This document shows, piece by piece, positions 1-64,000 of a stretch of DNA of 64,000 nucleotides. The notes beneath the pieces were generated by a model. It did not search any database. It saw only the letters and a list, made by a program, of their open reading frames with translations, and was not told the origin of the DNA. The position numbers and the translations under genes were made by a program. The DNA comes from Amphiscolops sp. MND2022 (Eukaryota): NCBI GenBank assembly GCA_964187785.1, contig OZ076409.1, forward strand, positions 3,288,001 to 3,352,000, in the 5' to 3' direction. Every line of letters starts with the position of its first letter. Positions within the stretch are counted from its first letter, which is position 1.

Positions 1-959
1 CCACTAAATTGGAATGCTGCTATTCGTTTATATAAGAATTGGTGTATTACACCAATTTTAATTTAAATGAAGATCATTCCAATATAGTTGAATATCGAAG
101 AAGCATTGACAGCCAATTAAAACGACTTGGACAAAAGCAATTCAATTCCGAAATAAATGAAGCAAAACGGGTTTCAAGTGAATGTAGAGAAGAGATAACA
201 CACTTTTGGGAGCCAATCAATATTTTAATCAACTCAATCTCATCTTGAAATGAAGAGTATCTCTTTAAAAGAATATATGTTCCTTACAGAAAAAAAACTT
301 TCTCGCTGCCTACCGAAAATTGATTGGTGAAGCGATTGATTCATTCAAATTGTAATTTGGTTCAAATGAACTGAAAATGCCTCGTTTTCCTCTGTTCGTA
401 GTTAGAGCTCACTCAAATTGATATTATTCCACTCAATGAGGAAATTCAAACCGGCGCTATTGTTAAGTTAGGGCTGAATTTTATTGGTCGATTCACTTAA
501 TGTGTAAAGTTGCTTCGCTTAAATTAAAATTGGTGAATGATTAGAGAAATTTGGTCTGATAGTTAGTAGTTAGGACTGTTTCCTTCTGGCTCGCTCAAAT
601 CCCAGTGATACGATTTTGATGCCATTGCACATATAGAACTCTTATATGGTGTGGAATGACTGTAGAAAATTTCGTTTGAATCGAAAATTGAAAAATGGCT
701 GTTTTTTGGTCGTCTTTGGGCTAACTCTGGCTATGTTTCTCAGATCTCAGCCATACAATTTTGATGCCATTGCGAACGCAGAAGCACCTTTGGGTGTATT
801 ATAGTGACTGTGGAAAATTTTATGGAAATCATATGGACAATTTTTGAGAAATTAGAAATTTTCATTGACAAATCGGGACAAAACGTCACGATTGCATAAG
901 TAGTCAAAACTTTTTTCTGACTCCTCCTAAAAATTGGTGTATTATACATACCTTTTCCA

Positions 960-1258
960 TGTCAATTTCGCCAAAATGAAATTGAACTTTGCCAAGATGA
1001 AAATCAAGATCGCGTGAATGAATTTCAATTTCGCTTTCGTGAAACAATTTTCGCCAATATGAAACTGAATTTTGCCAAAAAGAAAATGACTTTGCCAAAT
1101 TAGAAACAGATTTTTTGTGTGAAATTGAGTTTCGCTACGGCGGAAATGAATTTCGTTCATGCAAAATTGATTTCCTTTTTGGCAAAGTTGAGTTGCATGT
1201 TGGCGATGATTTTCAATTTTGTTCAGGCGGAATTGACTTTCATTTCGGCGGCGAAATT
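960..1258. repeat. Degenerate ~22-bp tandem array
   Basis: Recurring tttcgccaa.atgaaattga-like units. Confidence 0.55.
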
Positions 1259-1314
1259 CAGATGGAAAAGGTATAGAGAAAGTTAGTAGTGTGAAAGTAG
1301 GAAGTGGTAGTTAC

Positions 1315-1586
1315 CTGTAGCTGTCCACTGACGCACTCGGAAGATGGTTGCATGTGTGGGTGACCTTGGCCCCCGGTGGAAGAGAAGTGACCTGTGGGTG
1401 GGGGGGCTGCAGAGATATTTCTGTAGACGGAGGCGGGTAAACTATAGAATAAGGCACTGGCTGCACTACTACTGCTAATGTTAGCATTGCTGCTGCTACT
1501 TCCCCCTCCTGCTCCTCCGTTCATGACGTCACCACTGCCGCCCCCAACCCCCACTGCTGCCGATGACGTCACACTGCTGTGTACTC
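1315..1586 (-). CDS. RIMS: RIM-like exon ending at the start of C2A (SGQLQ); gene continues left of the window
   Basis: ttttgttgttag|GA GTA CAC ... CTA CAG|gtaact; 272 nt, phase 1 to 0. 'SGQL' resembles the first strand of RIM C2A. Confidence 0.8.
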
Positions 1587-1621
1587 CTAACAACAAAAGG
1601 AGTATCTACAGAAAACTTTAA

Positions 1622-1860
1622 AACAAGACGGGAATGTCTAAAGTCGGCGCTATATCTAAGGCTCAAAAAAAATTTTCAGAATTGTAAAACGGGGACCCTT
1701 TGAGCTTTTTGAAAAACCAGTTGTTGCAAAATATTAAAAAATGAAGAGGGGGCCCTTCGGAGACATTAAAAAATTTTCAAAAGAAATCAAAAAATGAAAA
1801 TTTTGAACAGTGTCACAGTGCCGAAAAATGTAAAATGGGGACCCTTAGGGATTTTTCAAA
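1622..1860 (-). mobile_element. HINE-A (Helentron/DINE-1-like) partial copy, 3' end
   Basis: Starts aacaagacgggaatgtctaaagtcggcgctatatctaaggctc (reverse complement of the 3' subTIR, hairpin and CTTGTT end). Confidence 0.7.
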
Positions 1861-2345
1861 GGAGCTATTGAGGCTAAGAATAGGTCTAAGCCTAACACTT
1901 TTTTTCCAAAATTTCCTTGGTACCTAGTTTGGTTTGAATGACATCAGCATTAAAAAAATAGAACATGTCTCCAAAACTGAGAAAAGTGAGTTTTTTTTTG
2001 CACAAAAAATGGTTATTTTTTTTCTAAATTTCCGTTTTTGGCGAAATCCAGTTTTCTCAAAAGTTCTTGACCCATAGCAAAAACCAACCCCATACATTTG
2101 CACATCAAGTTCTTACGCAACAAATCCCAATAATTATCGCGCTGTTGCTACAAGACCCGGCTACGAAGTGCGGAACTGCCGCGAATTGGCGGTACCGGAA
2201 AAAACTAAAATTCTGAAGGAAGGGGCGCACGGCGCGTATAGCTCGTTTCTCTGGTACGCGTGGTTGTGGAGATCAAGTTGTGATTTAAAATTTATCAAAT
2301 TTTTTTTTGAAAATTTGTAAAAACGCCCGAGTCAATTAGGGTTAA
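1861..2345. mobile_element. piggyBac-like element end (related end at ~22015-22438)
   Basis: Both copies end aaaaacgccc.gtcaattAGGG|TTAA; the opposite terminus was not found. Confidence 0.5.
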
Positions 2346-2385
2346 CTTCGAAAGAGGGTACGGTACAAGGATAGACGGACTATAC

Positions 2386-2606
2386 CTGTGGGGTCTGAGT
2401 GCCCTCCGGAGGAGTTTGAGGGGTGTTGGGTGGGACCTCTGCGGGTCGTGGGTCTGGGCGGGTAAGGCAGCTGAGACGCGGCGGCGACGGCTGAGTTGTT
2501 GTGCACTTGGTCCACCAGTTGAGCACCGGCCGCGGTCACTGAAGAGCCAGAGACTGGCGCCGCAGTGGCACTGCCCGAAACAGACCTGCTGCCCCGGCTG
2601 GCACCG
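2386..2606 (-). CDS. RIMS: RIM-like exon (PDZ-C2A linker)
   Basis: ttgaacag|C GGT GCC ... ACA G|gtatag; 221 nt, phase 2 to 1. Confidence 0.75.
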
Positions 2607-3244
2607 CTGTTCAACTGCAGCTGTTTGAGTTGTAAAAAAGGCCTGAAAACCACGAGTTATTCCAACTTATTCACATACTACCCAGTCGCGTGATGACGCT
2701 TTTAGCATTTTAAAATTGTACAACGGGACCCTTTGGGATTTTTGAAACTCCAGTTTGTTGCAAAATTTGAAAATTGAAGGGAACCCTATGGAGACTTCAA
2801 AAAATTTTCGAAAAAAATAATCAAAAAATGAGACTTTTGAACAGTTTCACAGTGCCTTTGGGATTTTTTATTATCCATTATGTTGCAAATTATGGAAACA
2901 AATCAAGGGACTCTTTGGTGCAATCCAAAAATTTTCAAAAAAAGTCTCATAGTGCCGAGAAAATCTAAGTTAAAAACACCAAGATAGCCAAAGGGGGATC
3001 CTTAGTTCAAGTTGTTGAGCAAATGAATAAAAAAAAGTGGACATTACGCGTATAGAAAAACAGTACGCACAGTAATAGTCGGCCTTTTTTCCTTCAGGGA
3101 AAAGGCGCCCTCTAAAAACTAAGTCCACAATGACCCAAGTCGACGGTTAAGGATTCAAAACTCGATTTCAATTCAATTTTGCAACATACTTGAAACCTTT
3201 TGTAAGTGAGAATAAGAACACTGTATATTGTATAGAAAACTGAC

Positions 3245-3362
3245 CTTCTGCATATAACCAGTTCAACTTCAGTCTCCTGTTTTGACTGCATGATGACATG
3301 TGTCACTTGATTATGAGTCAAATTGCGAAATGAAACCTTGTTCCACTCTAAAATTTCATCTC
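3245..3362 (-). CDS. RIMS: RIM-like exon: C-terminal half of PDZ domain
   Basis: gtttcag|GA GAT GAA ... AGA AG|gtcagt; 118 nt, phase 1 to 2. Encodes GDEILEWN...IMQSKQETEVELVICR (RIM-type GDEVLEWN...ESK....VELVV.R). Confidence 0.92.
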
Positions 3363-3418
3363 CTGAAACACAGCAACTCTTCAATGCTCATTCAAGTCAT
3401 ACTTTTAAACTAAGATTG

Positions 3419-3810
3419 GGCTCTTTTCTCTGCCACCCCCCCCCCCACGAAAATTTTTGAAAATAACTTTTCTTAAAAACTTTAGACTAGCCTAATTAAA
3501 AGTAAAACCTTCTTTGGTAACAGGAAGTTAACTTCTATTAGAGTAGTTTTCCGCTTGTTCACACATTTTGACTATGATTATGTTCGTATTAAGTGTTTAT
3601 TGATGACTCAAAACAGGAAGCTCTGGATTTCTTTATCAAAATGCGTGACTAAATAGGGAAAAAGTGTGAACAAAGTTTGTATCTGAATCCTAAGCTATCA
3701 CCCTGAAATAAAATTAAAACTGAAGCTTTCTGGTTTGTATTCAAATCTATTTGCTATAAGATTGACTAATTTTCCAAAAAAATTTTGGTGGTGGGGGACA
3801 GAAAAGAGCC
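3419..3810. mobile_element. MITE with GGCTCTTTTCT TIRs and 8-bp TSD (other copies 5770-6193, 15630-16030)
   Basis: TIR ggctcttttct...agaaaagagcc; TSDs taagattg/taagactg and tcattttc/tcattttc. Confidence 0.8.
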
Positions 3811-4090
3811 TAAGACTGAAACAAAGGTGTCCACAAAAGTATTTCGAGCAAGAATTGAACCTGAGGAGCACGTGATCCATTTCTGTTCCCAAAATGATTA
3901 TGATTGGAGCTCCGCCAAACGCTTTCTTGACATTCAAAAAGTATTGCAGTACAAAAACCCCACAATTAGCATTAACTGCATACCAAAATAAAAATGACAC
4001 CCAGTGACCAGAAAAATACCTAGTAAATTGCTTTGAAAAATTCCGGAGTCCTAAAAGTTGAGGAGCAAATTATTCAGATGTGGCAAGGTG

Positions 4091-4513
4091 ACCAAGACGG
4101 GAACGTTTAAAGTCGGTGCTATAACTAAGGCTCAAAAATCGCATAGTTTTTAAAATTGTAATAGCACCCCTTTGGGCTTTTTGAAAATCCAGTTTGTAGC
4201 AAAATATCAAAAAAAATTGAAGGGGGACACTTTGGAGACAAAAAAATCGACAAAAAATTCGCACAGTGCCGAAAAAATCAAAGGGGGACCCTATAGTCTC
4301 GTCCTGTTTTTAAATTTTACGTTAAAAATGGAATAAATGAAAGGGGGGGGACCCTTTGAACTAACTTAGATGCGCATTTCCGGTTGCCGGTCCAGTAGTT
4401 TAGTAGTTCTGTAAAAAGTGTCCACTACGCATACATTCTGTTGTCTGACAAAAAAACTAGTCACTGTTTTAGGCAGGGAATTTTTCCTCAAGGGAAAAGT
4501 CGCCGTCTAAAAA
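4091..4513 (-). mobile_element. HINE-A copy
   Basis: Both degenerate termini are present: caagacgggaacg..agtcggtgct and aaagtcgccgtctaaaaa. Confidence 0.75.
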
Positions 4514-4563
4514 CAGTATCTCAAAATTTGTTAGTCAAGAGAACACCAGCAAAGATGACTCAC

Positions 4564-4867
4564 CAGCAACCAGGCCAGCAGTGACATCGGCCGGACTGCC
4601 GCGCCGGACGTTGACTACCAAGGCAGCCAGCACTCCGGCATACTGCTGGCTCAGAGCCTCCAGATCCACCTTGTCGGGGACGGAAGCGGCAGCAGTAGCC
4701 AGCGAAGAGGAGAGGCCGTGGCCACAGCTAGCCAGAATGGTGTCCAGAGGCTGACCTCCCCGCACTTTGAGCCCCAATTCGCGGCCAACGCCCTTGTTCA
4801 TTGTGATGCGGCCAATGAGAGATCCGAAGCCATCTGCGTTGGCACTCCATTCAACTGCGCCTCCTCT
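4564..4867 (-). CDS. RIMS: RIM-like exon: N-terminal half of PDZ domain
   Basis: gtctcttcag|AGA GGA GGC ... GCT G|gtgagt; 304 nt, phase 0 to 1. Encodes VEWSANADG..LIGRITMNK..LGLKVRGG..V.RGSPAD, matching the RIM PDZ N-terminus. Confidence 0.9.
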
Positions 4868-4922
4868 CTGAAGAGACACAAACTGGCATTTACTCATGAG
4901 ACAGACAGATTTACACTTTACC

Positions 4923-5400
4923 GGTTGGGCGACAATTTCTCCCAAGCGACAATTCGTCCCAAATTTTTTTTAAAAAAAAACGACAATTCGTCCCAAGCGT
5001 CAATTCGTCCCATTTGTAAAAAGCGAATATTCGTCCCCAATTTAATTCCGAATTAATACCTTTGTAATAGTGAATCCGGAAGTATTACATTTAGAGGCAG
5101 GTACCAACAATTAACACCAATTAACAGGACCTGATTTTGGTAAATTGGATGATCTTTTTTCACATTCTTCAGTATTTCAAGACTAGTACATTAAAATGCA
5201 ATACTCAATCATGTGTACTCTTAGAACTAATTGTTCAATTCCTTGATTTCAATCTTCAAAAGGTTGAAAATTAGCAGATCAATTAAACAATTTGTGACGA
5301 ACTGTCGCTTTTTACAAATGGGACGAATTGACGCTTGGAACGAATTGTCGCTTTTTGGATTTTAGGCCGATTTTTCGTTTGGGACGAATTGTTGCTTTCC
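4923..5400. mobile_element. Mutator/Foldback-like MITE with GCGACAATTCGTCCC arms (others 19448-19938, 22837-23309)
   Basis: Inverted arrays of a short motif; 9-bp TSDs aatagtttt/aacagtttt and ggatttgac/ggaattgac in the sister copies. Confidence 0.75.
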
Positions 5401-6267
5401 GACTTTACAACCCTTTACTCACCACTTACTAGCACTCAGTTCTTGAAGAGACATGGCCACAGTCGATGGTCAAGAAACCTTCAAAAAATATTCCCCGTTT
5501 CTAATGCTGTATCATTTGCGATGCCTAATTTCCAGACAAGCGTTTACTTTGCGATTCGGCGTTTTACTATATAAATTAGTCCTCCATTTGCAGAGGTTTC
5601 CAAATTAATCTTTACGGGACCGTCACTGACAATGCAAGGAGGCTGTGCAGTTTGCAGCGTATCGACACCATCCACGTCTTTTTGCTGACAAGCACCCCTT
5701 TAAAACGGGGGGCTACATATTGAAACATCATCGCCTTTTTTTCGCACGGTCCATGTAATTATCATTTTCGGCTCTTTTCTGTCACCCCACCACCAAAATT
5801 TTTGACAGTGAATTTTCGTGAAAATTTCGCACTATCCTATTTTTTTTTTTAAAAAAAACCTTCTTTCATAACAAGAAGTTGACGTCTATTAGAACAATTT
5901 TTTGTTTGAACAATACATTTTTCCACGCATTTTGACTTTAATTATGTTCGCATTAAGTGTTTTTTGTGACTCAAAACAGGAAGCTGTTGAACTTCTTATT
6001 AGAACTGCGTAATTTCACAAGAAAAAAGAGTGTGAACAAAGTTTGTATCTGGCTTCTAAACTGTCACCCTGGAACTAAATTTAAAATTGAATGTTTCTGG
6101 CCAGTAATCAAGACTTTCTGTTTCAATATTTTCATTCATTTTCCAAAAAAATGTTGGTGGTGGGGAGGGGGGAGGGGGGAACAGAAAGGAGCCTCATTTT
6201 CGAATGTGGAAAGGAAGTCTACATCAAATGAATCTCTTTAACGCTCTTTAACGTCTCGACTGTGGCC

Positions 6268-6745
6268 GGTATGCGGAAAACTCGTCGAAAACAACTCGCC
6301 GAATGCAACTCGTCGAAAACAACTCGTCAAAAATAAAGGGCGGAAAACTGGTCGAAAATTAACTCGTCGAATGATGATTAAGTGCAAACTCGTCGAATAC
6401 TTACAGGTTACCCACTGGGATGATTCATTTCTAATTATGATTTAATTTTCGTTAATTGATGCGTAAAATCTTAAGTTTTACGCAGAATATAGCCCTTTTT
6501 AGTTATATAATTGCTTGAAATGATTCACTTTTATAGTTTACAGTGTAATACTTCATAATAATTTAGAACTCCATAACACGGTATGATCACAAAGTTAGCA
6601 CTATATTTGCCTGAGATTATTTTCTATTCTTGCGACGAGTTTTCCGCCGGAGAATTTTCGGCGAGTTTTCCGCCTAGTATTTTCGACGAGTTGTTTTCGG
6701 CGAGTTGTTTTCGACGAGTTGTTTTCGACGAGTTTTCCTAGATTC
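6268..6745. mobile_element. Mutator/Foldback-like MITE with CTCGTCGAAAACAA arms
   Basis: Perfect 9-bp TSD actgtggcc (6259-6267, 6746-6754); G...C termini; inverted motif arrays. Confidence 0.85.
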
Positions 6746-8084
6746 ACTGTGGCCGGCCTTTCTCTTCTACCGATACATTTTGCAAGCAGACACAACACAA
6801 AATTCAGCTCCTAACACAGAATATAATCACGCAGAAGTTTTTGCGGACAGCATTCAATGCTTCAGACACTGAAAGGACTGAAAATTCATCACAATATTTC
6901 AAGAGGTGAACTCGAAGGATGAACTCATGTGGATGGAAAACTTGCAAAAAGGGATAGATGTTGATTGCATGCATTCGAACAGACCAAAAATCCAGATTAT
7001 AAGTGAATAAAAGTAATACAAGAGGCATTATCAACGGTCCACGGTGTAGTCTACAAGCAAGCTGAAGAACATCCAGGTCATACTTGAAACCCTCGCAATG
7101 ATGAATCATCATCCGAAAATCAGTCATTAAGGTCAAATTCGGACGTTTAAGGCATTCCAATATGAAACTTCATGCAATTCTTTCCAGGATCTGCCAGCTT
7201 AAATTTCCAAGACGTTTTTGCGAAATATGTAAACAGGAACCTTAACCTTAACTTGACCAATGTGCCAAATTTGGCACAATTAGTTTCTGCAAATTCTTAA
7301 CGCACCAGCTGATTGTATGGTAAAGCAAACCCTTTAATAAGGGTTTCAGACGGTATTGCATAGCATTCGGCGCCTTTTCACGGAATATTGACGTGATGTC
7401 TTCGCAATCAAGAAAATGGGACCAAAAATCATAGTGAGCGCAGATTTTCCGTTTTTCCAGTTTTCGTTTGTGGCCCTTTTATCCCACTGGTATCAAGATT
7501 GGGTCAAAGTGACCCTAGCATGTTTTGACACATGCTGAAAAGCAATCAGAGACACGATGCGTGCAAAGTTTTAGCGCAGAGTCCGGAGCCAGTGCGGCGA
7601 AGCGGGCCCCCAGCCTAGCAGTTTAAAAGTTGATTCGAAAGCCCTGATTGTCCTCTTTCGAACGCTCTATAAATCGTTTGCCGGACTTGAATAGTTCAGG
7701 AGATATTGCGGTTTAAAGTTGAAGCACCTGATTTTTGGATGGAACAAGAATTTTCCTGGCCAACTTAAGGTTAAGCCGCGTATTTTCGAGAAGACCCACA
7801 AAGGGATTCGTAGTGAGTGAGAAATTGCAATCTCCGGGTAAAATGAATCAATTATTGTGCTGAATATAGCATAACCTCCTGAATGCGAATCAAAATTCAG
7901 ATGGCAGCTAATTCTTCAAAAACCAACTTTTGTTAGCTGTACAAGCTGTTGTCAGTTTCTGGAAGTTTTCAAATTCTGTTTGGAAGCCTCAAACACAAAA
8001 TAAGGAGGCGTAGTTAGTTGTTTCAGGCAGGAACTGATCGAATTTGATAAGAATCATCTGCAACTAGAGCCGCATATGCGGTAA

Positions 8085-8477
8085 AGGAGTCGGGTTAGGT
8101 CTTTTTCCTTCTGACTCGCTCCAATCCCAGTCACACGAATTTATTGAAATTGCACACATAGGACCATACTATGGCGTAGAAGGACTGTACAAAATTTCGT
8201 TCGAATCGTATGGACAGATTTTGCGAAAATCAAAAAAGTCGAAAAATGGCTGTTTTTGGGCTAATTTTGGCTATGTTTCTCACATTCCAGTCATATTATT
8301 TTGATGCCATTGCGCATGCAGGGGCCCCTTTGGGCGTAGAATGACTGTGCAAATTTTTATGAAAATCGTATGGATAATTTTTGAGAAATTTGAAATTTTC
8401 ATGAAAAGGTCGGCAGAAAAAAAAACAAAAAAAACGAGACGATTGCATAAGTAGTCGAAAAATTTTTTCCGACTCCT
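8085..8477. mobile_element. Kolobok-like MITE (related copy ~570-930)
   Basis: Short TIR aggagtcgg/ccgactcct in A/T flanks; long internal similarity to 570-930. Superfamily is tentative. Confidence 0.5.
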
Positions 8478-9148
8478 AAAAATTACAACGCACAATTTGA
8501 CCACATGTTCGGAAAATTCGACTAGACTCACTGTAAGCGGTGCTCATGTAGAGAAAACAGAAGTGGGCTTTGACTCAAGTCAACACAACTGGCTTCTTGT
8601 GGAAAAGAATCTTGGGAAAAAGTCCAGATTGTGTGGCGAACAAGCATGGAAGAATGAGCAGTCACATTTGTAAGAGAAACATGCAACCAAATCTCAACTA
8701 GAGACTGCAGGTCTATAGACACTGCACAATGCAAACCATCAAAGTCTGTCTTCAGACTCACTTGAGTGTTTGAATCTCATGCATTAATCATGACATGTTC
8801 AACATCTGCTTGCTTGAAACATGGAAAAAAAGTAAAGCAAACAAACATTCAATTCTGGCAAAAAAAGAAGCAGAAATTGTCAGTCATTTCTGGTGGCTTG
8901 CATCATCACGATCTTCGTTTTCTGGCACGAGCGGATTTAGTGGGTTTCATTTCAATGAGCCAGTCATGCCGCAAGAATTGCTTTCATTTTATTTCTTTAC
9001 AATTTTATTTCTTTCATTTCTACAAGATGAAAATTTTATAAAATCATAATTTTTAGAAATTTGAGAAAATAATAACCAGATAATTTCACTGGAAAAATCC
9101 AAATCCGAGACTTAACAACAGGTTGCATTAAGGACAATAATCCTGTAC

Positions 9149-9530
9149 CACGGCTGTGCAATTAACCGACCGAACTCGATTAACCGACCGAAGTTGTCAA
9201 TAACCGAAACCGACCGACTTATAATATAACCGACTTCGTTTAATTTGTTCAAGCAATTAGATTGAAGCTGGAAAGAAAAACTGGTTTAATGGAAAGAAAA
9301 AAAAGACAAGTATTTCCTTTTTTAAGTGTAAAGGCCCAGTTTTTACAATTCAGGCAACATCACCACGCAAAGAAACTTTCCGCGAACTTGTTTTTTTGAG
9401 AAGTTGCATTAATTAATTTGTTCAAAACTGAAGTTGAAAATTACTGTTTTGTTCACATTTGTTTATAAACAACCGACCGATTTTCTAAATAACCGACCGA
9501 ACTCGAAAAAATGATAATTGCACAGCCCTA
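9149..9530. mobile_element. hAT-like MITE (AACCGACCG subterminal repeats)
   Basis: TIR cacggctgtgcaatta / taattgcacagcccta; perfect 8-bp TSD tcctgtac. Confidence 0.85.
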
Positions 9531-9574
9531 TCCTGTACACATGGACCAAAGATGCTACAAGTAAGGTAAATGTA

Positions 9575-10208
9575 TTTTTTAGTCGGCGCATTTTCCTTTA
9601 AGGAAAAAAGCCCGACTATTACAGTGGCTAGTTTTTTTTTTTTTCGTCAGACCACAGAGCTCATCGCGTATGTACCACTTTTTACAGAAACTGATAAGTT
9701 CACTCAGGCCAAGTTCCACCAATGCAAACTTACAGCAAAGGGTCCCCCCTTTCGTTTTTTACCTTTTTTACGTAACCTACAAAACCGGAAGACTCCAAAG
9801 GGTCCCCCCTTTCAATTTTTTTTTCGGCACTGTGCGAATTTTTTTTTTCGAAAATTTTTAATTTTTCAAAAGAGTCCCCCCTTCGGATTTTTTGATATTT
9901 TGCAACAGAAAGTATGTTAATGAATCCCAACGGGTCCCCCCTTTTCATTTTTCGGCACTATGCGACGTTTTCGAAGTTTTTTTCAAAAAAAATTTTTTCA
10001 AAAAAAATTTTCAAAAAAATTTTCAAAAATTTTTTTGTTTCCAGTCGAGAAAAGTGATTTTCCAGTCATATCGAGCATGAAAGGCACACTTTGGGTGTCT
10101 CGAAAGTGTTTTCAAAGCTTTTCATGAATACATCCTGGGCATATTTAAAAAACTTTGCGCTTTTTGAGCCTTAGATATAGCGCTGACTTTAGACGTTCCC
10201 GTCTTGTT
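9575..10208 (+). mobile_element. HINE-A full copy
   Basis: 5' TTTTAGTCGGCGC..GCCCGACT (subTIR plus partial inverted repeat); 3' AGCGCTGACT-TT-AGACG TTCC CGTCT-TGTT; no TSD; core of CGGCACTGTGCGAC and AAAGGGTCCCCC modules. Confidence 0.8.
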
Positions 10209-10416
10209 GGTTTGAAAAGGAGCAGGATTTTTCCAAAGAGTGTCTGCCTGAAGCTACTGGATCCTGATAGTGGAAAGCTGAAAGTAGTATTTTCTACATT
10301 TCCATTTGGTGTAATGTTTGACGCGTGGTTTTGTGTGATGACTGGGAACAGGAAACAGAAGCACGTGGGTTCGAATCCCGCACAGGACTAACTTTTTCGG
10401 TGTTTGCGAAGGTACA

Positions 10417-12138
10417 TCATCATCATCATCATCATCATCATGTTACCGCCTTGTCCCAGCTGGCTGAGGTTGGCGGGGCGTCCCTGAATCGTCGAACGCC
10501 AGAAAACCCTATTCACTTCCGATAATCGGCGAGCCTTCAGTAGCTCCCGCACAGCGTTATCCCAGGTCTTTTTGGGCCTACCGGGTGGCCTTTTTCCGGT
10601 AACACAAATTGTGTGCCGCTTTGATCGGGTGGGTGTCTTTTCGTCGCACCACGTGCCCAAACCATCTCAGGATACTGGTTTCCAGACATTCAATTACATC
10701 AGGCTGTATTCCAAGCCTTCTTCTCAGCTCCTCCGATGGTAGGCGGTCCACTAGGCGAACTCCGCACATCATTCTCACCATCCTCCGTTCCGTACTCTGC
10801 AATCGCAGCTTCAGGTTGGTAGTTAAACTCCAAGTCTCGCATGAGTAGAGTAGAACAGGGCGCACACATCTACTGTAAATGAAACCACGCTGTCGAAGGG
10901 AGAGCCCGTGCTTACCGACAAGTGTACCTCTCAGGCGTCTGAAGGCGTACCAAGCAGATTGAACTCGGTGGCTTACCGCATCCTCATAACCACCGCTTGC
11001 GTTCACACAATGCCCGAGGTAAACAAACTTATCCACACGTCCTAGCTCACCGAAATCTTCCTCCGAGGTGGTCACCGGATCAGTCGGTTTTGCACAACTC
11101 ACACACACAAAGTTCCTTGCCGAATTCAGACTTCCCCGTATTTCGGAGCATCTTTTGTGTACCCAACACATGCAGGCCGTACAACGGATCGAGTTTACCC
11201 CAACACGCTGTCTGCATACTCCACACGGGTCTATGGCTGCTACATTGGGGCGGCTGTTGCTGTCGTTCGTAGTCAAGCCTTTAGTCTTCACGCTGACCTT
11301 GAGACCTTTCCTTTCCATTGCCGCCTTCCATTTATGGTATTTAGCCAGTACTCCTGTTACGGTTTCGTCACAAAGGGCCAGGTCATCAGCATATAGCAGC
11401 TCCATGAGATCATTATGCCTAGCTGACTCTGTCACGTACTCCATGACTGTGATGAACAACAGGGGGCTGAGGATGGAGCCTTGATGTACTACGCTCACGC
11501 CGAACTCCTCAGACTTCTGGCCGTCAACGAATACAGATGTTTTTGCTCCAGTGTATGTTGCCATCACTGCATTGATCAGCATTTCTGGTACGGCTTGATG
11601 GCGAAGTGCCTCGACGATGACTTGGCGCGGGACCCGATCAAACGCTTTTTCTAGGTCCACAAATATCCAATGAAGTTTCTTGCCTTTTGCTCTGAACTTC
11701 TCGCACAATTGTCTCGTGACAAATATGGCGTCAACTGTTCCTCTTCCAGGCATGAATCCGAATTGAGAGTCATCGACGTGGATTACTTGTCGTAGTCGAC
11801 ATTCAATCGTTTTCTCCAACACCTTGAACGAATGTTCCAGGAGTTTTACTCCCCGGAAGCAGTTAGGATCGAGGGGGTCACCTTTTCCCTTATAGAGAGG
11901 AATGAGTAGACTATGTTTGAGGTCCTCTGGCAAAGTTTCGCATAGCAGGAGGTCATTGGCCATGCTCCTGAGAACTCTGATAGCATCTTCGCCAGCTGCC
12001 TTAAGCATTGCTGCGGTTACACCACTGGGACCAGCTGCTTTGAAGCTATTGATACTGTCCAGCGCATCCCTGACTTCCTTCAGAGAGAACACCTGGCAGG
12101 GTCCATGTGTAACGGGCAGATCATCCGTCACATACTCG
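10417..12138 (-). mobile_element. 5'-truncated RTE-clade non-LTR retrotransposon (RT, Cys-rich insert, (ATG)n tail)
   Basis: RT motifs LYKGKGD, QFGFMPGRGT, FVDLEKAFD, HQGSILSP, YADD. 3' microsatellite tail ((CAT)n on + at ~10415-10441). 12-bp TSD tgcgaaggtaca at 10405-10416 and 12139-12150. Frameshift near 10600 moves the C-terminus (RPPGRPKKTW) into another frame. Confidence 0.92.
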
Positions 12139-12326
12139 TGCGAAGGTACACAAACCGAAAAGCCATCGCTTCGGGGTTTTTGCGGCTTATTTGATTTTTT
12201 TGTGAACAAAATCCTAATTTTTGAAAAGTTATCCAAGACCAGAAAAGTGTAGGAGCTGCCGATAATAAACAAGACCAAAGGTACCCCTTGAAATTTTCTT
12301 TTCAATTCATTAGATCATTCCGTCAA

Positions 12327-13193
12327 TTTTTAGTCGGCGCTTTATCCTTTTAAGGAAAAATGCCCGACTATAGCAGTGACCTTTTTTCTTCAGACTACAA
12401 TCCTCACACTGATCGGTCCAATTTTTAGAAACAATCCTGAAACCACCTAAGGCGCCAAGTCCGGCCAAAGGGCCAAGGCAAACTTAGTGCAAAGGGTCCC
12501 CCCTTTCGTTTTTTACTTTTTCAAGGTAACCTACAAAACCGGACGGGACTAAAGAGTCCCCCTTTCGTTTTTCGGCACTGTGCGACTTTTTCGAATTTTT
12601 TTCTGTCTCCAAAGGGTCCCTCCTTTTATTTTTTACTTTTTTAACGTAACCTACAAAACCGGCCGGGACTAAAGGGTCCCCCCTTTTGATTTTTTTCGGC
12701 ACTGTGCGACTTTTTTTTCGAAAATTTTTTAATGTCTTAAGGGTCCCACTTTGAGTTTTTTGTTATTTTGCAACAGAATGCATGTTTATAAGTCAGAAAC
12801 GGTCCAACCTTTTACATTTTTCGGCACTGTGCGACTTTTTCGAAGTTTTTTCTGTCTCCAAAGGGTCCCTCCTTTCATTTTTTACTTTTTTTAACGTAAC
12901 CTACAAAACCGGCCGGGACTAAAGGGTTCCCCCTTTTGATTTTTTTCGGCACTGTGCGACTTTTTTTCGAAATTTTTTTTATGTCTTAAGGGTCCCACTT
13001 TGAGTTTTTCGTTATTTTGCAACAGAATGCATGTCTATAAGTCAAAAACGGTCCAACCTTTTACATTTTTCGGCACTGTGCGACATTGTCGGAAAGAGAT
13101 AAATTTTCGAAAATTTCAAGTTTTTTTCCAAAAAATGTTTTGCGCTTTTTGAGCTTTAGATATAGCGCCGACTTTAGACGTTCTCGTCTTGTT
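12327..13193 (+). mobile_element. HINE-A copy with an internal ~250-bp tandem duplication
   Basis: Same termini as above; the core block starting at ~12576 is repeated at ~12826. Confidence 0.8.
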
Positions 13194-13859
13194 TTGATAA
13201 CATTAGTTAGGAAAACTCGATTTTCGATCCAAAAGATTGACCATTTGGATGATTTCAGCATTGTGAACGTGTCCTTCCGGCACTGTACGAACATTGTGTC
13301 CAAAGCAACGATACGTTATTTTCTGCATTGAGTGCTTTTATGAACTTTTATGAGAAGTTCTCGCTGTGTTTTTCTGATGAGTTCCACTGCGTGTACGTAA
13401 TAAATTTTATAGCTTTTCATGGCTGTAAAGGTAGAAAAAAACTACAGGGCCCCCTCTAGTTTTTCGGCACTGTGCGACATTTCCAAAAAAACTTCAAAAC
13501 TTCATCACTTGAGGAAAATAGTGATTTCCGGTTAATATTCCGTAGCGTGGAACCGATAAGAGTCGTGAAAACTCTTGAGCATATTTGCTTTGACATTGAT
13601 TTAATTGGTACGTTTTGGCTTCTTCATGAATAATTACAATTAATTAAGGCTGTTTTATTCAATACCAACTATTATGATGAAATAATAGCTCAACCGAATT
13701 AAGACGAAATAGTCAAAAAATTAGTTAAGGTCGAAATTGCGAACGGTTGAAAATGCAATAGGTTGAAATTGCGAGCGGTTGAAATAGCAACGGTTGAAAT
13801 TGCATAGGACGAAATGTCATGTAACCAGCAACGAGAACGAGATGTTGTCAAGACAAGAC

Positions 13860-13891
13860 CTGGTTCGGACAACCGAGAAGTGAGGGACCAC
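13860..13891 (-). CDS. RIMS: Candidate 32-nt RIM microexon (GGPSLLGCPNQ)
   Basis: cccccctttag|GT GGT CCC ... AAC CAG|gtcttg; phase 1 to 0, which is exactly the change needed between exon 16059-16421 and the PDZ exon. Lies in a small transposon-free island. Confidence 0.5.
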
Positions 13892-14012
13892 CTAAAGGGG
13901 GGGCTAACCGGATGCAGATATATGGGGGATGGGGGATACATAACATGTACAGAGTGACGTTCTAAAATCAGACAACTTCATTGCTCGAAATAGCAGCATT
14001 CAAATCTAGATA

Positions 14013-14185
14013 CAGTCAACTCCGGTCAATTCGTATCCGGATAATTCGGATCTTCGTCTAACTCGTACGTATCTGAGACCCTCTTTTCGTGACGACCAAA
14101 GTAATTTTCTCGGTTAATTTGTATTTGTCACTATTCGTACCGTTATATTCGGTCCCTAGCGATACGAATTGAGCGGAATAAACTA
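14013..14185. mobile_element. Tc1/pogo-like MITE (second copy at 52207-52378, inserted in a HINE-A terminus)
   Basis: TA|CAGTCAACTCCG termini with TA duplication; TACGAATT internal repeats. Confidence 0.75.
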
Positions 14186-14246
14186 TAATAATAACAACAA
14201 TGATAAAGGACGGGAACGTATTTTACATGATCGAAGAAACTCAATG

Positions 14247-14402
14247 TAACGTTCGGATGTAACGTTTTCAAAGTTCGGATATAACGTTTTCAAAGTTCGG
14301 ATATAACGTTTTCAAAGTTTGGATGTAAGGTTTTCAAAATTCGGATATAACGTTTTCAAAGTTCGGATATAACGTTTTCAAAGTTCGGATATAACGTTTT
14401 CA
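14247..14402. repeat. 22-bp minisatellite, ~7 copies
   Basis: (ataacgttttcaaagttcggat)n, just upstream of a HINE-A 3' end at 14520. Confidence 0.9.
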
Positions 14403-16058
14403 TTTTTCCACAAAACTTTTTTCGATTTCTCCAAAATTTCTTTTTTGATTTTCTCCCAAAATTGCAAATAATTTGTTGAGCCTTAGATATGACGCCGACT
14501 TGGGCTCTTCCCGGCTTGTTGTATTTAAAACATAAGATATTTGAATTCTGTCATTCGGAATTCAGAGCAATGGAGTGTTGCGTTATTTGAGAACGCCACT
14601 GTATCTGCAGCACTAACAAACACGCGCATGACATTCTAGTCTAAAAACTGAAACACTAAAACTGGAACTAAAAAGAAAAGGTTGATGGTTGAACAACGGC
14701 TACTAGATGGCAATGCATGATGCATGTGTTTACCCAAGAGCGGCTACTGGCAGACGAATAGCCCAGGTTAAAGTCATCCCATGGGTCGAAGCCTTGGTCA
14801 ATAGAGCAGCGAGTTAGTTAGTGGCACGTTAGAATCAAAATGATCATAATCGCAACACATTAGAATGGATAGTGGAATATCACCAACCAGCCAACTTAAC
14901 TTGTTCCCAAACAAACAGGTGTTCGGAAATTGAGGTGACACTTTCTTTTGAAGAAACTAAGGCTTCTATTGGAAAACCGCTTCCAAACACTTTCAAAACC
15001 CAGACATTGAAGACAAAATACATATTTAGCATGGGACTTTTTTCACGAAAAAATTCAAATTTCTATGTTGAACGGCCACTTTTCAGCCGCAAAATTTGAA
15101 AGTTTTGAACTTCCACGACAATGAAGAAAAGCAAATTATTCTACGTTCTGGGAAATTGGAATCACGACAGATTCTGAGAGACTTTTGCATATTCGGACGT
15201 AAAACAAAATGAAAACGTCTAGATTTTGTATGTATCAAGAAAAAGTTGCTGGAAAATGGGGTAATGAAGAAAAAACACAATTTACGCAAGCCATAGACTC
15301 TTGATGTGTAATTAATTATCTGGTATAACTTGTATCAGTAGTTCTGCGAAGTTTCAGAACTTTCCGTTTGACAGAAAAAAACTGTGGCCTTGCTTTTTGT
15401 CACCTTAATCTCTGAACACCGTGTACATATATATCAAAATTGAGATGGATTACTTTTTGCTTTAGACTTTCATACTATAGGAGCACAATTCAAGTGAAAC
15501 GAGCGCAATTGGGCAACCTCCTACGTGACCCAACTGATGAATCAGCCGAAATGATGCAGCAAAAATTATCCAAAATTGAAGTGAACTTTGCTCAGCCGAG
15601 CATAGTGTGACCATGACGTAATATGGTTGGGCTCTTTTCTATCCCCTCACCACCTAAATTTTTGAAAGTAAATTTCCTTAAAAATGTCAGACTAGCCTAA
15701 TTAAAAGCAAAACCGTCTTTCATAACAGGAAGTTAACGTCTATCAGAATAGTTTTTTGTTTGAACAAAACAATTTTCACACATCTTGACTATAATTACCT
15801 TCTTATTCACTGTTTTTGTCACTCAAAACAGGAAGCGGTTCGTGTCTTCATAAGAATGCATGTCTTCATACGCAAAAATAGTGGTAACAAGGTTTGTATC
15901 TCAGTTCCAAACGTCACCTTGAAAATGAATTTAAAATTGTACATTTCTGGTTTGTGTTTCAAGTCTTTTTGTTATAATTGTTTCATGTTCCAGCAAACTT
16001 TTCGTGGTGGAAGGGAAACAGAAAAGAGCCTATGTTGTTTTAATGACGACATACATAC

Positions 16059-16421
16059 CTGCTCCGCCCCCTCGGTCGCTGATGAGACTCTCAGACTCGA
16101 ATCCGTCCCAGCTGGTGAGGTCCGAGGTGGAGCGAATGTCCTCTTCGCTACTGCTGAAGGACCTGCCGCCCCCCGCACCCAACAAGTCCAGACCCCCCCG
16201 AGGGTGAGTTGGGGGGCTCCGGTGTCGGGAGGTGGTCCTGCAGGGGGCTCCTGCACCCAGGTGGTTCTGGTCACGTGGGTGGTGGTCTCGGGGGGCTTCG
16301 CGGGCGTAGGGGTCGTCGTGATAAGAGTGGTGGCCGACCCCCCCAGCTAATGCGTCGTCCGGGTGCTGCCCGAGGTCCGAGTAGTGCAAAGAGCCCGCTG
16401 AGGTCTTGTACATGGGCACAC
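16059..16421 (-). CDS. RIMS: RIM-like exon with the SFSSSEEDIRSTSDLTSWDGFESES motif
   Basis: gttatcag|GT GTG CCC ... GCA G|gtatgt; 363 nt, phase 1 to 1. The motif parallels the conserved pre-PDZ 'SSSEEE..ST..YTS....ESES' stretch of RIM proteins (from memory). Confidence 0.85.
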
Positions 16422-16646
16422 CTGATAACATGAAAAGTTGAAATCAATTGTATGATACACTGAAGAAGAGACTAAAGAAATATTTTACTCAATATAGCCA
16501 AAAATGTTGAATTGAATATCGGCTTAAATTAATTGTTAATAATTAATTTACAATAATTGTCATTATTACATTAAATTTTAATTTTTACACTGACCTCGTA
16601 AATGTGAAATCTTTTGTATTTTATCATAATGTGAGGAAATTCAGTG

Positions 16647-17137
16647 TTTTTCGTCGGCGCTTTATCCTTTCAAGGAAAAATGCCCGACTATAGCAGTGAC
16701 CTTATTTTTCTTCAGACTACAATCCTCACACTGATCGGTCCACTTTTTAGAAAAAATCCTGAAACAACCTAAGGCCAAGTCCGGCCAAGGCAAACTTAGT
16801 CCAAAGGTTCCCATTTTTCATTTTTTTACTTTCAAGATAACCTACAAAACCGGACGGGACTAAAAGAGTCCCCCTTTTCGTTTTTCGATTTTTTTTCGGC
16901 ACTGTGCGACTTTTTTTCGAAAAAAATTTAATGTCTCAAATGGTCCCCCTTCGAGTTTTTTCATATTTTGCAACTGAATGTATCTTAATAAATCCCAAAG
17001 GGTCCCCCTTTTACATTTTTCGGCACTATGCGACATTTTCCGAAAGAAGAAAAATTTCAAGTTTTTCTTTCAAAAAAAATGTTTTGCGCTTTTTGAACCT
17101 TAGATATAGCGCCGACTTTAGACATTCTCGTCTTGTT
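16647..17137 (+). mobile_element. HINE-A full copy
   Basis: ttttcgtcggcgct..gcccgact ... agcgccgactttagacattctcgtcttgtt. Confidence 0.8.
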
Positions 17138-17399
17138 TTTTCACCTGGAAAGAACTTGACTGCTGAAACGACAGCCTGTGAACTTTTATTGGAATAAGAC
17201 GGGAACGGCATAAGTCGGTGTCCCTCTTGGTCTCAAAAAGAGGAAACAGTACTTCGAAGCGTCAAGGATTCTCTTTTGAAAACATTTTCAATTGCACAGT
17301 ACCAATAAAACCCAAAGGGGGGACGCTTTGAAGTTAAAAAAGGCTTTTTGCTTTTATTCTCACTTTGTTTTTGAATAACCATGCGTTGCTCTGTTTTCT

Positions 17400-18794
17400 T
17401 TGGGCATTGTGAGACTTTTCGAAAAAAATTCCCCAAGGAATGATCCCCTTTGATTTTTTTTGGAGTTTTGCGACACAATGAATGTTGAGTTTTTTTCGGC
17501 ATTGTGAGACTTTTTTTTCGAAAATTTAATCCCCAAAGGGTCTCATTTCAATTTTTTTGATACTTTGCGAGAAATGTTGAAAAATCCAAAAGGGCCCCCT
17601 TTTAGCGCGCCAATTCGGTCCAAAGTTTGGGTTTTCCGGGTACTGTAAAAGAATACTTGACACTTGAAGTTCTGTTGCTATTTTTGAGCCTTAGATATAG
17701 CCTCGACTTTAGACGTTCCGGCTTGTTTTTAGTCGGCGCTTTTATTAATAAAAGAGCCCGACTATTACAGTCACTCGTTTTTTTTTCTTTTTTTGAGACA
17801 GACTCGAAGCGACGAACGTTAACGTTCAACAAAAGGAATACCAGGGAAACACATCTAAGTTATTCCAAAGGGCCCCCTTTGGTTTTTTACTTTTTAAACG
17901 TAACCTACAAAACCGGACGGGACTAAAGGGTCCCCTTTCGATTTTTTTTCGGCACTGTGCGACTTTTTTTCGATTTTGTCTCCAAAGGGTCCCCCTATGG
18001 TTTTTTACTTATTAAACGTAGCCTACAAAGCCAGACGAGTGTAAAGGATCCCCCTTTCGTTTTTTTTCGGCAATGTGAGACTTTTTTGGAAATTTTTTGT
18101 TTCCAAAGAGTCCCCCCTTTGGTTTTTTTACTTTTTAAACGTAGCCTACAAAACCGGATAAGTGTAAAGGGTCCCCCTTTCGTTTTTTTCGGCACTGTGC
18201 GACTTTTTCTCGAATTTTTTTTGTCTCCAAAGGGTCCCTTCGATTTTATTTGAGCCTTAGATATAACGCCGACTTTAGACGTTCCCGGCTTGTTTTTTAG
18301 TCGGCGCTTTTCTAGGGAAAAGTGCCCGACACTTACAGTTGCTAGTTTTTTTCTTTTTTTTTTCGTCAGACTACAATCTCACTCTGATTGGGCCACTTTT
18401 CTTGCAATCGAAACTACTAAAACTACTACCATAAGGCCAAGTCCGGTCAGCGGAAATTAGTGCAAAAGGGTCCCCCTTTCACTTTTTACTATTTTAACGT
18501 AACCTACAAAACCGGACGAGACTAAAGGTCCCCCCTTTCGATTTTTTTTCGGCATTGTGCGACTTTTTTCGAAAATTTTTTATTGTCTCAAAAGAGTCCC
18601 CTTTTCGAGGTTTTTGATATTTTGCAACAGAATATATGTTAATGAAGCCCAAAGGGTCCCCCCTTTTACATTTTTCGGCACTATGCGAGATTTTCTAAAA
18701 GAAAAAAATTCAAAATTTTCATTTTTTTTTCAAAAGTCTTTTGCGCTTTTTGAGCCTTAGATTTGGCGTCGACTTATGCCGTTCCCGTCTTGTT
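17400..18794 (+). mobile_element. Head-to-tail array of three HINE-A units (first one partial)
   Basis: Junctions cttgttttt|agtcggcgct at ~17727 and ~18294; the last unit ends cgtcttgtt at 18794. Confidence 0.8.
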
Positions 18795-18804
18795 CTATTC
18801 TAAC

Positions 18805-19004
18805 CTGAATCATTGGGGACAGAGAACTCGGAGCCGATGGAGTCCATCTTGTGCATGCTTCCTGCCGAGTGTCTCTTGTCGCCTGAGTGGTGCTGCTGTT
18901 GATGTGGTTGCTGTGAGGAGGGTTCTCTCCCGCCCAAGTGTTCTCTCTGCCGACGCTGCTTCTCCAGAGAGTCTCGGCTGCTGCTCGTTCTGTTCGACTC
19001 GGAC
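18805..19004 (-). CDS. RIMS: RIM-like exon (MDSIGSEFS region)
   Basis: gcaatag|G TCC GAG ... TCA G|gttaga; 200 nt, phase 2 to 1. Confidence 0.8.
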
Positions 19005-19057
19005 CTATTGCACAACCACACACTTACACGCTTCTAACCCTAACTAAGACCACTAAC

Positions 19058-19401
19058 TAGAGGTGCACCGGACAAGTCCGGTCCGGTATCCAGCCGGACT
19101 TTTTACAATGCCCGGCCGGATATTATTTGAAAATAATAATCTTGAATAATCGGAATGTCTAACTGTATGTGCATCGAAAAATTGAATTTTTTCTGTGATT
19201 GTGAATCAAAATTCATTAAATTATGGCGGAGGGAAAATAGGTGGTAAAAGCATGCTTCGTATTCCGTAATCCTCATTTCCCAATTCTGAAAACAGCAGCA
19301 CTTCATCGCTTATAATTTGCGGATAATATCCGGTCCGGTCGGTATTCGGCTTCAATCAATCATGTCCGGTTGTCCGACTGGACGGAAATTTTCTACCTCT
19401 A
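19058..19401. mobile_element. hAT-like MITE (TCCGG subterminal repeats)
   Basis: TIR tagaggt / acctcta; TSD ccactaac/tcactaac. Confidence 0.75.
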
Positions 19402-20245
19402 TCACTAACTCTCAAAACCCCAGGCATCATATTGCTTTAATAGTTTTGGTTGTGCGACAATTCGTCCGAACCGACAATTCGTCCCATATTCCAAAAAGCG
19501 ACAATTCGTCCCAAGCGACAATTCGTCCCAAGCGACAGTTCGTCCCATTTTGAAAAGGCGACAATTCGTCGCATTCGTAAAAAGCGACAATTCGTCCAAA
19601 TTATTTAATTGATCAGCTATTTAACCTCATATCATTTCATAATTCACCCCAAATAATTTTACCCATTTATTTCACCCCACGCTCATATTACCCCACGTTT
19701 TAATTATTAAATGCGTTTCAGAATAATGACTACTCTCACGCAATTTCAGGCGTAGCGCCAAAAGAAAAAGCGTCTTGAATGTAATAACTATCTAAATGCA
19801 ATATTTCTTGATCCATTTTTACAAAGGTATTAATTGGCAATTAAATTGGGGACGAATTGCAGCTTTTAATAATCGGAACGAATTGTCGCCTTTTCAAAAT
19901 GGGACGAATCGCCGCTCTGGACAAATTGTCGCTTCACGAACAGTTTTTTGTTCGAGGTAATGTCAACTTTGCTTCGTTACTTGTCTAGAACACATCGTCC
20001 GCTAAGAACCGACAGACATACTAGGGTCTTGTAAAAAGGAAGCTGAATAGTAAAATGTCTCATTTCAGAAACTGGAGCATATTGTTGTATGTCAATTGAT
20101 GTAAGAGAAGTTTCACCGAGGAAGTGTATATATTCTCATCTCCGTTTATAACGATTCCGTTTATAACGATATTCCGGTAATAGCGATAGTGTTTCACGGT
20201 CCCGGCCACGATGTTAGTATATAACTATTTTCGCCTATAACGATT

Positions 20246-20738
20246 AACAAGACGGGAACGTCTCAAGTCGGCGCTATATCTAAGGCTCAAAAAGCGCAAA
20301 ACATTTTTCTGGAAAAAAACTTGAAATTTTCGGGAAAAAAATTTCTTTCGGAAAATGTCGCAGAGTGCCGAAAAAAGTAAAAGGGGGGACCCTTTTTGAT
20401 TTATAAACACGCATTCTGTAGCAAAATAACAAAAAACTCAAAGGGGGACCCTTTGGGGACATTAAAAAAATTTCGAAAAAAAGTCTCACAGTGCCGAAAA
20501 AAATCGAAAGGGGGGGGTTAACTTTAGTCCCGTCTGGGCTTGTAGGTAACGTTTAAAAAGTAAATGAATGTGCTCCCCGTTTGCCTTTAGCGGTCCAGTA
20601 GTTTAGTACTGTATTTAGTAGTTGAACGTTAATTTTAACGTTCGTCTCTTCGAGTCTGTCTTAAATAAAAAAAAAAGAAAAAAAACGAGCGACTGTAATA
20701 GTCGGGCTCTTTTCTTAAGAAAAGCGCCGACTAAAAAA
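20246..20738 (-). mobile_element. HINE-A copy inserted into a Tc1/pogo-like MITE (~20130-20775)
   Basis: Complete termini. The flanks (ctccgtttataacgat ... atcgttataagcggag) are inverted repeats of each other. Confidence 0.75.
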
Positions 20739-21041
20739 CGCCGGTCCCCGGGCAATCGTTATAAGCGGAGTTGAGTAGTGTTTAGAAGCGAGACAAAAAA
20801 CATAGGCAACTCTTGACATGAAGGACCCACGATAATCATTCCCAACACAGGAATTTTGAAAGTCAAACAAACGTCGAACAAAATATATTAAATTTCCCAT
20901 TTTTCTTGTTGCGCAATTGGTAATTTTATCGTGTTCCAAAAGTTTACCATTGCGCATATACCATTCTGGCAATATTGCAGAAGATTGCCATGTTAGAATT
21001 TGCTAACAAGAAGCAATAAAGACAGTAGTAAGAAGTGTTTG

Positions 21042-21391
21042 GAACAAGATGCACGCTAAGCACCGGAATATTTTCAGCGACACGCTTATTGCAAAAAGTA
21101 TGGCGAAGGAGAGGTTCGAACCCACGACCTACTGGCTAGGAAACAAAAAAATTCAAGCACCAGCCCGGGTTCGAACCTACAACCTGACTGAGCCACCATA
21201 ATTGAAGTAACTCAGTTGTAACAATCGCTAGTGAACTAGTAAAATAGTCAAGTAACTAAAAATAGTCAAGTAACTAAGTGACGTGCACTTCACTCCATGG
21301 AGTGGAGATAAAGTGGAGTTTTGGCAGAATTAGTAAAAAAACGCATCACAGATCATGATTTTTCTCCCCCATTTATGTGGGCGGAAAATAA
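21042..21391 (-). mobile_element. HINE-B family copy with tRNA-like cargo (others at 26281-26640 and ~56597-56793)
   Basis: On the minus strand: 5' ttattttccgcccac..ggggagaaaa inverted repeat; 3' gaaaatatt.cggtgcttagcg.gc.tcttgtt. The block aagtggagttttggcagaat is shared among the three copies. Confidence 0.6.
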
Positions 21392-21413
21392 CGAGAAGGA
21401 AAAAGTCGTCTAC

Positions 21414-21624
21414 CTGTATCCACTGTCGGGCAAGTCGGGGTCCCTGGGAGCACTTCCTCCCCCGAGCGAGTACCTGCCAGAGGGAGACCTGCGATGGTGG
21501 GGGGCGTGGCCGTGGGAAGAGGAGTAGGGAGGGCCTCCGTCTTCGGGCGGCCGCGGGGGACTTCTTCGAGGGGGTGCCAGGTTGCCGCTACTGTTGGAGA
21601 TACCACGCGACGACCTCGCAGAAC
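21414..21624 (-). CDS. RIMS: RIM-like exon (S/P/R-rich)
   Basis: tttgacag|GT TCT GCG ... TAC AG|gtagac; 211 nt, phase 1 to 2. Confidence 0.8.
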
Positions 21625-22478
21625 CTGTCAAAGTCATTGGACTATTGGTTATCTACGTTCTAACAGCATACACGCCACAAACTTGGCTCTACAAATTGAA
21701 TTGAAAAAAGTGTTCAGAATAGAGACCTTTCGAATCAGGTTTCACTCCGCTATACACAATTTCAGTGAATTAATGGCCGCAACTGGTTCCAAATAGTCGT
21801 AATCAATAAAATGTCCAAAAATGTTTTTTTTTCAGATTAAGAATTTCAAATTTAGACTGAGAGTCGGGCATTTTTGTCTCAAAAAAGTCGCACAGTGCCG
21901 AAAAATCCAAAAAGAGACCCTTTAGGCTCGCAAAACGCTTTTTTGAACCGAAAAATGTTGAACAAGAAATGGAATGCCTTTTGATCATATGATTTTTTTA
22001 AAGTCGCACAGTGATATGGGGGCAAATGAGTGACTGAAAATTTTTCAAAAATATTTTTCCAACTTTGTGAAAATCAAGAAAAAGTTCAAATTTGATGAAA
22101 TTTTGTCAAAATTTACAATTTCTAACAGAAATTTCAAACAAACATTTTTGTAAACTAGATAAAATTCTAAGCTCGCAAGTTTTTGTATTCGTGACAGTTT
22201 ACGAGATATTTGTTTTTGAATTTTGCCATTTTATGCAATGAGGTTGCGATATTTTAGAACGCTACTACTGTACTGTTAGTTCCTACTGTACTGTGTATAT
22301 GGGGGGTGTAATTGGGTAACAGAGGCTAGCTGAGTAGATGTGGATTGTGTTGTGTTGAGCAGCGGAGATATTAATTTTATAAAATTTTTATTCAAAGTTT
22401 TGAAAATTTGCAAAAACGCCCAGGTCAATTAGGGTTAAAAAATAACAAGGAGCTTTTGTTTTCTGTAAACGTGCTAAC

Positions 22479-22749
22479 CTGTTCTGCTGTGAGAGAAAGA
22501 GGAGGAAGTGATAGATCTGCGGGGTGGTGGGGGCTGTTGGCCGGCGACTGCCGCTGCGGAGCCCCCCTTCAAGGGGTGAGGGGGGTTTGATGATCGCGGA
22601 GGAGGCAACGGCGGAGGGGGTTGGGCGTTCTCCCCCACACCCATGGAAGACAGCAGGCCGGCGCCACTGCCCCCGAGGAGGCCAGCAGCAGATACATTGT
22701 TAGAATCCGGCGGCCCGGGCAATCTCGTATTGCTGCTATTCGCGGAAAC
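22479..22749 (-). CDS. RIMS: RIM-like exon (Pro-rich, PPPPLPPPR)
   Basis: ttggtttgcag|GTT TCC GCG ... ACA G|gttagc; 271 nt, phase 0 to 1. Confidence 0.8.
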
Positions 22750-22839
22750 CTGCAAACCAAAAACAACTCAATGACGTCACTACAAGAAGCCAGTGCCGCC
22801 ACCTTATCTTCTCATTTAGAACAGGGCGGATTTGACCGT

Positions 22840-23001
22840 AAAGCGACAATTCCTCACAAATTCCAAAAAGCGACAATTACTCACAAATTCCAAAAAGCGA
22901 CAATTACTCACAAATTCCAAAAAGCGACAATTACTCACAAATTCCAAAAAGCGACAATTACTCACAAATTCCAAAAAGCGACAATTCCTCACAAATTCCA
23001 A
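22840..23001. repeat. 27-bp minisatellite, 6 copies
   Basis: (aaagcgacaattactcacaaattccaa)6 inside a Mutator-like arm. Confidence 0.95.
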
Positions 23002-23816
23002 AAAGCACACAATTCGTTCCAAGCGTCAATTCGTTCCATTTTGAAAACGCGACAATTCGTCCCAATTATCAAAAGCTACAATTCGTCCCCAATTTAACTA
23101 CCAATAGAATACCTCTTGTAATAATGTGTCCGGAATATTACATTTAGAGGTGGGTACCAGCAATTAACACCAATCAACAGGGCGTAAAAAATGTGAATTA
23201 TTGCCTAAATGTGATCATTTGTAATTTATTTGTTCATTTCTTTGGTTTTAATCTTCAAAAGGTTGTTAATTATCTAATCAACTAAATTTGGGACGAATTG
23301 TCACCCATCGGAATTGACCTTTAGGTCTTGAGCGTAAAGTCTGTAAAAACGAGTCTTTCATTGTGAGCTCTGTGGTCTGATGTTTTTAGGGCCCCACAAT
23401 AACAGTCAAAACTCTTTAGTAATGGCCATCCAAGAACAATTTGCATAGGCTAAAACCTGCACTTATACGTTTCCGGTACTAAATACCGAATCTAGCAAAT
23501 GCTGAAAAATATATTTACTGCCATAAAAAAACAATTTTCTTCCGGACATTCGCAAATAAATCACTTGAATTCAATAGCAATATATTGAACAGGGCTATTT
23601 GATTATTGCCCGTGTGGGCTGTGCCTTCGTTTCAGCTATTTGTTCCTTCGTTTTTTCACCACTCTAAGACATTGAACTTTTTGCTGTTTTCCCTATTTTG
23701 ACCCCTGTCTACAAGCCTTATGCTGTCGGTTTGTCAAAAATACCCAAGGGCCCAATAACAAAAAAACGAACCCGAAAATTCCTTACATAAGCCGCCGAAC
23801 TTAGTTTTTTGTTGTC

Positions 23817-24340
23817 TTTTTAGTCGGCGTTTTCGAAGAAAATCCCGACTCTTACAGTGGCTAGTTTTTTTTTCGTCAGTTCAACGCGTAACGTCCACTT
23901 TTTGTGCATTAATGCACATTTACCAACTTTTACCATATGTACTTAGTTCTTCATTTTCAACGCATCCAAAGCCTCTAACATGAGATAAAAAGCCATTCCA
24001 AAGCAGAAGGGTCCACTTTTTTCGACACTATGAGACTTTCCTCCTTTTTTCGGCACTGTGAGACTGATTTTTTCAGAATTTTTTTATTGTTCCTCTCATC
24101 AATTTTTGATATTTTGCAACAGAATGGATGTTCAAAAATCCCAAAGCGTCCCCCCTTTTACATTTTTCGGCACTATGCGACTTACCGGAAACTTCAAAAA
24201 AAATCCGAAAAAAAATTCGGAAATTTTTTTCTCAATTTTTAGTTTTTTGAGAGCTTTTGTTGTCTCCAGTTGTAGAAAAAGTGGTTTTCGTCTTTTCGAG
24301 CCTTAGATATGGCGCCGACTTGGGCCGTTCCCGGCTTGTT
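23817..24340 (+). mobile_element. HINE-A full copy (GGCCG-TTCC-CGGCT hairpin variant)
   Basis: tttttagtcggcg..cccgact ... ggcgccgacttgggccgttcccggcttgtt. Confidence 0.8.
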
Positions 24341-24763
24341 AGTAGTTCCGATCTATATCTTGTCACCTCTGTTGAAGAGAAAATCTTTCATATAAATTTT
24401 TAGCACCTCGTTTTTTGATACACAGGAACACTAGTCGTACATGCTAGTGCGCAAAATATATCACGAAACGGTTTTTTGTCTTCATCGTAAGTAATTCAGT
24501 TAATTTTTCCTCCAGGAAAATTCCACGTCCTACGCAAACTGAACCTCGAAAATGTATTGAAATAGGGGTTGCGTAGTAAGGCATTGTGCCTGTGACTGCC
24601 CCTAGGTAGACAGTCTTATGTTCCAAGACCTTATGTGTATAATTATAGTGATGATTGTGTCAATATAAATGTTACTAAGTATAAAATATTTGTCTACCGG
24701 AAATTCAATTTAATTTATTTTAATTGCGACACTGTGTGGAGGGGGCTGAAACATGAAACACTC

Positions 24764-25249
24764 CAGCGAATTGATCCGTGTACTGAAAATCGTGTATCGT
24801 GTTTTTCGTATATTTTCCCATAAAGCATCGGTATCGTGTAGAACAAATCTTCGTGTACGGTACCGTGTATCGACTGTAAAAAAAAGTTTTTTAAAATTCA
24901 TTCATAAACCGCATTTCAACAATCTTTCCCAAACTCATTGATGAAATTCTGTTGCATCCGTCATCACATCTCACATTACGACAAGAGAACATCCTTTCCA
25001 CTGATCCGGACTTCTGATCCCCTGTTCCAGTCCCTTTTCTCGGCAGAATGTCAGGGTTTTATCACTCCTTTTCTAGTTATTTTCGTGTCCGAGCGAACGC
25101 CGAACAACTTTTACTCATTTTGTAAAATTGCTTCATTTTCTCGTGTAAATCGTGTATTTTGAGTAAATCGTGTAAATCGGTACTTCGTGTAACGGTACAA
25201 GGAAATTCGTGTATTCCGGTACGATACATGTACCGACGTCAATTCACTG
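24764..25249. mobile_element. hAT-like MITE (TCGTGTA repeats; others 55045-55515, 56316-56954, partial at ~53007)
   Basis: TIR cagcgaattga / tcaattcactg; TSDs aaacactc/aaacagtc and ctctgagg/ctctgtgg. Confidence 0.8.
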
Positions 25250-25281
25250 AAACAGTCACAAATTATTTTGTGGGTTGTAAC

Positions 25282-25506
25282 CGGATTAGAGTTGGAGGTT
25301 TGTGGGTGAGGGGCAGACGACGCCTGTTGGGAGAGCACAGCTGGCTGGATGGCGGCGGGGAGCAGCTTCGCCAACTGCGAGAAGGGGGAGGAAGAGGAGG
25401 AGTTACTGTTGGCTGCTGCTGCTGCACTGGTCGTCTGAGTGGGCGCCGCAATGGGGTGTGCCTGGGTGATGTTGTTGCTCACCTGTTGATGATGTTGCTG
25501 TTGACT
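25282..25506 (-). CDS. RIMS: RIM-like exon (Q/S/A-rich linker)
   Basis: gattcag|AGT CAA CAG ... AAT CCG|gttaca; 225 nt, phase 0 to 0, GC-rich coding-like composition. An internal in-frame donor at 25483 is also possible. Confidence 0.65.
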
Positions 25507-25639
25507 CTGAATCACGGGGGCGTGCGTGCATTTCAGGGGTCAGCAAGGACGATAATGTATAAACACGTAAACAAGGCTCGATAAAAAAGATTTCAACAAA
25601 AAATCGTGTTTAAAACATTCAATTTTTTGTTAAAAACAT

Positions 25640-25941
25640 TGCGGCAACAATGCAGAAGGAAAGGTTGTCGTAAATTATGACAATCCCAAGTGGGTGCAAA
25701 TCGCGAGAGTCAATTTTTGACCATTTTCAAGAAAATTTGGTGTTTTGCTTCGTAAATCTGTCCTCCACTTGAGGTTTTCAGTATTTATATATACGGGGAC
25801 CGTTACTGGCACTGCAAGGAGGCTCTTCAGCTTGCAACGATTCGACACTATCTCGTGTTCCAGTTATAAAGTTGCCCCTTTGAACTCTGGCCCATCATTG
25901 CCGTTGCAGACTAAAATAGTTTGGCATCGCACGGTCCCTTT
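25640..25941. repeat. Dispersed repeat ending CGCACGGTCCCTTTA (relatives ~5530-5752, ~33690-33900, 54438-54650)
   Basis: Shared core gggaccgt.actg.cactgcaaggaggct..gcagcttgca; the terminus resembles Kolobok-type ends. Confidence 0.6.
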
Positions 25942-26678
25942 AGTTCAAAGCTCTAGATCTTCTGTCTACGAAAGCGCCGACTAAAAACGTTTTCATCGGT
26001 GCCACTAGTGGAGCCTTAGGTATAGTTTTTATAACTGGCTTTCTTTCCATCTTCGGGTAGATTAAATTGTATCCAAACTGCATCTCTTTCGGTCAGTGGT
26101 TGGAACTGGAGTGCTCATAGCAAATTTGAAAAACGATTGAACAAAATGACGAACAAAAAGTACCAAACAAATTGAAGAGTCAGAAGCTAAACCATAAACA
26201 ACTGTAAAGAAGTGTCTGAAAAAACAGGAAATGTTTTTATAAAGTGTTTTATTCATGTTTTTTCTTCTGTTTTATTCAAGAACAAGACGCCCGCTATTTT
26301 CAATTGAAATCGGAAATCGAAAAGTCACCTCCTCCTTGGCAAAATGCAATTTACTTCGGATATAACGTTAAATTCGGATATAGCGCATTTTTTTTCGAAT
26401 CTCCGCTTCCTCCGTAGAAAAACACAATTAAATTTGGATATAACGTCAAAAGTTCGGATATAGCGTGCTGGGACAAATGGGAACGCTGGTTTTCGAGCCT
26501 CCGCCTCCTTTTGAGTAAAACGCAATACATGTATTAAATTTAAAATGGAGTAAAAAGTGGAGTTTTGGCAGAATTTGGAAAAACGCAACACAGATTATGA
26601 TTTTCCTCCCCCTACACAATAAATTGTGGGCGGAAAATAACAGAACACCTTAGCAAATTCAATTGGAACCAAGCTGAC

Positions 26679-26848
26679 CCCTGGTTGCAGTTGTTGTGGT
26701 TTGCTAGAAAATGCATTGACATTATTTGAATTGAGGTTATTGTACTGCTGTTGGTTGCTCAGTCCAGACGAGTTGTTGTGCTGACCTATGAGGTCACCAT
26801 GCCCTGACCTGGGGTCATTCTGCCTGTGATTGACGACCTCGGGTTGAC
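26679..26848 (-). CDS. RIMS: RIM-like exon (N/Q-rich linker)
   Basis: tttgacag|GT CAA CCC ... CCA GGG|gtcagc; 170 nt, phase 1 to 0, open frame compatible with both neighbours. Confidence 0.75.
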
Positions 26849-27291
26849 CTGTCAAACAACGGACAGGACACATCAACAATTGATTCAAGATAAGATGATG
26901 CTTTGAACAGCACCATATTTAACTAACCGGTTACAAACACAGTTCTGACACCGCTAATCAGCGATGTTCTTTTACATTTTAGTGCATTAGTTAACCAACC
27001 TTGCGCAAAGACATTTAAAATACAATTACTCTAAACTTTCGGTATTTTTCCCGTACGGCGACAACTCGTATTAAGCGACAACTCATATCAATCAAAATTT
27101 ATATCAGAAAATCAAAATCTATTTAAGAAAATTTAATCTAAATAATTAATTAGATAGTTACAGAAAATTAGTTAATTGATGAATAATTACTAGATATAAT
27201 GAAAAACAAAATTTTATGGTATATATCAGTGTCTAATTGTAGTTAATTATAAATTATTGCAATTAGATATCACAATTTCGGTATCTGTAAC

Positions 27292-27755
27292 CAGAGGCGT
27301 GACAGCGAGAGCGATAGCGTTAGCGACAATTCAGCATTACTTAGCGATAGCGATAGTTAGTGACAAATTAGGGCGTTAGCGAACATCATCATTCGCTAAA
27401 CAGAATGCAATGCCGTTAAGCTAAGAACGATTGAAAATATGATTCTGCTGAAAAAATATTGATCCATTGGTGCCCAATCAACATTGACAATTTTGATCCA
27501 GAAAGTTTTGGCTACCTTACCCAGTACAGCTTCGGTCGAACGGTTATTCAGTGTGGCCGGTAATGTGCAGCACCCAAGGCGAACTAAACTTTGCTCAAAA
27601 AAAATTCAAAACTTTCCGAAATATAAATGAATATCTTGAAAATCAGTTTTTTAATTAGCGATAGCGTTAGCGATTAGCGAACCCATTTTGTAGCGATAGC
27701 GAAGAAATCGAGCTATTAGCGATGTTAGCGATAAAATGGTTAGCGATCACACCTG
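27292..27755 (+). mobile_element. Internally deleted hAT element retaining the transposase C-terminal dimerisation fragment
   Basis: TSD tctgtaac/tttgtaac; TAGCGA subterminal repeats; 27484-27615 translates to LTILIQKVLATLPSTASVERLFSVAGNVQHPRRTKL. Confidence 0.85.
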
Positions 27756-27903
27756 TTTGTAACCTATGGACAAGCCTGATTTGAGTTGTCACTCTTTCCT
27801 AATTGATATGAGTTGTCGCTATGCCATTTTTCCTGTTTAACCTGCAAAAAACGTCTGAAATTTCAAGATAAAACTGTGGACATGGGACAGGGTTGGCCAA
27901 TAT

Positions 27904-29340
27904 AAACACAGAGGCGAAGCCGTGCTTCACAAACACTTGCGAAGAAAGTTGCGAACTTTTGAAGAAACCCAAATAAGCAATATCATACGGAGAGCCAAGG
28001 GTAAAAGGACATTGTTAAAATTTCATCAATTTCACAGCGCCAAAAATCCCAAAGGGATACCCATAAATCTCGAAAACAATTCTTCTGCAACTGGAAACAA
28101 CAGAAAACCCAGCTTTCTCAACCGTAAACCTTAAAAAAACACAAAAATTGAGGAAAAAAAATTTTCGAAAAAAAATTTTTGATGAAGGTCTCCGGCAAGT
28201 CGCATAGTGCCGAAAACCTTGAGCAGTGCTTTATGCTCGCAAAACGTTTCGTTTCTAGTAAAAATTGAGGGGGTTCGATGAAAACAAATTAGAAACACAG
28301 AGGCGAAGCCGTGCTTCGCAAACACTTGCGAACTTTTGAAGAAAACCAAATAAGCAATATCATACGGAAAACCAAGGGTAAAAGGAGATTAAAATTTCAT
28401 CAATTTTACAGCGCCAAAAAATACCCGAAGGGATACGCGTAAGCCGCGAAAACCATTCTTCCCCAACTGAAAACAGCAAAAAACCCATTCTTTCTCAACG
28501 GAAAACCTTAAACAGAAAATAGAAAAAAAATTTCAAAATTTTTCGAAAACATTTTTGATGGTCTCCGGTAAGTCGCAAAGCCTTGAGGAGTCCTCTCGCA
28601 AAACGTTTCGTTTCTTGTAAAAATTGAGCAGGGGCTTCGGTGAAAACAAATTTTAACACAGAGGCGAAGCGGTGCTTCGCAACACATGACGAAGACGAAT
28701 CATGGCTAGACGAATGCCGAAAAATCGTATATATTCAATCGCATGCGTATATATTCAACAGTTCAACTTTGTTCACTAACGTCCCTATGGCACAGTGGTC
28801 AACACTTATGCCGTGCAATCGGGAGGTTGCAGATTCGAATCTCTCTGGGGTTTTGGCTTTTATCTAAAAGGCGCTCATTATGAAGTTGACTATTGTGGAA
28901 AAAAAAACTTACTTAGCTGGACTGCAATGCACATTGACTTCGTCATGTGCAAAAAAGTCGCATAGAAAAAAGATCGGTCTTTTAAAACTAAAAATTGAGA
29001 AAAAATTTTCCGAATTTTTTCGATTTTTTTTGAAGTTTCCGCTAAGTCGCACAGTGCCGAAAAATGTGAAAAAGGGACCCTTTAGGATTTTATAACATCC
29101 ATTCTGTTGCAAAATTTCAAAAAATTGAAGCGAGACTTGAAAAATTTTGCAAAAAAAAACAAAAAATGAGAATTTTCAACAGTCTCATGGTGCCGAAAAA
29201 TCTGAAAGAAGGGACCCTTTGGGATTTTTTAACCTTCGTTCTGTTGCAAAATAACAAAAAAATGAAGGGAGGAATCTTTAGTGACATGGAAAAAAATGCA
29301 CCCGCACTTTCCCATAACACTTGCTTATCGCAAGTGTAAA
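27904..29340 (-). mobile_element. HINE-C family: three tandem units (starting 27904, 28293, 28655); another 5' end at ~34281-34310
   Basis: Each unit begins aacacagag-GCGAAGC CGT GCTTCGC-aaacacttgcga (hairpin plus subTIR, minor variants). The array ends acacttgc-ttatc-gcaagtgtaaa (subTIR plus inverted repeat). Confidence 0.7.
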
Positions 29341-29736
29341 CATGGCTAATTTAAACCACGTTTTAAAACAGTTTTAAAACACTTTTATTTTGAATAAAAT
29401 ACAGTCCAATCAAAGGTTTATTTCATGTACATGTAATCGATGTAGACAGACAAGTAGGCGTCAAAAAGAGTAATATTCTAAAATGTCAAGTGAAAACGAA
29501 AACCTATCCTGAAGAATTGCTGAAATTGGCACTCGAAATGGTATGCCTAGTCCATCCATTCTGATCTTCGCAACAGGCTTGGAGTTCAGAAAGTTGAAAA
29601 ACTTACTTTTGTAATGCGATATTTGAATGATATTGAATAAGATCATTCTTTCAAGCTTGTTTTTCTGTCTTTGTTCGAGGGGATTTTAAACATGTTTTAA
29701 AACGTCTGTTTTGTTAGAAATTTGAAACAGCAGTAC

Positions 29737-30019
29737 CTGGTTGGGGTTTGAGCTGTTCGTTCGACTGTGGCCCCCCGGTCAAAGGTCCGTTGCTAGAGGC
29801 CGTGCAACTACTGACTGCAGGGTGGGCAGGTTGACCTTGACCTTGAGAGAAGGAGGAAGAATGATCTGTGGCTCCGGCCGCATTGTTGACCCCAACCGTC
29901 GCATTGTTCTGAGGTGCTGCTGACTGCTCACTTTTGTTGACAGTTGCTGGACTAACCCATTTGCCACTTCTAGCCAGAATGTCCGCCTTCTTCTTGCAAA
30001 TCTTACATTGCCACGCGAG
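29737..30019 (-). CDS. RIMS: RIM/UNC-10-like exon: C-terminal part of the zinc-finger/Rab-binding region plus linker
   Basis: tggtttcag|CTC GCG TGG ... CCA G|gtactg; phase 0 to 1. Encodes LAWQCKICKKKADILARSGKW, resembling the RIM/rabphilin 'W-C--C-K--E----SG-W' motif. Confidence 0.85.
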
Positions 30020-30849
30020 CTGAAACCACACAACAACACTGATGAGACACAAAAACATAATATTGAATTATGAATCACTATAAAAATACATCAATAAAAG
30101 GCGGAATAATCCACTGAATCAAATAGAAATACTAAATGTTAACTATGTGGGTGGGAGACATCTGTCTAGGATCCCGTCTAGAAAGGGTATTTCCAAAAAC
30201 GTATTAGTTCCGTTTCGGTTTTACTAAGACACAAAAACAACGGCAATGGGTCAAAGGCGGCATCAGTAGCTCTTTTTCAGCAAGTTGTTCAACTATATGG
30301 TTTGAAATTCCATTGGTAAAACGAGTCAACAACATTGTTTACCATTGCGGTTATTTTGTCTCACTCTCAATGCAAATATTCTACAAGTATTTTCTTCTCT
30401 CTCCAGTTGAAATAAACAGACCGGGAAAAGCCCAAGTTGGCGCACCGCCTAGGCTAAAAGAATCTTTTTATAGAGCTTTTGAGCTACTAAAGGGGTTTCT
30501 TCAAATGGAAACAGCAAAAAATCTAAAACCTTCGTTGAAAAAATTCAAAAGTTGCTAAGAGCCAAAAACTTCAATCCTTTGCTTTTGTCTGGCCTTGTAA
30601 TATCACCCTGTCATGACTTTTGTCAAGTACATCCTACAAAATTTCGTTAAACCGCCAACAAGAGCAGACGTGGTCCAATCACAACGGTTGGCCAATAGAA
30701 GACCTGCACGATGGGATGTCAACAATGATGTGAGAGCCGGACGACAGTACAGAGCGAAACAGCCTGATCAGAAGACCATAACAACCTACAACATTTTCAC
30801 TTCTACTAACTTACTGTATATAATTGAACTCTCTAACTTTATAACTTTC

Positions 30850-31740
30850 GCTTAACTCAATATCACAATAAACTTTTCGCGTTTCTTTCTCCACTTCTGA
30901 GGTTGTCTAGGAGAGAATCCATAATTCAAAAGATGTTAAATTGCCTTAAAAATGAAATCAGTGAGAGAGAAATCAGTGATATAATTTTTTTGTTTCTTTC
31001 ATTATTTCGAAAACTCATTGTTGGGAGTTTAAGATGATTCTGAAAAGCTGACCTTTCGTTTTTGAGAATCGAATATAATAAGTCAAATGATTTCAAGTCA
31101 ATTCTTTGTTTCATACTTAAAATTTCTTCAGATATTCTCAAAGAGGTTGAGCATTTGTTTCTAGATCTGTAGAACACTGTTCTAAGAGCCCAATTCAGTT
31201 GTTTCTCTAAAGAAAGTAAAAGAGCACTACTGATGTCCGTTAAAAGAAGGTTACAATATTCAAAATGACTTAGGACAAGAGCATGAAGCAGCACTTTTAA
31301 ACATTTTTGGGTAGGCTGATGCGTACTGTTTGAATTGCTTTTATGCCAAGGGCCATTTTTTAAAGCACACTTTTAACTTGATATTCGAAAGTTAGTTTAT
31401 TGTCGATGATAATGCCTAAATACTTTACTTCATTCTTAAGTTTTATATTGGAACCAGCAACTATAAGTTGACTATTGGATACGGTTATTTTTGGTGTTGA
31501 GAAACGTATGAATTCTGTTTTAGAAGCATTCAGGGTTAACTGATTTGACCGAAAATAATTTTCTAGTTTTTCAAGACAGATTTGTAAATTCTCAAATGCA
31601 ATGTCAGGTTTTGGATTCGCTGAGTATATCAAACAGTCATCGGCGTATTGGATAATTCTGCACTCTTCCGAGATGTATTTTGTAATATCGTTTATGTAGA
31701 TGTTAAAAAGTAATGGTCCAAGTACTATTCCTTGCGACGA
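30850..31740 (-). mobile_element. Degenerate CR1/L2-like LINE reverse-transcriptase fragment
   Basis: QGIVLGPLLFNIYIND, YADD, LNASKT, VKYLGIIID in ORF 31360-31746, continuing after a frameshift into ORF 30926-31294 (LVLSHFEYC). Boundaries approximate. Confidence 0.85.
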
Positions 31741-34529
31741 AATCACAGTCTATGAAGTGATAAAATTTAATCCGCTCAGCAAATCTCTGCCCTATGACAG
31801 GTCCTAAATACATTTGTTGCTGACAAATAACTTGCTTCTGTCAGAGACAGGCGCTTTTTTACAGAGAATATGTTTTCTCAGAAAAAAACATATGCGAGAA
31901 AAGTGTTTGGAAAACGTGGTTCTCAATATATGTGACATTAAAATGCTCTATCGAAGAAAAAACAATTTCGACTATGATCGAAAAAGAGCACTTGTTTTTT
32001 TTTCGATTTCACCCATAGTCAAACATTTCTAGCCGGCGCTTTTTGTAATGAAGTGCCTGACTCTCACAGCTTACAGTGACAAGTTATGTGTCAGATCACG
32101 GATTTCACTGAGGGTTCACTTTTGAAGACCTTGTTCACGCCGCTTAGCCTAGTCGTTAGGATCAGTGAATTGGGTTTTACCAAAAAACGCACTTAAATCA
32201 CTTGTTGCTCTTGACTCGTTTTTTGAGAAAAATTTTGGCTCGGCAATGTTAGATTTTCAACAGCTGCAATATTTTACAACGTTATGAACTTAATCTGTTA
32301 CTCCCTTCTGTCAACAAACTATCAACAGAAGAGACAAAACTTTCGTCTGTACTGGAAAATGTTTCATGAATTCTGTCATACTGTGTTTCCTGAATACTAC
32401 TGCAGGTCAACGATTTCGATCCGTGGTCTGACAAAAAAAAACAAAGGAACGTCTCAAGTCGGCGCCCCACTTAGGGCTTCAAAATTGCAACGTCTTTCGA
32501 ATACGCTAAAAGACAACTTATGAGAATTCTGAAAAATCTCATGCCGCTGATAAAACCCTTCAGGCTTAAAAGACTTTCACACCCAAAAAAATCGAAAGAG
32601 GGCCATTTGATACTTCCTAGAATTGTAATATGGCCCTGAATACATTTTAGACTTGCTTCACGACAATATGAAATGAATGGCGAAGTTGAACAAACTGAAT
32701 AAAAATGAAAACTTCGACGTCAGCCTGACAAAAAACTGAACTAGTCAACTTCAAAAAGCACCGACTAAAAAGGACCGTGCACCCATATTACATATGGCCA
32801 TAATTGAAAAGATCAGTCGAAAATGCATAAAAGAGAAAACCAAATTGTTCCGAAGTCAATACTTGATCTGACAACAAAATTTCACATTGATTGCTCATCT
32901 GAATTAGGGAAATGCTTTTTCAGAATAAATTGTCGGCAACCAGTTTCGTTGTTAATTCGCATTAACTTTTTAGGATTACCGTTTCTGGAACTGAATGAGC
33001 ATGTAAACATGCAATCTATTCACACGATTGCTTAGTGAAGGAATGCTTTTAGAAGCAATAAAATTAGGAACGCTTCTGCAATTGTGCATTCGTCAATTAT
33101 CACAGTCCCAAAGGAAGAGAAAAAGGAAAAGCAACTTCAAAAGCAAATTATGCCTCACTTCAGAGAGAGGCGTTTATCGGGGAGAGAATCGCAAATGGAG
33201 TTGCAAATAATTCAGCAGCTTCACAAAAACAGCGGTGCAAGATCTTGCCTCGGGCTGCAACTGGGCCTATTGAGCAACAAGCGAAAATGCACTGTAAATA
33301 TAGTTAGCCACTGTTGTCCTTTTCATTCACTGTTGATGATTCGTTTTTCACGCCTTTTAGCAGTCACTCGAAACTCTACTGGACTTGCTTGTTTGAGAGT
33401 CTTTTATTGCACTGATGCAGTTTTTTACAGCTTGGTAACTCCCCTTCGACAATAACACAACCAATTCCGGCTTTAACACAAACCGGATATAACGAATTCC
33501 GCATATAAGGTATACCGGATATGACGTTTCTTGGAGAATTTTTCAATGTTAGAAAAGGGTCCCCTTTCGATTTTTAGGGTATTTAGAGTTGATACAAAAT
33601 CATTTGAAGCCGAAGGGTTCCCAAAGCTGTCATCAAAGCTGCCTTTAGGATGAAAAGACTAATTTTCCTGTTTACTCTTGAATGAATAAAATAAGGACCG
33701 TGCGTACTGAAACCGGGATTTGGAGTAGAGATAGATGGGATATTTTGCCCTAAGTACATGGAGGGCGTGTCAGTGAAAAGAGTTTGGGTGTCAGTACGCT
33801 GCAAGCTGCAGAGCCTCCTTACAGTGTCAATAACGGTCCCATAAAATAAATTTGGAAAACATCGGTAAATGCAGGGAAATTTATAAATAAGGGCAATGTA
33901 TCTCTCAGATTTATGACAGCCCTCCCTCGTGAACTATAGCACTGGTGGATGACTCTACGCTTGCTTGTTGGCGTCGTGTCGCTCTGCAGCCTCTGAGACA
34001 GAGGACGGAACTAAGAAAAATCAAAATACTAATTCAGAAAATAGGCCGCATGCCCAAGTAAAGACATTCTCATAAAACACCTTCGGTATCTTTCACTAGA
34101 AGCCGCGGCTAATATAGAGCGATTGGAAGCACGTCTTGTGAAAAAAATCGCGCTAACGCACCAGTTCAAACAAAACCTCTCTGTTGAAAAGCAAGCATCT
34201 TATCACTAGACCACGAAAGCCTTAACTATGCGACTTGCGGGCTGAAACGAGAGTTGTCGCGCGGAAAAAAACACCCACACTTTTCCATAACACTTGCTTA
34301 TCGCAAGTGTCATTAGAGTAGAGATGGTCTGTTATAGCTCGAATTTGATAATTTCACTTAATTTACAAAAAATGAAGGAATGAAAAAGGTCCCTTTTTGC
34401 TACCTGTCCACAAACGCGATTTAGGTTTTCTCCTATTCTAGCTCTACCCAACAGGAGGCCGAATATGAACCATTTGAGAGGAAAGGAATTATTCGCGATC
34501 GCATTCTACGACATTGACCCTGTGCTAAT

Positions 34530-34979
34530 GGTGCACAGACAAAATGGCCACAGACAAAAAGGCTTCCAGACAAAAGGGCCAAAAAACAGACAAAAGGACC
34601 ACAGACAAAAAGGACAAAAAAGCAGACAAAAGGGTCAAAAACCGAAGCTATATTTTAATTGTTTTTTCAATGTAATAAAACGGATATGGAACTTGATTTA
34701 TTTGAAGAGGTTAGCATATTTGTTGTATGGCTCGGTCGCTTCGCTCCCTTCGCCAAGTAGCAACATTGAGGCATGGCCATATGGCACGTCGCTCCGCTTC
34801 GCTTCGCTCCTGCATTTAGGGCACTAGGGGTATGTGAACATAGCTGACTACGTTATAATAATTGAGCTTTTAATTTAAATTATTTTGGCCCTTTTGTTTC
34901 CTTTTTTGGCCTATCTGTCTGTGGCCTTTTTGTCTGTGTTTTTGGCCCTTTTGTCTGGAAGCCTTTTTGTCTGGACACG
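34530..34979. mobile_element. Mutator-like MITE with AGACAAAA arms
   Basis: 9-bp TSD tgtgctaat/tgtgctaac; inverted cagacaaaa.ggc arrays. Confidence 0.8.
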
Positions 34980-35643
34980 TGTGCTAACGTATCGTCGTAC
35001 TTCGAATGATTCTCGCTTCTGCAAACGTTGGCTTCGTTTCGGGACCAATAATCAATAAAACTGCCGTATAGCGTGTACAAACTGGATGCAGCCCAAATTG
35101 TTCAAATTTAATATGCTCAGGCCTTGTTTTGAAAATTCAGGAAATCTGTGCTGAAACACCCAGAGGGGACCAACCCTTCAGGTCAACCTTCTTCCATCTG
35201 GAATCATCAGAAGAATGAAACAATTGACTCTGCAAACAAGTTTTTCCATAAAACTCACACAAAGCCAAAAATCCTTGCAAGGGGACCTCAATGGAATTGG
35301 AACTCACAATCTTGTGAAACACGCTTCCTTTCTCGATTTTTAGTATGTATATTAAGTGCCCTTGAAACAATCAACAGAAACTAAGAAGAGAAAGAGCTTG
35401 AGGAATAACACCACACACATTTATCATTTTAGAATTAATTCTAGCACAAGCAATAATAGACGAATAACGAAACTAATAGGTTTCAGCACTCACAGAAAGA
35501 GTTTCGACAGTTTCAACTTTTGAATATCAACATACCGATAGCTACCGATATCTAACAAGACCAGACGTAAAGTTTCGCGATGATAGCCACCCCATACCGG
35601 GTAGCACGAAAAGTGTCAGTGGAGGAAATAAGCAGATAATATA

Positions 35644-36471
35644 AACAAGACAGGAACGTCTCAAGTCGGCGCTATACCTAAGGCTCAAATAGATAAAATC
35701 GAAGGGGGGACCCTTTAGTCCCGTCCGGTTTTGTAGGTTACTTTTAAAAAGTAAACAAGCCGGGAACGGCCCAAGTCGGCGCCATATCTAAGGCTCAAAA
35801 ATAGCAAAAGGACTTCAAAGTGTCAAGTATTCTCTTCTACAGTACCCGCGTGAGGAAAAAGTTTAAAAAATCCGAATTTTTTTGAATTTTTTTTCGAAAT
35901 TTTTTGGTCTCCGGTAAGTCGCATAGTGCCGAAAAATTGTAAAAGGGGCCCTTTGGGAGGTTTTGAACATCCATTCTTATGCAAAATAGAAAAAAATGAA
36001 GGGTGGACCCTTTGGAGACATAAAAAAAATTTGCGAAAAAAGTCTCACAAAGCCGAAAAAAACCTGCACAAAAAATTTGATCAAGGACGGGACTCGAACC
36101 CACGTCCTTCTGCTTGGCAGACCTCAAAAAGCTTAATTAACCTCTATGCCAAGTGCCAGCAGTGATAGCTAGCGTTGCAGTTACTGTTAGTGCAGTGAAG
36201 TCAGCTCAGCTATTTATAACTTCATAAAATCTGTCAGTTCGTTGATCTTAAAAAAAGTCACTACTATAGTCTGCGTTTTTCTTCGAAAAGCGCCGACTAA
36301 AAACCAAAGGGGGGACCTTTTGGAATAACTTAGATGCGTTTCCCGGGTATTCGTTTAGTTTCCTGTAGTTGAACGTTAACGTTCGTCGCTTCGAGTCTGT
36401 CTCAAAAAAAGAAAAAAAACGAGTGACTGTAATAGTCGGGCTCTTTTATTAATAGAAGCGCCGACTAAAAA
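35644..36471 (-). mobile_element. HINE-A nested inside HINE-A (inner copy 35754-36303 carries a tRNA-like cassette)
   Basis: The outer copy is interrupted at aaaagtaa|aaaccaaaggggg; the inner copy has both termini; no TSD. Confidence 0.75.
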
Positions 36472-37233
36472 CGAGTATTTACTTCTAAACAAGGCGAGAC
36501 GGTGAAGTGACGTAAAGCGAAGAAAAGTGGGAAAAATTATTAAAAGCAAAGTTGTCAAGTTGTTCAACATGGACCAGTGGGTTGTTCTGTTCATGCACCC
36601 CAAATGGTAAGACCATTAAAAACGAAGAAGACTTTAGAATAAACATTAGGTGAGTTCTACTAAATGAGGAGCAGTCAAATGAGATGTAAAATGTCTTAGG
36701 AGAGGAGATGTTTGAGATTGGAACAAGATGGATGCAACATTAATGTGCAGCATCGATGTTCAGACAGCAGCAGTGGCAGGAGTAACAAACCACAGAGGCG
36801 GCTCTGGCTCTGTGACATGAAAAGAGGACGAGAAGGATGAAGATAGTTGGACAGTTGGCATTTGTGGTTGAATGGTCGGTCGCCGAGTTTGACCAACAAA
36901 CAGAGCATAAGAGCAAAAAGAAAAGAACTGCTGGCAAAAACAAGACAAGATTCGCGCTTCGCTTCTCTTTCTGAATGAGAAGAACCAACAGGCAAGATAC
37001 ACAACAGCAGAAGAGTAAATAAAAATAGCACAACAGCAACAGAATCAAGAGAGAAAGACAGAGAAACTGCTGCTGCTGCTGCAACAAACAACAGAAAATT
37101 ACAGTTCATCAAAACTGAAGAAGCTACGGCGACGACGGCTGATGGAAAACGAATGGATAGAAAAAAAAACCAAAAAAGAGAGAGTTTTATATTTTATTTC
37201 AGTTTGCTCTCATTCTTCTTCGATGCTACAATC

Positions 37234-37238
<5 letters not shown>

Positions 37239-37277
<39 letters not shown>
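37239..37277. repeat. (AG)n microsatellite
   Basis: About 19 perfect AG units. Confidence 0.98.
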
Positions 37278-37281
<4 letters not shown>

Positions 37282-37842
37282 GTTGTTGAATGTTGTGTTG
37301 TCTTCTTTGCACTCAATGTTGTCTGTCACTCTTCTCGTTTCCTCGCTTTTTCCGTCTTCAGTTGAGTTTCTGTTACTTCTGCTCTTGCTACAGCGTCTGC
37401 TGCTTTTGACCACCAACAAGACAACCACGAAGATGAAGAAAGAGACGGAGAGATGTTTTGAGTTGTGGTGGTGCTGAGATGTAACACTGCTGCAGCTACT
37501 ACCGCAGCAGTTTTATGGACATGGACTCGATTAAAATTCCTCAGCTAAGCTCCCAAGGCCTTCCACCGCCTTCTCAAGTCAAGTTACAGCAACAGCAGAA
37601 ATCGACACACAGCCAGCCCAGCATACACTGAGTATAAACACTAGCAACATCCAAAGTCGAGAGAGTCTAGTCTGACGACATATTGTAAAAACAATTTGAG
37701 CAGTCGTCTTGCTGTTGATTATGAACATAAATAATGTCACCAGTTCCATGCAAAATACGAAACTTGCTTCCAATAAATATCCATCCATTAAAACCAAGGC
37801 CGGCACCTTTGCTTTAAACTGTTTTAAACAGCAGCAAAAACA

Positions 37843-39345
37843 TTTTTAGTCGGCGCTTTTGAAGAAAAGTGCCCGACTCTTACAGTGGGAAGTTTTTTTG
37901 GACGCGTAAGGTCCACTTTTTTGTTCTTTGTTCAACAACTCAACTTGAACTACGGAGGTTCAAAACACTCGAAACAGAATCTCGAAAACAAACTAAGGAT
38001 CCCGCTTTGGCTACCTTGGTGTTTTTAACTCAGATTGTTTTCGGAACTATTAGACTTTTTTCGAAAATTTTTTCATTACAATAAAGAGTCCGCCCTTCAA
38101 TTGTTTCAATAATCTGCAACAGAATGGATGTTAAAAAATCACAAAGGGTCCTCCCGTTTACATCTTTCGGCACTGTGACACTGTTCAAAATTCTCAATTT
38201 TCGGATTTTTTCCAAAAACTGTTTAATGTCTCCAAAGGGTCTCCCTTCTTTTTTCACATTTTGCCACGAACTGGAAATTCAAAACGTTCAAAATGCCCGC
38301 CTTTTACAATTTTGAAAACGTTGCACTTTTTGAGCCTCAGATATAGCGCCAACGTTGGCAGTTCCCGGCTTGATTTCATCGTCTGAGCTCTAGGTGTGAA
38401 ATAAATTCATTGTTTCACTAAAGAATAAAATTTTCATGAGAAGCCAGTGCGGACTCATTATTTTTGTTAGGGGTTTGCCTATAACACCGTCCCAACTCGT
38501 ATCTGAATTATCGGGAATTCATTCCCCCTCTGCGGAATGGTCGGTTGAAACTTCTAGGTCACAGTGGTACTGCCGTAATTTATTAATTTTTTTCGGAAAT
38601 TTTTTAATCTCTCAAGGGTCCCCCTTTAATTTTTTTTCATATTTTGCAACCAACTGGAGTTTCACAAAGTCCAAAGGGTCCCCCTTTTACAATTTTAAAG
38701 ACTTCGCACTTTTTGAGCCTTAAGTATAGCGCCGACTTTGGCCGTTCCGGCTTGTTTTTTACGTAGCTATGCCTCACACCAACAAGCCGAGAACGGCCAA
38801 AGTCGGCGCCATATCTAAGGCTCAAAACTTAAAAGGGGGACCCTTCGGGCTTTGTGAAACTCCAGCTGGCTGCAAAAAATTTTTAAAAAATGAAGGGGGG
38901 ACCCTTTGGAGACATGAAAAAATTTCCTTAAAAAAATTTTTAATGAGATTTTTGAACAGTGTCACAGTGCCGAAAAATGTAAAAGAGGGGACCCTTTGCG
39001 ATTTTTTGACATCCATTGTGTTGCAAAACATCAAAAAAATTGAAGGGGGACCCTTTGGGGAAAAAATTTCAATCCAAAAAGTTTCAAAAAGTCGCATAGT
39101 TCCGAAAAAAAGTGGGGGATCCTTAGTGTGATTTCGAGGTTGTGGACGTCTGTTTTGTTTTTTCTTTTCGTTTTGGACGCGCTTCTGAGGTTGGAGTTGT
39201 TGAGGTTTGAAGTTGTTGAGGTTTGAAGTTGTTGAGGTTTGAGGTTGTTGAACAAATGAACAAAAAAGTGGACCTTTCGTGTCTAAAAAAAACTACCCAC
39301 TGTAATAGTCGGGCACATTTTCAACTAAAATGCGCCGACTAAAAA
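37843..39345. mobile_element. Cluster of HINE-A copies (37843-38374 +, ~38585-38756 + partial, 38781-39345 -)
   Basis: Recognisable termini; two 3' ends face each other 24 nt apart at 38756/38781. Confidence 0.75.
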
Positions 39346-40081
39346 AAGAACACTCTACTCTGTTTCGGGTTAAAAACACGTTTTCCCAGCCCTGATTAAA
39401 ACATAAACCGTGTAACAAGGCTTGCGTTGTTAGGGATTCACTTCTTATGGTAGATTTGATTTAGTTCAACTTCTGAAATCTCCTAATCCTCAACTGTGAC
39501 CAGACAGACATCACATTTCTTTCTTATCACGGGTAACATTCAGATAAATTCCAGGAAAGGAAAATTTAGAGATAATGGGCACTGAACTTGATAACTGACT
39601 GATGGAAATACAATTCCTTTACAACTTCAAGTGAGGGAATTTAAAAGAAACATTTCGATTCCATGGACTTGATGTGAAAAATGAATTGAGCCACGTAAAC
39701 AATAAAAGCATGCAAATCACCAACTGAAAGCTTTGCGACTTGAATAGATTAAACCTTTTCGCGCGGATATAGAAGCAAGGCAAGAAGATTGAAGTATTCA
39801 CTTAAAAGCTCGAACAGCGAAAGTAGTTGAAGGGTTGTCCTTGTAAAAATTCAGAGGATTTTCCGTCACATAATAAATTTTTTTATCCTGATTTCAATAG
39901 AAAAAAATATTCAATTTATATACATATAAGCAATTATTTAACTGTGAAATCAGGAAGAGACTCCCAAATGGCTTGCGCCCGCTCAGTATAAACCCTCGTG
40001 ACATCAAAAATAACAAATTTAATAAATTAAATAACTTAAGTTGGTGGAAAGTCACGATAAGTAAATGAATCAAACTTCCGT

Positions 40082-43000
40082 TCAAAGGATTACCTTCATG
40101 ATTAGAACAATATCATACCGCTTCTGCTGTTGTACAAGAGTTCGAACGTGACACTTCGTTTTATATGTTGCTGCAAACTTCGAAAAAAAAACATTTTTCG
40201 AGATGGAGACTGAAGTTAAGTTAGGATGTCGTTAAGATGGAATTCTGAGGTTAAAAAGTTTCTCAAAACGCCTCCTGTACACATTTGGAGTTCTGTACAG
40301 ACTGCAGATTGCACGTTTAACGTAGTGCAAAGTTTATCACAGGGCGGATGAATAATCTCTTTAAAACACAACGTATCTTCTCAATGAACAAGGGAATAAA
40401 GTAGAATGAAAACATTTCGAATGGAATGAGTGTAAGTGGAGCATCGCTGAGATTGTCCTGACTAATGACTGCTCTCCCGGCCTCCACTGTAATAATTTCA
40501 GGCTCACACTTTCTACCAGGTCAGGTCGAAAGGTCAAGCAATGACTGTGTTGCACACACGAGACATGCTTGAGAGCCATTTAACAACAAAGATACAAGTC
40601 AGGAAGGTTTCCAGGAAGGCTCAAAAAAGCTTTGAAATATGTTTCCCACAGTGCCGAAAAGGTTCAAAGGGTGTACTAAACGCAAAAAAAGGATTTCACG
40701 AACTAAAACACAAAAAACGAAGGGTTGACCCTACGCTCTGATAGTTTTGTAGATTAGTAATTGTGAAATATTCAGAGGAACCATACTTTAGATGATCGAC
40801 GTGAAGTAAAATGAATTTCGCAACATTGTAAGTTACGTGAACTAGAAAAATGAAGCTGTCAAATTTCTTCAGGATCGTTATCTTTCATCTAAAATTCGAA
40901 ATTGTTTCAAGCTTTTGTTGCAAGCGTTTTGCGGCGAACTAACCGTAAGATCACCAAACGGAGACTTTACTGAAATGGAATGGAGATGATTTGTCGACTA
41001 ATAAAACGTTCCGATGGTTGATTGTGATGCTGAGAGAAGCCTCAATGTAAACAAGGATAAACTCACAAGCAAGTGACAAAGTTTGACGGGGATAATTTAG
41101 GAACCATCGGGGCTGTTTTGTGCTTGTTATCAATCAATTTATTTCAATTTTGGCCACATATTTCCCCGAAAAATTTGAGCATTTTCAGCAAATTTTCTAT
41201 GCAATGTCCTCTTTTTAGGTAACATAAAAGGTCTAGCTCTACAACAAACGCAGTAACAACTTGGCTTTGCTGGCAGTGTCTATTCTGTTCAACAATTTTA
41301 CATGTCAAATCAAATTGCGCCCTGCACTGGTGAGAAAATATCAGAGCAATTTTTCGTTTCTCTGACAAATTTAAATGCTCATTATGGTTTTGGAAAATTG
41401 CTAGGAAACAAACTCCGGTGATACCAATCTTGTTTTGCATATCCTTTCTCGATATCCCGAATAGCGACAGAAAATGGGCCCAAAAATCAAAAACTTTGAG
41501 AACCGTGGTACGAAATATCACGCGATCGTCCGCACCGCAACATATGATAAGGCAGGGTTTTGACATCACTAATTTCTTCCGCTAATCGCTATTTTAAAAC
41601 CGCTAATTTGAAAATCGCTATTTTGCTGAAAAGCTTTTTCTGCAAACTATTGAATGTTTAGCTTCAACTATGTTTCAAATTAACTTATTCGGTTTTTGGA
41701 AGAAAAAAGACTTGGAATTTTTTATACTGTGCCTGTTTTACAAGAGTAAGAGTTGGAATTTTTCCGAAATTCATTTTGAAACACCGTTTATACACAGGAA
41801 TTTTGATTTTGGACGGTCTGTTAGTTGCCGCTAATTTGAATCGCTAATAAAATCGCAGAAAAATTCCTGCGCAGCCGCTAATTCGCTAAATCGCTGATTA
41901 GGTGCTACAAATTTTTGAAGTGGTTATTGTAGAGTAGCTAATTATGACACTGCCACCAAGTCAATATTTTCCGAAAGTGAGTAGAGTTCATTATAACAGG
42001 CGAACACTATCGATGGCCGAAGAAATGGTTTTGAGTGGTGGATTGCATGGTCGCATCAGATAATTTTTATTCGGCGCTTTCTTAGAAAGAGCAGACTATA
42101 GCGGTGACTTCTTCAAATTTTTCAAGACCAGCGAACTGACAGATTTCTATGAGCAATATCAGCTACAACTTAGTGACATCTAACTGCCACTTGGCATTAG
42201 AGGTTAACGCGGATTTCCTGATTCTGGGAAGCAGAGGTTCGTAGGTTCGAGTCTCGCACTAAACTGATTTTTAATGCGTGCAAAAGTAGAGGGGAGACCA
42301 AAAGGTCCCTTTTGGGGTTTTTTGGCACTATGCGACATACCGAAGTAAAAAAATCTTTTTTCAATTTTTGGTTTTTGAGGTTTTCTGTAAAGGAAAATAG
42401 TTTCTCGCGTCTTGAGGGACCCCTTTGTTAATTTTGATCCTGTGGAACTGATGAGTTTTTTTCCACAATCACTGAACTCGCTTTCAGAACTAATTTCGGC
42501 CTGGAAAATGTAGTTTCGCGAGTTGAAAGCTCCTTTTTCAGCACTGAGACTTCTTCCGAAAAGAAATTCGAAAAATGTTTCAAAATTTGGGTTTTTTGAT
42601 GTTTTAAGTTGGGGAAAAGGCAGTTTTCGAATCTTGTGAGTATCCCTTCGGGTATTTTTTGACATCGTAAGTTTGATAAAATTTCCACAATTGTGTTCTT
42701 TTGTATACATATAAATATATAACAAACTTTGCTCTTTTTGAACCTTGAGCGGGGCGTCGACTTGGGCCGTTCCCAGCTTGTTTGTTTAACTCTATGCATG
42801 ATTTGAAAGTGGCCCCGTAGCTTTTCAAAAGCATTTGTGTTCTGACAAAAACTTCTTCCGTAATAGGTTTTGGCTTTTCAAATAATGAGAGATTTCCCAC
42901 AAACTTTCGCTTTCAATCACGGAGCCGAGTATTCATAATTCGGCGCCCTCGAACAACGTTGGCGTTTTTTGAAAGCTCCTTTCCGCTCACTGCAGATACA

Positions 43001-46000
43001 ACTACATGACATGTTAATGTTTTTGTTGTACTCATTACAAAAATCCTAGCACTTGAAAAACAGCTTCAAACGTTTTGTTCCCACTATTCTAAGAATAATT
43101 GAGCGGTCAAAGCGGGTTGGCAAAAGTGACCGACGCGTTTACATATCGGAACAAAGAGCCATATTTCGAGGGAAGTCCTCGTTTGTCCGAAAAGTCCGAA
43201 CTGCCCACGTTACTATAGCCAAAAAGCCGGGAACGTCTAAAGTCGGCGCTATATCTAAGGCTCAAAAAGCGCAAAAGACTTTTTTTAAAGAAAAAACTTG
43301 AAATATTTTATTTTTCTTTCAGAAAATGTCGCATAGTGCCAAAAAATGTGAAGGGGGGACCCTTTGGGCTTTATTAACATATTTTCTGTTGCAAAATATC
43401 AAAAAACTCGAAAGAGAGACTCTTTTGAGACATTAAAAAAATTTCGAAAAAAAGTCGCACAATGCCGAAAAAAATCGAAAGGGGGGACCCTTTAGTCTCT
43501 CCGGTTTTGTAGGTTACGTTAAAATAGTAAGAAATGAAAGGGGACCCATTTGCACTAATTTCCGCTAACCGGACTTGGCCTTATTGTTGTATTTGTAGTA
43601 GTTTCGATTGTGAGAAAAGTGGCCGAATCAGAGTGAGATTGTAGTCTAAAAGCGCCGACTAACAACAAGCCGGGAACGGCCCAAGTCGTCGCCTCGCTCA
43701 AGGTTCAAAAGTTTTAAAATATGCTAAAGGACGCGAAAAATATTTGAAACGAAAAATCCGCTCAAAGGATACCTTCATGATAACAACAATATCATACCGC
43801 TTCTGCTGTTGTACAAGAGTTCGAACGTGACACTTTGTTTTATATGTTGCAGCAAACTTCGAAAAAAACTTTTTTCGAGATGGAGGCTGAAGTTAAGTTA
43901 GGATGTCGTTAAGATGGAATTCTGAGGTTCAAAAGTTTCTCTAAACGCCTCCACAGGAGACATTTCTTGAATCTAGTATGGACATTTCTGTACAGACTGC
44001 AGATTACACGTTTAACGTAGTGCAAAGTTTATCACAGGACGGATGAATAATCTCTTTAAAACACAACGTATCTTCTCAATGAACAAGCGAATAAAGTAGA
44101 ATGAAAACATTTCAAAGGGAATGAGTGTAAGTGGAGCATCGCTGAGATTGTCCTGACTAATGACTGCTCTCCCGGCCTCCACTGTAATAATTTCAGGCTC
44201 ACACTTTCTACCAGGTCAGGTCGAAAGGTCAAGCAATGACTGTGTTGCACACACGAGACATGCTTGAGAGCCATTTAACAACAAAGATACAAGTCAGGAA
44301 GGTTTCCAGGAAGGCTCAAAAAAGCTTTGAAATATGTTTCCCACAGTGCCGAAAAGGTTCAAAGGGTGTACTAAACGCAAAAAAAAGGATTTCACGAACT
44401 AAAACACAAAAAACGAAGGGTTGACCCTACGCTCTGATAGTTTTGTAGATTAGTAATTGTGAAATATTCAGAGGAACCATACTTTAGATGATCGACGTGA
44501 AGTAAAATGAATTTCGCAACATTGTAAGTTACGTGAACTAGAAAAATGAAGCTGTCAAATTTCTTCAGGATCGTTATCTTTCATCTAAAATTCGAAATTG
44601 TTTCAAGCTTTCGTTGCAAGCGTTTTGCGGCGAACTAACCGTGAGATCACCAAACGGAGACTTTACTGAAATGGAATGGAGATGATTTGTCGACTAATAA
44701 AACGTTCCGATGGTTGATTGTGATGCTGAGAGAAGCCTCAATGTAAACAAGGATAAACTCACAAGCAAGTGACAAAGTTTGACGGGGATAATTTAGGAAC
44801 CATCGGGGCTGTTTTGTGCTTGTTATCAATCAATTTATTTCAATTTTGGCCACATATTTCCCCGAAAAATTTGAGCATTTTCAGCAAATTTTCTATGCAA
44901 TGTCCTCTTTTTAGGTAACATAAAAGGTCTAGCTCTACAACAAACGCAGTAACAACTTGGCTTTGCTGGCAGTGTCTATTCTGTTCAACAATTTTACATG
45001 TCAAATCAAATTGCGCCCTGCACTGGTGAGAAAATATCAGAGCAATTTTTCGTTTCTCTGACAAATTTAAATGCTCATTATGGTTTTGGAAAATTGCTAG
45101 GAAACAAACTCCGGTGATACCAATTTTGTTTTGCATATCCTTTCTCGATATCCCGAATAGCGACAGAAAATGGGCCCAAAAATCAAAAACTTTGAGAACC
45201 GTGGTACGAAATATCACGCGATCGTCCGCACCGCAACATATGATAAGGCAGGGTTTTGACATCGCTAATTTCTTCCGCTAATCGCTAAACCGCTAATTTG
45301 AAAATCGCTATTTTGCTGAAAAGCTTTTTCTGCGAACTATTGAATGTTTAGCTTCAACTATGTTTCAAATTAACTTATTCGGTTTTTGGAAGAAAAAAGA
45401 CTTAGAATTTTTTATACTGTGCCTGTTTTACAAGGGTAAGAGTTGGAATTTTTCCGAAATTCATTTTGAAACACCGTTTATACACAGGAATTTTGATTTT
45501 GGACGGTCTGTTAGTTGCCGCTAATTTGAATCGCTAATAAAATCGCAGAAAAATTCCTGCGCAGCCGCTAATTCGCTAAATCGCTGATTAGGTGCTACAA
45601 ATTTTTGAAGTGGTTATTGTAGAGTAGCTAATTATGACACTGCCACCAAGTCAATATTTTCCGAAAGTGAGTAGAGTTCATTATAACAGGCGAACACAAT
45701 CGATGGCCGAAGAAATGGTTTTGAGTGGTGGATTGCATGGTCGCATCAGATAATTTTCATTCGGCGCTTTCTTAGAAAGAGCAGACTATAGCGGTGACTT
45801 CTTCAAATTTTCCAAGACCAGCGAACTGACAGATTTCTATGAGCAATATCAGCTACAACTTAGTGACATCTAACTGCCACTTGGCATTAGAGGTTAACGC
45901 GGATTTCCTGATTCTGGGAAGCAGAGGTTCGTAGGTTCGAGTCTCGCACTAAACTGATTTTTTAATGCGTGCAAAAGTAGAGGGGAGACCAAAAGGTCCC

Positions 46001-48294
46001 TTTTGGGGTTTTTTGGCACTATGCGACATACCGAAGTAAAAAAATCTTTTTTCAATTTTTGGTTTTTGAGGTTTTCTGTAAAGGAAAATAGTTTCTCGCG
46101 TCTTGAGGGACCCCTTTGTTAATTTTGATCCTGTGGAACTGATGAGTTTTTTTCCACAATCACTGAACTCGCTTTCAGAACTAATTTCGGCCTGGAAAAT
46201 GTAGTTTCGCGAGTTGAAAGCTCCTTTTTCAGCACTGAGACTTCTTCCGAAAAGAAATTCGAAAAAAGTTTCAAAATTTGGGTTTTTTGATGTTTTAAGT
46301 TGGGGAAAAGGCAGTTTTCGAATCTTGTGAGTATCCCTTCGGGTATTTTTTGACATCGTAAGTTTGATAAAATTTTCACAATTGTGTTCTTTTGTATACA
46401 TATAAAATATAACAAACTTTGCTCTTTTTGAAGCTTGAGCGGGGCGTCGACTCGGGCCGTTCCCAGCTTGTTTGTTTCACTCTATGCATGATTTGAAAGT
46501 GGCCCCGTAGCTTTTCAAAAGCATTTGTGTTCTGACAAAAACTTCTTCCGTAATAGGTTTTGGCTTTTCAATTAATGAGAGATTTCCCACAAACTTTCGC
46601 TTTCAATCACGGAGCCGAGTATTCATAATTCGGCGCCTTCGAACAACGTTGGCGTTTTTTGAAAGCTCCTTTCCGCTCACTGCAGATACAACTACATGAC
46701 ATGTTAATGTTTTTGTTGTACTCATTACAAAAATCCTAACACTTGAAAAACAGCTTCAAACGTTTTGTTCCCACTATTCTAAGAATAATTGAGCGGTCAA
46801 AGCGGGTTGGCAAAAGTGACCGACGCGTTTACATATCGGAACAAAGAGCCATATTTCGAGGGAAGTCCTCGTTTGTCCGAAAAGTCCGAACTGCCCACGT
46901 TACTATAGCCAACAAGCCGGGAACGTCTAAAGTCGGCGCTATATCTAAGGCTCAAAAAGCGCAAAAGACTTTTTTTAAAGAAAAAACTTGAAATATTTTA
47001 TTTTTCTTTCAGAAAATGTCGCATAGTGCCAAAAAATGTGAAGGGGGGACCCTTTGGGCTTTATTAACATATTTTCTGTTGCAAAATATCAAAAACCTCG
47101 AAAAGGGGACTCTTTTGAGACATTAAAAAATTTTCGAAAAAAAAGTCGCACAATGCCGAAAAAAATCGAAAGGGGGGACCCTTTAGTCTCTCCGGTTTTG
47201 TAGGTTACGTTAAAATAGTAAGAAATGAAAGGGGACCCATTTGCACTAATTTCCGCTAACCGGACTTGGCCTTATTGTTGTATTTGTAGTAGTTTCGATT
47301 GTGAGAAAAGTGGCCGAATCAGAGTGAGATTGTAGTCTAAAAGCGCCGACTAACAACAAGCCGGGAACGGCCCAAGTCGTCGCCTCGCTCAAGGTTCAAA
47401 AGTTTTTAAATATGCTAAAGGACGCGAAAAATATTTGAAACGAAAAATCCGCTCAAAGGATACCTTCATGATAACAACAATATCATACCGCTTCTGCTGT
47501 TGTACAAGAGTTCGAACGTGACACTTTGTTTTATATGTTGCAGCAAACTTCGAAAAAAACTTTTTTCGAGATGGAGGCTGAAGTTAAGTTAGGATGTCGT
47601 TAAGATGGAATTCTGAGGTTCAAAAGTTTCTCTAAACGCCTCCACAGGAGACATTTCTTGAATCTAGTATGGACATTTCTGTACAGACTGCAGATTACAC
47701 GTTTAACGTAGTGCAAAGTTTATCACAGGACGGATGAATAATCTCTTTAAAACACAACGTATCTTCTCAATGAACAAGGGAATAAAGTAGAATGAAAACA
47801 TTTCAAAGGGAATGAGTGTAAGTGGAGCATCGCTGAGATTGTTCTGACTAATGACTGCTCTCCCGGCCTCCACTGTAATAATTTCAGGCTCACACTTTCT
47901 ACCAGGTCAGGTCGAAAGGTCAAGCAATGACTGTGTTGCACACACGAGACATGCTTGAGAGCCATTTAACAACAAAGATGCAAGTCAGGAAGGTTTCCAG
48001 GAAGGCTCAAAAAAGCTTTGAAATATGTTTCCCACAGTGCCGAAAAGGTTCAAAGGGTGTACTAAACACAAAAAAAGGATTTCACGAACTAAAACACAAA
48101 AAACGAAGGGTTGACCCTACGCTCTGATAGTTTTGTAGATTAGTAATTGTGAAATATTCAGAGGAACCATACTTTAGATGATCGACGTGAAGTAAAATGA
48201 ATTTCGCAACATTGTAAGTTACGTGAACTAGAAAAATGAAGCTGTCAAATTTCTTCAGGATCGTTATCTTTCATCTAAAATTCGAAATTGTTTC
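40082..48294. repeat. Recent tandem segmental duplication, unit ~3.69 kb (2 full copies plus 1 partial)
   Basis: Units start tcaaaggat(t)accttcatga at ~40082, ~43762 and ~47453; homologous ORFs at 40361, 44056 and 47747. Confidence 0.93.
41553..41894. mobile_element. hAT-like MITE with CGCTAA repeats (duplicated at 45249-45584, absent from the paralog at ~50160)
   Basis: Flanked by tgataagg/tgattagg; empty site tgataggg in the diverged paralog; right TIR not intact. Confidence 0.7.
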
Positions 48295-48399
48295 CAACGA
48301 AATACTGAAATGACTCTTTACCTTGGAGAAAAAGACAAATATAATTCATTATGTTGAATTTTTCTTTGAAAGTGTGAGGGAAAAGGAAAAAGAACCGAT

Positions 48400-51300
48400 T
48401 GAAGTAACTGAAGGGTTGTCCTTATAAAAATTCAGGATTTTCCGTCACACAACGTTCCAATGAACAAGGAAAACAGTAGAATGAAAACCTTTCGAATGGA
48501 ATGAGTAAGTGGAGCATCGCTGAGATTGTCCTGACTAATGACTGCTCTCCCGGCCTCCACTGTAATAATTTCAGGCTCACACTTTCTACAAGGTCAGGTC
48601 GAAAGGTCAAGCAATGACTGTGTTGCACACACGAGACATGCTTGAGAGCCATTGAACAAACAATGCACAAAATAACAAGTCAGCAATGTTTCAAGCCAAC
48701 CACCACTTTCGTTCTCTATTGACAATAAATTCAGTATGAAATATAGTTTACTGTATTGTCGAAAGGGTTAACAAAAAATTAATGAACAAGGAGCACAAAG
48801 GACCAGCTTGATATTGTTCACAACGAGAATTTGCATCATCTTGCTGCAATCTGATTAAATGCCGAGCATTGTCGCCAGTATGAAATCACGCGCGTGAATT
48901 AGCGTGATTTTCTTTCTAGCCAATTAGAATGCTCCGTGACATGGTCTCGTTTTAAAACGGAACTAGGAATTGGCGCAATATGATGGTTTTGAAGTAACTA
49001 TTCTAGTTTTCAAATTTGTCACTTCAGACCGCCGAAGTTTAGATTTTATGCTGGCCATATCACCAGCTCGGTCGAACTTTCACAACAACCCGCAACAGTA
49101 GGGAGTCACTGTTTAAAGCATATTTAGGGACAGCGGGCGGGTATAACGTTTAAAGCCAAGTCATGCGGTCCCTCTCAAAACATTGAATTTTAGACGTTAT
49201 TCCCGAAACATTTTTAGACGTTATTCGCGCCCCTACATATTTAACAATTAAGAATATAATTCAAACCCAAACGGACCACGATTTCGTACCAGTTAGTTTC
49301 AGTAAACTTCTGAAGGCACTAGCTGACCGTATGGAAAAGAAAACTATTGAATACGAGTTTTAGACAATATTACATAGCATCGCACGCATTCTCACAAAAT
49401 ATTGACTTGATGTCTATAGAATAAAAAACGGAGACCAAAAAAATTGTAAAAAATGCAGATTTTCAGTTTTTCCAGTTGCCGTTTGTGGCCACAACTCGAT
49501 CGCTGCGCCATCTGGATTGGCGCTGAAACAACTTACACTTGCAAGCGTTTTGCGGCGAACTAACCGTAAGATCACCAAACGAAGACTTTACTGAAATGGA
49601 ATGGAGATGATTTGTCGACTAATAAAACGTTCCGATGGTTGATTGTGATGTTGAGAGAAGCCTCAATGTAAACAAGGATAAACTCACAAGCAAGTGACAA
49701 AGTTTGACGGGGATAATTTAGGAACCATCGGGGCTGTTTTGTGCTTGTTATCAATCAATTTATTTCAATTTTGGCCACATATTTCCCCGAAAAATTTGAG
49801 TATTTTCAGCAAATTTTCTATGCAATGTCCTCTTTTTAGGTAACATAAAAGTTCTAGCTCTACAACAGACGCAGTAACAACTTGGCTTTGCTGGCAGTGC
49901 CTATTCTGTTCGAAAATTTTACATGTCAAATCAAATTGCGCCCTGCACTGGTGAGAAAATCTCAGCGTTTTTTCGTTTCTCTGACAAATTTAAATGCTCA
50001 TTATGGTTTTGGAAAATTGCTAGAAAACAAACTCCGGTGATACCAATTTTGTTTTGCATATCCTTTCTCGATATACCGAATAGCGACAGAAAATGGGCCC
50101 AAAAATCAAAAACTTTGAGAACCGTGGTACGAAATATCACGCGATCGTCCGGAACATATGATAGGGTGCTACAAATTTTTGAAGTGGTTATTGTAGAGTA
50201 GGTAATTATGACATTACCACCAAGTCAATATTTTCCGAAAGTGAGTAGAATTCATTATAACAGGCGAACACTATCGATGGCCGAAGAAATGGTTTTGAGT
50301 GGTGGGTTGCATGGTCGGATCAGAGAATTTTTATTCTGCGCTTTCTTAGAGCAGACTATAGTGGTGACTTCTTGAAATTTTTCAAGACCAGCGAACTGAC
50401 AGATTTCTATGAGCAATATCAGCTACAACTTAGTGACATCTAACTGCCACTTGGCATAGAGGTTAACGTGGATTTCCTGATTCTGGGAAGCAGATGTTCG
50501 TAGGTTCGAGTCTCGCACTAAACTGATTTTTTTAATGCGTGCAAAAGTAGAGGGTAGACCAAAATATGAGTTTTTTATGATTGTGGAAAAGACCTACGGT
50601 TTTTTCGACTCTGTGCGAAAAAACCGCAGATCTTTTCCACAATCACTGAACTCACTTTCAGAACTGATTTCGGCCTGGAAAAATGTAGTTTCGCGAGTTG
50701 AAAGCTCCATTTTCAGCACTGAGACTTCTTCCGAAAAAAAATTCGAAAAATGTATCAAAATTTGGGTTTTTTGATGTTTTAAGTTGGAGAAAAAGCAGTT
50801 CTCGAGTCTTGTGGGTATCCATCCCTCCGGGTATTTTTTGACAGTGTAAATTTGATAAAATTTTCACAATTGTGTTCTTTTGTATATATAAATATATAAC
50901 AAACTTTGCTCTTTTTGGACCTTGAGCGGGGAGTCGACTTGGGCCGTTCCCAGCTTGTTTGTTTCACTTTATGCATGATTTGAAAGTGGTCCCGTAGCGT
51001 TTCAAAAGCATTTGTGTTCTGACAAACTTCTTCCGTAATAGGTTTTGGCTCTTCAAATAATGAGAGATTTCCCACAAACTTTCGCTTTCGATCACGGAGC
51101 CGAGTATTCATAATTCGGCGCCTTCGAACAACGTTGGCGTTTTTTGAAAGCTCCTTTCCGCTATCTGCAGATACAACAACATTACATGTTAATGTTTTTG
51201 TTGTACTCATTAGAAAAATCCTAGCACTTTTTTCCGACTTGAAAAACAGCTTCAAATCGTTTTGTCCCCACTATTCCAAGAATGATTGAGCGGTCAAAGC

Positions 51301-51925
51301 GGGTTGGCAAAAGGGACCGACGCGTTTACATATCGGAACAAAGAGCCATATTTCGAGGGAAGTCCTCGTTTCTCAAAAAGTCCGAATTGCCCACGTTACT
51401 ATAGCCAACAAGACGGAACGTCTAAAGTCGGCGCTATATCTAAGGCTCAAAAAGCGCAAAAGACTTTTTTAATAAAAAAACTTGAAATTTTTGATTTTTT
51501 TCTTTCAGAAAATGTCGCATAGTGCCAAAAAATGTAAAAGGGGGACCCTTTGGGCTTTATTAACATATTTTCTGTTGCAAAATATCAAAAAACTCGAAAG
51601 GGGGAAAAAGGGGGACTCTTTTGGAAAAAAGTCGCACAATGCCGAAAAAAATCGAAAGGGGGGACCCTTTTGCACTAATTTCCGCTGACCGGACTTGGCC
51701 TTATGGTAGTAGTTTTAGTAGTTTTTATAGTAAGAAAAGTGGCCCAATCAGAGTGAGATTGTAGTCTGACGAAAAAAAAACTAGCCACTGTAAGAGTCGG
51801 GCACTTTTCACTAGAAATGCGCCGACTAACAACAAGCCGGGAACGGCCCAAGTCGGCGCCTCGCTCAAGGTTCATAAGTTTTTAAATATGCAAAAGGACG
51901 CGAAAAAAATTCGAAACGAAAAATA
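48400..51925. repeat. Older, diverged paralog of ~39820-43757
   Basis: Collinear homology (ORF 49572 vs 40951; 51286 region vs 43053 region) with different insertions. Confidence 0.85.
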
Positions 51926-53282
51926 TTCATTTCGAAAAACCTCGCAATGTCGAAAATTGTATAAAAGAGACCTTTTGGGCTTTTTGAAAATCCAATTTAG
52001 TGCAAAATATCAAAAAATTGAAGAGGACCCTTTCGTCTCGCCCGGTTTTGCAAATGTACAAAAACTTATTGGCTGAAGCAGGGAGTCGAACCTGCGACCG
52101 CTAAATTCCCACTAAAACGATTAACCTCTGTACCAAAAAGCGATACAAACAGGGTGAGCTTTGTGGTCTGACGAAAAAAACTAGCCACTCTAAGTGTCGG
52201 GCACTACAGTTGAATCCGCCTAATTCGTATCGGTGGGACCGAAAAAATAGTACGAATAATGAGAAATACGAATTAACCGGATGATATTCCTTTGGTTTTA
52301 GCAAAATGGGGGTCTCCGATAGATACGAATTAAACGAAGATCCGAATTATCCGGATACGAATTAACCGGAGTTGACTGTATTTGTCAAAATAGCGCCGAC
52401 CTAAAAATCAATGATCCCAAAACGTCGTTGGTTGCAGCAAATCCTCAGCAAACAAACATCGTACATCTACATGTATTGCTAGCTGATCATTTTCTAGTTT
52501 CTAATCAAAGGGTAGTTTCTAATCAAAGGGTAGTTTCACCAAAATGACAGTTTTTTTCTTCTCTTTCTTCTTGATCAGATTGCTCAACAAAATTGGACGC
52601 ATCCATATTCATACATCATTTGCATCAAAAACTGTCACTCACGGTGCAAAACAGCCAGTGTTGCATGATGAGACCAAAAGCATGCATGCGAACAACAATT
52701 ACACATGGTTTTGTATGGACCTGTCTGCAATAGAAGCAGTAGTAGTACCGGTGCCGGCCCAGCTGTAGTGTGTTGCTTGGGTCTTTAACTATTAATCATG
52801 TACCTGATTTGACCAATATGCCCATCAATTATTCACAGGCCGTCGTTCAAACGCATCCATCGACTGAGTTTGTGTGTGTGTGTGTATTCTATATATTCTA
52901 GTATTCTACTCCACACTACAACAGTACCAACCAACCGCCAATCGGGCAGTGATAGTGCAAAAACGGCGCTATAGTTTTGGCCGAACGAGGGGGGAGGGGA
53001 AGCTTGCAGTGAATTGTCGTGTATTTGTAAAAACCGTTACGTGTAATTTAAAAAATCGTGTATTTTCTGCTATATCATGTATATTGGTGTATCTTTTCTG
53101 AAAAATAAAAAGAATACCTTTGAAGCAACGCATTATCATCAATTACCTTTGTTTGAAGCGAAAAATCTTCAAACCTAAGATTCCATTTTTTATCCATTTC
53201 AATTTCAAGTCAAGCTTTTTGCGTTTTGTTTTTTTCAGCACTCAGTCCATTCATTTTTGCCATTTCCTTTTCATGCTTTATA

Positions 53283-54898
53283 TTTTTAGTCGGCGCTTTT
53301 ATTAATAAAAGAGCCCGACTATTACAGACATTCGTTTTTAGTCGGCGCTTTTCTTAAGAAAAGAGCCCGACTATTACAGTCACTCGTTTTTTTTTCTTTT
53401 TTTTTATTTAAGACAGACTCGAAGCGACGAACGTTAAAATTAACGTTCAACTACTAAATACAGTACTACTAAAATACTGGCAGCGCATTTGAGATAGTGC
53501 AAAGGGTCCCCCCTTTCAGTAAGTCCATTTTTATCGTAAGATACAAAACAGGACGAGACTATAGGGTCCCCCCTTTGAGTTTTTTCGGCACTGTGCGACT
53601 TTTTTTTCGAAAATTTTTTTTTTGTCCCCAAAGGGTCCCCCCTTCGAGTTTTTTGATATTTTGCAACGGAATGTATGTTAATAAATCCAGAAGAATCCCC
53701 CTTTTACATTTTTCGGCACTATGCGACATTTTTTGAAAGAAAAAAATTTTTCAAAAATTTCAATTTTTTTCCAAATTTTTTTTTGCGCTTTTTGAGCCTC
53801 AGATATGGCGCCGACTTTAGACGTTCCCGTCTTGTTTTTAGTCGGCGCTTTTCTTAAGAAAAGAGCCCGACTATTACAGTCACTCGTTTTTTTTCTTTTT
53901 TTTATTTAAGACAGACTCGAAGCGACGAAGGTTAAAATTAACGTTCAACTACTAAATACAGTACTACTAAAATACTGGCAGCGCATTTGAGATAGTGCAA
54001 AGGGTCCCCCCTTTCAGTAAGTCCATTTTTATCGTAAGATACAAAACAGGACGAGACTATAGGGTCCCCCCTTTGAGTTTTTTCGGCACTGTGCGACTTT
54101 TTTTTCGAAAATTTTTTTTTTGTCCCCAAAGGGTCCCCCCTTCGAGTTTTTTGATATTTTGCAACGGAATGTATGTTAATAAATCCAGAAGAATCCCCCT
54201 TTTACATTTTTCGGCACTATGCGACATTTTTTGAAAGAAAAAAATTTTTCAAAAATTTCAATTTTTTTCCAAATTTTTTTTTTGCGCTTTTTGAGCCTCA
54301 GATATGGCGCCGACTTTAGACGTTCCCGTCTTGTTTTCTCTTTTTTCAACTCTTAAGTTAAGACAGACTCGAAGCGACGAACGTTAACGTTCTATATGTT
54401 CAACTAAAATATCTTCCTTTCTCTTTTTTTTCACAAAATGGGGACCGTGCGAAGCGAAACTATGTTGGTCTGCAACAGGAATGATGGCCCAGAGTTCAAA
54501 GGGGCAATTTTTAAACTGAGGAATGAGATAGTGCCGAATCGCTGCAAGCTGCAGAGCCTCCTTGCAGTGTCAGTAACGGTCCCCGCATACACAAATATTG
54601 AAAACCTCATCAAGTGGAGGACAGATTTACAAAACACCAAAATTTTCAAAATCTATATGTTCAACTAAAGGAAACTAAACGAATACCCGGGAAACGCATC
54701 TAAGTTATTCCAGAGGGTCCCCCTTTGGTTTTTTACATTTTAGACGTAACCTACAAAACCGGACGGGACTAAAGGGTTCTTTCGATTTTTTTTGGCACTG
54801 TGCGACTTTTCGAAATTTTTTTTGTCTCCGAAAGGTCCCCCCTTCGATTTTATTTGAGCCTTAGATATAGCGCCGACTTGGGCCGTTCCCGGCTTGTT
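53283..54898 (+). mobile_element. HINE-A interrupted by a near-identical tandem pair of HINE-A (53335-54335, period ~498 bp) and by a fragment at 54409-54651
   Basis: Identical ORFs at 53440 and 53938; junction cgtcttgttttt|agtcggcgc at ~53836; the outer element resumes after 54335. Confidence 0.85.
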
Positions 54899-57898
54899 CA
54901 CATCATTGTCGCTTCACGAAGAAGTTCAACTTAACTCGTGCTAAGCATTCATCGTGGAATTTTCTGAAAAAACGGAAAATAGCACAATGTTGCCAAAACC
55001 GGAAGTAGCTGGGATGAATACAATAGTGTGGCAAAATTGACTGCCAGTGAATTGACGTCGGTACGTGTATTGTACCGGAATATACGAATTTCTTGGTATC
55101 GCTACACGAACTATCGGTTAACACGATTTACTCAAATTTACACGAGAAATTGAAGCAATTTTATTGGCTTCCGAAATGAGTATAAAAGTGTGAAAGGAAT
55201 GAATTGATTCTGACTTTTGGCGAGAAAAAACTGGAACAATTGCTTCAAAGGTATAGTTCTGGAGATCTTGTCATATCTGGAGCCAGTTCTGGAGCCGTGG
55301 AAAGGAAATTCTGAGATGCGCTGATGAACGGAACAGACTTCTAGCAGTGAATTTGGAAAATATTGTTAAATTGCGTTTTCTGAGCGGACTCATTTATTTT
55401 CGAAAAACTTTTTTCACAGTCGATACACGATAATTTTTTATACACGATACCGATACACTAAAGGATTATACACGAAAAACACGATACACGATTTTCAGTA
55501 CACGAGTCAATTCATTTTTCTCGAGACTGCAATGTTAGGTTATGAAAGGAGCCACAAACTTCAATTAAAACTGTTATATTCAACTGGATGGATTGAGTTT
55601 CGGACTAAAGACTTCATCAAAACCAGTTGAAACGTTAACAATATTAATATGCAAACCTCATTGCATGTTGATTAGCTACGACACAGTTTTCCTCTCTCGA
55701 CCAGAATCGGCCAAAAGAGTGACATCAGTTTTTAATTGAACCGTCCTTTTCATAATGAATGCGAAAAAGTCCTAGAAGTGTTTCAAAAAGTTTCCCCTCA
55801 AAAGCCTGTGCTTATGAGAAGCCTTTTCAGGGGCTATATTAATTTTACGTTTGTACTTATATGTTGATATTTCCATACGATTATATATAACATATATTGA
55901 ACGCATATTATGAATTATTATATATAGTGCACCCTGATAAATTCAATTATAATTATTATTATAAATCGAACTGGCCTCAGTAGCAAAATATTATAAAAAG
56001 TAAACGGGGACCATTTGGTGAATCTCAAACTATTCTTGGAAATGTCACACAGCGCAGAAAGCCAAACAAGTTTGAAGAAAAGCAAAATGCATGGAATAGC
56101 TAGTTCAATCCAGTATGGCGGGTGGTTTAGCTCATCAAAGCTGCTATGGGCGGGGGACTTTTGTAGTTTCCTATTCTTTCGCAAAAACACTGGTTTCTCG
56201 CAAAAACACTGGTATCATCTACATCTTCTGATACAAAGAATCGAACTCCTCAGAAGTGCGAAGCTAACTAACCTTAGTCCGCATGTTCCTACAACTTAGG
56301 CGTATGGCTCTGAGGCAGGGAATTGAAGTCGGTCGAATTTTCTCGTATCGTTACACGAACTACCGATTTACACGATTGGTTTCAGAAACGAGTATAAAGT
56401 TATTTGGCGTTCGCTCGGACACGTAAAAAACTCGCTAAGAATGAAATGGTCCGGATATTTTGGCGAGAAAAGGAACTAGAAGGGATTAAAAAACTAGTTC
56501 TGGAGATGTTGTCAATCCCGGCAAGTTCTGGTTCAATGGAAAGGATGCTCGTTTTTTTCGTGATTTAAGATAAGCTGACAGACTTTCACCAATGATTTTT
56601 GGTGTAGCGTTTTTTTCCAAATTCTGCCAAAAGTCCACTTCATCTCCACTCCACTCCATTTAGTAAATTCTAGTCACCATGGCGCAGTTGGTAGTGCGTC
56701 TGCCTGGCACACAAGAGGTCGTGGGTTCGAACCCCTTACTTATGCCTTACATTTTTAGCGGAAAATATCACGGTGCTTAGCGGGCGTCTCGTTAGAATTG
56801 TTTTCTGAACGAATTTATTTTATTTTCAAGTTTGTTTTTACAGCCGATACACAGTACCGTACACGATAATTTTTTTGTACAAGATACCGATGCACTAAAG
56901 GAAAATACAAGAAAAATACGATACACAATTTTCAGAACAGTAGCCAATTCACTGCTCTGTGGTTTTTGAGCACAAATCTTGTGGCAATTTTTCAACGCGA
57001 AAGGTCCGGCTCAACCTGTGGTAGCATTGTCACTTCAACGTGAAATTTTCGAAAAATCGTTAGATCACTTTTCGGACGTACCAGTCCCCCCAACTTTTCA
57101 AACTTTGCAAAAGAAGTGAGAAGAATGATTCACTTAGAACCAATCTTGAATTACAACCCTTGTCACTTGAATAGAAATGCAAACATTCGCACTCGAATGA
57201 AAGATATTGATAGTAGTGATATTGACGCTTTTCACTCACTCCTTTGAATGTAGTCAAAGCTATCAGCGAATGATTGAGCGAAGTCAGTCAGTCATTCAGT
57301 ATACTAGAACCAACACTCGTTCCGTTCACACTGTCAAAAGTATCCACAATAGTGTAAGAAATAAACTGAACCTTTATTTGTAAAAAAGAATTGGACCAAA
57401 ACAAAACTAGCTCTGATTTCTGCTATTATTCAAGTTATTTGAAAATAAATTAAACAAACATTCTCGAGTTTTGTTGGGCACTTGAAATGTAGGTTTGCAA
57501 ATAATGATAAAACTTCCTAACTTAATTTTTCATTGATTGTATTTTCTACTGAATTGGCATATGGGACATCATTTTGGACAATTTTGTAACATTTGGGACT
57601 TAATTTCGAACTCTTGTTTATTAGGCAGGTACTTCATTTACTGAAGACATTCAACTATTTTATATCAAGATAATTGGTAGTATAAAGTTTTGGAAAGGGG
57701 TTTTCTATTATTTAATTTCATTAACTATCTTAATACGTGGGACATTATCCATTAATACCCATTATCTCAGACATTCAATTTGTCTTTCCAGTCCCTTAAT
57801 ATCATGTGTAAAATAGAGAATGAACGAAATCTCCATGTAAAATGCTAGGTCCGTTTACATGCAGTCCAAATCATTTCCTACAAATAAGGGTTCAGTTC

Positions 57899-58278
57899 GG
57901 GGACTGTTCAATTCGTCGAACATTCAATTCGTCGAACACGTATTACTTTAGCGAGCAATATATGACGTAATGGAATGAATTGATTTCGGCCAATCAAATT
58001 CGAGCATTCAAAATTACGATAACGTAGTCAGATATGTTCACATACTCCTAGTGCCCTAAATGCAGGAGCGAAGCGAAGCGGAGCGACGTGCCATATGGCC
58101 ATGCCTCAATATTGCTACTTGGCGAAGGGAGCGAAGCGACCGAGCCATACAACAAATATGCTAATCGCTACAAAAAAATAACCAAATGAAATTAATCGCT
58201 GATATGGAATTCTTTCGACGCATTGAATAGCTTTTCATCTTTCGACGATTTGAATGTTCGACGAATTGAATAGGCACC
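57899..58278. mobile_element. Mutator-like MITE with TTCAATTCGTCGAA arms
   Basis: Perfect 9-bp TSD gttcagttc (57890-57898, 58279-58287); GG...CC termini. Confidence 0.85.
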
Positions 58279-58867
58279 GTTCAGTTCTTTCCTTACACTA
58301 TTGTACATCAATAGCTGCATATAGCATAACTCGCGTAAGTATCTGATAAATAGTCAGCCCGTTTGCCACTGAAAACAAGACTTTTGCGCCTTTAAATAAT
58401 GTGCAATAATTACAGAAGTATTGGAAAGGGAAGTTCTTGGGAATTTGAAAGGTCAAAACAAAATGAACGACGGTTAATCACATGACGAACATGGCTGAAG
58501 TCAAACCGGCAAATGATGACCTTTTCCAGTGGCCGGGAAAATGGCTGTAAACCATGGGGCGGCTAATCGAGATTTTAATATGTTTAATTACCAAAATATT
58601 TCATATACTTCAGATGATGACTCTACCGTTGAGCTTACACAACCCACAAAAAAATTCCTTGCTGTGGCCTGAAGCAGAACAGGGAAATATTAACGCATTA
58701 TAGTTTCCGTAAGCGTTTTAGAAAATCACTATAAAAGTTGCTGCCAATATTTTAATTTTTTTTGTACACTGCCATCTTTCATGATAATTTTTATCATAAA
58801 ATTATGGAATTCAGTGTTCTTTTACTTACTTACATGCAAAACGTTAAAGCATGTTCAACAAAGGGAA

Positions 58868-59356
58868 CAGCCACGCATGGCAGCTAATCACGCAAATTTT
58901 TCGCATAATTCACGCTGAAAATGTCACGCTAAGAAGACGAAAATCACGCCAAATTCACGATTCTTTCCACTAAAACACGAAAAAACACGATTTTTCAAGT
59001 GTTTCAATTCAACTTGGATGAAGTAACATACAGAAATAAAAGATGTTTCAATGTTTCTACATCAAGTCTTTGACGGTTTTCCGTGAGAATTTTCTTGAAA
59101 TTTGAGAATGTGCGTTCCACTGGGCAAGAAAATGAAGGCAGAAAGCAATATTTCATTGCAGTTTTTGATAACGTTGAAATTGTTTCGATATTTGCGTTCC
59201 AAAAATCCATTATGAGAGGAGTTTCATATTTTTCATTTCAAACAAGGTTGAATTTCATGTCACAAGTTGGCAAAATCAATCAATTACATGATATTTGACG
59301 GGGCAATTTGATTGAATAGAATTCACGTGATTACACGGATTCACACGCCATGGCTG
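58868..59356 (-). mobile_element. Internally deleted hAT element with dimerisation-domain fragment
   Basis: ORF 59004-59210 FW...LSKTAMKYCFLPSFSCPVERTFS..KKILTENRQRL; CACG subterminal repeats; flanking direct repeat gggaacag. Confidence 0.8.
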
Positions 59357-59950
59357 GGGAACAGCTAATGAATGATTTGTACTGAACTTCAGATACAAGA
59401 CTGGCCAAGGTTCGCTATCTTTACTCACTTTCGCGGCAACACTCAGCTAATAAGGGTAACAAGTGAGCGTTAAGTAGCCCAACGCTTAAAGCAATGACCA
59501 ATGATCCTGCTAAAATTAACAACAATCTAGATAAGATTAGATGGTACAGTCACAGAATGAGGACTACAGGGAATAATAGCAACAGAATTAACAAACGAAG
59601 GAAGCGGGGAAACAGGAAAATAAGCAGGATACGTGGACAGGGACACATAATACAGTCTAATGCGTGGGCCAAAGACGGCGGCTCTTCTTGCCGTTTCCTT
59701 ACCAAGTGAGAAAGAACAAAAAAGAGCAAAGCCAAGGATAGGAATTTCCGTGCTCAGAGATTCAAACTAGGACAAGCAACAAATAGGAAGGAAGTTTGTG
59801 GCCACAATGGATGCTGTCAGTGTAGAACGCTAATTAAATAGCAACACTCGTATCAGCGTGAAAGTAGGTAATTAGTTCGATGTAGTATATAGCCGAACGA
59901 TTGTAAAACAAAAACCGTAGTGAATACTATGATAGGAGCTTATAATTGAG

Positions 59951-60170
59951 AGGAGCATGGAGTAAAGGTTAGAGCATTCGGCCTGTACTGGGGCGGTATC
60001 AGGTTCGAATCTCTCTCAACTCACCATTGTTGGGCCTTGAGCAAGTCCTTCATCCCTAGCTTAGTGGTATGGTCAGTGACAAAAAATAACGCATTTGACG
60101 GAGAAAAGCAGAAACAAGAAGAGCAACGGTGTGCAGTCAGACCTTTGTGACCTTGAGCAAGCCACTCTGA
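59951..60170 (+). mobile_element. tRNA-derived SINE with CORE-like segment
   Basis: A-box-like TGGAGTAAAGG (59958), B box GGTTCGAATC (60002), then gggccttgagcaagtcctt and tgtgaccttgagcaagccact. Confidence 0.6.
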
Positions 60171-60543
60171 AACCACAGCTTCAAGTTCACCATTGCTTGA
60201 CCATTTGGCTGCAAATATGGAACCATAGCTTATTCGGCGTCCACTCCGCGGAATTGGGAAAATAACTTTCCTCTTTGTTTGTTTCTCTAATTGGCTGCTG
60301 GACTTTGATTTGATTCCGGAGAAAAAAGGAGTTTTACCTAAAAATCTAGTTTTAATATGTAGATCAAGGACATTGTCAGTTTATAACATGAACAACAGAT
60401 TTGATGGCGATCTTTCTTAGAAATACTTGAATAATTGACCGTGTTCTGATTGATCAAATGGGCGCAAACTTGAAAACCACTGGTGCTCATTTTGCGTCGA
60501 CATTGGATATTTATATAATAAAAAAAGACTCAATGTAATATAC

Positions 60544-60979
60544 AGCAAGACGAGAACGTCTAAAGTCGGCGCTATATCTAAGGCTCAAAAATAGCAAGAC
60601 TTTTTTTGAAAAAAACTTCGAAAATGTCGCAAAGTGCCGAAAAATGTAAAAGGGGGACCCTTTTTGATTTAAACATACATTCTGTTGCAAAATAACAAAA
60701 ACCGGACATTGAAAAATTTTCAAAAAAAATCGCACAGTGCCGAAAAAATCGAAAGGGGGGGACTCTTTAGTCCCGTCCGGTTTCCTAGGTTACCTTGAAA
60801 AAGTAAAAAATGAAAGGGTAGACCGTTTGCACTAAGTTTGTCTTGGCCGGACTTGGCCTGAGGTGGTTTCAGCGATGTTCCTGAAAAGTGAATCGATCAG
60901 TGTGAGTGATGTCTGAAGAAAAAAGGTCACTGCTATAGTCGGGCATTTTTCCTTGAAAGGAAAACGCGCTGACTAAAAA
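60544..60979 (-). mobile_element. HINE-A full copy
   Basis: caagacgagaacgtctaaagtcggcgct ... agtcgggc..cgcgctgactaaaaa. Confidence 0.8.
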
Positions 60980-62986
60980 TAGGCCCCTCCGGTGCACACT
61001 ATTATTTCTGCTTTAATCCTTCATTAATAATAGAATCATATCTGGAATACCAATACACTACTGTTTTATCATTATTTAGCGCACAATTAATCACTGTACA
61101 AGTTTATACCGCCTTCACTAAAGCAAAAATAATATAAATTATCTCGGACTGAAGCAAATATAACTACTAAGCGTAGACGAAGTTTCGCATTCGCACTTGA
61201 ATGCATGCGAAGCTCTCGGCGAACGAATAATTAACACTCATTCGCTTCATCTCAATAACTCGGCGCACGAAAGCATAATTACCACTCGCTCGTTCCATCG
61301 CACGAGAATTGAAATGTCGTCGACAGCTTGAGAAATTTAATTCTCACGCTTATAGTCACTGCCGAACAAAATATCTGAATTATTCAGTATCATGCAAAGA
61401 ATTTTATTGACAAAAAAGTAGACATCTTGAGGTTCCAATAATACTCAGGCTATCGCAGAAATAATAATCCAATGAAAATCAATAGTCTATGTTCTATTAT
61501 GTTCATATTAGCAAGGACATAAGACTCCTGAAAACTCTGGCACGGGAGTTTTGCATCAGAGAGTAGAAGCAATGGGAGTACCATAGGGATTCATACCCCA
61601 TGGTTTGACAGATTGAAGTGTAATCCGCTGAAAAGTTTTTAAAAGTCACAACATATTACCAGCTTCAAATGTGCTTGGTTTGAAAGAAACTGAATTGAAA
61701 ATTTCGGAGAAAAAGATTCGACTTCCAAAAAAACTGAAATTCTTAGTTATTTTCGACGTAGTTTTCGCGGAAATGACATATGTCGAATCACGAATCTACT
61801 AGAATCAATTGAGTGGTGGTTCGATTTCAAACCAACACCGAAGAAATCAATGAAAATTACGAGAAAAACGCTTTTGCTAAACAAATGCTAAACCTTGAGT
61901 AGGTTACAAGGTAGTTCCGCAGTTTTCCTAGAAGATAACTTTGAAAAGCAAAAAAAATACGTTTGAATGGTCCACTTGAAGAAACCTACGAATCAAAAAC
62001 TTGCGATCACGCTTCATTTGGAAAAATAACTGAATGGGAGACTTTCGAGAAAAACTTTTCGGCTCGTCGAAAAATGACATTCTATACTACTTTCGATGAA
62101 GTATTAAAAATAATCAAAATCAACTTGAAACTTGTCTTATAATTGGGATCACTAGCAAAGAAGAAAATTGAGGGCTATGTTTTTGGAAAATGTCACTTTT
62201 TGTCATGACAAAGTCATGAATAACTGTATTACAATAACAAAATTTCGTTGAATACCACAGCCAATCAAAAAGTCAGCCAATCACAATTCAACACGTTGGA
62301 CGAGGCCAAGAAGGTGGACGAGCGGGCCAGAAAAAGAATGGACAGAACTTGCTGCACTGATTTCAACTGTACTGAATAATCTCATCTTAATCAAACTTTC
62401 TCACTTATCATAATAAAACTAATCTTTCTATACAATTTGTATTTTCTCTAAGTTAGAAAGCTGAGCAAAGGAGAATTGACCCAACTGAACATTCGAAAAT
62501 AACAAGTTCTATAAAGTTGAATGTCTCTAAAACTAAATCAAAAAGCCGCTCGAAAACGCTCGACTTTTGCACCATCATTTCTCGACAAGAAATAAAAACG
62601 CGAAAATCGGCTCCACTCAAATAATCATCTTTCAGAAAAACGGTTGGAAGCGGGAAATTGAAATGAGAAAAACCAATTTCTAACAGAATGAAATGATCCG
62701 CGGCATTTTCATGTTGAAGAAAGAAATGACAAAAAACAGGGCGAAACCTAATTCGGGAATTTTTTACATGGTCGTCATAATTCGAAAATTGAATCGGTAT
62801 GTATCCATGTACACAGTCAATTTTTAAAGTTACCACGAAACTTCCCCAATTGCTTGGTGCGAAATTCACCGGAATTGTTGATTTTTTCTCTAAACGCAAC
62901 CCCGACGGATTCAAGAAGATGAAAGCTATAAAACTATGGCGGGGACACTTACCCAAAGACAGTACAAATCTGAGATGGCTAATAAT

Positions 62987-63462
62987 CAGGGATTGGAGAA
63001 TATCAAATAAAATTCAATTGATATTCGAAAATGGCACAATAAATTAATTGCAATTTTCGAAATTCTCCAATTTAATTGGCCAGAAAACACTTTTTGAAAC
63101 TTTATTCATAACATATCACAATCAGAAATAATATTCTGAACAAGTTTTTTTTATATCCCAAAATCGCTTACTTATTTTCAAAAACAATTGGGCTTCATAG
63201 TTTTCGGGCGACATTCGTGAGAAATTAGCAGCCGGAATTACGTTGATATTTGCCAAGTATGCATTCAATTCATTTAGCTATTCTAGCTATGCATGCTTGG
63301 CTATACAAATATGTCCGAGAAATAGGCTTAGATATTGCAATTGATTGGTTTCCATTGCCTATTTTCCAATAAATTAATTGATCGTCTTAAAATTACCCAA
63401 TAAATTTTCATTGAAAAATTGCAATTTATTGTTAATCAATCCCATCAATTTTCCAATCCCTG
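62987..63462. mobile_element. hAT-like MITE
   Basis: TIR cagggattgga / tccaatccctg; perfect 8-bp TSD ctaataat. Confidence 0.88.
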
Positions 63463-63803
63463 CTAATAATTTCTGGAAGCAGCAGCGTTGGGATATTTAG
63501 TAAGGACGTATGAGGGAAGCAGGATGGTATGACATGGTGGTATGGGAGTTAGGAAAAACAATAAACATGCTCGGTTGGAATTTGGGAGCAGTCATAAGTG
63601 CTGGATGAGTTGGAATGTTGTTGTGTTGTGCTGTCCTGTTATTTATATTGAGCAGAATCGGCCTTTGTTGACAGTCAATGAAGCGAGGAGTCGTGCAAAC
63701 GCACCAACAAAGCACCCAAAGAGGAGAGATCAATTGAGCACAAGCAAATAAAAAGATAAAAGCAGCAGCCAAAACCACTACTACCTACACCACAACTGCT
63801 GAT

Positions 63804-64000
63804 AACAAGCCGGGAACGGCCCAAGTCGGCGCCATATACAAGGCTCAAAAATAGCAAAAGGACTTCAAAATTTCCAAGTATTGGTGAATTGGGACTACTT
63901 TTATGAAAAAAAAAAATTGAAAAAGTCTCACAATGCCGAAAAAACTGAAAGGGGACCTTTTGGAATTTTCAACATCCATTCTGTCGCAAAACTCAAAAAA
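63804..64000 (-). mobile_element. HINE-A copy running off the window edge
   Basis: aacaagccgggaacggcccaagtcggcgcc start followed by core modules. Confidence 0.75.

Follow-up and report, generated by a model that had tools for sequence, protein, structure and literature searches.

HINE-type elements of an Amphiscolops sp. locus insert into T-runs and nest in one another, with repeats of one family placed between the ends of another at a single composite locus

Central repeat monomers of one family of Helentron-like elements (family A) were found between the unrelated termini of a second (family C) in a 64,000-nucleotide stretch of Amphiscolops sp. MND2022 DNA (contig OZ076409.1; hereafter, the window), a case of sharing across families that rests on one locus. 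We consider it likely that these are ordinary HINEs, whose targeting of T-runs leads to nesting, head-to-tail arrays, and the occasional passage of repeat arrays from one family to another rather than to a dedicated cassette system, and that a third family (B) is uninvolved. HINEs, including DINE-1, have been described as non-autonomous Helentrons (Thomas, Vadnagara and Pritham 2014, PMC4067079; Yang and Barbash 2008, PMC2374699). For family A, both structure and insertion pattern support the assignment to this class well; for family C it is reasonable, and for family B tentative. Because no RepHel was detected in a Pfam scan of 79 of the 174 open reading frames (ORFs) of the window, we infer rolling-circle movement from the anatomy of the elements.

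Family A covers 22.4% of the window and the three families together 26.1% (hand-drawn spans), with B and C jointly below 4%; a sequence-only reading had called the whole the dominant component of this DNA. AGTCGGCGC is found at 35 places, where shuffled windows have 0.05, and nhmmer found 33 family A 3′ ends and 34 matches to the 5′ profile, six of the latter being echoes of the hairpin on the reverse strand. Copies are 0.3–0.9 kb long. Briefly, the element at 9575–10208 (plus strand) consists of the 5′ end, monomers X and Y, a partial Z-like tail, and the 3′ end; those at 16646–17137, 12326–13193, and 23816–24340 (all plus strand) contain the commonest layout X Y, the array X X Y X Y, and Y, box, P, and partial Z, respectively. 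Further elements are located at 20246–20738 and 60544–60980 (both minus strand), and a cluster at 37842–39346 comprises copies at 37842–38374 (plus), 38578–38757 (plus; 3′ part), and 38781–39346 (minus). An A-ended element at 42063–42782 (plus strand), with a tRNA-like cassette and a Z monomer also present in C, is duplicated at 45753–46472 and 50327–50959 (segmental duplication); ORFs overlapping the copies at 42063 and 50327 had no Pfam match, most A-internal ORFs lying outside the 79 scanned. Beyond the range covered by the sequence-only reading, we found three more copies (1619–1860, 2700–3121, and 4087–4514, spanning 1619–4514 on the minus strand) and a 3′ part that runs off the end of the window (63804–64000, minus strand).

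The subTIRs of family A, with a length given as 9–10 bp, match exactly over 8–10 bp in seven of the eight copies checked, the eighth having a central mismatch; the 5′ subTIR is placed near the end, and the 3′ one is internal. Folding of two copies supports the 5′ hairpin (z, −4.3 and −3.8), and the 5′ partial inverted repeat is paired with the subTIR in 84% of cells (slid controls, 38–51%), with covariation not above shuffles. Judged by folding energy only, the 3′ hairpin is weak (z, −1.2 and −1.4). The stem-loop following the 3′ subTIR is 89.6% paired and contains 12 cells with two-sided change, mostly representing one compensatory switch common to related copies (A-T in 11 and C-G in 12 of 27).

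At least five T precede 18 of the 21 complete family A copies, and 17 of the 21 have no non-T direct repeat, in agreement with the earlier claim of insertion without a consistent target site duplication (TSD); the remaining four have direct repeats of 2–4 bp, which were likewise found in 138 of 420 mismatched pairs. A target duplication consisting of T only may nevertheless occur at these sites, and the ambiguity between TT duplication and none has been discussed for DINE-1 (PMC2374699). Two A-in-A insertions into T-runs could be compared with empty sites: one has 5 + 3 T when filled and 6 T when empty, a net gain of exactly 2 T, and the other has 5 + 4 T against 8–9 T, a gain of 0–1 T. In the element at 35644–36472 (minus strand), a second A (35754–36303; tRNA-like cassette, Y, and P) is nested in a T-run of the X monomer of its host, with empty-site paralogues at 17855 and 54700. 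Similarly, an A dimer (53335–54335; 99% identical) is nested in a T-run of an outer A element (53282–54898, plus strand), which also carries a foreign ~270-bp insert at about 54386–54654. Six head-to-tail A junctions were identified, three of them paralogous. Three different copies stand head to tail at 17400–18794 (plus strand), with junctions of 5 and 6 T and X X X in the middle copy. In the head-to-tail pair at 51406–52407 (minus strand), the upstream copy contains a tRNA-like cassette, its 5′ hairpin loop is interrupted by a MITE-like insert, and the downstream copy, together with the neighbouring 3′ end, has paralogues at 43221–43760 and 46911–47450. Because T-runs are its target and T-rich sequence lies on the same strand in its own ends and interior, family A inserts into and beside copies of itself.

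The monomers X, Y, and Z align as one family of ~100–125 bp with the same box at the end (mean column identity, 50%). Within A, Mantel tests gave r = 0.42 (p = 0.004; 16 copies) for the 5′ region against the 3′ end, r = 0.51 (p = 0.003; 13 copies) for the 5′ region against Y, and r = 0.30 (p = 0.075, not significant) for the 3′ end against Y. Since these three parts are positively correlated, free reassortment of ends and cores does not apply within A, where ends and interiors are partly linked (r, 0.3–0.5). Some mosaics do exist: A36298 and A42069 are alike in the 5′ region and tRNA-like cassette but not further downstream, and the same body is followed by different hairpin variants in three copies.

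Family C is represented in the window by one composite locus and an orphan 5′ end, which hold its only two 5′ ends. The composite (27904–29340, minus strand) has no A termini, and its order is 5′ end, Y, box, Y, box, P, an antisense tRNA-like piece, and a degenerate 3′ end, with a distal part of two ~390-bp units (79% alike), each consisting of Z and a C 3′ end; it thus totals one 5′ end and three tandem 3′ ends. Both distal units, diverged by 21%, keep intact subTIRs and hairpins. The 10-bp subTIR pair, the 5′ inverted repeat, and the 3′ hairpin are all present, as judged from one locus and one orphan end, with z-scores of −5.5 (27904–29340) and −6.0 for the 5′ folds and −1.8 to −4.4 for the 3′ folds. 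TTT flanks the composite on both sides, and no direct repeat was seen by eye at this single locus. The orphan 5′ end (34263–34312, minus strand) leads into non-A sequence, with no T before the end at 34310 and no A-type tract after it.

Profiles trained on A detected Y (39 and 39 bits), Z (54 and 39 bits), and the box (27, 20, and 17 bits) in C, where shuffles reached at most 12 bits, and the monomers keep the orientation that they have in A; the earlier claim that A and C share cores is thus confirmed. The A 5′ and 3′ profiles had no match in the composite (27904–29340). As C carries A-type Y and Z without A termini, a complete A element nested in C is ruled out, in accord with the sequence-only reading. 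The A element at 23816–24340 is the best match in the window to the C 5′ tract (84% over 180 nt), and AAGGGACCCTTT has only three exact matches, two of which are in C. Microhomology in a T-run marks the junction of the C 5′ end with the A-type tract, which is absent next to the other C 5′ end. The mean closeness of the two Y monomers of C to those of A (0.69) matches that among the A monomers (0.685). Each has an A copy as its nearest neighbour, and 0% of bootstrap trees have a branch that sets the two apart from the rest, although their clade is not rejected by the AU test (p = 0.12). The two Z monomers of C are 86% identical to each other and 79–83% to those of A. Given this greater mutual closeness and the divergence of the units, the link of Z to C is not a recent one and may hold throughout the family. 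No element in the window combined A with C ends.

Family B differs in its lack of these monomers. Copy 1 (21043–21392, minus strand) has a 5′ subTIR with a partial inverted repeat, a 3′ subTIR with one mismatch, and two tRNA-like B-box pieces, without a supported hairpin or A-type monomers; copy 2 (26281–26641, minus strand) has an intact 5′ end, a shortened 3′ end, and a different interior; and copy 3 (56592–56793, plus strand) is 5′-truncated, with a tRNA-like cassette and an intact 3′ subTIR. None of the three has both ends intact, the subTIR match extends to 10 bp only when one copy is compared with another (7 bp exact inside a single copy), and only TT, not a T-run, lies upstream. The 8-mer originally assigned to B, TTTTCCGC, occurs nine times (5.7 expected), near chance, and TATTTTCCGC three times (0.3 expected), above chance. 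The 5′ folds have z-scores of −2.2 and −2.9, and the 3′ stem-loop, earlier called the least clear, is unsupported in all three copies (−0.31, +0.63, and +0.27). When the window was scanned de novo for HINE-type end pairs, A and C were recovered together with four single matches, and B was missed. The layout attributed to all three families is confirmed for A and for C at 27904–29340, but not for B. The X, Y, Z, P, and box profiles had no match in any B copy, which rules out B as a sharer of cores and contradicts the interchangeability of modules across all three families. A 22-bp repeat common to B copy 2 and the array at 14237–14407 was rejected as module sharing, its orientation being opposite relative to the respective ends.

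Family A, and probably C and B, would be non-autonomous HLE2/HINE elements moved in trans by RepHel encoded elsewhere, each family presumably retaining its own matched ~10-bp subTIR pair. The central tandem array of A, built from one monomer family, expands, contracts, and mixes. Mosaics may then arise by deletion between T-runs, by template switching, or when a 3′ end is read through, and one or a few such events would have put A-type monomers between C termini. The C 5′ junction at the T-run microhomology would be accounted for by a nested insertion with later deletion, or by a single template switch.

The sequence-only reading envisaged a genome-wide modular system, in which families would routinely reassort their terminus pairs and core cassettes among themselves. 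This would account for Y and Z (with P) being common to A and C in the same orientation, and for mosaics such as A36298/A42069 and the three like bodies with different hairpin variants. We regard it as unlikely, because B shares no monomers, C is a single locus with a sister 5′ end devoid of the cores, A shows a correlation of its ends with its interiors, and associations between arrays and flanks in the oyster are reported to be mostly stable (PMC7492417). The sharing of cores by A and C stands, and the three-family system was overstated. It is quite improbable that the C locus is an immobile local patchwork, formed by insertion of A into C, deletion of both A ends, and duplication of the 3′ part in place, with the cores never spread by C; the T-run junction, the single locus, the degenerate first 3′ end, and the tendency of A to nest in T-runs fit such an origin, but it requires a traceless loss of both A ends, and the 21% divergence of units with intact subTIRs and hairpins suggests that mobile forms existed. 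MITE-like cut-and-paste derivatives with TT target duplication, with which the clean empty site gaining exactly 2 T is formally compatible, are very improbable in view of the asymmetric ends, the internal 3′ subTIR, the covarying hairpin, the gain of only 0–1 T at the second nested site, and the tandem 3′ ends of C and head-to-tail arrays, which fit rolling-circle elements.

Ordinary HINEs, as preferred here, have close counterparts. In the published descriptions of DINE-1/HINEs (PMC4067079, PMC2374699), subTIRs are 12–15 bp (11–15 bp across published families), as compared with 9–10 bp here; DINE-1 has a GTCY microsatellite, none of which was noticed by eye in the copies inspected, and is described there without tRNA-related structure, in contrast to the degenerate tRNA-like cassettes of the present elements. 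Cg_HINE of the Pacific oyster (PMC7492417) resembles them in its short central arrays of related monomer subfamilies, double arrays, fixed orientation relative to the ends, and shuffled and nested loci, although its monomers are mostly 140–180 bp rather than ~100–125 bp. The same ends with different repeats, as well as double arrays, are reported in that 2020 survey, where each array is presented with one flank pair, whereas Y and Z occur here with two unrelated terminus pairs. For oyster repeats, a review mentions one array type in different Helitron elements (PMC12628747), a precedent stated there with reference to a 2021 paper. Composite transposition and end bypass are described for Helitrons of bats (PMC4224331), which likewise yield chimeras from neighbouring copies and tandem arrays; those Helitrons are canonical and capture host sequence, whereas the ends here are of the HLE2 type and the cargo is the repeat of another family. 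The present data add HINE-type families, with one locus showing how T-run targeting leads to nests, dimers, and mosaics, and a central repeat between unrelated ends means that repeat families annotated from their interiors will not agree with those annotated from their ends. If the sharing is genome-wide and recurrent, it would provide a natural test of whether RepHel specificity depends on the ends alone and whether an element spreads better with central repeats.

Degenerate tRNA-like cassettes were observed inside all three families. They are not called genes, because they mostly fold no better than shuffles (z, +0.9 to −2.5); ARAGORN found no tRNA gene in the window, and Rfam gave one sub-threshold tRNA match. 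Their enrichment in the elements was rejected as significant (about three independent origins inside versus two outside), and none of the papers listed by a literature search dealt with such cassettes as recurrent HINE cargo. It is doubtful that one genome-wide pool of cargo, the ~120-bp boxed monomer and tRNA-like Pol III promoter cassettes, repeatedly supplies several Helentron families whose subTIR pairs are unrelated; such cargo would be a functional hitch-hiker hopping between replicase specificities that might act, for example, as a host-factor binding site or as a transcription-driven opener for rolling-circle initiation. Exact-pattern scans for the A termini or core box returned no loci in viral, metagenome, and genome contigs. 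For a LINE reverse transcriptase in the window, ENA assemblies contain a relative at 98% identity, through which no loci were recovered. Searches with one PDZ exon of the window had no match. The elements are packed into introns of a RIM-like animal nerve-synapse gene.

The three Helentron-like families, told apart by their termini, cover 14,323 bp (22.4%; family A), 923 bp (B), and 1,487 bp (C), as computed from hand-drawn spans in this single window, from which all element results are drawn. No further locus came from matching A termini or the core box exactly against viral, metagenome, and genome contigs. In family A, the sequence AGTCGGCGC is found 35 times, against 0.05 in shuffles, and a profile search yielded 33 3′ ends and 28 5′ hits once 6 hairpin echoes were removed. 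The 5′ end carries a long hairpin (z, −4.3 and −3.8) with conserved pairs, but with covariation no higher than in shuffles. The 3′ end runs from the subterminal inverted repeat (subTIR) through a five-pair hairpin to TGTT; this hairpin is 89.6% paired and shows an A–T/C–G switch (11 and 12 of 27 copies, a count inflated by related copies).

The sequence-only reading held that these elements insert without target-site duplication. A non-T direct repeat is absent from 17 of the 21 complete A copies, which include paralogous ones, and measures 2–4 bp in the other four, a lower frequency than in mismatched pairs (138/420). At least five Ts lie upstream of 18/21 copies, and exactly five in 14/21. 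An A copy nested inside an X monomer (a variant of the central repeat) of another A shows 5+3 T at the filled site; the two nearest paralogous sites lacking an insertion have 6 T. An A dimer (99% identical) that interrupts the T-run of another, outer A shows 5+4 T versus 8–9 T. The claim stands for A as regards non-T repeats, while a T-only duplication may be compatible with the T counts; the same ambiguity is discussed for DINE-1 (PMC2374699).

The interior "modules" are, as judged by alignment, a central tandem-repeat family: variation on one ~100–125 bp monomer, ending in the two motifs already named in that reading, accounts for X, Y, Z, and the leading segment of the C units. Variation in module content among A copies is borne out by XY, XXX, XXYXY, Y-with-P (P, a further interior segment), and Z arrays. 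Distances of the A 5′ region are positively correlated with those of the 3′ end (r = 0.42, p = 0.004, 16 copies) and of Y (r = 0.51, p = 0.003, 13 copies), as are, short of significance, 3′ and Y distances (r = 0.30, p = 0.075), excluding the interrupted outer copy at 53288; descent of A as whole units is thus common. Mosaics also occur: copies A36298 and A42069 agree across the 5′ region plus tRNA-like cassette and differ downstream, and one body is found in three copies with differing terminal hairpin variants.

The C composite (27904–29340, minus strand) consists of a 5′ end, Y, box, Y, box, and P segments, an antisense tRNA-like piece, a degenerate 3′ end, and two ~390-bp units, each being Z plus the C 3′ end. 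Profiles trained on A-ended copies only scored 39 (Y), 54 (Z), and 27 (box) bits in C, versus ≤12 in shuffles, and 31 bits for P, for which 16 was reached by 1/200 shuffles; all these monomers lie in the orientation of A. A complete A nested in C is ruled out, since A terminus profiles found no match there. The C 5′ tract is 84% identical to A23822 over 180 nt. The Y monomers of C fall inside A diversity and never grouped in bootstrap trees (2 duplicate rows dropped), and their clade was not rejected (p-AU, 0.12). Z, also found between A ends at 42063–42782 (one event, copied three times), is 86% identical between the C units and 79–83% between C and A. Sharing of monomers by A and C is real, though observed at one locus. 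The C 5′ end joins the A-type tract at a T-run, the trace that would be expected from nesting plus deletion or from a template switch; the only other C 5′ end, at 34310, runs into unrelated sequence.

Interchange of cores does not extend to family B, in all three copies of which X, Y, Z, P, and box are absent; B takes no part in core sharing. Its copies have ~100 nt of 5′ region or 3′ end in common, none in the window with both ends intact. The 5′ end folds moderately well (z, −2.2 and −2.9), only TT precedes the subTIR, and the 3′ hairpin ascribed to B is unsupported by folding. B may be a non-autonomous Helentron (HINE) that lacks one defining feature here.

Degenerate tRNA-like A-box/B-box cassettes are located in three independent A copies (36084–36158(−), 42185–42264(+), and 52072–52141(−)), two B copies (21100–21200(−) and 56673–56744(+)), and C (28787–28844(+), antisense to C), and at two sites outside (10310–10383(+) and 59960–60030(+), the latter resembling a SINE head). 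They are only ~50% alike between families, were not called as tRNAs, and are probably tRNA- or SINE-derived pieces that were captured on separate occasions; the literature listings searched showed no report of such cassettes as recurrent HINE cargo.

The window shows directly that each family has its own matched ends, that elements target T-runs and are nested or joined head to tail, that arrays vary, and that monomers of A type lie between C ends. The observation is confirmed in part, and its interpretation as a modular system with reassorting termini and cores is supported in part. Movement would be in trans by RepHel, the replicase-helicase of autonomous Helentrons, none of which was found in the 79 of 174 window ORFs scanned, and mosaics may form when an end is read through, when the template is switched, or when sequence between T-runs is deleted. 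For Helitrons, composite transposition and end bypass have been documented (PMC4224331) and discussed (PMC4067079). The layout fits the HINE/DINE-1 and HLE2 definitions, with shorter subTIRs, and the central repeats of A and C resemble those of oyster HINEs (Cg_HINEs), for which PMC7492417 describes double arrays and identical ends carrying different repeats; a 2025 review reports one array type across different oyster Helitron elements (PMC12628747). With this precedent and layout, the elements belong to a known kind.

The window is animal DNA with ~39% GC, over much of which a minus-strand multi-exon gene extends. One exon encodes a PDZ domain, scored by Pfam at E 6.7e-4, which falls short of the curated cut-off; its best solved-structure match is RIM1 (E, 1.6e-5). 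The gene (1300–30030(−)) is RIM/UNC-10-like, its PDZ domain has an insertion relative to RIM1, and B copies are found close to apparent splice donors (~8 and 22 nt away). The self-matching share of the window is 45.5%, part of it from a tandem segmental duplication (40055–52033; period near 3.7 kb), 98% identical over 40055–48294 with an older partial copy reaching ~52000; a ~330-bp insert near 41550–41900 is missing from the copy near 50160.

Other repeats include a 5′-truncated LINE (10400–12152(−)), presumably of the RTE clade, whose reverse-transcriptase frame is open and which has a (CAT)n tail, a 12-bp target duplication, and a 98% identical relative in ENA assemblies. A ~200–270 bp repeat with short inverted ends (54386–54654, 25732–25938, 5554–5672, and 33797–33887) has one copy inside an A element, its flanking 18-bp duplication only partly host sequence, and another after a lone A 5′ subTIR at 25982. 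A MITE-like element (52206–52381; relative at 14010–14187) has inserted into the 5′ hairpin of an A copy, within the loop. Two segments (21858–22438(−) and 1870–2345(−)) start with what we take to be a piggyBac-like end leading into A-type box or Y monomers; they represent a fourth type of end or else fragments that lie next to each other. A 22-bp tandem repeat upstream of an A 3′ end (14237–14407) recurs in B copy 2 (26330–26465), oppositely oriented to the ends. Another reverse transcriptase (31363–31749(−)) and the dimerisation domain of a hAT transposase (59007–59237(−)) are present as fragments. Still other repeat families, several of which have inverted ends or contain short tandem repeats, show no relationship to A, B, or C. 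They lie at 4923–5401, 19448–19934, and 22837–23302; 3416–3813, 5767–6165, and 15627–16032; 24768–25249 and 55045–55514; and 34696–34863 and 58012–58179.
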